Assembly (NCBI GenBank): GCA_039621445.1
Contig: CP154954.1
Span: 22,518,954 to 22,582,953, forward strand
Length of the DNA: 64,000 bases
Reading direction: 5' to 3'
From: Euglena gracilis
Lineage: Eukaryota
Shown here one piece after another: positions 1 through 64,000 of this stretch. Position 1 is the first letter of the stretch, and every line of letters starts with the position of its first letter. The translations under genes were made by a program, and so were the position numbers. A model generated the notes under the pieces. The model was not told where the DNA came from and ran no database searches. It was given only the letters and a program-made list of their open reading frames with translations.

Positions 1-287
1 GAGGCAAAATCGCCCCAGGAGAAGGAGGTGTGGTGTGGGTTGTGCGCCCGAGGTCAGGTAAGCAGGGGTGTCGCAGATTTTTTTTTTGCTGAAACATCTG
101 AGGGTGAGCTGCAATTTCTCAAGGCAAAACACTGTTGTATTCTCAAAAACGCCATCCGGCGTTGGTAGGAAATACAAAGTAAGAACATTGTGTTGAGTGT
201 TGTGGAGATCCTTTAGGGCTGTTATTATTTTCTTAAATAAGAAAGCAAGCACACTAAAAAGCAGTTGCCACTAATTCTGTCGCTCAC

Positions 288-306
288 CAAAACCCGCGAA
301 GCTCAG
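288..306 (-). CDS. Gene 1, 19-nt micro-exon (LSFAGF+G); the gene continues beyond the window start
   Basis: Pyrimidine tract + CAG acceptor (309-307), GTGAGC donor at 287; phase 0 entry matches exon 3059-2930. Confidence 0.5.
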
Positions 307-1155
307 CTGCATGAGTGGAGAGGGCGTGTTCCGTGGACAAGGGAAGGGAGGTAGCGAACTGCGCAAGAAACCACTGTGGGGCGACAAACCGGATAGTGCC
401 TGGGCACTATCCACAAACAGTGCAAGACATCGAGGAAAAGGAAGGGGAGCAAGGCCGTTTAGCACAAACCGGGCAAAAGTGGCGTCAATCCTTTGCCCTT
501 CCAAAGTATTGATCTCATGGCACCCACTCTGCAAAACCACTGGCCACAGAACCAGTCAGACCAATCCAACTGATAGACCCATCAGAACTGTTGGTTTGCC
601 GGATCGCTCTTTCCGAGATTCAAAGAACTGATGGCAATAATCATTTTAAACAATTACCCCTGCCCCTGCTCTGATCCTTGGATGTGTGTTTGGAGTGAAA
701 GTCAGCAAAGCATGGCAACGACAGTGACTGGATGCCCACAAGGCACAAACATGGCCTTCTTCGGAATGGGGCAGACTGTGACCTTTGTGTGCGGGTTATC
801 CGGTGGGGCCGTGCTTCACCGTGTAGAGTCTATTGAGGGTGGTGGCGGGGTTGTCGTACTTGTATGTAAACGGTGGGCTGCGAGGAAACCACACCCATTG
901 CAATTTGTTTCTAAGAACCAGCACCCCCCCCAAAAGACGGCGGTTTGCACACATATGATTTCCATCATAATTAATTTCAATGCACCAACTTCAAATAGTT
1001 GGTTAGTGGTCAATTATTGGTGGGTGGTGTCTCATCTCAGAATCTGGGAGGGTGGCAACTGTTTCATTGGTTGTGAGATGCCACATCGATTCGGGTAGGT
1101 TGTTGGCCCCGGGAAGAGGTGTAAAAAATGAAAAAAAAATATGGATAATTGTATA

Positions 1156-1855
1156 CTGTCATAGGAAAAAATAACATCCGGAAAAAATAACATCTGGAAA
1201 AAATAACATCTGAATAAATAACATCCAGAGAGGCTTGTCAAAAGGCACTTAAAGGTTATCTAGTTCCAGCGCTTCAGTCACCCGGACTGCGCCATTGTTT
1301 AGGTGGAGGGAGTGCAAGGCATTGCAAAAAAACTGGAGCGCACACCAGACATTTACCTACACCCCCCCACGAGTCATTGCCAGTTTCCCCCCCCCAGGAC
1401 CCCCACAGGACAGGGTCTTGGGGGGGGGGACTGGCCATAAATGCCCCCCACACACCCCACACTTGACCAGTGTCGGCTTAAGGCAGGTGGGAGGGTCGGA
1501 CTCCCCCCCCCGGTCCAGGAGGGGGGGGGTCGGGCATATATTGCAATAACTGGGTGATCCCAACACAAACAAATAGCATCTGGTATGAGAGTATCCAGAG
1601 CATAACCCATGAAACGGTACAGTCTTTACTTCAAAAAGGCAAGGATTGAATGCAAGCTTGATGGACAGCTTCGTCCTTTGGTAATGATTGTCACAGTCGT
1701 TCGTGTTCTTCATCCCACATCCTATCCACTTTATACATCTTATCTATTTTCGACTTATTTCTGGAGCAAATGAAGAAAAAATAACATCTGACTAAATAAC
1801 ATCTAAAAGCGGCTTAGATGTTATTTTTTCCGGATGTTATTTTTTCCTATGACAG
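1156..1855. mobile_element. TA-flanked (Tc1/mariner-type) MITE
   Basis: ~40-bp perfect TIR CTGTCATAGGAAAAAATAACATCCGG…, TA on both sides. Confidence 0.8.
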
Positions 1856-2929
1856 TACCCAGAAAAGCAAAAGCTGCTTTCACAAGGCATTTTAAACATT
1901 TCTGTCAACAACAAATAATGGGCCTGGTTTTTTTTGGTGCTTCTTCTTTATTTCTCCCACCCAGGGGGTATAAAAATAAAATTTTTAGAGGTTATCAGCA
2001 AGGATATGAACATTAAAAAACTTGTTCCGAACAAATGTGGTTCGGAATCTGCCAAAAAAAATCGGGAGAAATTGTTGCAGTCGTTCCCGATACCCTGCAC
2101 AGGGCTCCCCTGCACAAGCCTTGGGGGGACGTCAGACCCCCCTGCTCTCACATTGAACTCTGCCCCCCCCCCCCCCGGTCGACAAGAGGAATACCCACCC
2201 TTCTTATCATTCAGCTTGCTTTGGAGCTCAACTGAATAAACCTGATCTCACTGACTCGATAAGCCAGCAAAATTTATCAGCGAAATAAATCGATCCGGAA
2301 GCAACTTTGAGTTCCAGCATCATTACACCATCTACCCCAAACATCAAAAAACAAATTTTTTTGGCTCCGTAATTCCAGCCCGTTTGAGCCCAAGGTTGCC
2401 CCCCCATTGCTTGCCCTTTGGGCAAGGGGCACCCTCAAGGGGTGGCTTAAAAAGAAATAGGTCCCTTACATGCTGCCCTGGTTATGCGGTTCGGAACTGG
2501 AAACCTTCCATGCCATGCCCTTTGCCGTACCGGGCTTACATGGCTCCTGACCGAACCCACACCCAGTTCCTCATGTACAGGCAATTGCCATCCGAAGTTG
2601 GCCAGGACTGGGGGCACTGATGGTACGGGCAGCACAAGCTTTGCGGAAAGGCAAATAAAAACAGACCTGAATTAGGCAAAGTTTGTGCCTATTGTGACCC
2701 TGCCCTGCTCCTGAGGAATTGGCACCGACAGTTTTTTCTTGGACCCGGTCGGCCGGGAGGGGGGCTCAGGGGACCCACTGTTGGGCGTGATCGTTTCAGG
2801 TTTTGAGCCCCAAATAGAGGACCCCCCCCCACGATGCCCCCCATCGCTGCCTCCCTCCCACCCACTTGGCCCCTGAACCTTCCTCGGCCCAACGGGTAGC
2901 GGGGCATACGCCACACGGCGGCGGGGCAC

Positions 2930-3059
2930 CGCGGCCTCGGCCCTCTTGGACGTCACCGCCATGTGCGTGTCCAGCACGCGGCTGGGGCCGGCGGTGGGCC
3001 GGAAGTGGGCGGCCCCGGCCGGGGCGGACCTCGCCTCCGCAGCGCCGCGGAGAATCGGC
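2930..3059 (-). CDS. Gene 1 exon (PILRGAAEARSAPAGAAHFRPTAGPSRVLDTHMAVTSKRAEAA)
   Basis: ctcctccccctccacag acceptor, GTGCCC donor, GC3-rich codons; phase 2 entry matches the preceding exon. Confidence 0.75.
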
Positions 3060-3721
3060 CTGTGGAGGGGGAGGAGGGTCACACACGTCACGTGTGACGG
3101 GGAGGCATATGGCGCGGGGAAATCATCCAATCACACAACCCTGCATGACCGCAACTCGCGCCTTGCGCCACCCCTCCGGAGGAATCGGGAGCAACAACTG
3201 CAGGTGGGTTGGGACGGAAAGACTGGGACAACGTGAGATGGACTCCCCTCCCTGTCCTGCTGTTCCCAGTGAGAAGGCAGGGGACGGAGAAAAGAGTTAT
3301 GTCCCTGAGACCTTTTTTACTTTTGAGGAAAAAAAAACAATCCATATCACCACTTCTGAGGAATGTAATATAATAATAATGGTTAATAGCAACAACGAAA
3401 GAGTTGAATAATAATATAAATACTTAATTATAACATTCCATTTCTTTCAACATTCCATTTTCTTGATTGAAGAGGTTGGCTGGTTTTGATTCACGAGTCC
3501 CACTGCGGTATAATTTCACAAATGCAAACATCATCAGATCAAGAAATACGAACCATGCCTTTTGTTGGTGGCTGAAAAAACGTTTGTTTGGGATAATTAT
3601 AAACTGGGAACAATGCAAATGGTGGCACCCTGCACGTTTGTTTCACCAGGAGCTGAGTTCGGAGCATTTTTTTTTTGCTGACCTCCACCAAAGCCACCAC
3701 CACATTGAGGGGGCACGACAC

Positions 3722-3793
3722 CGGGAGAGGCTGCTCTGCCCCGGCAGCGTTCCGGACAGCAACTCCTCCATGCGCAGCGACGATTCCATCTCG
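3722..3793 (-). CDS. Gene 1 exon (EMESSLRMEELLSGTLPGQSSLS)
   Basis: tccctccctccccccag acceptor, GTGTCG donor; phase 2 to 2, consistent with both neighbours. Confidence 0.75.
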
Positions 3794-4062
3794 CTGGGGG
3801 GAGGGAGGGACCACAAACTCCAGTGCAACGCTGATGCAGCACACCATACCCCTGGGGCTGATTTGCCAAATGAGAAACAGGGGAAGAACACAAGTCATCA
3901 AAAGCAAAACCACTCGTTGCTCTTCCCTTTGGAGGGAAAATCAAATGAAATGTGTTTGGGGACGATGATGACATTCAAAAAAGAGGTTATGGCAGGAGTA
4001 GTCAGTGAGAAAGGCCGCCGATCACGCAGTCAGGTAACAGCCAGGCATGGGACGCCAGCCAC

Positions 4063-4136
4063 CTGCTCCCCAGCATTTCGGTGCCTCCGAGGGACAGCTG
4101 CTGCCAGACGGTGAAAAGATGGTGCTGCTCGAAAAG
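4063..4136 (-). CDS. Gene 1 exon (LFEQHHLFTVWQQLSLGGTEMLGS)
   Basis: catctcgcag acceptor, AG|GTGGCT donor; phase 0 to 2. Confidence 0.75.
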
Positions 4137-4893
4137 CTGCGAGATGGCGCAACAAAACGCTCGTGATGACATTTTTTTCTTGACTGCAATGCTTGCACTT
4201 AAGATTAATTCTAAAAACATGAAACAAATGGTGGCCACAGTTGACGTTTTGGTTTTCCAAAAATTTTTGTTTCTTTTTTCTTGTTTCTTGCTTTTTTTTA
4301 TAAAAAAGGCAAAAATGCTAAAAACAAAGGCAAAAATGATAATCCTAAAAATGCCTTGATTGCAAGGTTTAACCTGATGTAAATCAAAATGACTTGTATT
4401 ACATGAAAAAATAAGCAAAATCACCAAGAAGGTTCCATTTTGCCATTTTTCTTGCTTGAGACCATTCCAAATCTCCTAAAATGTTTTTTTTTTGCACCAG
4501 ACCCTCAAAGAAGTTTTTACAGCAACAAAACACAATATTTTGAAAACATTTATTTGAGGTTGTTTTTTGAATGCGTTTATTTGAATTTTTCTAAAAATAA
4601 CTAAAAATAACGTGCCAGCTGTGATGGTAACCCACCCAAAGCAGTGAAAAAAACTCAGATCCAACAACCCATATGATCCAATTCAGACACACAAACACAA
4701 ACACCCCCCCCCACAATCATCCAAGACAACAAAAACTCTCAACCAGCCCGCCCGACTCCGACCGACCGAATGACCTTTGCACTGGCCACCAGGTGGGGCT
4801 GCGATTAAGCAAACCAACCCCCCCCCCCCGTTAGAAAACCACAATGGGTGGGCCACATTGGCGAGGAATGAATCCACGAGGCCGACCCCTCTC

Positions 4894-4894
4894 C

Positions 4895-4952
<58 letters not shown>

Positions 4953-4970
4953 GCAACAACAACAACAACA
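4894..4970. repeat. (CAA)n microsatellite, intronic
   Basis: Seen directly. Confidence 0.95.
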
Positions 4971-4993
4971 AGAACATAACCAAAAAAGAGCAC

Positions 4994-5056
4994 CTCGTTC
5001 TGCAACCGCCTGTCTTCGGACCGCCATCGCCGCTGGGCAGCCTCGGCGAACAGACT
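4994..5056 (-). CDS. Gene 1 exon (SLFAEAAQRRWRSEDRRLQNE)
   Basis: (CCCT)n tract + ggcag acceptor, GAG|GTGCTC donor; completes the motif AVHE-SLFAEA. Confidence 0.8.
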
Positions 5057-5307
5057 CTGCCACAGTGCAGGAGGGAGGGAGGGAGGGAGGGGAGGGAATG
5101 GGCTGCACCACGGCGGTTGGCACAAAGAGAAGACTGCTTCATTCGCCCCCCCCCCCCGCTGTTCCCACAAGACGCGGGGAAAGCAATAGGGTCCATCTAA
5201 TGCACACCCCAAAAACTGCAAAACAACACAAGTGCCTTCAGAGCCTCCAGTGGTGCACAGCAGGTATCTTAGGCGGTCTAACTCGCACTTCGCTTTGAGA
5301 GAGTTAT

Positions 5308-5585
5308 TTTACGCCAGGGCACAATAGAAATACAAAATTAAAAATTCTAAAGGACTGCGGCTGTTGCGCTGAAATGCAGTACAACTGATCTCGCAACAGA
5401 GGGAGAAAACGCCCCTGGTAGAGTATGAACACCACAGGGGATAGAGCACAAAATGTTGGACAGGTGGATGGAAGCCTTCTCTCGCTCACGTTGTTTTGAA
5501 ATTGGGCCAACAATGCGCATCGGTGCAACAGTCACGCTGCTTTAGAATTTTAAAAATTGTATTTCTATTGCACCGTGGCGCAATA
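5308..5585. mobile_element. Foldback MITE with ~70-bp imperfect TIRs
   Basis: CAATAGAAATACAA…AAAATTCTAAAG versus CTTTAGAATTTT…TTGTATTTCTATTG. Confidence 0.6.
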
Positions 5586-6412
5586 CGACTCTTAAATTTC
5601 CATTCTACATAAGCCTGCCATTCAACAATGATGCAACGGTTACCAATTTTAAATTTCTTATTTTAATCACTGTGGGTGGTGAGAGCAGTCCTGAGCCTCA
5701 GTGACGTTGTACTCAGTGCTGGGTGTTGGGGTTTTTGGGATGATGACAGGAAGACCTGATTCGACTGAGCCATGCCCTCCATCTGCCCAGTGTGATGTAG
5801 CTGTCTGGTGGGTTGCAAATTACTGAAAAAAGATGTGCCAGGTTCCAGTCGCTCATACCCAAAGTTGTGTGTTTCAAATCCTGGGTGATAAAAGGTGGGT
5901 GGCAAGCTTTTTTAAGAACAGTTTTTGGGTGCCCAAAGCTGTTTCCTTGGCTGTGATTTTAAGGGTTCATCTGGAACCTGTTCTTTTTTAAACATAAATT
6001 TTCTCACTTTCAAATTTGGCCAAAAAGAAGGGCCCCTGCTCAGGGAAGGCTGAAAGGGCCCATGCTGAACTGCAAAGCAAGTGGGAGGAACCTCCGGCAT
6101 TGTCATTTGGGCTCACAACGGACATGTCTGGATATGAAGGAGTTGGTGGGCGCATTCACACACCAGGCGGTTGGTTTCCTGTCCCAGGCAAGGGTTTCCT
6201 CCACCGTAGCTCTGTCCGCTCTGGTGATGAGATGCTTCCAGCCTACAGCCTACCGCCCATGATTCGTCTTATTGGAACGGCCCCTCCCTCCCCAGTGCTT
6301 GAATAATTCAGAATCACCCAGCTTCTGGCACAGCAGCGCTCAAACCCCATTCGTCATTCTCTTCAATCCACCACCTTCTCCCACAGCACGCACGCATTCA
6401 AATACATCTGCA

Positions 6413-6762
6413 ATGTATAACGGAAGCCCCATAGCTTATGGGAGTCCCTCTGATGTGTTACGGTGCGTCGGGGGGCCCTCTGTGCACGGCCAGTGTGTGG
6501 GCTTGACGAAGAAATACATTGCGCCCAAATTGAAGCCGAAACGCAATGTACATGCCTATACAATGCATTGCTTGTTTATTCAGATTACACGTTAGCCATG
6601 TGTTTGCACTTCTCATTATTTTGTATGGCTATTGCGCGCTGGCACATACATTTCCTCACCAAGCCCACACACTGGCCGTAGAGGGTCCCCCGACACACCG
6701 TAACACATCAAAAAGACTCCCATAAACGCTATAAACTCTGGGGCTTCCATTGTGTCTTACAT
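6413..6762. mobile_element. Foldback MITE with ~100-bp imperfect TIRs
   Basis: ACGGCCAGTGTGTGGGCTTG versus CAAGCCCACACACTGGCCGT, plus further paired blocks. Confidence 0.6.
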
Positions 6763-8698
6763 TGGGTTACACATTGTGCACACGCGCAACAGTTATCCAT
6801 TGCGCGTAAGCGCAACGTCCATAACCATTGCCTTCGATGCCTGGCAGTGTCGGGCCTGGTGTTCCTCACCAGACGTTCGGACAAGACCCTGGGCTTGCCC
6901 TCAATCCCCAACCACTCCACTTGGGTGGTTTCTGCTGTACCGCTCCTTGCGTTTCAAGCACCCAGGGCTCACAACCTGGCACGCCGTTTCCCCAACTTTT
7001 CACAACATATGTAGACAGCAGGCAACCCTTCACGGACATATCGCAGAGCCTAAAAAGCAACAAAAAGGGCAAAAAATTCACCAGTTTGTGTGGCACCATC
7101 TGGGAACACAATCAAGGCTTCACAAACGAGGGACTCACAATGGGGGTTTTGGCACTGTTTTGGGAAAATTCACGTGTCCCAGAGTTCAAACCCAGGGTTT
7201 TAAACCTTTTTAAAGATGGTGCACAGGCTGAAAAACACCAAAATTGGGCCGGTTCACTGGGTCCCAGCGTCGACAAATGATGCACATGCCACCGTGGAGG
7301 GTCTCCGTGGAACCAGAGGGTCAAAAGGGTGGGTTTCACCGCCGGGTTTCAAAAAGATTGCAACAAATGCGGGTTAGGCCGGATGAGATTATATATAGAA
7401 ATGTACAGAAATATATGCAACCATGTGTATATGTCAACCTTCGTATTAACAGTTTGCAGTCCCCAGGATGGCTCGACTGTAGTTAGTCCAAGGCTCTGCA
7501 GAAGGGCACCCCCAGAGAGCAGTTAAAAGAAGTTTTGTGTCTTCAATCTTTCCCCTTGTGACTCAAAAATATCCAAATAAAATGGGCAGTTCTTAACCAC
7601 TGGGCACTCCCGGGGGGACCAGTAGTTAAACATGGGGCGTTCACTTTGTTAAATGCAACCTGATGGGGGGTTCAACAGCACTTTTTAGGTGTTTTCCGTT
7701 ATTTTAGGGACAGGGATTAGGGTTACAACTGCCGTTCGGAAACGGACCAGGGTCAGGGTCAGGCCCAAAGTTAGGAGGTCATGCCGAAATTCACGCCTAA
7801 TTTGGACCTAATTTTGGGGCTAACTGGGTCCTAAATCCTAACCCCAACCTGAACCGGAACCCCACCCCTCACCCCACGGGGAGTGGTACTTCGTACTATT
7901 GGGTCTGGAACCACTTCTTAAACGTGCACTTAACGTAATGGACCTTCCCCTCGTTTAGCCACTAGGCCCCCTTGGGGGGCCAGTAGTTAAAAGCTGCCAC
8001 CAAATAATTGACCAAATGTACAACCCACACTGATAATGCACAAATATGACATTTGGCTGAAGCGCAGCACTGAGCGAAAAAAAATCCCCTCCGAAAGGTC
8101 CAATTTTTTCCAAAAAAGCGTCAGATTTTTTTTAAAAAATTGCCTGCTCAAAAAAAAAACAGGGAGGGAACTTTTTTGACCTTTTGGAATTCAAAGGAAC
8201 CCTGGAGTGGGGGGGTGCGCCACACCTGACCTGGAAAAAAAAGTGTCTCAAAAAAATACCTTGGGCTCTGCTTTTGCTGATCTTCCCTGAAGAGAATTTA
8301 AATTGAATGAATCGAGAATGAATGAAATTTCGTGTTTTGCCCTCGGCGTCCGATTCTTCCCATCCGCTGGGGGCCCGACAACCTTTCCTTTCAACCTGTT
8401 AATCCCGACACACAAAGAATTCAGGTACGTCACACCCCCCCCCCCCAAATAACCTGGCGGGGTGCCAGGTTATCCGAACCAACTTTTGGCCCTGCCCCCC
8501 TGCCAGGTTATTTGGGCTCTTTTTCAGCGCGTAAAGGAATTTTACCTTGAAAAAGGGAGTGTTAAGTCACTGGAACCATCTTTTTTGCCCCCCCCCCCGC
8601 CAAGTTATTCGGCCACTGCCAGGAGCAAGGGCCCCGCCGGGTTATTTGGGGGGGTTTGCACCAACAGACAGACGGGTGCGTGCAGAAAGTAAGCGCAC

Positions 8699-8832
8699 CT
8701 CGTGGACGGCGGTGCTGCGGGGCCGCCGTCCCTTCGCCAGGTCCGCGCTGCGCTTGTCGAGGGCGGGGCTGAACGGGTACTCCACCACCTTGGGCGGTGG
8801 CACCGGCTGCTTCGCCCGCGTGTACCGGGGCT
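8699..8832 (-). CDS. Gene 1 exon (PRYTRAKQPVPPPKVVEYPFSPALDKRSADLAKGRRPRSTAVHE)
   Basis: gccccag acceptor, GAG|GTGCGC donor, strong GC3 bias; phase 1 to 0. Confidence 0.85.
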
Positions 8833-9171
8833 CTGGGGCACGGCCCGAGACCCACGACCCAAACACAACCCAGAGTGTTCAGACACACATAAACAGGATT
8901 GACAATTAATTCCAATCCCCCAACCCAACTTACAGGCTGGTATCAGGGCTCTGCCAAATGGCAGGTCGGCCAATAATAGGACTTCGGACCCTGACAGTCT
9001 CCGCTGTTGAGCTGTCAAACCTGACTGGCTTGTTTGGAGTTTGACAACTCCCCGCAGGTGCGTGTGTGTGCGCGCGTGCGTGTGAGCGTGCGTGTGCGCG
9101 TGACAAATTGATCAACACTGAACCGCGCATGAAATGCAAAACCGGACGCCGGCAATTGCTGGGGGCCGGAC

Positions 9172-9313
9172 CTCCGTTGGCCTGGATGGGGTTGACGCGC
9201 TGGGCCAGGGCACTGATCTGTGGCTTCCACGTCGCCCCCTTCAGCCGCTCCCTCTCCTCCTTGTCCCGCACCAGCTGCAGGTCCGCCGCCCGCTGGCGCT
9301 CCCTCTCCCGGCC
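9172..9313 (-). CDS. Gene 1 exon (GRERERQRAADLQLVRDKEERERLKGATWKPQISALAQRVNPIQANG)
   Basis: caccccag acceptor, G|GTCCGG donor; coiled-coil-like sequence plus the TWKPQI motif; phase 0 to 1. Confidence 0.85.
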
Positions 9314-10908
9314 CTGGGGTGGCCGGGGGAGGGAGCGCTGGGCCGTGTGCTCCAGACCAGATGGGCGCGTCCACCCCGATGCCAGGTTGCACACGCCAGT
9401 CGAGAGGGCAACTTCGCCCACCGCAAAACAATCAGAAATTCCGCAACTTTTTTTTCTATCGGGGTGGATGTTGTGCAATATGTGCGAGAGCCCTGTGAAA
9501 TCGCTGAGTGATGCCTAAGCCCCCCACTTCTGAAGCTCCCGAGGTTTACAGCATCAGGTTTGGCTGGCCAGCCGAAGGGGGGGGGGTGCAAATGGGGGGG
9601 GGGTATATAAATTGTTGGTCAAACCTGACCTCCCAAATGATTCCCACCCCCAAATTGGCAATTTTTGGCGAAATTTGTCAAAAAAGCATTTTTGATGATG
9701 GTCGGTCACAAAAAAAAAAAGCCAAAATCAATTTTTAGGAGTTTTGGTTTGGAATCCTGATCGCAAATTAATTGTCTAAAACCGCCACAAAATGAAATTT
9801 TTGGGGGATTTTCCCGTCTTGTTGAGCGGGCATTCTCCAAGGGGGGAAATTACACTTGGTTGCCAGATTAAACCCCTCCTAAGTTGTATTGGGGGAGGGG
9901 TTGCATTTTGTGTTTTATAAAATACCCTAAATATCTTTAATCTTCTTTCCAATTATTTTAATATTTTTTTTAATTGACATACATGCACATTTACGTAAAA
10001 TGGAGCATTAGTTTCATCATTGGGACCCTTGGGGGTCCAGTGGAATGTGGGGTGGGCATCCTCCGCTGATTTTTTTTTGCATATTCTATTCTAATTCTGG
10101 CTTCTGCTTTTGTGTGGGAGAATTGTAGCCAAACCTCAACATACAGCATGCTGCCGTAATTCGGGCACTCCGAGACAGGCACCAAAAGCAGTGGCCAAGC
10201 AAAAGAGCCAACTCTGACGCCCTGAAATCGCTTGCTCTGTGTCTCCAACTACATCGGGGGGGGGGGAAGCATGGACCCTCGAAAAATGCGACAAAAAAAG
10301 GGGGGGAAACCGTAAAAAAAACTAGGAATAAACTCAAAGACATGCCATTGCAGGTGAAACCTTTCTTTTCTGCTGGAGCGACTTGGAAAAATCTTCACAT
10401 TCTCTGGGAAAAAATTCATCATACCATATTTTGCTGTCTTTTGATCAGATTTTGGGAACACCATGATTCCAAAAGTATGCAATGTGTTGCAGCAAATACA
10501 AAATCGAAAAAAAAAATTAAAAAAAAGTTCGGTCTTAGGGAAAAACTGGTGCCAAAATATGGAATTCTTCCAAATCAACAATATTCCCAGTTGAAATTTG
10601 AAAATTTTCCAGCATGAAAAAAGCCCAAAAAGAACCGCAAATTTAGCCAAAATTGAAGGACACAAAATGGGGGAAAAACCAAGTGCATTTGCACTCCTCC
10701 CCCCGCCTCACTCGATAGGCTGGACTCCCAAACCAGCCAAGAAGTGCCCTGAGACCCTCCTATAAATATGACAATGAACGATGGTTACTGGAGGAAAGCA
10801 GAAAAGTTGCCAGCCCGCACTGCAGCGAACCCTCCCCGGCCGCGCACCGCACCCGAAACCTGCCTCCCACCTGTCCCAAAGCCCTCAAGTCCCCTTCTCT
10901 TTGGGGGC

Positions 10909-11040
10909 CTGGCCGAGGCTCAGCATCTTCTTCCCCCGGTTCCGCACCAGGTTGCGGCCGGTCTCCGACAGCGTCACGGCGGGCTTTGCCAGCGCCTTGA
11001 TCTGCTCCTGCCGCTTCTGCATCACGTGCTCCACCGTCTC
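10909..11040 (-). CDS. Gene 1 exon (ETVEHVMQKRQEQIKALAKPAVTLSETGRNLVRNRGKKMLSLGQ), GC donor
   Basis: ccttcctccaccccag acceptor; CAG|GCCCCC donor is needed to avoid the TGA at 10887-10885 and to keep phase 0. Confidence 0.8.
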
Positions 11041-12110
11041 CTGGGGTGGAGGAAGGCAGGGGATACATGTGGCCGACAAGAACGACAACGTGGACCCTCA
11101 AAATACCCGGCAAAAAAAAGAGGAAAAAAGCCCCGCAAGAGCAACTTGGATTCCATAAAGATTCATAAATGTGGTTTCTTGTAATTGTAATTTATTCCCA
11201 AAATTCCCATTTGCCGAAAATGACCAAAACCCGACGAAAAAAGTGGCCACAAATGAAAATTTGGTCCAAAAATGCGGGATGCTCCTAATCGACATCATTT
11301 CCCAACAGAAGAAAATACAAATTCTGCCAAAATTGAACAAAAAAACAAAGTTTTGCGGATTATGCCTCACATCGCGTCTGTGTAAACGCAAGCTGCCAAA
11401 CTGCCTTGACTCCTTTGGCAAAGAAACCATCTTGAAAGGTTCCATTTTTTGATTCAGACAATCTCAAACGGGGGGGGGGGGGGGTGGGGGGTTGATGAGC
11501 AAGGTGGGAAGTCAGCAAGATGGAAATTTTGGGTGTCTATTTCCAAAGTTTTGTCCATTCAACCTGCAAATTGTGTTCTTGTTAGATTTGAAATCAGTTA
11601 ATATGAAATGCTAGTTTTAACCCTGTTTTGGCTATCAATTTTTAATTTTTTTGTCGTTCTGCGGTGCAAATCATTTTTCAAAAGAAGTGTAAAAGGCGCA
11701 GGTTGGTATGTTTTAAGAAATCTTTCGATGTGTTGTATTTTTGGGTCGCTTTTTTCCCGTCAGGTTTCTTTGGTTGTCTCCCTTCTCTGTGGCTGTAAAT
11801 CCACAGAATTTCTTTGGTGCAATGGGTTCTATGAAGGGGGGTTGTCGTGTGCCTCCGTTAACTCACGCAGGGAGGGGGAAAAATATGCACCATGCAGTTT
11901 TTGCATTTTTTTTCAGTTTCACGTTTTGGTTTTTTTTTGCAGTTTTTTTGCAGTTTTTTTTTTCTGAAAAGAACTGCCCATGTGCAGTTTTCTGTTTGGG
12001 TTTTCGGGAGACCCGAGGGTGTTTATGTTAAGGTTCTTGAGCCTTGCTAAGCCGGATAACACGTTTGATGGGTGTTTCTCAAGAGAACACATCATCAAAT
12101 CATGTCGTTG

Positions 12111-13480
12111 TTTTTTTTTTTTTTTTTTTTATTTTTTTTTTTTTTTTTTCCTCTCCTCTTCTTTTTTTTTTCTGGAAGAGGGACCATCATTGGTGGTATG
12201 TTCACGAGTCATGCTGTCGCCAAATATCCCACCACCTTTTTCTGCCCCAACTAATACTGCATAATCACAGCCTTGGAATTTTGGCAGATCCTAATGGGAA
12301 CGGCACGTATCACACGTGCCTGCATTAATATCTTTTCTGCACTGGTGTTGTTATTCTTTATCTCATTCCATTCTGATTTCAAGGCATCTGAAGGATCTAA
12401 AGGATTACCTTCACAAACACAGACGTTGAACAAAAGCTTCAACGCAATCGTCTTGTGCTTTGCCTCTTTTGGGGAATCTGGGGCAAAAGGATTTCGTTAC
12501 TCCAAGGATTCTTCCCTCAACTACATAGATGCGTACCAGGCAAAAGAGAAATCTCACACGTCTCAGGAGGCTCTGTTCGGATATTCCGCCCTTTCTGATC
12601 CCTGTCCCACTGCTCATTTCTGTGAATTTTTGGGTTTTTTGCTTTGCTTCCATCAAAAACGATGCAAAGCACAGGCCCCAGCTCTCGTTTCGACTACAAG
12701 CATTGAAAGATTGGAAGATATTGAACAAGATGGCAGGGACTGGAAAGCTTTTCCCTGAAATTAGTTCCAATTTCCAGCCTCCCAAGCAATAGCTGTAGTG
12801 ATTGAACCAATTGGTTACTGGGGATGCAGGGGGCAATATGCTTTCCTGCATTCCAGTTCACCCTTCATTGATCCGAGGGTGCACGGTGTGGCATCACCAT
12901 CACAATTGCACATTATTTCAACTTTTGATGTATTCCTGCAGGACAAATCATGCCTTTCCAGTTCATTGCATTCAAGGCATTGCTCGACTGCTTTTGACCA
13001 TGATTTTCCTGCACTGAAATGCTTTCCGGCAAGACAAATTATGTATTGTTTAAATGTACTGTTTAAGACACTGCTTTGCTTATGCTTTTGTGTGTCCTGC
13101 TTAAAAGAAGTTCGCATGATTGCCCAAAACATGCACCATGCTGCGAAACAAAAAAATGGTGCAAAGTGCCAAGGAAGTAAAATTTTTTATCAATGCTCCT
13201 TCTGCCAAGCTATTCACTGGCTTGACTATATTTTTGCAATCGTTGACACCACAAAAAAGACAATGGTGGGTCTTGTTGTGGAATTAGTTGAGGTGCAACA
13301 GATAAACGAGGTAACTGCGCACTGCAGAAACCAAAACTTCTTTGGGCCATACTTTGTTGTCGACATCGGTGGTACAGACGACAAATTACACTTCATTTGT
13401 ACATTTGTACAAAAAATATTTCATCGGGAATGCCTTCTTGCACACCACCTGGCCGTTGGTGTCGCGAATTTCAAATTTAA
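12111..13480 (-). mobile_element. Probable 5'-truncated, degenerate non-LTR retroelement ending in poly(A)
   Basis: Non-repetitive coding-like block with many stops; Cys/His cluster and a PD…V-x-V…EW-x-E segment; ~60-nt interrupted poly(T) on + at 12111-12171. Confidence 0.4.
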
Positions 13481-13558
13481 CCTTGTGACTGCTCTTGCAA
13501 AGCCTTTGGTGGTTTTCTGTTACAAAGAAGCTCTACATCCCTGGGCAGAGAGGCAGAC

Positions 13559-13635
13559 CAGCTTCCGCCTCTGGGCTGCCACTCCCTGAGCGTGGAGCTT
13601 GTGGAACACGGAGGCGTACGGGCGGCTTGACACAC
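13559..13635 (-). CDS. Gene 1 exon (VSSRPYASVFHKLHAQGVAAQRRKL)
   Basis: Pyrimidine tract + gtcag acceptor, CTG|GTCTGC donor; phase 1 to 0. Confidence 0.8.
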
Positions 13636-13847
13636 CTGACAACGTTGGGGGAGGGGGGTGGGAGAGACGCCCGTAAACCGGCCAAAACGAGAGGTCCGCC
13701 AGTCGGGCGCAAATAAAAATAGGGCGAGCTGAAAATTGTGGGCACCCTTATTCCCCAGTGGGTCAAAGACCAAGCAGCAACACTGGCGACCCAAATGCCA
13801 CGCCATAAGCAACTCTCCGTGCCCTCCCTCACAGCATTGGCGCCGAC

Positions 13848-14192
13848 CATACAATTTTTTACCGACCTCCCGGGGGGGTCACTCCACTTTTTTAAAAACC
13901 AGTCAGTCACTCATTTTCAAAAAACCAGCCAGTCACTACCCCCCCCCCCCCCGGGGGGAGGTCGGCCACTCAGAAAAACGGCCAATTTCCAGTCACTTTA
14001 GGCCATTTTAGGCCCAAAAATTTTTTCCGGCGCCTTCGGCGCCGGGGTCACTCAAGCCACTTTTGCCCACCCCTGGCCGACCCCCCCGGGGGGGGGGGGG
14101 GGGAGGGGGTCCGGGCCCAAAACCAGTCAGTCACTCTGAAAAAACCAGTCAGTCACCCCCCCCGGGGGGGACAGTGCTTAAAAAATTGTCTG
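13848..14192. mobile_element. hAT MITE (CAG/TACAATTTTTT ends), 12 nt inside a donor site
   Basis: Perfect TSD GCGCCGAC (13840-47 / 14193-200); internal AACCAGTCAGTCAC repeats. Confidence 0.85.
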
Positions 14193-14204
14193 GCGCCGAC
14201 ACAC

Positions 14205-14305
14205 CGAAGCCAGCCAAGGCCCGAGAGTGCTCGTTGATCGTGGGGTGCCCCGAAAACATGGTGGGCAGAGAGATGCGCCGCCCCCGCTGTGGCGAACCGA
14301 CGGAC
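14205..14305 (-). CDS. Gene 1 exon (SVGSPQRGRRISLPTMFSGHPTINEHSRALAGF)
   Basis: gccccacag acceptor, G|GTGTGT donor; P-x-IN-x-x-SR-x-LA repeat motif; phase 2 to 1. Confidence 0.8.
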
Positions 14306-14815
14306 CTGTGGGGCGTGTGGGGAGGGACCAAACCCGAAACCGAAACTGAGCGGTTGTGGGTGGGTGTGCAGACGTTAGGGGCGCCTGCAAGCTGTGATTG
14401 GCAACATCTCTGGCAAAAAAAAACAACAAATTGCAAGGAGACAGAAAATGATCACAAAACCAACATTGAGGTGTGGCACTCACAGACAGGACCTTTGGAA
14501 TTGATTAATTAATTAGTTGGCCATGAAATTTTTTTGAACTCACCAATGTTTACTCCCATATTGGTCTTAGATTTTTAATTTCCGCGCACATGTTGTGTTA
14601 TTATGTGTACACATGGTGTACATTCAGTTGTGTGCGTGCATGCAAACGCGCAAATGCGTGTCTGCCTACACATACACACACGTGCCATGTGCATTTCCAC
14701 GTGCCACGTGCCATGTGCATTTATGCAACTCTTTGTGAAATCTGGTACAAATGACAGAACTGAGCTGGAACACAATTCAGCTCCACATTGGCCGCGGCAA
14801 GCCTTGCAGACATAC

Positions 14816-14890
14816 CGCGCCTGTTTGGAGGAAGCTGACTTCGCCCGCCGCCTTGCGCTTTGGGCCCTCTGCCGGGGGCTGCCAGGCGGA
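14816..14890 (-). CDS. Gene 1 exon (PPGSPRQRAQSARRRAKSASSKQA)
   Basis: CG|GTATGT donor (phase 2); acceptor cacgcag chosen for phase, so the 5' boundary is uncertain. Confidence 0.6.
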
Positions 14891-15497
14891 CTGCGTGACC
14901 CCTCGGCCAGGGGGGCAACCCCAGTCCAAACAGACAACGGGGGGGGGGTCGGATCTCGGGCCTTGGAGTGCCTGCAATGGAGTGCCTGCAGGCCCCCCCC
15001 CACACCCAGGTGGGGTCGGCACCGCCTTAAAATTCAGCGGCCGACATCGCCCTGCTTGTTCGCAACCCACAACCCTCCCTTACAGTAAAGAACTCACCAA
15101 AAATGCCGATGACACCCCCATTGGGCCGCTCAAGACAAGTTCAGTTTAAGGCTGCCAATCTTCCCTCCTTGGCACTATTGGGTACAAAGGGCACCCTCGG
15201 ATGTGGATTACTTGGTTTGCTGTTTGCTTGCCGCAGCTGCCACACGTTTCAGAAAAGGTGACTTTCTCCCACAGGAATGAGAGGCGAGGACCGGTTAGCA
15301 CCTTGCCCCTCGGGGGTCAACCGCCCTTAAAAGCATCTTAAAAGCACCTCAAAAATATCTCAAATTCATCCGAAAAAAATTACCACGTCTTCGGCGGAGG
15401 GTTTAAAAAAAACCGAAAATATTTCGGGCTGGGCCACTGATGGTGCGGAAAGGGACAGATCCCCTGGGGTAGAGTCTGTGGCCATGGAATCCTTTGC

Positions 15498-15540
15498 CGA
15501 GGGTCCACGGGCGAGTCTGCCAAAGGCTCCGACTCCAAGC
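15498..15540 (-). CDS. Gene 1 exon (LESEPLADSPVDP), probable GC donor
   Basis: catggcag acceptor; CG|GCAAAG donor gives phase 1 to 2. Confidence 0.5.
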
Positions 15541-15964
15541 CTGCCATGTGCAAGGGACTGCTCAAGGGGGCAAAACTCCGCATAAAAGCACCGACATCCA
15601 GCTGTGAGCGTGCATTTATTTGTTGGGAGTTGCAGCCAAATTTTTAAGCAAAAAAAAAGAAAGCCAAGAAAGTTTAACCATTTTAATCCATTTCACCAGT
15701 TGGTCATTTTTGGCCACTCAGATAATTGGTAACTTGACTGCACTTTGGCTGAACCAGATCTAGATTTAGTTGAGTCCACCCCAGGGATACGTTACTGGGG
15801 GCTCCTGCTGAGGGTGGCCTCCAACATCACAAAACCCTGCCCAATGTCAGCGGCGGCAGCCAAAGTCAGCCGGAGGTGAGTATCACAAACATGACACCAG
15901 ATCGTTGAGAGGCATCCGGGGGACACATCATTGATTTCGTTCCTAAAATCGGCATGGTCGACAC

Positions 15965-16010
15965 CCTCGAAGTTGGGGATTGGCAGGGGGGAATTCTCAT
16001 TCTGGACTGT
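15965..16010 (-). CDS. Gene 1 exon (TVQNENSPLPIPNFE)
   Basis: aaccgcag acceptor, G|GTGTCG donor; phase 0 to 1. Confidence 0.55.
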
Positions 16011-16205
16011 CTGCGGTTCGGTTGTGCGTGTTGGACAGGGGGAGGGAGGGCTGTACGGGAAGCCTGGTGGGCGCGATGCAAGCAAAATTTTGACCTTTAA
16101 ATCGGTGCCCCTGGGAAAGGAGGGGTGGGGGTGGTCGACTCTCCACCACCCATCAGGCCTGCATAGCCCTGAGGCGGGGGGGGGGGGGGGGTTCGCCGGC
16201 TGAAC

Positions 16206-16327
16206 CCACTGGGGAAGGAAGGGGGTGGGGCGTCGGCCAGCTCGGCAATCCCTGGCCGTCCGCTGGCTGTGCGTGGCGGAGAAGACAGAGGTGGAGGACG
16301 AGGCGGAGGAGGAGAGAGGGGACATGG
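16206..16327 (-). CDS. Gene 1 Ser-rich exon (MSPLSSSASSSTSVFSATHSQRTARDCRAGRRPTPFLPQW)
   Basis: catcgcag acceptor, TGG|GTTCAG donor; phase 1 to 0. Confidence 0.6.
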
Positions 16328-16691
16328 CTGCGATGGGTGGACCGGGCCATACCATTGCCGAAGGGCACGTCCAGGCAGACCGGGCGATGGAACGTCCGGG
16401 GGGTTTTACCCTTCTGCAAATGAATGAGAATTCAACTATTTGACCTAATGTTAAATGGGGAAATGGTGTTTCAACGCCTTCAGAGGTCAGAGAAAAAAAA
16501 TCGAATCAAAAAATTGTGAAGAAAACTGGTGCTCCAACGGACATGGCATGATCTAAAGAGCAAACCAAACACCACAGAACCAAACTGTGGTCCAACGTTG
16601 GCAAAACATCCACCGTGCACATGTCTGCATGAGGCATGCTGAAGATGTCACAGGAAGCAATTGTATGGGCCAGGCTGCTGGTTTGGCTCAC

Positions 16692-16740
16692 TGCAAGGTG
16701 CTGGAGCGGCGGCAGGAGCAAGAGCTCTGGCGGAGCTTTC
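16692..16740 (-). CDS. Gene 1 exon (ESSARALAPAAAPAPC)
   Basis: aaacag acceptor, strong A|GTGAGC donor; phase 0 to 1. Confidence 0.65.
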
Positions 16741-17025
16741 CTGTTTGATGGTATGATGGTGTGAAACGTGTGATGATATGATATAGGTGAGAACAACAGT
16801 GATGTTTCAATGGTTTTTCAGACAACGACGCAACGATGGGGTCGGCGCAGCCGTGAAAAGCTGTAAATTCCATTGTGTTTGTTTTTGTGCGGGTGTGTGT
16901 GCCTGTCTGTCTGCCTCCTCCCTCTGTGCTGAAGCTTGTTCATGACAACAGCATTTAATGAATGAACCTTGACGAATTGCTCGGTGCTTGGCCGTTTATT
17001 GTTTTTTTTTGAAGCACTTGCACAC

Positions 17026-17109
17026 CTTCAGTGGCCTCGCTTTCTCCACCGCTGCCGCTTTAGCCGCCACTGTGTCTTGCAGACTCTGCAGCATCAACCG
17101 GGCCAGGTT
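17026..17109 (-). CDS. Gene 1 exon (NLARLMLQSLQDTVAAKAAAVEKARPLK); 5' end set by a non-conventional junction (alternative AG start at 17085)
   Basis: AAG|GTGTGC donor; the upstream boundary is inferred from end-pairing with 19092-19080. Confidence 0.7.
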
Positions 17110-19092
17110 GACCACCGGGTTGGATGAGAAGCACCAGGGAGACTCCTTTGAGCAAATCGTCCCAGAGCATAACCGAAACTGCCACTGCTTTTTATCCGCA
17201 ATCAACCTCTGCACATGGACTGTTGGCAAACCAAATCGGCCCATCTGTGGTGGAGAAGCCATCACTTGTCTTGTGCACGCTGAATGTTTGCAAAATACGG
17301 ACAGGCAGCCAACATTAGATTGGGACACATTCTGGCAGCTTTTGTAAGCCTGCAGACAAAAACCAAATTTTTGCACACTGAAACCGAACAGACCAATCAT
17401 AGCAACTTCATTGATGAGCCCCAATGGTTCGCAGGGCCTGGTTGACACAAAGAAGAACGTGGCTCAGGTTTCTTTGCAACCCTGGGGGGGGGGGGCGTGA
17501 TTTTTCAGCCAAAGAATGCACTGGGTGAGCATCTTTGTTGGTTTCCATCCAAAATTAAACAAACAGTACATTTTTTTAGCATGCATGTATGTATGCATGC
17601 ATGCATGTATGTATATACATGTATGTATGAATGTATGCATACGTGCATGCATGTCTGTATGTTGGTATATGTATCTGTATTAATGCATGCATGCATACAT
17701 GCAAGCATGCATTCATGCATGCATGTATGCATGTATGTATGCGTGCATGCATGTGTGTGTGTGACATTAACGTGTGTTTCGGGACAACCCCAGACTTGGT
17801 TGGGGTTGTCTCATTATTTCAAAGCAAAAAATTCCAAATGTGTTTCCCCGATTTTCCACCATTTTTCAACTTCAAGTACTTCGGATTTTTGTGGATGAAG
17901 CTGGATCCTGCTTTCTTCCCGCAAATGCCGAAGAAATTATGCTGCACAATTTTTTTTACCAACCCTCAAATAATCACTTTCACTCCTCCAAAAACCAGCC
18001 AGTCATTTTTTTTTTGGAAAACCAGTTAGTCACTGCCCCCCCCCCCCCGAAGGGCGCTGGCCATTCTGGAATCCAAGGGAAAAACAATGACAAAAATTTT
18101 GGCGGCTTCAGGTCTCTTCAGTGTTTTTTTTCCTTGACCTGGGAGGGTTTGTCTAGGAGCCTGATTTACAAATTAAAATACCTAGAAAATACTTTTTCTG
18201 GATTTTTTTTTACAGCCAACCATTAAAATTACAATTTTTTTTGATAATTTGTAATATAATTTTTGTAAATGGTCACCTATTTTTGAAAAATTTTGCACAT
18301 TTTTAAGCATATATATGATTAAGATGTGTCTTGTTTGAATGCCTCATACACAGGAGGTTAAAAAAAACACAACCTCATTCATCTTATCTTTGATCTTTAT
18401 TTTTGAATGAATTTTCGTTTTTTAAAAGAAGATAAAAATAGGTGAGACCTGTAAAAAAAAGGCAAGATGGTGTTGGGTGCAAATTGCTGAATTTTTTTTT
18501 CAAAAATAGACAAGCTCCAAAAGTCTTTGGCAGACGATTCCAAAAAATCTGGACACTTTAATGAAAAGATGGGTGCACAACTCCTTTTGGATGTTTTGTT
18601 GTTTTGCTGGTTTTTGTGAAACTGTTGGTCACCCCAAAAATTAAATGAGCCAGAACAATGTGGCGCTGGGAACTTATTAGCAAATAGTGGAGCTCAGAAT
18701 GTGTGGTTCTCAAATGTCAAATAACCACCACTTCCAAGGAATTATCTGGAGGATTCCCTGAAACCCAGTGTACAAAGGGGGCGGTTTGCGGCCTGCTTGT
18801 CATTCCCCCATTTCCTTCAGCCCCAGCCATCGCTGCCACAATCATTTAGTCCCTGGCCGACCCCGCCCGGGGGTGATGATTTTATTCAGGGAGAATGGAC
18901 CGGGTTTTGGCCCGGACCCCCCCCCCGAAATAGATTCCTTCTCGTCCTGACCTCGATTTTTCATTTTGAAAAAAGGTTCATCAGTTGTTCATGCATTGCC
19001 TTTTAATTTCGAGAAGCTCACTTTATTTGTTTATGTTACAAAGACCTTGGCGGACGCACCAAATGGACGCCTGGCCCCGTCCAGCCCGGGCC
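17110..19092 (-). other. Putative euglenid non-conventional (non GT-AG) intron, 1983 nt
   Basis: 5' end GGC-CCGGGCTGGA pairs with 3' end TCCAACCCGG-TGGTC (9 of 10 bp); +4..+6 pair with -6..-8; both junctions are Y|R; the splice is in frame. Confidence 0.6.
17578..17762. repeat. Degenerate (GCAT/GTAT)n repeat inside the non-conventional intron
   Basis: Seen directly. Confidence 0.9.
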
Positions 19093-19196
19093 GTCCACCG
19101 CACTGGGGGGCAGGTCGTTCCGCACCGCGAACTGCACCGCCACCGCGAGGGCGTCGTCCCCGAGCCGCAGCACCAGCTCGTCGCTGCGGCCGTCAT
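19093..19196 (-). CDS. Gene 1 exon (DGRSDELVLRLGDDALAVAVQFAVRNDLPPSAVD), PFU-like motif
   Basis: caccacag acceptor, very high GC3, G-D-D-x(3)-A-x-x-F-x(4)-L-P pattern. Confidence 0.8.
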
Positions 19197-19775
19197 CTGT
19201 GGTGCGTGTGCAGGCGGCCCAGCGGTTTTTTTTCTCGGACCCGAAGGAGGGGGGAGGTCAGGACCACTCACCTGCCCCCCGGCTCGGGGGGGACTCACCC
19301 CACCCCTCCCCCCTCTGGGGCAACCAAACTGAAAAAATACTCCGCGGAAGCCTCACCAGAGTCCACTTTGCCTCCAAAAAAAAATTAATTTTTCAAAAAA
19401 TATCGCGAGAAAGCGAAGATTACCTTCGAAGGTGTTGGCCAACATCCCTGGCGCAGCTTTTGCCGCATGCACACCTGTCCCGTGTTGCTGTTGCTCTCTG
19501 GACTCCCATGTGGGCAACTGTGCCAGGGGGGCAGCATATGGGCTCATTCACTGGACAGGACGTTTGTGGAAAGGCGCCGACGGGACGGCCACCTTGAGCA
19601 TGGGTCCGTTGGTGGGCAACAATGCTGCCCATTCTGAACCCCTGACGGCCTCCGTGAAGGGCACCTGCGAGTTCTTCCCAGCCGGCTGCTGACCGGATCC
19701 GCAGGCGTTGCGGATCCGGTGTGTCCCCCCTCCCCCCCGCCACAGAGGTGCACGGCAGCGAGTGGAAAGGCACAC

Positions 19776-19812
19776 CGAGGTCGATCGACAGCACGAGCAC
19801 CACCGGCGGCTG
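19776..19812 (-). CDS. Gene 1 exon (QPPVVLVLSIDL)
   Basis: ctgtccccacag acceptor (NAGNAG), G|GTGTGC donor; phase 1 joins the next exon to give SIDL-D-DGRSDEL. Confidence 0.75.
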
Positions 19813-20288
19813 CTGTGGGGACAGGGAGTGGGCGATGTGAGCAGCGGTTCGCCATTGAACAAAGGCCTTGCAAACAGGGGGGGATGGCCAAGTGGAAAAT
19901 TTCACTTGCATGTGTAAAAAAATACACATATACAAAAATCCTTTCAACATTCTATCGAAAGGAACTAAGGAGAATTCCATGTCTTATCCAAAACGATTTG
20001 CTGAAAGATATCAACATAAATGTAAACATATAAATAGATAAATGGATACATGTAAAAATTTACAAAAAAAACTGCACAAAAATTTCTCGCAGGAATTTCC
20101 CCCCTCAAACAAGCACTGGAAAAAATCGAACCACAAAAACTGCAAAAAAAAAACTGCATAATGAGCATTTTCCCCTCCCTGCTGCACAACAAGTGCCAAC
20201 AATGAACAAACATGCCAAGAACCCAAAGGGAAAACGACGCCATTGCCATTGTGGGGGAGGAGGTGAGGGCTCACGCCTCGGAGGGACC

Positions 20289-20359
20289 CCGCATATGCAG
20301 CTAGCGGCGGCGGGCGGCCGCTGGGCCCCCGTCTCCTCGGCGCGGCGCCATCCGCACCC
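20289..20359 (-). CDS. Candidate gene 1 exon; frame and donor unresolved
   Basis: gtgctcccccag acceptor followed by a GC-rich island; several possible donors. Confidence 0.35.
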
Positions 20360-21023
20360 CTGGGGGAGCACAGGCGGCACTGGGGGACCGGCAGTGCCGG
20401 CGGGGCGGACCAGAACCCCGGCCCGTTCCCCGCGGCCGTGTCCCGAAGAAGACCCCAGAGGTGGTCTGCAGGGTCCACGGCTACCAGGAAGAACCACTGC
20501 TCAGTCAGGCAAAGGGACTGCTTTAATGATCTCGGGGGTTTTTGCTCAAGTGCTACGCTTGGCCCTGATGGAAGGCAAAACGTGGGGGCCAACCTTGGGG
20601 TGGCCAAGTTTGCATGTGAGGATTCGGCGGGTCATGAGCAAGGCCAAAAAGCCTAAAAAAAATGGGGGGGGCAAGGCAGCAAGTTAAAGCCGAACGCCAA
20701 CTTCTGAGGGGCCAAATTCTGCATATAAAAGAGGGAGGAGAAGGAGGCCCAAGCGTCCGGGGGGGGGGGGAGGGGGGCAGAACACTTGGGCTGGCTAAAC
20801 CCCTGGGGGACCCTGGGGGGTGGGTTGAAACAGACCTGGAAGAATTAAAACGAGCCTAAATAGTCCGAGACAGCCTGCTTTTCAAAGGACAACACTTGAA
20901 TACTTTGCGTTGAACAGCCCATTTTCGACCCATTTTGAAGGTGGTTTTTGGGACGTTACCTTTTCATTATCACATTTGTTTCAAAAGAATTCCCCCAGCT
21001 GTCCAGCTGCCCTTCGGCCGGAT

Positions 21024-21314
21024 CAGGCTGTTTTTTTTACCAACCCCGGGGGGTCTGGAGTGCCTTGGGGTGCCTGCCCAGGCAGGCACTACCCCCCCCC
21101 TGGGGGTTGGATTTCGGCCTGTGCCCAGGCACATTCCTTTGAAAATAGGCCATTTTTGGCTCCCGGAGTCTGTGCAAGGGCACCTTTGGCCGTGTGCTCC
21201 CCCCTTAGATGCCGTGTGCCCCCCCCCGGGGGTTGGATTTGGAGTGCCTTGGAGTGCCAGCCCAGACAGGAACCCCCCCGAGGTGGGGTCAGCACCCGAC
21301 TAAAATACAACCTG
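21024..21314. mobile_element. hAT MITE, family A
   Basis: CAGGCTG…CAACCTG; TSD GGCCGGAT/ACCCGGAT. Confidence 0.75.
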
Positions 21315-23855
21315 ACCCGGATCTCCATTTGGTGGCCCTCAGTTTGCAGCTGCAGCCAGAACGCCTGAAGGGGGTCTTAATGCAACACTGTGCTGGGGGA
21401 ATCAACAGTGGGGAGGAGGGGATCAAAAAAAATCAACTATGACGCATTCATATGATTTTTGTTGTTTTAAAATTGTTTCTTTGCTGGTTTGACCTGGGAG
21501 TCGTTGAAGGGCTGAAGAACCCCATCCCGGAGGGCCTAATCAGCACCCCCCCCCCCCCCCGGAAGCTGGCCTCAAGCCACGTATTCACCAACTTGAAAAA
21601 AATGCCCGAATGTCAGCAAAAAAAAATGCAATTCTTGACCTGAAACTTGACCATTTCGCCCAGTATGGCGTGTCTCGTTACTTTCGGAGGCTTGGTGTGT
21701 CTTTAGCACGAGGAAAAACTTCCTTTGTAATGTGCTGGAATGCGTATGAAATTTTTTTCAGAAAGGGAAAAATTTGTTGGTTTAAAAAAATTGATTTTGC
21801 AGAAAATGAAAAATACAAATCTGAGAAAATACATGAAGATGCAGCAGAGTGCGAAAAAAGAAAATTTGAAACATTGAAAATGAAATACTAATATTTGAAA
21901 AATATATTTTCCCCATCTCCAGTGCACAGCGTGGGAAGAAAATCTCTTGCAAACCCGGCTTCTGGCTATGGGGAGTGGGTGGGTCGGACCACCCCTCCCA
22001 AAATCTCGAAAGGAAGGGGGGGTCAGGACAGTCCCCCTTCCACCAATCTCAAAACCCAAAGATGCCTACACATTGGTGAGCACAGCGAAACGGACAAACA
22101 GAGAAATGGCTTGCACAATGGTGGAATTGCAGGGACTGGATTTTGCAAGGGTTTTATCATTGGATGATGATGTCAAAATGTCCAAATGAATTGAAGCGTT
22201 TGTCAAACAGTGAGTTTGCTGTGGTGAATGATTGGAATGGGTCGGCAGCCCCAAACTGAATACATATTTCTTTGAAAGGTTATGAAAGGTTATGCACTCT
22301 GGAACGTTATATCGTGTGCCGGTCATCCTCCCAGAGTTTGCCTCTTGTGCTAAGCTTGCAACCTTGACCCCACTGATACTTTGACTTTGCTGACCCATTT
22401 GCGTTTGGCCTACAAGAGGTTCCTAACGTGCAAACCCCCCAAAATACCCCCCCCCCCGCAGGTTTTCGCATTCGCCCTTGGTCAGGACCAAATACCAGTG
22501 TGGGGGTATTGTAAATTATCAGGAAAATGTTCAAAGTTGTGAACGTTGCGCGGCACTGGGTGAGCCATGTACAGCCCAGGTTGGTCCGCCTATTTACAGA
22601 GGCTTGCAGGAGACGCCGCGCCCGGCAGAACGGGTCATCAAATGGCGTCAACACAGACGACAGGGGGAACAAGGAAGACAAGAGCAGACACACAATCTTC
22701 CGATCCGGCAGGGTGGCTGGAGTCGCACATAGGCCTCAGCTTAAAGACTCCAGGTGGGCCCACTGGCTGGGAATTTTGGAACAACTCCAGAAAGTCACCA
22801 GATGAGGAAAAAAACCAAGGGGGACCCCAGGAACCCCCCACTCCCCGAGGGGAGGGTCCTGGGGTCCCCCTGACTGGGAAAAAATTCGCTTTGGCGCTGC
22901 GCGCCAATGTGGAAATGAGGGTTTTAACACGGTATTTTGTGGATTTTGTTCCCAAAAATTCGAAAAAGTGCAAAAAAAAACAGACATTTCTGGCAGGTTC
23001 CTTCCAGGTTTTTTGTGTGGCAGGAAAATTTTTCCAGTGCTCTGTGCTGGTCACTTGAAAATTTTCCACAAACTGGGGCTGCTAACAGATCGCCTCTTAG
23101 GGGGGTGGTACACTCAAAATTCCACTGGATGCTTTTGGACTGGCTGCAGTCCAGCCACCCCCCCCCCCGCCCCGGAACTGCAAATCCTTAAGCCGATACC
23201 TGGTTGCACAGCAACTGCGGGTCAGCTGAGTCTCGAAATGTCAAAAAATGGGGAAGGTGACCGCCCACGAAAGCGGTTGGGGAGTTGGCCGGGGCGGTTG
23301 GTACCGGCTGGAAGGGTTTGATGGGGAAATTAGCAAAACCCTTCTGGCAAACCGGAAACATCCCCCTGTTGGAGGTTTTTTTGGGCCTGGGTTTTTGGTT
23401 CCGGACCCACCCACCCACCCTCCGGAAGGGAGGGGTGCTTGGGGGGATGCTTTTGGGACGTCAATCACTTCCTCCCCCCCCCCCTGGTCGGTCAGTCACT
23501 CTTGCCACATGGCCAAAAATGGCCAAAAATCAAAGGATTTTGGCCAAAAATTCAAATAATTATAATTTCGGCGCCAGGGGAGCACTTCTGGACAATCCTG
23601 GCCGACCTCACCCCCAGCCCGGCGGGGGGGGGGGGGCTCTGGAGCTAAAAAACCAATCGAACCCCTCGGGGGTGGGGTGGGACACACCTTAAGCAGTGGT
23701 ATGCCCCCACCCCTGTGTCCAACCAACACTTAGGTGGCAAAGTGTGGTCCGAATAGACACGGAGTATCTTTGAAATGACCGCACAAGAGTCCCACCCACC
23801 CTGCCCCGCCCACTGGTTTGGGACAGGATGGCTGCGCCGTCCCCGAACGGCCAAC

Positions 23856-23996
23856 CAACGTCCCGCTGCGGTGGCGGTGCCCCCTTGTCACTGGGGTGGG
23901 AACGTCGACGGGGGGGCCCTGAGAGGGCGGAGGCGAGGCCATCGCAGGGCCCGAGGGAAACGGTAACTGAAAGGCTCCTGGCGGGGTGGGGGACAT
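23856..23996 (-). CDS. Candidate first coding exon of gene 1 (MSPTPPGAFQLPFPSGPAMASPPPSQGPPVDVPTPVTRGHRHRSGTL)
   Basis: gccaccgccATG context, GC-rich, TTG|GTTGGC donor; linkage to the downstream exons is unproven. Confidence 0.4.
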
Positions 23997-26067
23997 GGCG
24001 GTGGCCGGCCAGCCGGTCGGGTTCAAACTTCATTCACTTTCCGTTGAAAAGCCCGTCCGGGACACTGTCAGGACTCGACAACCTGCGATGATAGAGAGTT
24101 GCCAAGGTCTAGAACAGAAGTGACCGTTTCCTGGGGGGCGGGGGGGGGGGGCTCAGCAGCCAGCGTGGCCCGGGGGGGGGGGGGGGGACCCCCCGGCGCT
24201 TGGTCCGGCCATGATTGAAGGTTAGTCCAGGGGCCAAGTTTGCATGTTCAGAATGCATGTTGGCGACCATGTGCAAAGGGCCGAAGGCCAACTGTAGGGG
24301 GGGACACCAAATTTGCATGGAAGGATGAGGGGCCAAGTACCCGGGGAGGGGGTAAACCCCCCCAAAAAATAATACCCCCCGGGTATTATTATTAATTATT
24401 TTTCGCCCGAAGTCCCAGCCCGAGGGGGGAAGGGTATTATTTGGGGATATTTCCCAAATATTCCCGAAATTTTTCAAAGTCCCGTAAGACCCAAAATAGC
24501 ACCCAAAACCCCCCTTTGGGGTCATTTTTTTTTGTACTTTCTCATAAAATTTAGCATTTTTGGAGGCCAGATGATTCAGAAAAATCGATTTTTCCGTAAT
24601 TTGTTGTCAGAGATTGTTATCTTTAATTCAAATTAATTCAAAGATATTCCGTCTATTCGGACCACACTTTGCCACTTAAGTGTTGGTCGGACCTTTGATT
24701 TTTGGCCATTTTCGGCCATGTGGCAAGAGTGACTGACCGACCGGGGGGGGGGGGAGGAAGTGACTGGCTGGCTTTTGAAAGTGGAAAATGCCCCCCCCCC
24801 CCTGGGGTAAGAACAGAGCATACTGCCCATCACCCCCCACCAAAGCAGTATCCAGAGACAATCAACACAGGGGTGAGACTCGACACTGTGAGGACACGGC
24901 TTCTCTTATTCAGCCTTTGAAACTCCATACCCCAAGATGGTTCCCCCAACGTTGACAGGCACAGGGGGCAGATATTTTTTTAAAGCTTTCGTGACCCGGG
25001 GTGGGTGGGTGGGTGGTGGGTCCCAGCCGAGTCCCCCCCCCCTGGTGGGGGGTCGGCCAAGTGGATACCCTGCCGAAGGCAGGGTCTTCCTCTATTTTCG
25101 GCGCAAAGCACCGAAAAATTTTAGACCCAAAATTTGACCCAAAGCGTCCCAAAAGCATCCCTCCAAGCGCCTCCCTCCCCAGACCCCCGGAGGGTGGGTG
25201 GGTGGGTCCGGAACCAAAAACCCAGGTCCAAAAAAAAACCTCCAACAGGGGGATGTTTCCCGTTTGCCAGAAGGGTTTTGATGGGGAATTTCCCCATCAA
25301 ACCCTGCCAGCCGGTACCAACCGCCCCGGCCAACTCCCCAGCCGCTTTCGTGGGCGGTCACCTTCCCCATTTTTTTTGACATTTCGAGACTCAGCTGACC
25401 CGCAGTTGCTGTGCAACCAGGTATCGGCTTAAGGATTTGCAGTTCCGGGGCGGGGGGGGGGCGAGACTTGGTCTGAATTCAATTTTTCAGGTCAAAATCC
25501 GGGTCGTCGGCCCAAGATTGGGGGGGGGGGGTATTAATTCATTAATTCAGTGGCCGAAGTCGGACCCCATGGGGGGGGGGCATCATTTGGGGGGGGGTAT
25601 TATTTGGGGGGTATTATTGGGGGGGGGGGGTATTATTTGGGGGGAGGGTTTACCCAAGCCCCTTCCACGATGGAAGCCCTTGTCTCTCAAACTGCAGCCA
25701 CCCACCCCAAAGCCGAAAAACCCTGACGAAGGTTACAAAAAAAGGGGGACAGCCGCATGGGGAGCCAACAGATCCACCTTCCACTTCCACTAACAAAAAA
25801 ACCAGTCACCCACTTCCACCCCCCCAGGGTCGGTCTAGCCACACACGGCCGACAATGACTCAAAATCCATGCGGTTTGGCCAAAGCCCCCACCCACAAAA
25901 CTTCAAGTTCAAAAATTTCCCTTCGGTGCAGGGTGGCCACTTTTGGTCAATCCTGACCGACCTACCTCCCCCCCGGGGGGGGGGGGGTTCCAAAAGCCAG
26001 TCAATCACGAAAAAAAACACTCGGCTACCCATCCCCAGGAGGGGTCAGACACACTTTTTGCAACGGT

Positions 26068-26275
26068 ATGGTTTCGGGTTCGGGTGCAGATGTGGGTGCG
26101 GGTTTGGGAAGGAGTTCAGCCAAGGGATCGAGTACAAGTTTGGGCACGGGTTCAGGAACAGGTTTGCGTGCAGGTTCATGTAAGGGTTTGGGTACAGGTT
26201 CAGGAACGGGATTGGGTCCAGGTTCAGGTATGGGTTCGGGTTCGGGTTTGGGTACAGGTTCGGGTACAAGTTCGA
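26068..26275. repeat. Degenerate 6-bp minisatellite (GGGTTC/GGTTCA/GGTACA)
   Basis: Hexamer periodicity; explains the PEP-, GS- and VQV-repeat ORFs. Confidence 0.8.
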
Positions 26276-26809
26276 GCACCTGGAAAAACCAGGAGGATGG
26301 GTGTGAAGCAAGACAAAGATTGGTAGGTGGCACTAGAGACGGCACACCCAGCATAGGTTCTGGAGATTTCGGACTTATCTGCTGAAACATTGTTTTCATC
26401 AACAAGGTTGAGCAATCATCACAATCAGAGCGGGGGGATTATTATTATTATTAGCATTGACCACCGGAGCCGGGGGGATTCAAAATATCTCAATTTTCAT
26501 CATTCTTGGGCCTGAAAATGGGTTTTTGGCAACTTTTCAGGGACTTTAATACCATCCCAGGTGCTTCGTGCCATCAGCGGGGGGGGGGGTCTTAAATTTG
26601 GGAGGGGGGTTGTATTTCTTGATTTTGCTCAACAGGCCTAGGCGAGTTTTATCATTATTTAGCATTTTAGCATTCATATGTTGCATATTTTAATTGTTTG
26701 CATAATTTTTATTGCAAAAAAGCAAAAAAAAAAAAACTCAGCAAAACTGAAAATTTTTCAAAGAAAATGCTTTTTAAGCAAAAAAAAATTCAAAAAGAAA
26801 GATTGTGTT

Positions 26810-27152
26810 CAGGCTGCTTTTTACCAACCCCGGGGGGGAGGGGGGTCCGGAGTGCCTGTGAGCGCCTGCCCAGGCAGGCACTACCCCCCCCCCGGGGGGG
26901 TCGGATTTGGCCTGTGGCCCAGGCACATTCCTTTGAAAATAGGCCATTTTTGGCTCCCCGGCGCCTTCGGCGCCGAGTCTATGCTAGGGCACTTTTGGTC
27001 GTGTGCCCAACCCCTCCGGGGGGGGGGGGGTTGGGCACACGACCAAAAGTGCCCTAGCACTAGGGTCGGATTTGGAGTGCCTTGGGGTGCCTGCCCAGGC
27101 AGGCACCCCCCCCCCCCGGGGTGGGGTCGGCACCCGACTAAAATACAGCCTG
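26810..27152. mobile_element. hAT MITE, family A (CAGGCTG ends)
   Basis: Perfect TSD ATTGTGTT; homologous to 21024-21314 and 47401-47683. Confidence 0.85.
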
Positions 27153-28953
27153 ATTGTGTTTTGCTTTATATTGTTTTGTTTAAATTTTGGAAACGTGCGG
27201 GATCAAAATGAATATGCAATTTTATTGTTGGCCAAGAAAACACAAAGAATCAACAAAAAATTTGGTCTCGGGGGAAAATGATGCCCAAACAGGGCACTTT
27301 TTTAAGTGCACGGAATTTGTTGGACTTAAAAGAAATACCCAGAAGAAATCGAAAAATCGCCAGAAAACACACACAAACAAACAAAAACACGCAAAAGGCG
27401 AATTTCTTCAAATTCGCGGTTTAATAAAAAAAACACAAAAAAAACAAAAAAAATTCCCCTTGCAAAGGGGCGGGGTAAGAGGTATGGTTACAAGGAGTGC
27501 AAACTGTGCACATGGGCAGGTGAATGACCGCACATTGTGCACACTGCAGGTTTTTTCTTGCACATAAACGAGGAAAAAATAAAAGGCCGCACACAAGCAC
27601 AGAAATTATGCAAAGATCCTTCAGAGTGTAATTTCTGCCATAAAAAACAACAACAATACACTTCTCTCCAAAAATACTCTTCTCGTGTGAGAAAATGACG
27701 CAGCCCAGATGCAAGGTGTGTGTAACAAGAAAAGAAATAGAATTACAAGATGGATGGGCGGCCCCGCGCCTTGCACTTGGCGATGGAATGAAAGCTTAAA
27801 CAACCTTCACAACAGGTTTATGTTAGAGGGGGCGACAGAGCATATCTGCTGAGCACGGCTGCAGGTCCAGCCTTGATGAGTGAACTCCTTCGGCATGAAC
27901 CCCATATTATTTGGATTGCATTGTAAGCTTTTTAGAAGAGAATTTCCATTCCATGGAATTTTCAATTGCATGGAGGATTATGAACACTGGAATGTTTCAC
28001 TCAATATGCTGAACTCCAAAATACAGTACCAGAAGCAGGGCAGTCCTTAAGCAACAAAAAAAACCCTTCCCAACACATTCAATGAAAAATTCACAGGAAA
28101 AAGTACCCCAAAAGGTGATTCTGGAATCCTCGTGTTTGGCCTCATATCTAGAACCCGATCGGGGGTTCTCATTGCGTTCCCCGGGGTAGCTACTTTGATG
28201 TGCCGGCCGGATTAGGGCCTACGGGTGTGAAAAACATGCGGATGTCAAAAAACTATCCAGATATCGACCGTTTTGGAGGGGTAGAAGAGGGCCCCAAATG
28301 GCAGTACAACCTGTTCCCCCTTAAATATGGCCCCATGGGAAACCGTGATTTGGGGTTCGACTATTAATTTTCATCTACATTCGATTCCCAGACCGGCTGT
28401 TGGTCAGCCCTTAGGCCAAAGGGTGGTTCTTCAGTTCTTAAAGTGGTTGAAATGCGAGAAGGATGCCTGCATAGCTTGCAGAATATGCTGAAATTATGGT
28501 GCTTGTCAGGTAACAAACTGTACAGATGTTTATGCTTTAGAATAACAATATGAATTGGCCGCAGCAGAAAAGCAATAAAACGCAATCAAATAACAGAAAC
28601 AGCCACATTGAGCTAAACTGACAACTGTGGCTCAACACTTTACATGGAACACATCTGCCCTGGTCAGTTGTTTAAAGAATATCCCCAACATTTTGGTGAC
28701 CCCTCAGGGGGTGCCCCCCCCCCTGGGCGCATGGCCCGGGCCATGATTGAAGGAATGGCCGGGGGCCAACCTTAGGGTGTCAAGTTTGCATGTCAAGGAT
28801 TTCGGCGGGCCATACACAAAATAAGCCAAAACCCTTAAAGATGGGGACCAAGGTCGCAGGTTAAAGCCGAAGACAACTTCAGGGGGGGGCAAGTTTCCAT
28901 TCAAGGGAGGAGGGGGGCCAAACGCCCGGGGGGATGGCAAGCGCCTGGGGAGG

Positions 28954-29141
28954 TACCTCCCCCCCCTTGTCGTTGACACGCCAATGTTCCAGGAGAGTGC
29001 CGTTGACACGGGGGGGGGGGGGGGGGGTGTCAACGACACGCCATGTCAATGTCACTGTGATTCAAAAGGTAGTGTTCCAGAAAAGTGTCGTTGACATGGG
29101 TGTGTGTGTCAACGACACGCCGTGTCAAGGGGGGGGAGGTA
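28954..29141. mobile_element. Small TA-flanked MITE with internal GTCGTTGACAC palindromic repeats
   Basis: TACCTCn-TTG…CAA-GnAGGTA. Confidence 0.65.
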
Positions 29142-29174
29142 CTTTCCCACTCACATACCCACATTTGTTGAAAC

Positions 29175-29445
29175 CAGGTTTTTTTAAGACCGGGGGGAAG
29201 GGAGGTCCCCCCCACCCTCTGGGGGGGGGGGGCCCGCCCCAAGAGGGGGGTCCCGGGTGACCCAACCCACTTTTCCCCGAAAAGGCCAAAAGATCGCGAA
29301 AAATGCCAAAATAGCACCTTTTCAAAAAATTTCGGCGCCTTCGGCACCGAAAAGTATCCCACGGCCCCTGGGGGACCCCGGGGGGGGGGGGGGGGGGTCG
29401 GCTGGACCCCCCCCCGGGGTTCCACGACAAAAAAAATATCCCCTG
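29175..29445. mobile_element. hAT MITE, family B
   Basis: Perfect TSD GTTGAAAC; CAGG…CCTG ends. Confidence 0.85.
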
Positions 29446-29708
29446 GTTGAAACCCACCCATGCACCCCCCTCCCCGGTCGACCCACCCACCCAACCACTG
29501 AAAACCTGCCCAAAAACCGACCGAAAATTTTTATATTTTTTAATTTTGTTTTTTTTTAAATGGCAGGCCTTCAGCCAGGTTGGACAGAGGGTCAAACGCC
29601 CCAAAATACACACCCACTGAGGTCAAACAATACTAGATCACCTGAGAGGAGGCTTAATAACCCCCCCTCCACACACACATATATATGCATATATATACAC
29701 ATATATAC

Positions 29709-29710
<2 letters not shown>

Positions 29711-29739
<29 letters not shown>

Positions 29740-30011
29740 TGTATGTATGTATGTATGTATGTATGTATGTATGTATGTATGTATGTATGTATGTATGTAT
29801 GTATGTATGTATGTATGTATGTATGTATGTATGTATGTATGTATGTATGTATGTATGTATGTATGTATGTATGTATGTATGTATGTATGTATGTATGTAT
29901 GTATGTATGTATGTATGTATGTATGTATGTATGTATGTATGTATGTATGTATGTATGTATGTATGTATGTATGTATGTATGTATGTATGTATGTATGTAT
30001 GTATGTATGTA
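29711..30011. repeat. (GTAT)n microsatellite, ~300 bp
   Basis: Seen directly. Confidence 0.97.
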
Positions 30012-30015
30012 CATA

Positions 30016-31168
30016 TATAAACCCCCCCAAATACAACCCCCCAAATATAAACCCCCCCTGAGGAACTTGAAATCCCGCCCGAATATAAAACCCCCCTCCG
30101 GCGCAAAGGCGCCGGAAGGAAAAAAATTCGACAAAATATCTCCTAAAATTGTGATTTTTGGCAGATATGGGAGCAATTTTTACCAAAAGCGTGTGAAAAC
30201 TGCTCCTTCGGCCGAAAATTTTGACCCCCAAGGGTGGGCGTATTTGTGATTTTAGACCGAAAAAGTGACGACTGGATTGTTTTTCAAACTGAATATAACC
30301 CCCCCCCCCAATATAAAACCCCCTGGGGGTCTTGAAATATAAAACCGGGGGTTTTATATTTGGGGGGTTACCAATAGTTTTATCTATTGAGGAGGATGGA
30401 TGGCTGTTCACAAAGGAAGTGGGGTTTCAATATTTTTTAAAAAAATTAAACGCAACCATGAATCCCTTTGTGAATAACTTCATTCATGTTCCAGTTGCGC
30501 GACTGCATAATCACAAATAGCTTCTCAGCCGCTTTGGCACGTCCGACTGCCGGAGGCACTGGTTTACACTTTAGACCAGGGCGCCGTGTAACGAAGTCAG
30601 AGGGGAGTCCAGTTTCGACGGGGTGAAACCAATGGGGTGGCTGGGGTAAAAGAAGGTGGCTGACTGCTGAGCCCCGGACAAAAACAATAACTCAGTTAGG
30701 CAAAAAAAAAGAATCTTGGTGATTGAGGGTCCAAAGGTCACAAAAAAAAACTCAACCCCCCCCAAATATAACCCCCCCCCCAAATACAAACCCCCCCCCA
30801 AATATAAAACCCCCCCTGAGGACCTTGAAATCCCGCCCAAATATAAACCCCCCCCTCCGGCGCGAAGTGCCGGAAGGAAAATTTTTTGACAAAATATCTC
30901 CCAAAATTGTCATTTTTGGCAGATTTGGGAACAATTTTTACCAAAAACATGTGAAAATTGCTCCTTCGCCCGAAAAATGAAGTTTTTGGACCCCCAAGGG
31001 TGGGCGTATTTGTAATTTTGGACCAAAAAAGTGTCTACTGGAGCCCACCGGGAAGTTGATTTTTCCGACCGAATATAACCCCCCCCCAAATATAAAACCC
31101 CCCCTCGGGGTCTTGAAATTTCCGCCCAATTATAAACCGGGGGGGTTTTATATTTGGGGGGGGGGTTT
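30016..31168. mobile_element. Two related MITE copies (about 30016-30370 and 30755-31168) with CCCCCCAAATATAA repeats
   Basis: Direct homology between the copies; inverted TATTTGGGGGG ends. Confidence 0.65.
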
Positions 31169-31773
31169 AGGCCAAAATAGGTCGAAAATTGGTGCAACCC
31201 AGTTTACAGAAAAGATCTCAAAATGGTGGAATTCATTGATTTTTTGCTGATTCTTTGGGAGTCAGACCCGGTAATGGAACAGGTACAGGAACCCAGGCAT
31301 CCAGGCATCAGAAAACACCTACAGATCCACGGATCTCCTTTCTACATAGTGGCGCAAATCAAAACCAGAAAACGCGCAAAAGGTTCCCGCTTATGCAGTT
31401 ACCTATTAACCGTTTCGGCTTCAGGGTGTGAAAATGTCCACTGTGTAAAAGGGGGCTGGCAGGTTTCCTGTCAAAGCATCCCATCCATCCAGTTTGGGTG
31501 TGCACGCGAGGTAGGTTATGTGCATTCGCAGAAAATTCATGGGACAAAAAATAATAAATATTCTTTGGTGTAAAATATCTTTCGCTTGATTTCTTAGATC
31601 CCCTCTCGCACTCCATCTCGTACTTTCACGTTGTTGGCTTGTTCATTTGCCCGTAAAATGGGATCAGGATGTGGTCTGGTTCCCCAGGATTGCAGGAGGA
31701 AATGCAAACACATTGAAAATTAGGGTGCCTAGAGAGGTGTCTCCACAGCGTGCAACGCACGTACACCTGGCAA

Positions 31774-31793
31774 TGTGTGTGTGTGTGCGTGTG

Positions 31794-31826
<33 letters not shown>

Positions 31827-31866
31827 CTGTGTCTGTGTGCGTGTGTGTGTGTGTGCGTGCGTGCGT
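31774..31866. repeat. Imperfect (GT)n
   Basis: Seen directly. Confidence 0.9.
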
Positions 31867-34800
31867 CTGGGAACTCCAATGGCTGCCACAGCAACTTGGG
31901 TTGTAGCTGGAACGATTTAGGGCAGGTAAAAACAAATCCCACACATACACTTTAACTTAAAAAAAATGGTTACCTTTTGGTTACCTAAAATTGGTACCTT
32001 TGCGCAATTGCGCAAAAAAAAATCACTTGTGCAAATGCGCACACAGACCACTCGAACAACAGCAAGAACGGTCTGTTTTAGCAACTACTCAAATGGAAGA
32101 TTATCGCAATTACGCAGCAGGTGGTTCCTTTGCGTAATTGCCCCAAAAAACACACGATGCTCCTTCGCACAATTGCGCAAAGAACCACTTGTGGTATTGC
32201 AAAAGTGGTCCATTCAAATGATGGGTTTGCTGCAATTATGAGAATTCAAAGTCATACAACTATTTGAAAATTGTATCCCCCCGCGAAACTGTCACCTATC
32301 AGGCCAGCAAGCACAGAGGTAGGTGACAGGTCGGTTTTATGACAGGTCAGCGAGTACGGAGACAGGTGACATTTTCCCGGGGCCGGATCAGAGGTAAAAC
32401 GGTGAATCTTTCGCCCCCAACTGACCAAGAAACCCAAAAATGTGATTTTCCCACATTCTTTGAGGTCCATTCAATTTCCACCTTCAAAAAAAAACATATT
32501 CCACGAGACCACTGGTGTTTGAAGCCCAGTCCCAGAACGATGCGCACATCGCATTGCGCGGCTGTGCACAACTCATGAGGGGGGCACATCCCCTCACATG
32601 TGTGCACGATCTGACACCACAATCGCGCGCTTGTGCACCAGGGCGGTCTTTCAAACAATTCAAAAAAAAAACTCTGGTGTCCCACATTCGACTAAAAAAA
32701 TTAACAAGAAAAATGGAATCGATTCTGTTTCTAATTTTAGACCACGTTTGAGTCTCAGTCTGACCCTTGGTTGGGCCTGAGGGTGGTCCTTTACAAAAAA
32801 AAAACACGAAATCCTGTCCCTCATGGACCGCCCTGATATGCGCACGCTTGGTGCGTCATGTGCGCATGATCTGTCACATACAGTGTGAAGTGTCCCTCAT
32901 TGCTGCAAACAAACAAAACAATACATAAAAACCTCTGCTGTCCCACAAGAATACACAAGAAAACGGAAAATTCGAATTTTTTTCGGCAAAAAAGGTTGGC
33001 TTTGGGGGGAGGGGAGTTTTCTGGCATTAAAACCTGGCGCTAAACCAGCCAAAATACAAAAATATGGCAGCCATAAAACCAACCAAGGCCCCTCCGGGGC
33101 ATTGATTTTATCCGGGGTGGGAGTGTGTATGGTTGTACTGGGTCCCACCTTGGGGGGAAAACAGGGGTTATTGTTAGGGTTATAAGTGTACTTCCGGAGT
33201 ACTCCCATTCTTAGAAAATCAGGGAGAAGTTAGACCCCGTTTCGGACCGAGTTAGGCAGAACTTAGGTCGAGTTTGGGTGAACCCCGACAAAAATACACC
33301 CAAAGAAATCCTCCGAAAGAGGGACCTAACTTCTGACCTAACTTTTACCCAAAACAAGATAATTTTCGGTGTGCGGCTCTTAACCAACCCTATTCCTAAA
33401 ATGAAGCGGTAATCCTCCCTGAATCCGGCGAAAGCTGCCGGATCTGAAGAGTGGGGAGGTCGAAAATGCACTACCCCGTGCCTACCTACATAAACCCTCG
33501 GGGGTGCAAATTTCCTTAAAAAGGAAACCTGACCCCAAAATGAAACTCGCGTTCCTTTTTTTGCAAATGTCCAAAAAAAAGACGAAAGAGCATAAATGCA
33601 AGATCTTTAGCTGGAGCGACAACCTAAAAAAGACACTGGCAAGACTCAGGGAAAAGAAGTGAATTGACCTTTTGCGCGTGAAAGGTCGCCAAAGGAAAAT
33701 CCTCAGGATATGAACAACAGCCTCAGACTACGGGTACCACCAAGGTGCATCCGTGGATGCGTATTTGCAGCCATATGCATTGGCAAGGTGCACATGTCCA
33801 TCGCGTGAAGATGCAAGAAGAAAAGAAGGAGCAGATGGCATATGGTTGAGGATAGCGTCCCGGGGTAGGAGGGTCTGGCGCTCTGGGAGCAGTCACCAAA
33901 TACAACCAGATAAGCCTTCTTGGGAATTGGCATTTCATGTGGTTGAGGAGATGGCCAAGGAGTTGTATTACCTTTCCCAACTTCAAAAAAAGGGGGAACA
34001 GGCCAAATCCAAAAGAGAAAAATGATAATCTCAAAAAAAAACTAGAGAAGAAAAAGGAAATACATATAAACACACACATATATATACATATATCACATCT
34101 TGGAATATTTTTGTCAGGCATCACCAAAACAATGGGGAAAATCAAAAAATGAACCAAGAAAATGAGACTCTGGGATGAAATGCAGCGGCAATGAACTCTA
34201 TGGCCCCCCAGAGGGGGAGGGCATATAATTCATCCAGGTTTTTTGGGTCCGATTAGCCTGGGAAACCAGCCGCTTGCGGGCATCTTTCGGCGGCATTGGG
34301 GAGAATGTGGCGTTATGAATGGGAATAGGGTTAGGGTTGTGATCAGCGTGCCGAAAACCAACCCACTTTAGGACAAAAGTTAGGCCGGAAATTAGGTCCA
34401 AATTAGGTCTCCATTTAAAAAGACTTTTCGGAACACGCTTTCCCTAAAAATTGCCCAAACTCGGTCAAAATTCAGGCTAACTTGGTCCGGAACACGCCCA
34501 ATTTGTTCCTAATTTCCTGGAAACGGGGTCCAGCCTATCCCATTCAATAACCCAACTTTCCTGGAAAATGGGACCCAGGATGAACTAAACAGACTCCCCC
34601 TCCTGGACGGGCCCATTTGGGGGGGTATGTAGCTCATTGCTGCCGAAAATGAACCAAACAAAAATAAGGCGTGGTGGAGAGGGAGCAATTCCTTCGAAAT
34701 TTGAACAATCACCTCCAAACAACATGAGTTTTGCTTAAACATGAGTTTTGCTTACTGCACTTTATTTTCTCTCAAATCTTTTGTTTTCCCGTCTGCACAG

Positions 34801-36393
34801 AGTTTGAGCAATTTTCCAACGCTTTGTCCAATTTTTTTGATGTTATTTTCTATCTACACGCTGGCAGATAAATTCCGAATCTTCGCTGAAACTTTTGGGG
34901 GGAGGTGTCAGCTTCCGCAACAGACAGGAAATATCGCTTCTTCAACCTACATCCCTGCTGAAGTCCAACTGCCCCTCTGGAGTACTACACATGACAATGG
35001 AGATGTCAGCTATTCCCCCCCTTTTACTTGCTCGAAATTTTTGGCTGGTGTTGTTGTTGTTTTTTGACATTTCTCATTCATTGGCCAGAGTCTCCAGTTC
35101 AGGCTTCATTTATTACAACCCCTGCCAGGTGCCTGCTAACCAAGCCAATTTTCCCTTGAAAATGGGCATTTTCGTACCCCTAGCGCCAAAGGTGCCAGGA
35201 GTCGTAACACCACCCACCCAAAACCACAACCCCCCGGGGGTGGAAAATGCCCAACCCCCCTGCCTGCCCATAACCCCCCTGTGTGCCTGTGGCTGTTTGT
35301 TTGGTGCCTTTTATCCCTTCTTCTGGCCTGGCGCTGTTTTTTGCCTCTAGCCCTTTTTGTCTGGTACGTGGAGGTGGGTTTACCTCCAACAATGGTGATG
35401 GAGTTCCCGTCCATGGAGAATGATGGAGTTCCTGTCCATGTAAACATCATCCATCACCACACATCCTTGCCCAAAGCTGGGAAACAACTTCCGGAGAGGC
35501 TTGCCAATGAAAAACACAGCGAGGGCAACGTGGTGACATTTGGGCGAGGCCATTGCTAGGGCGCAGGGGGGTATCACTGCTCGCCCGATTCTTGAGGGGC
35601 ACCGTTCTGCAACTGTTGCGGGCACATTGCGGGGGAGAGGTGGACAGGCTGGGACCACGAAATTGCTTTAACAACGGAGGGGAGGGTTCGACAAGACGGA
35701 AGTTCGGAAGACAGAAACAGTTGTTGTTTGTTGAAATCAACCCCCTCCAAAATAGAATAAAAAATTTGGCCATTTTCTGGAAGCTTTTTTCGGCTTCCTC
35801 ATCTGCTTCAAATGGCTAAAAATCTTGGGCAACTTACGCCGGCTAAGCCAAATGCAAATGCATCTTTGAGGGATTGGTGGTATGGAAGCCAGTTTCAAGC
35901 AATTGTGTGGCGAGATACCGGCACAGGTGAATGGGAAGTCAGCCTACAGGAGGAGGGGGGCATGGGAGCCCACTCCGTGACAAAGAGCCATCCTCAGAAG
36001 TACATTTCAAAACCATCGAAAATGAAAAACCTGACCCCCCCTGGCACTGAGCCCGGGTCATTTTTTTTCCCACTGACCCAGGGAGAGGGGTCCAAAAACA
36101 AGCCAGTCAGTTTTTTTGGGGGGGAAACCACTCGATCACTGTCCCCTATGGGGTCGGCCACCCTGGGATCGTACGTTTTTTAAACCATCCCGGGGGTTCC
36201 AGCTCAGAGGCTGGAAAATTTGGGCTGGCTGGAAAAAGGCTGCTGGCTGACCCCCCCCCTCAAGGGGTCCCTGACCTGAGGTCGAACCGGGTGCCAAAAA
36301 AATATCGAAAGCGCAAAAATTCCAAAAAACTGCCAATTATGCAAATAATGCATTTTTCGACGTCGATTCTGCTCTTGTTTGTGTATCAATGGC

Positions 36394-39300
36394 CTGGAGG
36401 CGATGTCCGACTCCCGAAGAATTCGCAATCCAGTGCGTTCAGATCACGCATCATTATTTGGGAAGCCCTCTTCAGGCCATCGAAACATTTTAGGCAGCAT
36501 AAATAGCACTTAAATTGTGTGTTGCCTTGCGCAGCTTTCTGTCATCCCACAGTGCGCAGCGCACTCGCAGAGGCACTTGCCAGATGGCTCTGCGGGGAGT
36601 CAGGCACGAGGGCGACAGGCGCTTGGGCCGCTGTGCGCCGCCGTGCCAGTGAGGGGCTGCCCTCTCAAGACACTGGAAGGGGGACCCGACTAATCGTACA
36701 TGACACAATCACACAGAAAAAAAGGGAGGGCTCGGAGGAGGTCGAGGATGGGCTCTGTGAACGGGGCGTCCGCTTTGCACAGCATCCGTGGTTGGAAGAC
36801 CATCAAGATAAGTATTCAACAGACTTCCATTTTTCCCCGGGGGAAAGTTGAGGCGGGGGTTTGGTTTAAAGGCCAAACAGAACTTTTGCTGTCAGGCAGC
36901 CTTAAGGGCCTTATGACCGAAAACAAAAACAAAACAAAAGAAAAAGAAAATAGGCCCCTGGCCCTGTGTCCTGTCGCGTAACTTCATCATCCACATGACA
37001 GCGGTTGGTGCTCATCTGTAATCAGGGGGGGTTTCTTATCCGTAATAAATTGCAACACCATCTTTATTGATTGGCCAAGCATGCAGAACGGTTGAAATAC
37101 AATTGGGGGAAACAAATTAATTGCAATGTAACCTCTGAAGCATCCGATCAAAGCGTTGGACATAGACCACCCCTGACCACCGGTCCACAGCCCCCCCCAT
37201 CCCCCCGTAGTGCCTAACCCCCAGGGGGTTTTGTGGGGGTTGGCGGGGAAATATATTTGGGGGAGGATGGGGACCCCCCGGTGCGGTTCACTGGGGGGGG
37301 GGTCGTTGGACACAGGGGGGTGTTTGGCCATTAGTTTCCTGGAGGGGGGGGGTATTTAGAGGCCAATCTGTCAGGGTTTATGGGTAACGAAGCCACTCAC
37401 CGAAAAATAATAACCCCAGACGATTGTTTGAACATTCGAAGCTGGGGGTGCAGGGGGAGTTTTATTATTTGGGGGTTATTAAATAGGGGGGAAAATCAAA
37501 GGCCCAGATTTGGCCAAAACACGCTCCACCAGTCCCCGCAGCCCCTTTTTTGGCATTTTTGGATTTTATTTGCACAACATACGGCATCTTTGAACGATTT
37601 TCATCGGTTTTGGTTCTCTTTGCCATTTAATTGGTGGATTTTCCTCTTTCTGTCCTTTGCCTTTACCTTAATGTTGGGGGGGTAGCATTATCTGGGCAAA
37701 CCATTTGTCCGAAGTCGGTCACCGGGGGGGGGGGGGTAGTATTTGGGGAGTTTTACTTGGGGAGGGAGGGGGCCTCAACTCAATTCGCCCAACAAAATTA
37801 AGGTTCAAAAAAACATCAAAAACATGGAGCAAAGAACGATCAAAACACATACTCACTGGATTGAGGAAAAACAAACCCCATGCTCAGGTGACCTTCAACA
37901 AAACATGCAAGCCGCACTTCCCAGAGTGTTGCAGGAGGTCGCCATGCAGTCCGCAGATTACGGACTGGGGACCCGACGGAGAGACGCACACCCAACCAGG
38001 CTGCCAGGGCGTCGCTTGGTGACCCCCCCCCCAGGGGTCAAGCTCAGAGGCTGGAAAATTGGGCTGGCTGGAAAAAGGCTGTTGGCTGCCCCCACCCCCA
38101 GGGGTCCCGGGCTGGAGCCCAACCCGGGGTCGAACGGGATGCCAAAAAAATCGAAAATCCAAAAATGCCCAAAACACTGCCAAATATGCAAAAAAAAGCT
38201 CCTTTGACCAAATTTGCCCGGCCCATTCTTGGCCCATTTTTGCGCCGCCAAAATCCGAAAATCCGTCACCGTCCAATTAAAAACTCATCGATGGGGGGGG
38301 GAGGGTGTGGGGCTGGAAAAGGCTGCTGGCTGGCTGGATGCCCCCCGGGGATGGGTCAAGTTCGGCTTAAGAGACACACAGAAGCGTTGCAAGGAAACAA
38401 ACACCAGCAATGAGCGCAAAGAATGTCCGACACTGTGGGCCGACCTGTTCTCTGACTGCCCCACAGCGCCCAAATTCCCTCCAAAGCCAAATTCTTCACT
38501 CGAAAGTGGCTTGGTTGGACCATGCCACTTTCAAAAAAAAAAAAAGGAACCAGCACTTCCGACCCCAGGCTTCCGAGGAATCGACCCCTCCGCCGAAAAG
38601 GATCACAATCAATGACCCTGCGGGCCCAATGGTTGCAACTTTCCTGGGTTTCGGCTCCAAAACAGTTTTTCTGGGTCCAGGAGGCCAAAAAAACATGGTT
38701 TTAGGCAAACATTTTTCGATTTTTTTTCCGACTTTTTTTAACTTAAAAATGGCCGAAAACGGCTGAGTCAAAACAGGCCAAAACTGTACAATATGGCCAA
38801 AATTGGCCGAAAAATGGCCGTAACTCAGGCTAGGCGGGGAGTTGCAGGGAAATCAAAACAATGTTATCTTCAATTTAGGTTTCCAGACATTTCCTTTAAT
38901 TCCCATCGTTTTTCAGAAATTTCAGAAAACGACCAGGTCGGAAGCCTGCCACGCTGTTTTGGGCCGTAAATTGGCCATATTTCGGGCGAGGTGGGGAGTT
39001 GCGGGAAGTCAAAATACGGTTAGATTGGGCATTTTGAGCACTTCAATTTAATTCTCCGGACATTTTCTTTGATTTTGCTTCATTTTGGTGATATTTTTAA
39101 AACATCATCATGGGGCATTCCAAGGGCTTCAATTTGCTCTTTGGACATTTTCTTTGATTTTGCTTCATTGCGGAGATATTTTGGAAAACCCTATTTTTTT
39201 GCCCAAAAAAAACGGCCCAAAAACACCCCAAAATGGGCCACAAAAGCGCGCCAGAACACAGGTCAGGCGGGTCGACAGCCAAAATGGCGAACGGGGGGTG

Positions 39301-42032
39301 ATGCCTTTAGGGGTGCATTTGGTCTGTGAGACACTTCCGGAGATAATGCACGTTTTGCACGAGGTGATTTGAAAAAACTCGAAGTCCAGTTGCTCGCGAC
39401 TGAAAAAAAGATTCCGGGAACCGGGCCGGGGTCATGGTGATAATCCGACGGTTCCCCAGGTGGCCCCGACCCAGGGAGGAGGGAGGGGGAGGTTCACTCT
39501 TACTCATAAAGGGATAAGAGCTCAACAACCCCCGACTGATAACCCCCCCCGTCGGGCGGACCAACCAAACCTTGACTTATAAGCCCCCCAGGGAAAGAAA
39601 AAATGAAAAGCCGCCGGGGACGATTTTTTCGGCCGCAAACCACCCAAAAAACTGATTTGGCGATTTTTTAAATGATCGTTTTTCGACCCCCCCCCCGCCC
39701 CAGGGCAGAACGGGATGGCCTAGTGGGGGGGGGGGTCGACCTCCCCCATCCACCACAGCATTTTCACCGATTTCGGGAAAACGGGGATTTTGGCCAGAAA
39801 TTTTTTTGAAATTTTTTTTGAAAAATGAACCCAAAACACATGATTGATTATTTGATGGAAAAACACATTTTTTCACAAAAAATCTCAAAAATTTCAGGGT
39901 TAAAAATTGGTGCTTTTCAGGGGGGGGAACGAAGGTCAAAAAAAGTGGAAGAATTTTGGCACAGTCAAATTTTATTGACATTTTTTATCGTTGAAATTTT
40001 GTGGACTTTCAATGGGATTTTTTGCTTGAAAACCTCCCAAAATCAAAATTTTGAGAAAATGAATTTTTGGAAGGTGTGAAAAAATGGGGTTTTGGGTGGT
40101 TTTTGGGGGGACCCCCTATCCTATATGGGTCCCAAAATGGGTCAAAAAAAAACACCCAGAGCCGAAGGCCGGAAACATTTTTTCGGGTCCAAAAATTGGT
40201 GCTCCCGGAAATACGGGAAGAGGTCCCACCATGCAGGGGGTGGGGGGGGTCGACCCCCCTACCCACCACCCTGGCTGTTCGGCGGTTCTGCCCTGCCCTG
40301 CCCTGCCCTCCCCCCCCCAGACCACTCCTTAGTGTGTATCCAAGATACACAAGTATACACAAATTTTCTTTTGCCGATACACAGGGGAACACAAAAAAAT
40401 TTTTTGGTGAACACAGGATACACAAAAATTTTTGTGGATACACAAATCCAATTTCGGAATACACAAAAAATATGGGTCGATGTGTTGACACCATTGCTAC
40501 AAAATTCTGCGGACATTGGCCCCGGCGCAACCCGAAGCGTGGCAGGGAATCTCAACCTGTGCTGTGGTTGGGGGTGGGACGCTACTCCCTCGTGCGGCGT
40601 TTGCAGAGCCCCGGATGCAATTGCCACACCCATACCCCGGATCACCTGTTTTTTGATTTGTTTTTTGATTTGTTTTGTTTGTTTTTTTATTTGTTTTTTC
40701 AAAACAGGTGCAAAAATCGACGAAATGGACAAAAGGAAAAATCAACACATGCTAGAGGCAGGCTCGCCGAATTGCCTCTTGGCATCATTTTGCAGCTCCA
40801 ACAGAGGTCGGAGTTTTGTGTAGGCAAGACCGTTCCTGGCCATGCACAAAACAGTGCGGAGCATCACCTTCACTTTCGGAATCACAGAATTTGGCAATGA
40901 GATGATCGCATGGGACATGGGCACGTTTGATCGATTGGATAGACCTTGTGCAGCAATGTGGTATGCTCCGTCCTCGTGTGAACATTTGGGAACGAATGCA
41001 CTTTCGTTGGGAGAGCCAAAGCATTTTTCGTTTTGCCAATGCCAATCACCTTGGGGTGTTGTCGAAAAGCATGGCACGTAGCACACCACGTTCCAATCGC
41101 TGGGTCAAAACAAAGCCACTTTCGATTGTTTTTCTAACTGGATTGAAACCTCTTCTCCCTTTTCTCTCTTACGCCCAGGCAATTTGATTTTCTTGTTCGG
41201 TGGGGGGTTCAAAGAACTGGATGAATCTCCAGGGAGCGACTGGGAGCTGCCGCTTGAAGAGTCCTCCGTCTCCGCCCGCTCCCGAGAGGAAGTGAAAGAA
41301 GACAAGCACATTTGCTTCATGTGTACAAGAATCGCACATGCTTCTCCGCAGCATGTGCGGAGAAGCATGTGGAGAAGATGCAGAGGGAGGACAATTACAA
41401 ATAACACAGAAAAATGGGGATACACAGGAATACACAATTTTTTTGGCAATGTACAGGGGAACACAAAAATTTTTAAGATGATCCACAAGCAGGGGTTTTT
41501 TTAAGACCGGGGGGGGGGGTCCCCCCCACCCACCCCCCCCCCTGGGGGGGGCCCCCCGGGGGGGGGGGGGGGAGGGGGGTCCGGGGGACCCACAAAAAAA
41601 TGGCCGAAAAATCGCGAAAAGTGCTAAAAATAGAATTTTTTCGGCGCCTGCGGCGCCGAAAAGTATATCCCACCCCCCTCCGGGGGGTACCCCCCCCCGG
41701 GGGGGGGGGGGGGGTCCGGCGGACCACCCCCCCCACCCCCCCCCCCCCCGGGGGTCCAAACTTAAAAAAATCCCTGACCACAAGGGAATTATACATAATT
41801 TTTTTTTTGCCGATATGCCCCAAGGAGTGGTCTGCCCCCCCCCCCATTTTTGGCCCAAAACCCATGACCCGGAAACCCTGTTTTTGAGCGGAAAATGAGC
41901 GTTTTCCCACCCTCCCCTCAGCCCCCCGTTTTTGGCCAGAAACCCATGCATTTTGGGTCATTTCCGGGTCAAAAAAGTCGAAAAATCGGGAAAAAAATGC
42001 CGCACCGCCGGGCCGCTGACGACCTCAAACAT
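36394..42032 (-). CDS. Gene 3, core of a multi-exon hypothetical gene: exons 42032-42006, 38444-38405, 37964-37918, 36672-36577, 36469-36394
   Basis: AG acceptors and GT/GC donors chain in phase to MFEVVSGPA-VGPQCRTFFALIA-V-RNLRTAWRPPATLWE-CLERAAPHWHGGAQRPKRLSPSCLTPRRAIWQ-RASQIMMRDLNALDCEFFGSRTSPP; no family recognised. Confidence 0.45.
40318..41834 (-). mobile_element. hAT deletion derivative with a TTF-Zn-finger/ZNF862-like N-terminal remnant
   Basis: 13-bp TIR CAGACCACTCCTT, C8 flanks, GATACAC subterminal repeats; fragments …KVMLRTVLCMARNGLAYTKLRPLLELQ. Confidence 0.7.
41490..41776. mobile_element. hAT MITE, family B (CAGG-Tn-AAGACC), nested
   Basis: TSD TCCACAAG/ACCACAAG; CAGGG…CCCTG ends. 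Confidence 0.8.
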
Positions 42033-44023
42033 CTGCCACACGCCTCAAATATCTGCTGCAGCATGACACCCTCACACATGTGAAGAGCTCAGCACAAAAT
42101 ACTGGCCTGATAAATGGGGGGGGTTGAGCAAATATCCCCCTCCTCAAATATGCCAACTTCATTAATTTCTAAAATTCGTCTCACATTTTGCTGACATTCG
42201 GGTACACCGTTGGTGTTGATGGAACCTTCAATGGGCAAATAGCCTTCGGGGATTTCGGGGATGCTTCCATTTCAGGAAAGGCGAGAGGGTGGTGGTGCCT
42301 TCTGCTCCAGGCGACTACAATCCCTGGGGCCAGCTTGATAATAGCCATTTCGCACCCCTCCCATGCGGAGAATGGATGGTGGATGGGCTGGAAAAGTTTC
42401 TGCAGGGGAAAGGATGGACTGTGGAGCCAATGACAAAATGCGAATGGGAAGAGGATTTAGTCAAAACCGTTCAAAAGAATGGGGGAAAGAAAACATAGCA
42501 TTAAATTTGCAAACAATCTGGCGCATTCTAGACAGGTGGGGGGGAGGAGGCTAAAATAGACCAAAATGCAGTCCCGAGCCAGTACATGGAAAGCCATCGT
42601 AGATCGGGAAGGGCGGCGAATGGGAGGAAGGGGGTTCAGGCGACAATGTGGAGGCCTTCGGAAAGTCCCTTGGGTTGAATCTTAACTGGGAAGTCCTGCA
42701 GCCCTGAGACCCAATGTAAACACGACGTGCTTCAAAGCATGAGGGGGGGGTGGGAAGGGAATGACAAATGCTCATGGAACACACTGTTGCAATGTTGCTA
42801 CTTCATATGTACAATCTTAGGAAGAACTGACTTGATACCAGGTTTTAAGCCCCCGGGGCCCAAGTCGACGCAGGAAACCCCCAAAACCCAAAAGAGGCCA
42901 TTTGAAAGCATTTCTCAAATACCTGGACCCCCTGGCTCGGGGAGCCCCCTCAGACCCTCAGGGATCTTTCAAGTTCAGGGGAAGCCTGCTTCACGTTGAT
43001 TAAAATGGACATGTCTAATCACACTGACCTCCCAGAACAAAAATACATTTATTGTCAAAGTCCCAGTGAAGTTCAGTGAAATTAGAGCCAATGTTGGTTC
43101 ACCATGTGCGCTCGGAACCTCTATTTGCACCATAGGACCCGTCGGATTGGTCTAGATAATTATGCTCCCCCAGCACCCTCGGAGAATAACGCTCCGGCCC
43201 AGTCCAATAAAGCCCTATGGTGCAAATGAAGGCTCAGGACACACATCATAAACCAGCATTGGCCTCTGATGTCAATAAATTGAATTCTCTCTTTGAATAA
43301 GGGGCTTAAATTATTATTTTTTGGTGCATGTGAAATCCTGTCTGAGACTGTGTATGCACATACCTGTGCATATCTTTGCCTATATGTGCCTGTGTTTAGC
43401 CTTCATCGACATAATTGCAAAAGACAAACAAACGACAAGGAATCTCCAGCTGTGGCAAATCCAAATGAAATACAAGGGAAGACCGGCGACTGTGGGACTG
43501 GGATATTCACTGAAGGTGTTTGTCAATATGGTATTTAATAAATGGCCATCTATGGCAGGCGTACCTTTCAATACCCCCCAGAGGGGGTATTAAAGTAGAC
43601 CCTTGGTCTTGCACCGCACAACTGGGGTTAGCGAAGGCGTAGGGTAGAGTCAGGACCGGCCGGACTCTGTGAAGCGCATCCTTCCGACTTGGCCAGCCTC
43701 GCGATTCCCAAAGGCAGGATGAGCAGGGGGAAAGAAAGATAAAGGGCACCGAACGGACGGCCCGCACAAGGGACGGGCCCCCCCTGCCGTTTGGGGTGAC
43801 TCTAAAAGGGTATGTTACGGTTCGTGCTCTGTGGTCGGGCAGAAGGGAGACTGTGCGACAGGGGTGCGGCCGAACCCGTTGGCCGGTCCCAACCCCAACC
43901 CTACGCCCTTCACTGGACCCAGTTGTTTACTCCGTCTAGACCAAGGGTCCACTTTGAACCCCCGGGGGAGATTTAACAAATACAGTTGCCACATACACAT
44001 TCAAATGATGTGTGTGTATACAC

Positions 44024-44256
44024 TAACCCCCCCCTAATAGAAATACGGGTGCGCTTATAGCGGACCGCCGCCTCCGGGGGCAGGGGGTGCGCTTCTATTT
44101 GGACCCTAGCTGCACGATTTTTGTTAATTTCCTTTATAAATCCCATCAAAATGGGGGGTGCGCTTGTAGCGGACCGCCGCTTTCGGCGGCGGGGGTAGCG
44201 CTTTTATTTGGACCCTGCGCTTGTAGCGGCCCCGCACTTCTATTAGGGGGGGGGTA
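44024..44256. mobile_element. TA-flanked MITE
   Basis: Cn-TAATAGAA…TTCTATTA-Gn-TA ends; internal GCGCTT(A/G)TAGCGG repeats. Confidence 0.6.
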
Positions 44257-45184
44257 TACCTCTTCCTCTGACAATTTAAAAAAGGTGCAAGCCAAGGGGC
44301 AACTGAAGGAATAGGGATCATGGACGAAGACATGTATGGAGTCCAGGGGAGCAGCGAGGGCCATGAGGGCATGATGGACAGACTTGGTCTGTGTGTTGGG
44401 GTAAGCCATGATTCACTGGCAGTTTCAAGAGGCAGCTCTTAACTGTGTTTCAAGAATGATCTCAAGCCATTATTGGCTTTTTGTTACAACCTCGCGTCAA
44501 ACCACTTTAAGGTATGTACGCCAATTTCAACCATTTGGCTGATTTGCAACCGTTCTTCTAGGGCTAAAAGCCTTTTTCTTCGGCATTTTTTGTCATTTTC
44601 TATTAAAAAAATAGTTCATAAATATTTCTGTCCTTATGGAGACAACCTCGTATCCAAAAAGATCGCATCCAACCGCGGGGGTCATCGTTGGGCAAACCCT
44701 GTCGCTGGTAAAGAGGGGAGGTGCCCTGGGGAGGGGATCCCCCAAGGTCTTCTATGGGAAGCCCAGGTGGGCGGTGGTGCACCTCCTCCCCCAATAACAT
44801 GGCGCCGTGCAGGGTGGAATTTCTTTGCTCGAAAGGGAAGGAGCGTCAGGGAGGGGGTTGGAGCCCCAACCATCAGGGGTGGGTCGGGGTGGGTCATCCC
44901 CACTCACCAATTGGGTTTCCGGGGTTCCCACGCAGCCGCCTCCCTCAAATGGCCACCGAGCGTTTGGCGGTTGGCGATTGGGGGGCAGTGCCGTGCCAAG
45001 TTCTCTCATGGGGTCGGCTGCCGAGAAAAAGCAAGGCTTCTCACCAGGCTCTTGGATGGGGAGGGTGATGCTGCGTGATGGTGGCTCTGCTTGCCCGGAG
45101 GCTGGTTCATAAAAAGGGAGTTTTGAGCAGGGCAACTCCTATCAGCGGGGCAGAGGGGCTCGGGACTGTTTTGTCTGCTCAGCC

Positions 45185-45452
45185 CAGGGTTTTTTTTTTA
45201 AGACCGGGGGAGGCCCACCCACCCCCTCCCTGGGAGCCCCCCCCCCCGGAGTCCCAGGAGTCCCTGGGAGTCCCGGGGGACCCATGCACCTTCCCCCGAA
45301 AATGGCCCAAAAATCACGAAAAATGCTGAAATAGCACCTTCAAAACTTTTTGGTGCCTTCGGCGCCAAAAAGGATAAAAACCCTGGCTTACCCCGGGGGG
45401 CCACCCGACCCCCCTCCACCCCGGGGGTCCAAGACTGGAAAAAAAGCCCCCG
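45185..45452. mobile_element. hAT MITE, family B
   Basis: CAGGGTTTTTTTTTTAAGACC start; TSD GCTCAGCC/GCTTGGCC. Confidence 0.7.
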
Positions 45453-46208
45453 GCTTGGCCCCTCCCCCTCCCCAGAGCCCAAGGACGGGGTCCCGGGGGA
45501 AAGAGGCGTGCCCTGGGCCTGGACGAGGGGGGGCTCCCCAGGCTGCGGCCCTGGCCTCCCTGGGCCGGTCAGCGGTTGGAGGCACCCCGCGGCTCTGCGG
45601 GGTGGGGGGGGGTGGCAGGGGCTGGGGCCCGGCGAGAGGGGCAACAGAAATGCCTGGGAAGGTCCCGGTTCGGCCTTTTTCAGGGTTCCGATTCGAACTC
45701 CGGCTTCTGACTCGCTCGGGGGGGGGGGGTCCAGACGCAGTCTCATCCAGAGAAGTATGGAATGTGCAATCCAGTGGTTTGTTCGTTCAGCGTGTGTGTA
45801 GTGTTCCTGGTGTTCCTCCTCCTGATCTCTAAATAACAACAACTCTGATTAATTCAAAAAATATACACATATATATCAAAATCTGATACATACAAAAAAG
45901 CAATTGTTTTGGAAGGTTGTCGCAGGCTCGAAAAAAGAAACCATTGCCTGGCAGCCAACCCTTTCCCTTCACTTTTAAGACACATATTCCCGCCCAAAAT
46001 TCGCCTAAAATTCGGCCTAACTGGGCCCGAAATGGGGCCTAACTTGTTCTAAAATCCCAAATGTGGGTTGCTGTCGGAACGCTGGCCGTGACCCTAATCT
46101 CATTTCTAAATATAACTCCGACTTGCCCAGGAAATCAGAACCGGGTGGCACCAAACCACCCCTGGAATTCCGACACGTCCCCCCAGCCACACCTTACCCT
46201 CCCTTGTC

Positions 46209-46947
46209 TACCCCGCCCCCCCCCCTATGTCCAATGACCGGTAACCACTGTCCTCTGACCGGGGGGGTGGTCGTTGGACATAGGGTAAACTCCCCCACTT
46301 ATAAACCCCCCGGGGTTAGTAGGATCCGGTTTGGTTGGTCGGCCGAAGGGGGGGGTTAGTAAGTGGGGGGGGGGGTTATAAGTCCCGGAATTGTTGGTGA
46401 AAATCCGAACCCAAAAATGACCCCGAAACCCCCCAAATTGGCAATTTTTGGCAAATTTGGTCAAAAATGGCATTTTTGATGATGGTCGATCTCAAAAAAT
46501 TGCCAAAAAATCAGTTTTTGGGTGGTTTTTTTTTGCGGCCGAAAAAAATCGTCCCCGGCGGCTTTCATTTTTCTTCCCCGAAGGGGGGGGTTTATAAGTC
46601 CCGGTTTGGTTGGTCGGCCCGAGGGGGGGGTTAGTAAGTGGGGGGGTTAGTAAGTGGGGGGGGGGGGGGGGCGTTGGACATGGGGTCAAAAAAAAGTTGG
46701 TGAGTACCCAGGTCCCTACCCACCCAAAAATGCCCAAATTTTCCCTTCCGGCGCTTTGCGCCGAAAATTTTGGGCAATTTTGACAAATTTTTGTCCAAAA
46801 AGTGTCAAAAATGGCATTTTGGCCAAAATTTTTCTTCCCGGCGCTTCACGCCGGGACCAAAAATTTGGTCAAACCTCCGAAAAGGTGTCCTCTGACCGGG
46901 GGGGCGGTCATTGGGCATAGGGGGGTCGTTGGACATAGGGGGGGGTA
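46209..46947. mobile_element. TA-flanked MITE, same family as 51511-52507
   Basis: TACn-TATGTCCAATGACC…GGTCGTTGGACATAGn-TA. Confidence 0.75.
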
Positions 46948-47400
46948 AGCACCGGAAAAGATGGGTAAGCATTGGGGGGGGGGAGGGGAGTGTTTAGTTT
47001 GCCGAAATATGGGTAAGCACAGGGGGAGTGCTTAGAACAGGAAAAATTTTTGATTGCAAAAAAAATCCGGCGGATTGTGCCGAAAAAGAAATTTTTCCCT
47101 TACTTTGGAGGTCCAATGTTGAACTTATAGGCATTTAGATGCAAAATCAACAATAACAGGCTTCAGAAGTTTCTAATATTTCGAAATCTTTGAGAAACTG
47201 TTTTAGAGAAATCTCTCTGAAAACATACACAAAATAGGCCTCCCCATGAAGATGACCTTCAGAAAGATGAGTAAGAACCAGGGTGGTGATGGTGGTGGTC
47301 TGAGACAAGGGTGGTTCTTAGACAAGGGGGGGAGGTCTGTATTTACATCTTTACATTCATTTATCTACATCTTTGAATATATCTGCATCCATATCTACAT

Positions 47401-47683
47401 CAGGCTGTTTTTTTTACCAACCCTGGGGTGCCTGCCCAGGCAGGCATTACCCCCCCCCTGGGGAATCGGATTTTGGCCTGTGCCCAGGCACATTCCTTTA
47501 AAAATTGGCCATTTTTTTTGGCTCCCCGGGTCCGAAGGCGCCGGGGTCTGTGCTAGGGCACTTTTGGCCGTGTGCCCTACCCCCCCCCCCGCCGGGGAGG
47601 GGTCAGATCGGGAGTGCCTTGGAGTGCCTGCCCAGGCAGGCACCCCCCAGGGTGGGGTCGGCACTCGACTAAAAAACAGCCTG
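47401..47683. mobile_element. hAT MITE, family A
   Basis: CAGGCTGTTTTTT…AAAAAACAGCCTG; TSD ATCTACAT/ATCTAACAT. Confidence 0.8.
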
Positions 47684-47726
47684 ATCTAACATCCACATCT
47701 ACATCTATATCTATAGATCTATCTAA

Positions 47727-47887
<161 letters not shown>

Positions 47888-48329
47888 CATCTATCTATCT
47901 TCTGCCTCTCTGTCCATCCATTTGTATCAATCCGTCTGTCAAAATAAACAAATACACACACACACATGTGTGTGTGTGTGTGTGTGTAGGAGGCTCAGTA
48001 TTCCCATATTTCAGAAGCCTTCATGCAACAGGAGATACAAAAAAACATAGCTTTCTGGGTCTCTCCTTTTTACCCTGAAACTCAACTCAAACTCAAATCA
48101 AAATGCAACTCTCTTTCGTCAAACTCACTTCCACCAAATAAAATCAAAACAGCCACATTTTCACCAAAAAAAGAAAAATAAGAAAATAATCAAATGTGTG
48201 CTCCCTCCGCTGGTTGGGTTGTGGAGAGCCAAATGAAAGCAAATGACAATGCTGTCTGGCAGAACACCGTCCGGACGTTGGCGCTGCACCAACTCACTCA
48301 CACAAGACCATTCGCGGCAACGAGGGGTT

Positions 48330-48900
48330 CACCACGGGGAGCCAGCCAGCGGGGTGGGCTCGCTTGGCAGGCAGAGGCGGAGGCGGAGGCGGCGACTGGC
48401 GTGACGGCACAGCGGCGGCGGCGGCGGAGGCGGCGCGGCGGGCGCGGGGAACAAACCCCGGCCCGAGGGGGAGGCCGGGGGGCTGGGGAGGCTGGGGGGT
48501 GGGAGGGAGGGGCGGGCCAGGGCCGTCCCCTTGGCAGCTTGGCGGACTTGGGCGAAGGAGTCTCATCCATTGCGGAGCGGCGTTGGAAAGGACGGGGAGC
48601 CCCGGCATGTTCTGGCGCAAAGCCGCTGTGTCCTTCAGTTCTGTTGGTCCCCGCAGAGCAAAGCACACGCACACTGTTGGCCCGGACGGCGATCCGCCGG
48701 CAACACCCCCCCCACCCTTGGGTCGCTCATCGGTCACGCACGACCGGGCCGGGGAGGGCCCCGTGGCAGACCGGTCCGGCCACACTGCTGCAGCCGCTGG
48801 CGGGGCTGCGGGGCGATGTCAACGAGGCGGGCGACCGCGGACCATCGCCGGGGGGCCACTGTGTTATGCGGGGTCGACCTCGGACCCCAGGGCCCTGCCG
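48330..48900. other. GC-rich island, probable 5' end/first exon of gene 3 (minus-strand ATG near 48570, MDETPSPKSAKLPRG...)
   Basis: Non-repetitive CpG-rich block with (GGC)n; strand and frame are not resolved. Confidence 0.3.
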
Positions 48901-51510
48901 GCCCATCCAAATTTCTCTGTAAAGAACCATTTGGGGGGGGGGTGCTAAAATCCTACCCACCCCCCAAACCGGATCCCATCCCGCAGTCCCGGGGAGGGGT
49001 CGAAAGTGCCACAGCATGTGTGCACCTCCTTAAAAGGAAGCCTGTTTCCAACGTGACATGATGAGAAAGAGAGATTTTGTACAACACAGATTTCTCTGGC
49101 ACTTCTCGTCACGTCCTAATTTTATCAGTACTGTGCTTACGTGTGCTCACTTTGTGCTCACCTGTGCAAACAGTCACCCTATGATGAGAGACCTTCCTGA
49201 CAAGAGGACACCTTTTTGAGGTTTCCTTGTGTTCTGGCTTAAATAAAAGACCTTGTTGAACGATCCCCCCACAAAACATAAAGGCAAAACAGGAAAAGAT
49301 AGGAGGTTTCATGATTTGATCATCATTTGGGGGAGAGTAAACCCCCCCCAAAAATAAGACCTGGGTCTTATTTTTGGGTCTGTTGCTGGAAGCCTCCAGG
49401 GGGGTCTTATTTGGGGGGGGGGTCTTATTTTTGGATTTTTTCTTGACTGACCCGGGCCCTAAAAGCACCATTTTTCAGGTTCCCAAGGCTGCTAAAATTT
49501 TTCCTTCGGCGCTTCGCGCCATGTGTAAATTGGTGTAATTTGACATTTAACATGTTTTTTTGCACTTCAAAATCTAAATTTTTTTGAAATTTCATCATTT
49601 TTGTGTTTGAAATTGGGGTTTTTGGTAATTTTTCAAGGAAAAGATTCACCGTCCCCGGCGCTTCGCGCCGTCAAGGGGGTCTTATTTATGGGGGGGGTCT
49701 TATTTTTGGATTTTTGCTCGATCGGCCCGGGGGGGGGGGTCTTATTTTGGGGGGGTCTTATTTTTGGGGGGGGTTATTATTTGGGGGTATTTTTTATTGG
49801 GAGGAGGGTTTACCAACCACAAGAACTCAATAAAAAAATAACACACAACACAAAAAGCTTTTTGACAAAAATTGACCAAAATTGACCAAAATTGTCAAAA
49901 ACTTTTCAAAATTGGGAGAAAATTTGAAATAAATGCCAATAATGTCCACAAAAGCTGCAGCCTCACCTTGGCTTTCATTTCTTCTTTGAATTTTCCAAAC
50001 ATTCAAATAAAATTTTTATTCTGGTTTATTTTGATTTTCTCATTCTGTTTCATTCTGGTTTATTCCAGGCCGGAATACCTCCTCCTGTGGTTGGTCTGGC
50101 AACAAATGGAGGGGAAGAAACACGTGCCAGCCATTGCCCCTCACCAACAGCCACCCCAGCAGATTGACCATCTTGTTGCCATTGATGGGACTGCAGGATC
50201 CTCAGCAGCGGCAGGCCACCACTCAGAGGCCTCCGGCTGCCCAGCCAAGGGAGACGCCAGCCTTGATGGAGAAAAACTTCCCATTCTTTCATTGCTTACG
50301 CGACTCTTGATCGCACATATTAGCGTATTAGGGTGAGTGGGAGGAGCGGGGGGGTGGGAGAGTTACGGTAAGGGATGGACTGTGGGGGTAGGGTTTCGAC
50401 CCTCCTCGGATGTGCTCGAGGAGGGTCTCGACCCTGCTCGAATGACGTTCGAGGTCATTCAAGGGGGGTGTGGACCTCCTCGCATGTCGTTTGAGGAGGG
50501 TCTCGAACCTCCTCCTCATCGAGAAGGCTTGATGCCCTCCTGAAATGCCGTTCGAGGTCTGCAAATCCCTTTTGGGCAAAATAAAAAAAGTCCCTTGTGT
50601 GAGGTGTGCTATGTGTGCACCTCCCTTTTGTTGCCCATGCCTTTTTGTACGCAATTGTTCAGAGGGCTCCATAAATCCTTTTATCTGCCAACTCTTATTG
50701 TGTGCATGTTGACCTTACCCTGTACCTTCAAATTAACAACGTAACTTGCTCGCTCTCCCTTTCTTTATCGCTCTCTCTCTCTGTCTCTGTCTCTCTCTTC
50801 CACACCCTGCCGGTGAAGAAGGACGCAAGAATTCAACAAAGAAAGATACATTAACAGGGAAAAGCACATCTGAAACATCTCCATCTCGTGATGCCTGCAT
50901 GCGAGGTCATTCGAGGAGGTTCGAGACACTCCTCGAATGTCGTTCAAGCTCCTTTGAGAGGATTTTTAATTCCCCGCCCTCTTGAGGGGGGCTTAAAAAC
51001 GACCGAGGAGGTTCGAGCTTGAACCCTCCTACACGACCTCTGGGGGGGGGGGGGCTGCACCTCCTCCGCGAAGGGTCGGTCCAAGCCCCCCTCTTGTGCA
51101 AAAAAATTTTCCGGTGCAAAGTGCCAGAAAACTTTTGGGCTTTGAGAAAGTCCCAAAAGCGCGATTTTGCAACTTTTTTTGAAAAATCGGTCAAAACATA
51201 CCCAGAAAAATTTCCCTTCCCCAGCGCGAAAGCGCGAATCGCTGGAAAACTTTTTCCTGTTGTAAGGGGGTCCCAGACCCCCCCTTGGTTTGAAGAGGTG
51301 GGTGGTATGGGGCCCCCTCCGCAAAACCACTGCCCCCTGGGGGTCGAAAATCCCCCCCGCCTGCCCATGGCACCCCCCCCCGGGGAGGGTGAACTATAAA
51401 TATGCACCGTGCATATATTCAACGTTAAGACCTTTCAGATTGATGCGATCAAGGATATACCACCCTATATTCAACAAGCAGATATGTCAATTACCGATTT
51501 GACGACATAC

Positions 51511-52507
51511 TACCTCCCCCCCCCCTTGTCCAACGACCACTGAACCCCCCCCCACCTATAAAACCCCCGGGGGTTTAATGCATCCGGTTTGGTTGGTCGG
51601 CCGAAGGGGGGGGGTTATAAGTGGGGGGTTTATAGGTCCCGGAATTGTTGGTGAAAATCTGACCCCCCCCCCAAATGACCCCGAAACCCCCCCAAATTGA
51701 CAATTTTTGGCAAATTTGGTCAAAAATGGCATTTTTGATGATGGTAGGTGTCAAAAAAATGCCAAAAAAATAGTTTTTGGGTGGTTTGCAGCCGAAAAAA
51801 TCGTCCCCGGCGGCTTTCATTTTTCTTCCCCGAAGGGTTTATAGGTCCCGGTTTGGTTGGTCGGCCCGAGGGGGGGGGTTATAGGTGGGGGGGGGTTATA
51901 GGTGGGGGGGGTTTATAAGTGGGGGGGGGGGGTTAATGTTCGTCTCTGACCAGGGGGCGGTCGCTAAAATGGCCAATGTTCGTCTCCGACCAGGGGGGGT
52001 GGTCGGTAGACAAGCGGGGTGGCCCCCAAATCGGAGGGAAATTTACCATAGATGGGGGTATATGGTTATTTTTGGGCTGTTTTTGGCCATTTATGCTATT
52101 TCTTGACTACAGTTGGCCACTTTTGGCCATTTTTGGACATTTTTTGGGCGCTTTTGGGAATTTTTAGGCATTTTTGACCGCTTTTCGCCATGTTTGGTCG
52201 CTTTTGGCCACTTTTGGCAACTGTTGGCCACACTTTGGCCCCCTTTGCCCATTTTTGGCCACTTTAGGCTGCTTTTGGTTATTTTTAGCCATATTTGCCT
52301 ATTTTTGCTATTTTTTGGCAACTTTTTGGGCACCTTTGGCCATCCCTCGGCCATTTTAGGCCATTTTGGGTTACTTTTGACTGTTTTTAGCCAACTTTTA
52401 GCAATTTTGGCCGAACCAACATCGGATACAAAAAGATCGTCTCTGACCGGGGGGGGGGGGGGGTCGTTAGACAAGCCCGGTCGTTGGACAAGGGGGGGGG
52501 GGAGGTA
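51511..52507. mobile_element. TA-flanked MITE
   Basis: TIR TACCTCn-TTGTCCAACGACC; body homologous to 46209-46947 and 9530-9740. Confidence 0.75.
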
Positions 52508-52736
52508 TTTGAAAACGCTTCGATGCTAGCAACAGGATCTCAAGCAGCAAAAAAGTTCTCACGAAAACATCTCTCTTCTAGCAATTTTGAGGATGATTAC
52601 CAAAATTTAGTCATTTATGGACCCTTGAGCTCCGAGAATAGCCTTTTACAGAAGATACACGAACAAGGAGACCAGCAAACGCTTCTTGCAGAGGAGGACT
52701 GGCAGGAGGTTCTTAGCACGTTAGGGCATCATCAGG

Positions 52737-53327
52737 CAGGCTTCTTTTTAAGACCCCCAGGGGGGAGGGGGGGGGTCCCCCCCACCCACCCAGGGTGGCG
52801 CGGGCCCCCCCCCCGGGGGGGGGACCCCCCCAAAATCGGGCCCGTTAAAGGCAATTTTCAAAAATTTTCGGCGCTTCGCGCCGAAAAGGTATACCCAGCG
52901 CCTCCGGCGCGGGCCCCCCCCGGGGGGGGGGGGGGGGTCCGGCGCGGGACCCCCCCCCCCGGGGGGGGTCCGGCCCAGACCCACCCACCCACCCCCCCGG
53001 GGGGGCACCCACCCCCCACCCCGGGGGGGGGGGGGTCAGGTGACTTAAAAAGAAGCCTGGTCAGGCAGGCTTCTTTTTAAGACCCCCGGGGGGGAGGGGG
53101 GGGCCCCCCCACCCACCAAGGGTGGTGCGGGACCCCCCCGGGGGGGACCCCCCCCAAAATCGGGCCCGTTAAAGGCAATTTTCAAAAATTTTCGGCGCTT
53201 CGCGCCGAAAGGTTATACCCGACACCTCCAGTGCGGGACCCCCCCTGTGGGGGGGGGTCCGGCCCGGAACCACCAACCCCCCCCCCTCCCCCCCCCGGGG
53301 GGGTCTTCTGACTTAAAAAGAAGCCTG
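52737..53327. mobile_element. Tandem dimer of family-B hAT MITE (52737-53059, 53066-53327)
   Basis: TIR CAGGCTTCTTTTTAAG; outer TSD TCATCAGG; partial TSD GTCAGG between the copies. Confidence 0.85.
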
Positions 53328-54114
53328 TCATCAGGTTCCCGCTTTAATCTTAACCTCAAGGCAAGGTACTGATCCTAATTTTTGTGAAATGCTTCGATCC
53401 TGTCACTGGAGAGATAGGTTCCAAACTTCTTCATTCTCAATCCATACACTCTCCAAGCCACCCGACACTTACAAATTTCCAACCTGCCTATAAAAACTCT
53501 GCCATGTTCACAGATTTAGGTGATAAAGGTGAGGAACCAGCAACTCTATTATCGCATTTCTTTCTTTCAAAGTTCCAAGGTAACCTATGTGGACAACGAT
53601 GAGAAACACTGTATTGCTGTAACAAATGCTTTGAGGAAGCTTGGCAAGGTTGGATGGGTTTTTCATTACCAAGCCATTGAAAAACAATTCAACAGACTAA
53701 AAGCTTTAAAAGCACGGAATTGTCTTAAAGAAACTGGCACTCTCTTAATGGAAGATAGTTTATAAGCTCTCTCTGCGGAGAATGTTAGAAGTTTTTTATA
53801 ATGGAATTCAATGCATTTTTTACGAACAACAATGTTTTCTTCAGAAGCACTTTTGGGCTTGGGTCAAATAACTGGATAGCTTGGGGCTTTAAGGAGATAT
53901 TTCTTTTTATAAGGCCTCGTCGTAATGCGACATTTATGATATATTCAATGCAGATGATAACGTTTTTAGTTGGATAGATTCCTTTCGGAGCATTTATGGG
54001 AGAATTTGGGTTATTCAGATTCTGAAGAAGAATAGAACCCATGCCATCGAATATTCTCAACAGAATCGTATGTGCATGTTCATACAAATGTTATATTACA
54101 TCATGTTATATGTC

Positions 54115-54304
54115 ATGTATGTATGTATGTATGTATGCATGTATGTATGTATGTATGTATGTATGTATGTATGTATGTATGTATGTATGTATGTATGTAT
54201 GTATGTATGTATGTATGTATGTATGTATGTATGTATGTATGTATGTATGTATGTATGTATGTATGTATGTATGTATGTATGTATGTATGTATGTATGTAT
54301 GTAT
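54115..54304. repeat. (GTAT)n microsatellite
   Basis: Seen directly. Confidence 0.97.
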
Positions 54305-55742
54305 ATAGCATATGCATAACATACAAATCAACATAAATACACATACACACACCTACATATATGGATATTTATTTATTATATGCATACGTGCTGCACACAA
54401 ATATAACCATGTGTGCAAAGAAATGTACACATGCAATGGAAGGGTGTTGTGATCCTTCTGCAGATGCACTCGTGTTTTAGGTACGGCCTGGGTGCGGTCT
54501 TGGCTGCCTTGGGACCCTTCCACTGCACCCAGACATTGGCTGGACTGGGCAGCACTGGGGGTGGGGCATCGTGGGACAGCATGTCGCAGAGTGACCGGCG
54601 TCTGAGGAGGGGACAAAACCAATGGGGCTTCCCATGCATCCTCTGAGCAACAGCTATGAACTCCCCCGAGCAATCTGTGAGCCTATACTAAAAAAAACGC
54701 CAGGGTCGGCGTTGTTCCTGTGACACCATGCTGAAGGTGTTTTTGGCCATTTTGAGAGGATTTTTCTAAATGAGTTGAAATTGAATGAAATGTATCTGTG
54801 GACAGATTGCCCCCCATTTTCGAGGCGTTGGCCAACTGAGTTGAACTCGTTGTGTGACGTGAACGGTGCCTTGCTGTGATTTGAAAAGGGAATTGTTTGA
54901 GTTGTGAGTAAAGATCAAAAAAAGCCCAAAATATTCACAACGCCCTTTTTTCAAACAGCCCATTTGTGTGGACAGATAGTGTCAACAACATAAGTGTTCT
55001 TGGCCCTGGTTTTTGACCCTTCCTCGGGGCGGTCCATAAGAGAGACGGGAAGCAGGGGGGAAAAAACAAATTTGGTTTTTTTTGCTTTTTTCTGTGTTTC
55101 TCGATTTGGCAAAATTTGCGGTTTTTCACCTTTTGTTGCGTTTTCTTGTGTTTTTTTTGTGCTTTTTTCCCCAGCGATTTTTGGATTTTACTGAGGATTG
55201 AATTTTTGGCATTTTCCCCCGAGACCAAACGTTTGCCAATTTTTTGTCATTTTTGCATTTTTGGTCATCAAAATGCTTACTTTTATGCAAAGATGGAAAA
55301 TTTTCCCTGACAAAACCGAAAATTTTCTCTAATGCTTATTTTAATGCAAAAATGGAAAATTTCCCTGACAGAGCCGGAAAAAAATTCTAAGTCCTCTCAG
55401 TGGAAAAGTGTGATCCCAGGGGAGCTCCTGTAGGATTTTCCATGTTATTTGTGTTTTTAGTGTTTTTTAGTGTTTTTTTTGTGTTTTTGTGTTGTTTTTT
55501 GTGTTTTTTTTTGCATTTGTTTGCGCCGTGTTTCTTGAGGGTCCATGTTGCATTCCCCCCCCCCCCCATGCGGGAAGTTTTTTTTCTGAAGGACCGCTCC
55601 TTAAAGACCGCCCTTAGGCCAAGGAACGGCCGAGGACCGATCCGGAGATCGAACGGGGTGAAAAATTTTAAAGTCAAAAACACATTTTTTGACATCTTGG
55701 GTGGGTGGGCGATGGTACAAGGATGCCAGAAATCACTTTTTC

Positions 55743-55881
<139 letters not shown>

Positions 55882-56221
55882 GAGACGAGGTCTGATGATG
55901 CCAGAGGAATATGCACTATTTTGATCAAGCAGTGTGCTTGATGTGCAGAACTCGATCATTTGTGTGGAATGGGCAGGCGGGGTGCTTTGGACCAGAGGAC
56001 CATATCTTCACACCAGGAGGTCGCCCACCACATGGTTGTCGGCCCCTCTGTGGATGAGTTGTCCTGCTGCAGCAATGGACTCGCCAAACGGTGCCCAATG
56101 TTGTTTTTGGCGGCCGTAATTCAGGCAAAACCAACCATGCAGTTGGGCCCATTTGAACTACCTCCAGAGGGTCCGAGAACCATGGGTCTTACGACTCTGC
56201 ATTCTGTATAATGCATCTTTG

Positions 56222-56954
56222 CAGGGTTTACCACCGGTTCGTGCTAGGGAGGGGGAAATCCGGTTCGTGATTGTTCGTCATTGTTCGTGATTGTTCGTGA
56301 TTATTTGTGATTGTTCGTGCTTCCAAAAAACCCCCCAGTTTTACGTTTTCCTTGGTGAAATAGGTGATTCATCTTGGACTTTGGCTTCTTGTGGCCTCTT
56401 TTAATCTAAATATTCAGGTCAATGGGGAAAGAATTGTTTATCCTTGGGGAAAGAAATTGTTTATCTACCCCCAATAAACATCTTGCTGACAATATGGCAA
56501 GTACAAAAATGGAGGACAAATCTCTATGACGACACACAAGACGGTTCCTAGAGGCTGAAATTCGATTGCTGCCCCCCCCCCAGTCCAAAGAACACCAAAA
56601 TGGCTAACGTGTCGGTCCCAGGATGCAATATGTCGCTTTGCATATGTCTTCTCGGCCCAGTGCACTGAAATATGGCAAACACTGTACCACATTTCCGAAC
56701 CCACCAAACTGAAAAAGGTGACAACAAGGGGGGGAAATCAAACAAGACAGGTATGACACCTGGGCAGCACGCTTTTGAGGAGTCATCTTGCCACCTCTCT
56801 TCCATGATCTTCTCTCTTTGGTTGATTGAACAACGCCGTCATTCTCAGAAGAAGACATTTCTTCAAAAGGTGACGAAAAAATCGGTTCGTGATTGTTCGC
56901 GATTGTTCGTGATTGTTCGTGATTGTTCGTGGCACAAACCGGTGAAAACCCCTG
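56222..56954 (-). mobile_element. Non-autonomous hAT derivative carrying a CGGBP1-like Zn-finger remnant
   Basis: CAGGGTTT…AAAACCCCTG ends, ATCTTTG flanking duplication, (GATTGTTCGT)n subterminal arrays; internal TPQKRAAQ…MWYSVCHISVHWAEKTYAKRHIAS. Confidence 0.75.
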
Positions 56955-57973
56955 ATCTTTGTTGGTACCTGGTTTCAATACCCTGAGGTTCTCTTCTCAT
57001 TTGACGCCTTTCAAAAGCGTTGGAATGTGAATGTTCAACGAATGCCAGTTTTTGGGGGGGTCTAAAGAAATTAGGCCAATGCCCTGTGCCTTTGGAAAGC
57101 ACTCCCCAGAGGAATTGTGTAAAAGACCCAGGGTTTGTTGGACATTGTTGGATCTCCACAGTCCACAGGGGTGTGAATTCAGCCAGAACTGCACGAAAAA
57201 TGGGTTTTGCTGAGGACAAAAAAAGCCCATTTTGGTTCAGAGAGAAGTTTGGCAATTCACAAGGTGGGAGGAAGTTTGAAAACCCCCAGAAACCCCCCCT
57301 GTATCAGCCCATGGCATTTTTCGAAAGAATGCGCTGGCAAAGCTGCCCACACAATCAAACGCAACAAAGGTTTGTTGTGGGCTTTGGGTGGGGAAACCCT
57401 CTAAGGGCTGGCGGAATTAACTCGCTGACAAAAAATTTGGCAAAAGGGGGGTGGACACCACCCGTTGGAAACTCCATAACTCCATAAGGGGGACAGTCCA
57501 AAAAGCTGGGCCGGGTGAAAATTTACCCATACATTTTCCGATCCCTCACGCTGGAACCCCCAGGGGTGTCTGGCCCTGGACCTGCCCACCCCTTTCCCAG
57601 TCTTCTGCGTTCGAAAGACATCTGGTTGGAGCATCCCTCCTTGTGTTGCCGCCACAAAATCACTTCCATGGACAGAAACTAATGAGCTCACACACAACGA
57701 AGGACAAAAAATACACCACTCTGGGCGATGGGAGCTTCCGCAGAGGGTGAGGCAATGCAGTCCTGTCAAGTGCTCCCAAACGGGTGAGAATCGGGGGCAC
57801 TGTGACCCACAAACGAAGCTGAACTTGGCAGGGAGGGGAAGGAAAGAAACGATCGCTGGGAGATGGGCGGAGGGGACTGGGTGAGCAGAGGGGGAGGCCG
57901 ATCGCAGGAGTCGGGGGCAAGGGTGGCGATCTCCGAGCGGGAGGTGGGGATGGGTCAGCCTTGTGGAGGCGCC

Positions 57974-58022
57974 TCACCCAGTCACCCGTGGCCCGGGAGG
58001 CGGTGGAGGAGCCACGGGGCCA
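57974..58022 (-). CDS. Candidate terminal exon of gene 2 (GPVAPPPPPGPRVTG*)
   Basis: tccctcctctccag acceptor; phase 2 fits an AG|GCCCCT donor at 58734. Confidence 0.4.
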
Positions 58023-58637
58023 CTGGAGAGGAGGGACAGCGGGAAATACGTTGGATGTGCGAGCCAGGTCGAATGGCGGAGGGGGCGGATCAGGGACGGT
58101 CAGGGCAGAACGGGAAGGCCTGGTGGGGGGAGTCGACCCCCCACCCACCACAGCATTTTCACATATTTTTTTAACAAATCCACCTGGCGCCGAAGGTGCC
58201 GGGAAAATATTCTGGGGTCGAAAATTGGTGCTCCCGGAATTACGGGAGGTGGTGGGGGTGGTCGACCCCCCCCCACCACCCTGGCTGTTTGGCCAATTCC
58301 CGTTCTGCCCTGGGGACGGTGGTCATGGGCTGGGATCGGAAATGAAAGAGAGTATTGGCTGGGGAGGTTGACGGCATTTGCAATCCTCAGGGACAGGAAA
58401 TGTGTGGCTCGCCCTTTTCTGTTTGCCTTGCTGGCTTGGAGGGGGAGGTCAGTGTCATGCAGGATCACGGTGCCTGTGGGGCATCGCTGGATGGAGGCAG
58501 AACCCTCTTCAACAAGGCAGTGCATTGGACGCTGTTGCAAACACGTGCACACCCACACCCACACCCACACTCACAGCTATGTCAACCCACCCACCCACCG
58601 AGCCACCCACGCATAAACAGACACAGAAAACAGACAT

Positions 58638-58670
<33 letters not shown>

Positions 58671-58734
58671 CCAGAAAACCATACCTACATTGGGCCCAAA
58701 CCAACCCCTCCTGAACTTGGAGCTCTGGAGGGGC

Positions 58735-58934
58735 CTGGGAGCCCCGGCGAAGCACAGCAGCACCACCGACACGTTCTCGCCGCAGGAGCGGGCGGCGGCC
58801 TCCATCAGCAGCGCGTGGGCGACCACGAGGGGGTCCTCGATGAGGAGGTAGTCCGACTGCTGCTCGACGGGGAGGAGGGGCGGTTTGTGGCCGAAGGAGC
58901 CGTCCTTGCTGCTGTCCTTCAGCTCCTTCAGGTC
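58735..58934 (-). CDS. Gene 2 exon resembling the C-terminal part of a PP2C/PPM-type phosphatase domain (…EDPLVVAHALLMEAAARSCGENVSVVLLCF)
   Basis: ctgcccccag acceptor, extreme GC3 bias; resembles the PP2C 'dp..aa..Lv..Al.rgs.DNitvvvv' terminal motif; donor position uncertain. Confidence 0.7.
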
Positions 58935-58980
58935 CTGGGGGCAGCGGGGCTGGCTGGGGTTGGCTGGGGCGGCACGGGAA

Positions 58981-61112
58981 CAGGCACCTATGGTCACTTC
59001 CCATTTTGGTGCTCTGGTCGGCCCTGGTCGGCCCTGGTCGGCAAATAGTCGGCCATAGGTGGGGGTATCCGTCACAGAAAAAAATGTGAAGGGATGCAAT
59101 GATTTTCTGAATTGTCTCGCCAAGATCAAAAGGAAGTGCCCCATAAGCTGAGCCATCAGAGCACAAAACAAAAATGCAAAGGTCAATGTGCGGCTCTTCA
59201 CGCAGAGATGTCATACAAGCTCTTGTTCATGTAAATAAAGGCTAAAGAGGTGAGCGTCGTATCAGACATATTCAAACGATCCGATGTTTGAATGGCAAAA
59301 AAGCTGGTATGAAAAACAATTTTTGACGGTATCGAAAAATTCAATCATTTGCATCCTCATTCGTACCAGCCTTTTGTGTGACCGAGCAGTGAGAAATATC
59401 GCTCTATTTGAGCAGATGAACGTGGGGCCTGCAGATGGGCCATGGCAACAGGTGCAAGCGTGGGAAAATAAGCGATGCGGAACCAAACCATTGCTCACGA
59501 CCCAAATGTTGGAACCACAATGGCCCCCTTCTCACCAGCGGTGATTCTGCCACACGTTCCAAAAGAATGGCTGACCCCACTTTGGCAAGAGATGCACAAC
59601 CACCCCACATTTCATTCCAAACCAACGAAGGAATGGTAAGTTTGTGACATCCACCAGCTGATGTGACCAGCTGTGGAAGATGGTGGAGGTTGTTGGGAAA
59701 GCAGAGTGATATAACGTTCCCACTCTGTGGCATTAACCAGCGGAACGCGCTCACACATCACCTTCGTGGGTGACATCCTGCTTGTCTGCAAATGCGACTT
59801 TGACGTGCATGGTCAAAAATATCCCAATCATTTCAATTTGACGTTGCACCATGACACAATGCATTTCATTTTGGTGCACAGGTCAGAAAGTCCTTCCAGT
59901 GTGATGAGCCGGAGTGTTTGGGTGTCAAAAAAACGTGCATGGTTGGACAAAAGGCAAGGAGAGCTTTCGCAGTGTTGATGTCCGAGCCCTTCACGGTTTT
60001 CACCAAGATGTTGTCCATCTTGTCAACGATCGCCTACAATGCAAACATAATGAGCGAGGGGAAAATGGCTTTGGCCTTGGATAAACCAGGACCTTTCATG
60101 ATGTCCCTGAGCTTATGAACGCCTGTGGACACATACAAACAAGGACATCACACAAGAATGAATGTTATGCCATCGGTCATTACGTGGGGTACGTGGGTCC
60201 CTCGTAGGTTGATAGGATCGGGAATTTGAACCTCTTCACCATCCAGCCGGACATATTTCTCAAAGAACTTTCTCAGCAACGTTTTTTCACCATTGTCCTT
60301 TGCTTTTAATAATTTTTCAAGAGGAATATTTGCGGCAGCGAATGCAGCAACCAAATCTTTCTTGAATTGCTCCTCCTTGTTTCCTTTGGAAACAAAATGG
60401 TCCAGAGTCCCTTTAGTCTTTTCTGGGGGGTCTCGATAGCCTCTGTGAGCGGCTTTGCTTCCAAAGCACTTTGAACCTTGAGGGAAAATTGACCAAATTG
60501 TATTTTTTTGCACACAATAGCACCTGAATGATGATGTTTTGTAAAACCGAATTCACAGCGACTTGAGAAACAGGAGCAGGCATTGATTCTTCACGATCCT
60601 TCCGTTTTTTTACCTTCTTGGAGTGTTCACTCTCCAAAAATGGTCTGTCTGGCCCAATTCCTTTGCAATATCCATAGCAATGCTGCTTCAAAGCGCTTGT
60701 TGTGGGTACATACGACCTTGCGCAAACGGTGCAATAAACTTTGCCTACACAGAGAAGCAGACAAGAAACAAGAGCGTTACCTTTGGCTCACCTGGATCAT
60801 TGCTGTCCGCTTCAATGCCGACCATCCCATCTGCCTCCGCCCAAGCGCCCATTGGGCCACAGTCCGTGTGGAGGCATGATTCTTCGCCATTGGCAAAAGC
60901 TGGAGAACAAAGACAAACAAAAGTGATCCAGTGCCTTGCAAAGCCCAGGCGGCCCAGAGGGAAAGCTTCCTTCATCCATTCCCCTTCGGCCGGCCAACCA
61001 CATGCAAGTCGGCCCTGGTCGGCCCTGGTCGGAACCCCCACCTACGGGGGTCCTGAAAATCATAGTTGCCCGTGGTCGGCCCTGGTCGGCCCTGGTCGGA
61101 CGTAGGGGCCTG
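58981..61112 (-). mobile_element. hAT-superfamily DNA transposon (decayed, 2132 bp)
   Basis: Perfect 8-bp TSD CACGGGAA (58973-80 / 61113-20); TIRs CAGGCACCTA / CAGGCCCCTA; subterminal (GGTCGGCCCT)n repeats at both ends. Confidence 0.9.
59400..60975 (-). pseudogene. Disrupted CGGBP1-like hAT transposase
   Basis: Zn-finger GKVYCTVCARSYVPTTSALKQHC followed by FKKDLVAAFAAANIPLEKL…LRKFFEKY…IPDPINLR; frameshifts and stops; short GT-AG introns. Confidence 0.7.
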
Positions 61113-61975
61113 CACGGGAAGGTCTGGGGGTGGGGTCAAAACCTTTGGGTGTCTGGTCACACGGGACCTTCCAGACCTTCCAGACCTGTGTGACCTCACA
61201 CGGGTCTGGAAGGTCCTGTGAGACCCGTGTGACATCCACCAGGCTCCCGCTGGTACCTTCTCTCTGGCCTGTGGCCCAGCCAGCCGGTTGAACTCCCCCC
61301 CGTGGGGGGGCTTTTGAAAGCACTTGCTTGCGAACCAAATGACAAACAATGCACAGGGGTTGTGAAAAGCAGACCCTTTTGCAGGGGGAGGGGGGGTCAA
61401 ACAGGAATGGGAAGCCTTGAGGGGGGGGGGGGAGGGTCCGGACCCCCCCATCCTCCCTCGAAACTGAAGGAGGCTGTGAAAATTTGGTTTTGCGAACCGG
61501 TCGCAAAGTCCGGATACAAGGCCAAAAGAAGTCAAAAATCCCTGATTCTTCGTGGAAAATAAATCCAAAAAATACACATTTTTGAATTTTTTGAACACTT
61601 TTTGTGTGGAAAACACCAAAATGTCAAAAAAAATGTGCAACTGCTCAAAAATGAGGGAAAGGGGCATTTGTTGCTCCTTTTTCAGTGAGTAGCGCCAGAA
61701 GAAAAAACTTTGCTATTTTTGCAACCTGCCGAGGGGGGGGGTCCGGACCCTCCCAACATCTGGGGGGGGGGGGGGGCAGATCCACCCACCACCTTAGTCC
61801 CCAGGGGAGGGGGGGCTCCGGACCCCCCCCCTGCCACCTACCTCAAAACCAAAGGGCTTCCCATCTATCCCTGGGGTCAAATGTGCAATGTGGATTTTTC
61901 CGTTGAGGCTCTGGCATATCGCACCAGTCCTCTTCTGACTGCTCTCCTTTCACATCACCTTGCAGAGTTGGTGTA

Positions 61976-62205
61976 CAGGGTTTTTTTTTAAGACCAGAGG
62001 GTCCCCCCCCCACCAACCCGCTGGGGGGTCCTGGTGGGGTCCTGGGGTCACTTTTCCCCAAAAATGGCCAAAAAATCGCGAAAAATGCTAAAAATAGCAC
62101 GGCACCAAAAAGTATCCCCCCTGGGGGAACCTCCCCCGGGGGAGGGGGCTCAGCCGGACCCAACCACCCCCCCCCCTGGGGGTCTAAGACTAAAAAAAAC
62201 CCCTG
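61976..62205. mobile_element. hAT MITE, family B
   Basis: CAGGGTTTT…AAAACCCTG; TSD TTGGTGTA/TTGGTGAT. Confidence 0.75.
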
Positions 62206-63504
62206 TTGGTGATTCAGCCCCCCCCCTCTGGCCTCCATTGAGGGAAGTTGTCTCAATGCCAGTGCCCCCCCCCAATTATGAACACCATTCTGCCCCCCCC
62301 CCCCAGCTCACCAACCCCTGCCCGCCCTGGGGGCTGAACGGCAATCAGAAACCCCATGAGCGTACTGCCATACACACATGGCTGCTTGGGATAACACATT
62401 GGCAAAATGTGTGGGATCAGGAAAATAAAAATCAACACTTATGAATGGGTGATGCGAAAGATTTTGTGGGAACTCTGCTGAGTTGCTGCCGGGGGGGGGG
62501 GGGAGTGGTGACTGGATCCCCCCAGGGGGTCCGGTTTTAGAAGGCAGTTGTTCTCAAGGCTGTCGCAACAATAAGAAGGGGGGCAGTCCAAAATTTCTTT
62601 TGAAATTGTGGAAAATTTGTGGAAATTTGGGGGAAAAACAAGAAAAATTGATATTGGGAGTGTACACATTTCTGCTGGAGGGGCTTTCGCCTCCTCCTCT
62701 GGTTTTTTTCATTTTGCAACATTAGTGTAAGCTTTGCTTTCTCACCCCCCCCAGAAAACACACATGATTTTTTACCATGTCACAGCATTCGTTGGCTGAA
62801 AAACCCAAAAAAGGAAAAAAAGAAATTGACGAAAAGTTCAGGTCAGAATGTGGAATATGTCTATGTGGAATTTGTCAAGTCGAAATTATTTCTGGGCAGA
62901 AATTAAAAAAAAAACCTTAAAAATGCTAAAAACTAAATGCCAAAATTTGCAAACTTTGGAAAACTTGCAACCAAGTGACAAAAAAGGCACCTGGGTTGGA
63001 ACATGAAACATTCAAGGAATGGCCGGATGAAAGGAGGGAATCAAAGGAGGAAAAGAAAAATTAAATTTTGGAAAAATTGTAAAAATTTGCTGAAAATGGC
63101 GGAATTTGCAGAAAATTGCGAAATCTGCGAAAAATAACCCCTGCAGGGTCCCATGGCTAGAAAAGGGGGGGGGAGACGGGTGTTGGGGTCACCTGACCAG
63201 AACCCAAAAACGGGAGTAAAAGCATGACTCCAGCTGGGTTAGGATTTGTCGACCAAAATTTTAAAACCTCAAAAACCTTCAAAAAATGCCACTTTGGCCA
63301 TTTTAACCCATTTTCAACTTTCAAAGTTGCGACGAGACTTTATCAGTCCAGCCCAGGCGAAGCCGGCGAAGCCAGGCCCAACTGTATTTCTACTGACCCC
63401 CCCCTCCAGGGGGAGGTCCGCAGCCCAGCAGGGAGGTGCTAACTGGGGAGGTGCAAGCTGGAACGCCCCCCCCCCCGACTAGGAGAGTGAGGAACCAATT
63501 TGGC

Positions 63505-63656
63505 CTCGAGGGCCAGGGCAGCCGAGCCGAAGGGCAGGAGGGGGACCCTTGGGGAAGAGCCCCGCTGGCCGGCCGTGGAGGGAGTCGGACCGCACGCGCT
63601 GCATGGGGGCGTCGGGGGGCGCCGGGCACGCCGGGGGGTCCGGCATGGGCGGGCAC
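63505..63656 (-). CDS. Candidate Pro-rich upstream exon of gene 2 (CPPMPDPPACPAPPDAPMQRVRSDSLHGRPAGLFPKGPPPALRLG)
   Basis: Long C-rich tract ending ccgcag followed by a GC-rich open frame; donor not defined. Confidence 0.35.
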
Positions 63657-64000
63657 TGCGGCGGCAGCGTTGGGGCCGGAGGGCGGCCGGGGGGGGGGGA
63701 GGGCGGGGGGGGGGAGGGGGACGAAGGGACGGCGGCCGAACAACGGCAGAGCCCCTGTCCCCCCGGGGGGGGAGGGGGCAAACAGCCACAGTGCACACAG
63801 GGGGAGGGGGGCTGTCAAACAGAGTTCAGGGCGGCTTCCAGGGGACAGAACATCCAGGTTCAGCTCACAAGACAACGTTGGCTTCACCTACATGCCTGCC
63901 CCCCACCAATCAATTGCCCTTGATATTTGGCATCAGTGGACCTAATTGCCTGTACCGTTTGACTGCAAACGGTTATCTTTGAGAATTAATATATAAAAAA

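Follow-up and report, generated by a model that had tools for sequence, protein, structure and literature searches.

The nonconventional introns of euglenids, whose origin and mechanism of removal have been debated since the 1990s, follow a recognizable set of sequence rules (Milanowski et al. 2014 and 2016; Nomura et al. 2025). CAG at positions +4 to +6, CTG at −8 to −6 and Y|R junctions, which a sequence-only reading of the DNA analysed here had set out, are indeed in print in the available text of two papers (PMC11282704, PMC6221363), and the accessible part of a third gives CCAGG at +3 to +7 and CCTG at −9 to −6 for E. gracilis (PMC11170887). The code has been defined genetically as N3-CDG...CH'G-N5-6|R, with a 5' spacer of strictly 3 nt, a 3' spacer of 5-6 nt and an exon that starts with a purine; fully synthetic introns made to this code are spliced, and it accounts for just 61.2% of the annotated nonconventional introns (Nomura et al. 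2025, PMC12501133). According to the available text of two reports, these introns are excised as full-length circular RNA (PMC11282704, PMC12621601). In E. agilis, nonconventional introns account for 71.8% of some 650,000 introns, and 84.4% of the introns are 'slidable' owing to direct repeats at the junctions; such repeats have been discarded ahead of analysis by recent genome-wide studies.

The hAT MITEs of plants, animals and fungi combine 8-bp target-site duplications (TSDs) and short terminal inverted repeats (TIRs) starting with CAG with a lack of coding capacity and an organization in multi-copy families. The TIRs of hAT elements are short (about 10-25 bp) and start with CAG/TAG-type bases, and their target preference is weakly palindromic, nTnnnnAn. 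Termini in CAG and TSDs of 8 bp occur in hAT elements generally, also outside euglenozoans, whereas the nonconventional-intron code is, to our knowledge, confined to euglenozoans.

Two further systems involve transposons that are removed from RNA. Introner elements of Micromonas, Aureococcus and dinoflagellates are TIR/TSD DNA transposons that turn into introns on insertion and, in the available text of the source, the TSD helps to define the removed segment (PMC11282704), as in the model that we consider here. Introners, however, depend for their removal on the spliceosome and on GT/AG-type sites partly made by the element and the TSD, whereas our model would involve cuts at fixed distances from a paired CAG:CTG and machinery that is probably non-spliceosomal. 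Maize Ds, a hAT element, was reportedly found by Giroux and colleagues in 1994 to be spliced out of host transcripts, that is, a hAT-family exon insertion is removed at the RNA level, as in our model. Ds, however, relies on cryptic sites of the spliceosome and mostly leaves a scar behind, whereas the dedicated code proposed here would take out the element and one TSD exactly.

The window, a stretch of 64,000 nucleotides from Euglena gracilis, carries at least three families of non-autonomous, probable hAT MITEs (200-600 bp) and one decayed transposase-bearing copy. Twelve short TIR/TSD elements were catalogued between positions 13848 and 62205, the first TSD starting at 13840 and the last ending at 62213, and there is one more with a 7-bp repeat. 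The features are as follows, unstranded unless a strand is given.

13848-14192: TIR element, 345 bp; perfect 8-bp TSD GCGCCGAC at 13840-13847 and 14193-14200
21024-21314: family A MITE, 291 bp; CAGG...CCTG; TSD 6/8 (GGCCGGAT / ACCCGGAT)
26810-27152: family A MITE, 343 bp; CAGG...CCTG; perfect TSD ATTGTGTT
47401-47683: family A MITE, 283 bp; CAGG...CCTG; TSD 5/8 (ATCTACAT / ATCTAACA), which fits a 1-nt indel
29175-29445: family B MITE, 271 bp; CAGG...CCTG; perfect TSD GTTGAAAC
41490-41776: family B MITE, 287 bp; TSD 7/8 (TCCACAAG / ACCACAAG); nested in the candidate element 40318-41834
45185-45385: family B-related MITE, 201 bp; TSD 6/8
52737-53327: family B head-to-tail dimer; perfect TSD TCATCAGG around the whole dimer
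61976-62205: family B MITE, 230 bp; TSD 6/8 (TTGGTGTA / TTGGTGAT)
39701-40295: family C element, 595 bp; TIR starting CAGGGCAGAAC; TSD 7/8 in C-rich context
58101-58312: family C MITE, 212 bp; TIR 14/14; perfect TSD GGGACGGT
58981-61112, minus strand: hAT-like element, 2132 bp; perfect TSD CACGGGAA; carries a decayed transposase gene in the same orientation
40318-41834: candidate host element, 1517 bp; TIR starting CAGACC, 13/14
56222-56954: CAGGG...CCCTG element, 733 bp; 7-bp direct repeat ATCTTTG

The five perfect 8-bp TSDs that had been noticed from the sequence alone (elements starting at 13848, 26810, 29175, 52737 and 58981) are all real, and a sixth flanks 58101-58312. The accompanying count of more than ten elements with CAG...CTG ends and 8-bp TSDs is borne out by the 12 elements found, 11 of which have CAGG...CCTG termini, but not in every detail: element 13848-14192 ends CATAC.../...GTCTG and, starting with CAT instead of CAG, is CAG-type at one end only, and 56222-56954, a 13th CAGG...CCTG element, breaks the 8-bp rule. 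Across the catalogued elements, TIR identity is 10-14 of 14. Lengths of 201-595 bp, three families of 2-6 copies and the presence of both TIR and TSD characterize the short elements as non-coding MITEs; a Pfam scan of 190 window ORFs of at least 110 aa detected no domain. The copies are 85-89% identical in family A (3 copies), 62-90% in family B (6 copies) and 78% in family C (2 copies), and the TIRs of the families diverge past the first 4-5 bases; such uniform CAGG/CCTG tips across otherwise unrelated families are unlike hAT MITEs elsewhere. The family B dimer consists of copies 52737-53059 and 53066-53327, 90% identical, with GTCAGG between them. The right end of 45185-45385 is uncertain because family homology runs on to about 45449, and the poly-C flanks of 40318-41834 make its TSD uninformative.

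The TSDs are specific to the 8-bp register. Identity is 8/8 in six elements, 7/8 in two, 6/8 in three and 5/8 in one, so that 85 of 96 flank positions agree; this number drops to 24-35 of 96 when the boundaries are shifted by 1-3 nt. In registers 3-13 except 8, the flank match is 19-36%, and among the 12 elements there is no perfect match in any register of at least 4 other than 8. Because the 12 catalogued elements were partly chosen by TSD score, the 178 CAG...CTG pairs with a TIR of at least 11/14 were all scanned as well, without selection; six had a TSD of at least 7/8, compared to about 0.11 expected, and none was obtained in 30 block shuffles.

With their 8-bp TSDs and short TIRs that start with CAG, the window elements are real TIR/TSD transposons, probably of hAT type. 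The element 58981-61112, whose TIR begins with CAGGC (10/12 over the first 12 nt), is a related transposase-bearing copy close to the short elements, another trait shared with hAT MITEs. Its coding remnants form four regions in order along the minus strand.

59360-60890, minus strand: transposase remnants
60890-60440, minus strand: N-terminal and Cys/His finger region
60430-60085, minus strand: 'NIPL' region; tblastn E down to 1e-30, and 2.5e-34 in a laxer run
60052-59999, minus strand: mutated DETDD region with an in-frame stop inside
59494-59360, minus strand: hAT C-terminal motif

The ORF at 59360-59494 (minus strand) matches Pfam Dimer_Tnp_hAT (PF05699) over profile positions 30-60 of 84 at E 0.027 and 14.7 bits, below the cut-off of 21.4, and all four of its PDB sequence matches are Hermes transposase C-termini, at weak E values of 0.33-0.44. 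A set of 33 unnamed proteins, which bear the Cys/His finger, DETDDPR and CWAHLL motifs, shows homology to region 60890-60052 (best tblastn E 1e-30). For a structural model of one of these relatives, P0021 (mean pLDDT 58), the top five PDB chains in Foldseek are Hermes, the best with E 4.5e-3, above the 0.001 line, and prob 0.91; in VIA-align, Hermes reaches Z 4.5-5.2 (about 5), tied with retroviral integrases. The weak domain, sequence and fold matches of the decayed transposase all point to hAT (Hermes), although each falls below the usual thresholds. In contrast to hAT MITEs elsewhere, the associated transposase family has no Pfam match over the parts tested and no name in the databases searched.

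P, Merlin and some Mutator-like groups also make 8-bp duplications, and an origin of the elements from another such superfamily would leave the geometric argument below intact and only the name wrong. Every hAT match is weak singly, and a Pfam scan of 10 relatives detected no domain. Nevertheless, hAT/Hermes is the sole group indicated at homologous positions by three different methods, and the termini begin with CAG, which makes a different superfamily highly improbable. The suggestion that the window contains a source-type transposase is another matter: a transposase-bearing copy is present, but it is decayed, and because its TIRs agree with those of one MITE family in no more than the initial five bases (CAGGC), it would at best be a putative mobiliser of the MITEs.

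When the TSD is split 5|3, the elements acquire the layout of euglenid nonconventional introns, with CAGG at +4 to +7 and CCTG at −9 to −6; the CAGG/CCTG of their termini is the CAGG/CCTG of the E. gracilis intron motifs in the available text (PMC11170887). [quoted passage not shown] In the predicted RNA fold of 58093-58320, the terminal stem includes CAG:CUG and leaves the TSD halves as overhangs (z = −5.9); the closing stem is also present in 29167-29453, with z only −2.1. The pattern N3-CDG...CH'G-N5|R is satisfied by 17 of the 24 element-orientations, and the exon would start with a purine in 18 of the 24 (P = 0.011 against 0.5). The proposed Y|R reading of perfect TSDs in at least one orientation holds in all six, but the signal is weak across all 12 elements (8/12 compared to 5.25 expected, P about 0.10). 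The base counts of the TSDs, from a small sample of 12, are Y in 9 at position 2, Y in 8 at position 3, a purine in 10 at position 6 and A in 6 at position 7; cytosine, which according to the literature is preferred at intron +3 and at the third exon position, shows no enrichment at TSD position 8 (4/12).

From this geometry and the published splicing rules, hAT copies with CAGG...CCTG termini and 8-bp TSDs appear to be a plausible source of Euglena nonconventional introns. Under this model, a hAT-type element would insert and duplicate its 8-bp target site; the transcribed copy would fold on its own inverted repeats; and cuts 3 nt upstream of CAG and 5 nt downstream of the CTG that pairs with it would remove the element together with 3 + 5 = 8 nt. 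Because these 8 nt amount to one TSD copy, the exon would regain its original sequence, whichever way the element is inserted, whenever TSD position 6 is a purine. This arithmetic, already put forward in the sequence-only reading, fits the 3-nt and 5-6-nt spacers of the genetically defined code (PMC12501133); the acceptance of a 6-nt 3' spacer counts against the model, as do the 7-bp repeat of 56222-56954 and the CAT end of 13848-14192. Both junctions of the introns share base preferences, as a duplication predicts, in the accessible parts of two papers (PMC4770533, PMC6221363), and the only recently gained intron described there, a strain-specific one in gapC, carries 8-nt direct repeats (PMC4770533).

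The likeness could nonetheless be coincidental, the elements being ordinary hAT MITEs while the introns arise by break repair with microhomology or from other element families and CAG/CTG is needed for other reasons. Milanowski et al. 2016, in the available text, put the 8-nt repeat of the new intron down to double-strand-break repair (PMC4770533); the intron motifs have been described as 'relatively weakly conserved', and the code leaves 38.8% of nonconventional introns unaccounted for; and the window copies, whose splicing would be hypothetical, sit mostly in non-coding context. Such an explanation, however, needs four independent coincidences: termini that agree over four bases, CAGG/CCTG, and not three; spacers that add up to exactly 8; 8-nt repeats at the sole new intron on record in the sources available; and, again in the text available, duplicated base preferences at both junctions. 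We therefore regard it as unlikely, if worth keeping in mind.

The order of events could also be the reverse, with the code in place first and transposons adapted to it: code-compatible ends would have been tolerated in genes and enriched by selection, and introns would derive from several unrelated element types. Variation of the TIRs past 4-5 bases is expected if just the code-bearing tip is constrained, and the same tip is found on the 7-bp-repeat element. Against this, non-coding copies retain identical tips, and CAG termini with 8-bp TSDs, being general in hAT elements, leave special selection unneeded; we consider this scenario doubtful. Because these traits are general to hAT and the code is euglenozoan-only, hAT ends probably shaped the code rather than the reverse. 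Overall, we lean somewhat towards the view that euglenid nonconventional introns descend from hAT MITE insertions, with the code shaped around the ends of these elements. The more sweeping version has in our view an even chance of being right: most of these introns would come from hAT MITEs; the code would exist because it takes out the element and exactly one 8-bp TSD, erasing hAT insertions from RNA in either orientation; and a target preference of the transposase for a purine at TSD position 6 would provide the purine at the exon start.

The copies in this window would be candidates only; unlike the introns, most of them lie in non-coding DNA. When each element was deleted in silico together with one TSD, none of the 12 sites showed convincing coding continuity, protein searches for possible spliced products were empty, and the copies look non-exonic. 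The hAT copy that adjoins a strongly coding exon is more readily explained as part of an intron: some 46 nt downstream of it there is a C-rich tract that runs up to an AG, and codon periodicity begins only there. Rfam and tRNA scans of the window were also empty.

A 'MITE-like' origin of the introns has already been discussed; what we add is that hAT is named as the probable source and that the 3 + 5 spacers are equated with the 8-bp TSD. Our literature search returned no paper that does either, and the available text of published intron papers speaks only of 'MITE-like' elements and 'TSD-like' repeats, giving neither superfamily nor TSD length (PMC12501133, PMC11282704, PMC3935182). Should the introns stem from hAT elements in particular, a single cause would account for the 3-nt and 5-nt spacers, the identical junction preferences and the widespread 'slidable' repeats, and the host would provide a natural example of neutralising one transposon superfamily at the RNA level. 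The idea makes sharp, cheap predictions for existing data.

The interiors of the MITEs consist of G-run/C-run palindromes, a feature unlike hAT MITEs elsewhere. The G/C-run inverted repeats in the window resemble those described for euglenozoan introns in the accessible part of a recent report (PMC12621601).

Twelve elements, named here by their start coordinates, were catalogued in the window, and 11 of them start with CAGG and end with CCTG, the exception being 13848, which starts with CAT. The sequence-only reading had reported more than 10 elements with CAG...CTG-type termini and 8-bp target-site duplications (TSDs), which this catalogue bears out, and the five perfect TSDs that it had listed are all present where it placed them. 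A scan of CAG...CTG pairs with matching inverted ends yielded a sixth perfect TSD along with several elements with imperfect TSDs. The limits given in the sequence-only reading, 13840 and 62213, coincide with the outermost TSD positions of the series.

Elements with perfect 8-bp TSDs
13848-14192, element starting with CAT, TSD GCGCCGAC
26810-27152, element of family A, TSD ATTGTGTT
29175-29445, element of family B, TSD GTTGAAAC
52737-53327, dimer of family B, TSD TCATCAGG
58101-58312, element of family C, the sixth perfect TSD, GGGACGGT
58981-61112, transposase-bearing element of 2132 bp, TSD CACGGGAA

By BLAST within the window, most elements fall into three families: A (21024, 26810 and 47401; 85-89% identity), B (29175, 41490, 45185, both halves of 52737-53327, and 61976; 62-90%) and C (39701 and 58101; 78%). 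The short elements are MITEs, being non-coding, present in several copies, 201-595 bp long and bounded by TIRs and TSDs. The two family B copies within 52737-53327 stand head to tail, are 90% identical and are separated by the 6-nt GTCAGG, which is similar to the final six bases of the outer TSD TCATCAGG. With one perfect TSD overall, this dimer may have transposed in one piece, or aberrant transposition may have produced it. For the solo ends at 7193, 8146, 15633 and 49044, no partner giving an 8-bp TSD was found.

The window has a G+C content of about 50% and a high density of short repeats made of G-runs and C-runs. In the flanks of the 12 elements, 85 of 96 positions match as an 8-bp duplication, compared with only 24-35 after the boundaries have been moved by 1-3 nt; in registers 3-13 other than 8, the match is 19-36%, and none of the 12 shows a perfect match in any other register of at least 4. 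Because these elements were partly selected by TSD score, we added an unselected count of all CAG...CTG pairs with TIRs matching at 11 or more of 14 positions and a spacing of 40-4000 bp. Among these 178 pairs, the 8-bp TSD is perfect in 4, matches at 7/8 or better in 6 and at 6/8 or better in 11; about 0.11 pairs would be expected at the 7/8 level, and 30 block shuffles produced none. The observation of TSDs and termini is confirmed as exceeding chance. Perfect matches in registers 5-7 are few and trace to three places: the poly-C next to 40318-41834, the pair 59668-61188 with a match of 6 bp, and element 56222-56954. The last is a real exception, a CAGGG...CCCTG element of 733 bp flanked by a 7-bp instead of an 8-bp repeat; splicing of this element by cuts 3 nt before CAG and 5 nt after the paired CTG (the 3+5 rule) would make the product 1 nt too short. 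It carries 10-bp tandem repeats internally, near both ends.

The combination of 8-bp TSDs with CAG-type termini is the hallmark of hAT. Transposase gene pieces lie on the minus strand of 58981-61112, where 60890-60052(-) has homology to 33 representative proteins without names, which form one family (best E 8.6e-26 in phmmer and 1e-30 in tblastn). These relatives have in common a Cys/His finger, a 'NIPLxKL' block, and the DETDDPR and CWAHLL motifs. The window copy runs on collinearly through a mutated DETDD region with a stop codon (60052-59999) and terminates in a short ORF, 59494-59360(-). This ORF matches PF05699, the dimerisation domain of hAT, below threshold (E 0.027, 14.7 bits vs a cut-off of 21.4) and gives, against 177,635 PDB sequences, only 4 matches, all of them to Hermes transposase C-termini (E 0.33-0.44). 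The AlphaFold model of one relative, P0021, is poor (mean pLDDT 58), and the top five PDB chains found by Foldseek with this low-confidence model are Hermes (best E 4.5e-3, probability 0.91). VIA-align of the same model gives Hermes Z 4.5-5.2 across 93-105 residues, tied with retroviral integrases, and separates Hermes neither from these nor from a small ribosomal protein; because of the tie, we read this alignment as evidence for an RNase H-like core only. Three individually weak methods agree on hAT and on no other superfamily, and it is very likely that the elements and the transposase are hAT; derivation of the elements from another superfamily with an 8-bp TSD appears highly improbable. 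The copy in 58981-61112 had been described as a source-type transposase. Remnants of a transposase are indeed there; the role of source is not supported for a copy that is decayed and whose TIRs agree with those of one MITE family only over CAGGC.

The 33 relatives (P0001-P0033) are unnamed transposase-like proteins from short ENA/Logan contigs, and the 10 that were scanned have no Pfam match. Several carry unrelated in-frame insertions at one identical alignment position, after a conserved EG, and others have none; the pattern suggests a short intron that gene calling on genomic DNA has carried into the protein.

The intron rules given in the sequence-only reading, CAG at +4..+6, CTG at -8..-6 and Y|R junctions in euglenid nonconventional introns, are in print (in the accessible portions of PMC11282704 and PMC6221363). 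Knock-in experiments have defined the code 5'-N3CDG...CH'GN5-6|R-3', in which the donor spacer is strictly 3 nt and the acceptor spacer can have a length of 5 or 6 nt; entirely synthetic introns of 50 bp that follow this code are spliced (PMC12501133, in part). About 4,500 nonconventional introns of E. gracilis have CCAGG at +3..+7 and CCTG at -9..-6 (PMC11170887, in part). The CAGG and CCTG of these introns are the same four bases as the element ends, at the offsets expected for a 5|3 split of the TSD. The proposed equation of the 3+5 spacers with the 8-bp TSD fits the spacers of the published code (PMC12501133, in part), and 17 of the 24 element-orientations agree with this code. The position of the exon start is a purine in 18 of 24 element-orientations (P = 0.011), and position 6 of the TSD is a purine in 10 of 12 elements. 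The predicted RNA fold of 58093-58320 (z = -5.9) is closed by a stem containing CAG:CUG, and both halves of the TSD stay outside any pairing. We consider it rather unlikely that the likeness of the elements to the code is a coincidence.

The published introns show the same base preferences at both junctions (PMC4770533 and PMC6221363, both in part), and a duplicated target site would mirror the preferences in exactly this way. Direct repeats occur at the junctions of 84.4% of E. agilis introns, and these 'slidable' introns were left out before motif analysis (PMC12501133, in part). Only one intron is known to be polymorphic between strains, gapC intron 4 of E. agilis ACOI 323. Its junctions carry 'eight nucleotide direct repeats', which exceed in length those of the other introns in that study and which the authors ascribe to double-strand-break repair (PMC4770533, in part).

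These observations lead to the model that we hold most likely. Under this model, a hAT transposase would insert CAGG...CCTG elements with an 8-bp staggered target duplication, the step that we regard as established. The transcript of a copy in an exon would fold on the TIRs, and the nonconventional excision activity would count off 3 nt before the paired CAG and 5 nt after CTG. The element would be removed together with one TSD equivalent, probably as a circle, returning the mRNA to the pre-insertion sequence. Because the termini are symmetric, either orientation would be removable as long as the transcribed strand has a purine at TSD position 6. hAT elements in general have CAG tips and 8-bp TSDs and, to our knowledge, the nonconventional splicing code is confined to euglenozoans; therefore, the code probably evolved around hAT, not hAT around the code. 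The reverse course, in which a code already in place favoured elements resembling it, appears improbable.

Introns derived from transposons are known, and for euglenid nonconventional introns a MITE origin has been proposed since 2013. Within open PMC and bioRxiv full text, no paper was found to name hAT or to set the 3+5 spacers equal to an 8-bp TSD; the terms 'nonconventional introns' and 'hAT' occur together only in a survey of barley MITEs. In its accessible portion, PMC12501133 gives the intron origin no further than 'MITE-like'. The idea of a hAT origin is well supported by the published numbers, to which the window sequence adds the transposon side of the argument only.

In-silico removal of each of the 12 elements with one TSD gave no convincing continuity of reading frame, ORF or GC3. 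For 58981-61112, we rejected an exonic insertion: codon periodicity starts about 46 nt past the element, following a C-rich tract with AG at its end, which makes a position within an intron the simpler reading of the sequence. The open frame over its in-silico junction is uninformative, two of the three minus-strand frames upstream being open for more than 160 codons. Just downstream lies a candidate strongly coding exon, about 58933-58690(-), with a third-position G+C of 0.95-1.0. Its three nearest named ESM Atlas matches are PP2C-family clusters (0.86-0.89), a lead only; it has no Pfam match and, in the length class that the search covered, no homologue, and regular expressions for PP2C motifs detected no additional exons in the window. 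Pfam gave nothing real on 190 window ORFs of at least 110 aa and no match on 10 candidate exons, word-based protein searches with the transposase ORF, P0021 and exon 58512-59210 were all empty, and Rfam and tRNA scans had no match. Two metagenome pattern scans returned 0 and 18 matches, all 18 to the pattern alone. Among sequencing runs, 19700-29699 was represented in DNA but in no confirmed RNA run; six contig runs of possible RNA, with shares of 0.06-0.15, and four raw RNA-seq runs were also listed.

The window also holds a large near-perfect palindrome, 23159-25461, with arms of about 600 bp (23159-23758 and 24651-25461) on either side of some 900 bp of central sequence; six collinear blocks of the arms are complementary at 95-100%. 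An apparent 2161-bp element, 23230-25390, with the palindromic 'TSD' TCAGCTGA, is part of this fold-back structure and was rejected as a TIR/TSD element. A further repeat family (46292-46663, 51549-51911, 9521-9715 and 39529-39669; 77-86% identical) has G-runs split by short AT-rich words. Long microsatellites are (TATG)75 at 29710-30011, (TATG)49 at 54109-54304, (CTGT)48 at 47727-47914, (GT)68 at 55745-55880 and (CAA)28 at 4894-4976; the two TATG arrays have flanks in common, with 97% identity across 70 nt.

Follow-up and report, generated by a model that had tools for sequence, protein, structure and literature searches.

Positions 17110 to 19092, read on the minus strand of the 64,000-nt stretch of Euglena gracilis DNA that was analyzed here (the window), very probably constitute a non-conventional intron of the euglenid type in a protein-coding gene. 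The ends of this intron pair, its borders are neither GT-AG nor GC-AG, as in the euglenid non-conventional class, and the exon joint that its removal creates is used exclusively at the depth of RNA sequence available. The junction, the helix and the geometry of the helix are direct observations. Base-paired non-conventional introns abound in Euglena-type genomes, as is already established, and there is nothing out of the ordinary about this one. The features on which the argument turns are collected in Table 1.

Table 1. Coordinates of the intron, its flanking exons and associated elements (positions in the window)
Feature	Position	Strand	Details
Non-conventional intron	17110..19092	-	1,983 nt; phase 0; coding-strand ends GG..TC; RNA joint 17109->19093
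Upstream coding exon	19093..19196	-	104 nt; ends ...AGTGCGGTGGAC; RNA joints 19196->19776 and 17109->19093; open frame
Downstream coding exon	17026..17109	-	84 nt; starts AAC; RNA joints 17109->19093 and 16739->17025 (cut +1)
5' arm of terminal helix	19080..19089	-	CCGGGCTGGA; intron +4..+13
3' arm of terminal helix	17115..17124	-	TCCAACCCGG; intron -15..-6
Inner second helix, 5' strand	19070..19074	-	CCAGG; in computed duplex
Inner second helix, 3' strand	17134..17138	-	CCTGG; in computed duplex
Unused candidate GT	19097..19098	-	GTGGA; real junction 6 nt further downstream
Unused candidate AG	17086..17087	-	24 nt into the downstream exon
Imperfect (CATG/CATA)n microsatellite in intron	17571..17766	.	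similar arrays at ~29680-30019 and 54102-54307

The exon joint in RNA and the host gene

Read directly on the minus strand, the junctions are GTGGAC|GGCCCGGGCTGGA ... TCCAACCCGGTGGTC|AACCTG: on the 5' side the last exon base is 19093 and the intron begins at 19092; on the 3' side the last intron base is 17110 and the exon resumes at 17109. The RNA joint skips exactly these 1983 nucleotides, whose ends on the plus strand are GA..CC. An intron had been predicted here from the raw sequence, with a span of 17102-19100; the intron is present, the span was approximate and the true borders are the ones just given. The predicted exon joint, GCGGTGGAC-AACCTGGCC, is the one that is found in RNA. In run X20 it is crossed by 8 reads (4+4) with 8 start places and in run X24 by 10 reads with 7 start places, which makes 18 junction reads, a small number, from two raw-read RNA runs of the same species. 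The junction is also present in contigs assembled from runs X1 and X2: these stop at 19093 and 17117, and the loose letters at their ends run exactly into the opposite exon. In these four runs, which come from at least three studies, this junction is the sole form. Within the intron, the bins of the raw-read runs have a depth between 0 and 0.6, most of them at or close to 0, compared with approximately 3-6 in bins that hold exons.

(A technical note: the aligner leaves an ambiguity of 1 nt in the position of the joint. The alternative, GTGGA|C...GGTGGT|C, has the ends CG..GT and is equally non-GT-AG. Placement of the reads left out the microsatellite listed in Table 1 as a repeat.)

Both junctions fall between a pyrimidine and a purine (C|G and C|A), just as the original prediction had it; the pyrimidine of the upstream one is the final C of the upstream exon, and the downstream exon begins with AAC. 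The upstream exon (19093-19196/7) is covered by pieces of assembled contigs (X1 record 5 and X2 record 14), and so is the downstream exon (X1 record 4 and X2 record 10), whose other end is the border of a conventional GT-AG intron. Splicing is in phase 0 and yields ...LPPSAVD|NLARLMLQSLQ..., the product that had been anticipated, in a reading frame that stays open across six RNA-supported exon joins.

The gene contains three conventional and three non-conventional introns, a mixture of the kind that has been described for Euglena genes. The conventional 5' splice sites read GTGTG (5/5, twice) and GCGTG; the two further non-conventional introns have non-GT-AG borders and paired ends. Taken by themselves, this mixture and the GTGTG sites would indicate E. 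gracilis or a near relative as the source. Four exon/frame translations of the gene matched no Pfam family, the entire window gave no match in Rfam at gathering thresholds, and the 73-aa stop-to-stop frame that holds the 34-aa exon found no match among proteins of 129-2000 aa. The sole HMMER match of the 34-aa exon itself, P0001 (E 3.6e-05), is 1,494 aa long, repetitive and spike/jelly-roll-like; this protein is unrelated and was rejected.

The terminal helix in comparison with known introns

The two arms of the terminal helix, CCGGGCTGGA and TCCAACCCGG, pair at 9 of 10 positions with a single C.A mismatch, and a second helix, CCAGG with CCTGG, lies further inside; both had been called from the sequence and both reappear when the ends are folded. 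The duplex formed by the two 35-nt intron ends has a computed energy of -33.2 kcal/mol, compared with a mean of -23.6 (sd 4.0) for 500 mononucleotide shuffles (z -2.41; fraction as low, 0.012). This control is not a sharp one, in that one of the conventional introns of the same gene reached a fraction of 0.030. (The ends taken for that intron, the third conventional control, were 17023/16739, 2 nt off the true 17025/16741.)

A 5' spacer of three nucleotides, GGC, precedes the helix, which starts at +4; on the 3' side the helix ends at -6 and is followed by a spacer of five, TGGTC, and then by the purine of the exon. CCG at +4 to +6 pairs with CGG at -8 to -6, as is characteristic of the class, and the two triplets occupy the places of its published CAG and CTG motifs. 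The conserved letters are not retained: each triplet agrees with the motif at two of three positions, the middle pair being changed on both sides. Taken a little more widely, CCCGG at +3 to +7 matches 4/5 of the E. gracilis consensus CCAGG, CCGG at -9 to -6 matches 3/4 of the consensus CCTG, and the two departures compensate each other.

Comparison with the model of euglenid non-conventional introns (Milanowski et al. 2014/2016; PMC3935182, PMC4770533; reviewed in PMC11282704) brings out the same non-GT-AG ends, the same pairing of +4..+6 with -8..-6, Y|R at both junctions, a downstream exon starting R-A-C, a short direct repeat at the junctions and the co-occurrence of conventional introns in one gene. 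The difference is that CCG/CGG here stands in place of CAG/CTG there, with compensation of the changed middle pair; deviations from CAG/CTG have been reported as common among non-conventional introns. The intron is about four times as long as the reported mean of ~520-540 nt and lies within the range reported for E. gracilis non-conventional introns (up to 4,682-5,931 nt).

A stricter standard is provided by the experimentally derived code of Nomura et al. 2025 (PMC12501133), 5'-N3CDG-/-CH'GN5-6|R, a code that accounts for no more than 61.2% of the non-conventional introns annotated. The 3-nt and 5-nt spacers, the purine (A) at the start of the exon, the outer C and G of both triplets, the complementarity of these triplets and the presence of more pairing inside all agree with the code. 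The middle letters do not: the code excludes C in the middle of the 5' triplet and G in the middle of the 3' triplet, so that CCG/CGG falls outside its strict form. Changing the register is of no help, since sliding by 1 gives CCC/CCG, while the N6 option places CCG opposite CCG, which does not pair; these fall outside the code too. The intron thus belongs to the 38.8% outside the strict pattern, and yet there is no detectable retention of it in RNA. It adds a natural example of a C-G middle pair that is spliced without visible retention although a code derived from knock-ins excludes it, and this suggests that a long helix can make up for a departure from the motif.

How would such an intron be removed? 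In the pre-mRNA, +4..+13 would pair with -15..-6, reinforced by the CCAGG/CCTGG helix further inside, and this pairing of the intron ends would draw the ends of the exons together. The non-conventional system would then make two cuts, one 3 nt upstream of the helix at its 5' side and one 5 nt downstream of the helix at its 3' side, before a purine, and ...GTGGAC would be joined in frame to AACCTG.... By analogy with the literature on the class, removal would probably come after that of the conventional introns and be independent of U1-type recognition, and the intron may be released as a circular RNA. The joints listed include none that runs backward between 17110 and 19092, though libraries of the poly(A) type would not reveal circles. 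From raw sequence alone, the arrangement typical of the class (3 nt, helix, 5 nt, purine) sufficed to predict the junction, and RNA reads have confirmed it.

Rival readings of the RNA evidence

Might the apparent splice be something other than RNA processing? Reverse transcriptase could have jumped between the similar octamers CGGTGGAC and CGGTGGTC, which lie at the two borders, or the reads could stem from an allele or paralogue into which nothing was ever inserted. There is a basis for the second of these suggestions: alternative letters make up approximately 40% of the RNA reads at 17093 and at further exon sites, which is evidence that expression comes from two alleles or copies. At 17093, which is 16 nt from the junction, the majority of reads nevertheless have the window's own letter. 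Template switching, for its part, yields minor products, while in the four runs, which represent at least three studies, this junction is the only form and next to no reads cover the intron; the junction also follows the geometry of the class to the nucleotide. An artefactual origin of the joint is accordingly hardly credible.

A different question is whether the spliceosome also operates at this place. A GT at 19098 and an AG at 17086 bracket the intron, as the original prediction pointed out, and their use would remove 30 more exon bases, i.e., 10 codons, in frame; if some transcripts were spliced in this way, an isoform 10 residues shorter would result and two splicing systems would be in competition. 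The pair does exist in the sequence, the candidate 3' site is a CAG like the conventional consensus, and introns with both kinds of signals have been described, as "intermediate" introns and, in PMC12501133, as 0.8% of E. agilis introns. The RNA speaks against its use: of the two joints proposed for comparison, GTGGAC-AACCTG is found and AGTGCG-AGTCTG is not among the 15 joints listed of 18 (at least 3 reads being needed for listing, with min_share 2), and the contigs assembled in X1 and X2 contain the non-conventional junction only. Position 17093, which lies within the 24 nt that would be deleted, is read 11 times in X20 and 10 times in X24, compared with 8 and 10 junction reads, respectively. 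With no GT-AG joint listed, and with the depth at 17093 about equal to the number of junction reads, the proposed competition is unsupported at this depth. GTGGA agrees with GTGTG at 3/5 positions and lacks the G at +5, while both of the real GT-AG introns of the gene score 5/5; the tract before the candidate AG has 7 C in 20, compared with 8-13 in the real conventional introns. The borders that are used, GG..TC, likewise lack the GTGTG-like 5' site and the CAG 3' site of a conventional U2-type intron. Finally, E. gracilis removes conventional introns before non-conventional ones; if the GT-AG pair were usable, it would be expected to prevail, and it does not. Use of the GT-AG pair in a fraction of the transcripts is, on these grounds, highly improbable. 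The transcript retains the ten residues that would be lost if gene calling relied on GT-AG introns alone, and with the exon join GTGGAC|AACCTG the gene model is settled.

Identification as an intermediate (hybrid) euglenid intron was considered and rejected on similar grounds. Those introns have GT and AG near their ends, and ends that pair, and so has this one, but its GT lies 6 nt upstream and its AG 24 nt downstream of the borders that are used, the GT resembles GTGTG poorly, and neither is used in RNA at this depth among the 15 joints listed of 18.

Short direct repeats and the question of origin

Transposable elements of the hAT superfamily make 8-bp target-site duplications, and their termini are often CAG...CTG. 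The octamers TGGACGGC and TGGTCAAC, which directly flank the arms of the helix, match at 5 of 8 positions, as had been noted in advance, and it was proposed that they are the fossil of such a duplication. According to this proposal, a hAT-like DNA transposon or MITE left the intron behind as its remnant: the 10-bp helix arms are its terminal inverted repeats, TGGACGGC and TGGTCAAC are the surviving 8-bp duplication, and splicing removes the element together with the equivalent of one copy of that duplication (3 + 5 nt). The match is better than most random pairs of positions in the window provide (mean 2.00; nominal P(>=5) = 0.034), the gene's two further non-conventional introns reach 6/8 and 5/8 in the helix-consistent register, and the class has fixed spacers whose lengths, 3 and 5 nt, sum to 8. 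A recently gained intron of the E. agilis gapC gene has eight-nucleotide direct repeats at its junctions. A MITE-like origin, complete with repeats resembling target-site duplications, is a published hypothesis for the class; the idea is accordingly not new. Comparable features are found in introner elements (of Micromonas and others), in the non-canonical introns of Fritillaria and Amoebophrya and in hAT-type MITEs: there are inverted repeats close to the ends and a direct repeat that is short and imperfect, so placed that taking out the element along with one repeat equivalent would restore an uninterrupted coding sequence.

In that register the gene's three conventional introns match at 4, 4 and 3 of 8 positions, so that the junction consensus alone supplies much of the signal. 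Short direct repeats are found at the junctions of 84.4% of all E. agilis introns, the conventional ones included, and repair of double-strand breaks is a published alternative explanation of such repeats. A better repeat exists in a different register, namely CGGTGGAC (19100-19093) and CGGTGGTC (17117-17110), with 7 of 8 positions alike; it overlaps the helix arm and was not accepted as evidence, since repeats of this quality occur within +-8 nt of two random points in 10.5% of 4,000 trials (P = 0.105 with offsets allowed). The termini of the intron are single-copy in the 64-kb window and the supposed duplication is degenerate (5/8), unlike what is seen in hAT MITEs and transposon-derived introns, and the ends are recognized through RNA pairing rather than through co-opted GT and AG; no transposase came to light, nor did the literature yield a paper tying hAT elements to euglenid non-conventional introns. 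The match of 5/8 stands, then, while its reading as a fossil hAT duplication stays hypothetical, and descent of this intron from a hAT-like element is unlikely. One can also think of the entire class as hAT-like MITEs with CNG...CN'G termini, whose 3-nt and 5-nt spacers represent one 8-bp target-site duplication and whose removal at the RNA level copies precise transposon excision; with its 5/8 duplication and its CCG/CGG variant, this intron might then be an old member. Such a generalization must be considered quite improbable.

The euglenid non-conventional intron at 17110-19092 does not in itself open a new question: its class forms the majority in Euglena genomes (71.8% of introns in E. 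agilis), and whether the class may have arisen from transposons is already being debated. When the intron was compared with the window by self-BLAST, no second copy of its termini appeared; the comparison returned 69 non-self matches, 67 of which are microsatellite and 2 of which are short internal dispersed repeats.

Joining of the exons in RNA

The junction drawn in the original prediction from the sequence alone matches RNA exactly, and the focal feature (17110-19092, minus strand, 1,983 nt; the extent of 17102-19100 proposed at first was approximate) is confirmed as a non-conventional intron. Raw reads of two RNA-seq runs, X20 and X24 (chosen by the same species label), and two contig sets, X1 and X2 (which share few sequence words with the window), were aligned to 15001-23000; a difference was listed when at least 2 reads in 100 carried it, and a joint when at least 3 reads did. 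The joint 17109->19093 skips 1983 nt; its plus-strand ends, GA..CC, are GG..TC on the coding strand, and it can slide by 1 nt. It is supported by 4+4 reads with 8 start places in X20 and by 10 reads with 7 start places in X24. X1 and X2 contigs over 19093-19196 run on into the start of the downstream exon, and those over 17025-17117 into the end of the upstream exon. In the latter the alignment extends 8 nt into the intron with 1 mismatch, owing to the similarity between the final 8 nt of the intron and the final 8 nt of the upstream exon. Both exon bins have read coverage, and most intron bins have a depth of 0 or nearly so.

Joined reads could in principle also come from template switching by reverse transcriptase or from an intron-less allele. 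Four observations speak against either source: all four runs show 17109->19093 and no other form, the intron has essentially no read coverage, the geometry of the class is obeyed to the nucleotide, and at 17093 most junction-adjacent reads carry the letter of the window itself.

Do two splicing systems compete for this intron, as originally proposed? GT(19098) and AG(17086) are indeed present, and their use would remove 30 more exon bases in frame, but the corresponding joint, 17085->19099, is absent among the 15 of 18 joints listed. Over position 17093, which lies within the 24 exon bases that the short isoform would drop, X20 has 7+4 reads and X24 has 10, approximately the junction read count, so that the shorter isoform is at most a minor fraction. 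The signals themselves are poor: relative to GTGTG, the 5' consensus reported for conventional introns in E. gracilis (PMC11170887), GTGGA matches at 3 of 5 positions and lacks the G at +5, and the tract preceding the AG holds 7 C in 20, against 8-13 in the gene's three real conventional introns. Conventional introns of E. gracilis are reported to leave before non-conventional ones; a usable GT-AG pair would thus be expected to win, and its absence from the joints argues that the spliceosome is blind to it. Competition by the spliceosome at this pair is accordingly highly improbable. (A GTGCGT at 19059-19054 on the minus strand, inside the intron and 34 nt from its start, is by eye closer to GTGTG, at 4 of 5 with G at +5, and is likewise unused in the RNA reads.)

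Intron ends and the non-conventional class

The window is eukaryotic in character, about 50% G+C, with many homopolymer runs, microsatellites and dispersed repeats; Rfam at gathering thresholds returns 0 matches in it. Imperfect (CATG/CATA)n arrays, about 76% alike, lie at 17571-17766 (within the focal intron), about 29680-30019 and about 54102-54307.

On the minus strand the 5' junction reads CCCCCCAGTGCGGTGGAC|GGCCCGGGCTGGACGGGGCCAGGCG (last exon base 19093, first intron base 19092) and the 3' junction CCCTGGTGCTTCTCATCCAACCCGGTGGTC|AACCTGGCCCGG (last intron base 17110, first exon base 17109); both are Y|R, as predicted. The predicted pairing of the ends also holds: 9 of 10 positions of CCGGGCTGGA (+4..+13) can pair with TCCAACCCGG (-15..-6), and deeper inside CCAGG and CCTGG make a second helix. 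Paired as a duplex, the 35-nt ends have an energy of -33.2 kcal/mol, compared with -23.6 +/- 4.0 for 500 mononucleotide shuffles (z -2.41; a fraction of 0.012 equally low).

Non-conventional introns are described as having repeats resembling target-site duplications (TSDs), late removal and circular products (2024 review, PMC11282704), and are reported to make up 71.8% of the introns of E. agilis (Nomura et al. 2025, PMC12501133). The focal intron carries CCCGG and CCGG where the E. gracilis consensus reported for the class reads CCAGG (+3..+7) and CCTG (-9..-6) (PMC11170887). With the GTGTG sites of conventional introns, these signals suggest an origin of the window in E. gracilis or a closely related species. 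It shows every junction preference of the Milanowski model (PMC3935182, PMC4770533). Set against the code derived from knock-in experiments, 5'-N3CDG-/-CH'GN5-6|R, which is reported to fit 61.2% of non-conventional introns (PMC12501133), it has all the geometric elements (GGC spacer, paired triplets, TGGTC spacer, exon-start A and inner pairing); it departs only in having C-G in the middle of the paired triplets (CCG/CGG), a combination that the code does not allow. This makes it a regular class member outside the strict experimental motif, a position shared by 38.8% of non-conventional introns. At roughly four times the mean length reported, it still falls inside the reported range. Introns of this kind are known and very common, and the focal intron is one more of them.

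Junction repeats

Comparing 5 exon nt + 3 intron nt at one border with 5 intron nt + 3 exon nt at the other, the 8-mers TGGACGGC and TGGTCAAC do match at 5 of 8 positions, as originally noted; a fossil hAT TSD is an improbable source of this match. The gene's other two non-conventional introns score 6/8 and 5/8 in helix-consistent registers, and its three conventional introns 4/8, 4/8 and 3/8. Random position pairs in the window average 2.00, with P(>=5) = 0.034 and P(>=6) = 0.0066 (200,000 pairs). Junction repeats therefore exceed background in all introns of the gene and are only slightly higher in the non-conventional ones, in agreement with the literature on Euglena introns in general; in E. 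agilis short direct repeats are reported at the borders of 84.4% of all introns (PMC12501133). A better-looking 7/8 repeat in another register fails to reach significance (P = 0.105 with offsets allowed).

hAT elements generate 8-bp duplications and have CAG-type termini. The arithmetic is suggestive of a decayed duplication of this sort: the two spacers, 3 + 5, sum to 8, and a newly gained gapC intron is reported to have an eight-nucleotide repeat. A limited literature search found no paper naming hAT for these introns, and the termini of the focal intron have no other copy in the 64 kb; of its 69 non-self matches in the window, the (CATG/CATA)n array accounts for 67 and short internal repeats for the other 2. 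Taken alone, the focal intron fits a decayed duplication, a junction consensus or repair-derived microhomology, and the evidence does not separate these.

The host gene

Five further joints lie on the same strand (Table), and joining the exons gives a single open frame from an ATG near 20295 across all six joins. The original prediction had also appealed to a protein helix that the spliced product would complete, an argument that the RNA evidence makes unnecessary.

Table. Further introns of the gene (window coordinates)
Type	Position	Strand	Ends
Conventional	20276-19813	-	GC-AG, 5' site GCGTG
Conventional	19775-19197	-	GT-AG, 5' site GTGTG
Conventional	17025-16741	-	GT-AG, 5' site GTGTG
Non-conventional	about 16669-16342	-	CC..GG as listed, slidable by 2
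Non-conventional	about 16254-15543	-	CA..GC as listed, slidable by 3

With the helix placed at +4, the borders of the two non-conventional introns in the Table become GCC-CAT...ATG-GCCCG|G and GGC-CAG...C(T)TG-CACAT|G. The 5' junctions at 16257-16240 and 19100-19081 (minus strand) are alike, ...GGAC|GGCC(C/A)GGG..., which could be chance, junction consensus or a common element terminus. Exon translations fall in no Pfam family, and a word-indexed search among longer proteins gave no match for the gene; its sole match in a full HMMER scan, a repetitive protein, was judged unrelated.

After a joint from 16255 to 15542, reads and contigs leave at 15510 into unmatched letters, delimiting a micro-exon of 33 nt (15510-15542, minus strand); those letters are absent from 15001-23000, which puts the following exon below 15001 or beyond the window. 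At exon positions 16314, 16680, 16699, 16711, 16732 and 17093 some 40-80% of RNA reads carry another letter, and the micro-exon has a second contig version with 3 differences, so that the transcripts come from two alleles or from nearly identical copies of the gene. Joints that "go back" or "skip 4565" between 16173-16191 and 20757-20777 were set aside as sequencing artefact (homopolymer G/C runs draw hundreds of poly-G reads). At 20875-21408 contig word depth (X1, X2) is 400-1,600, against tens in the gene's exons, and several letters vary, as do 1-nt indels; the stretch is probably a dispersed repeat of many copies that is transcribed, and it lies upstream of the gene or in its first intron.
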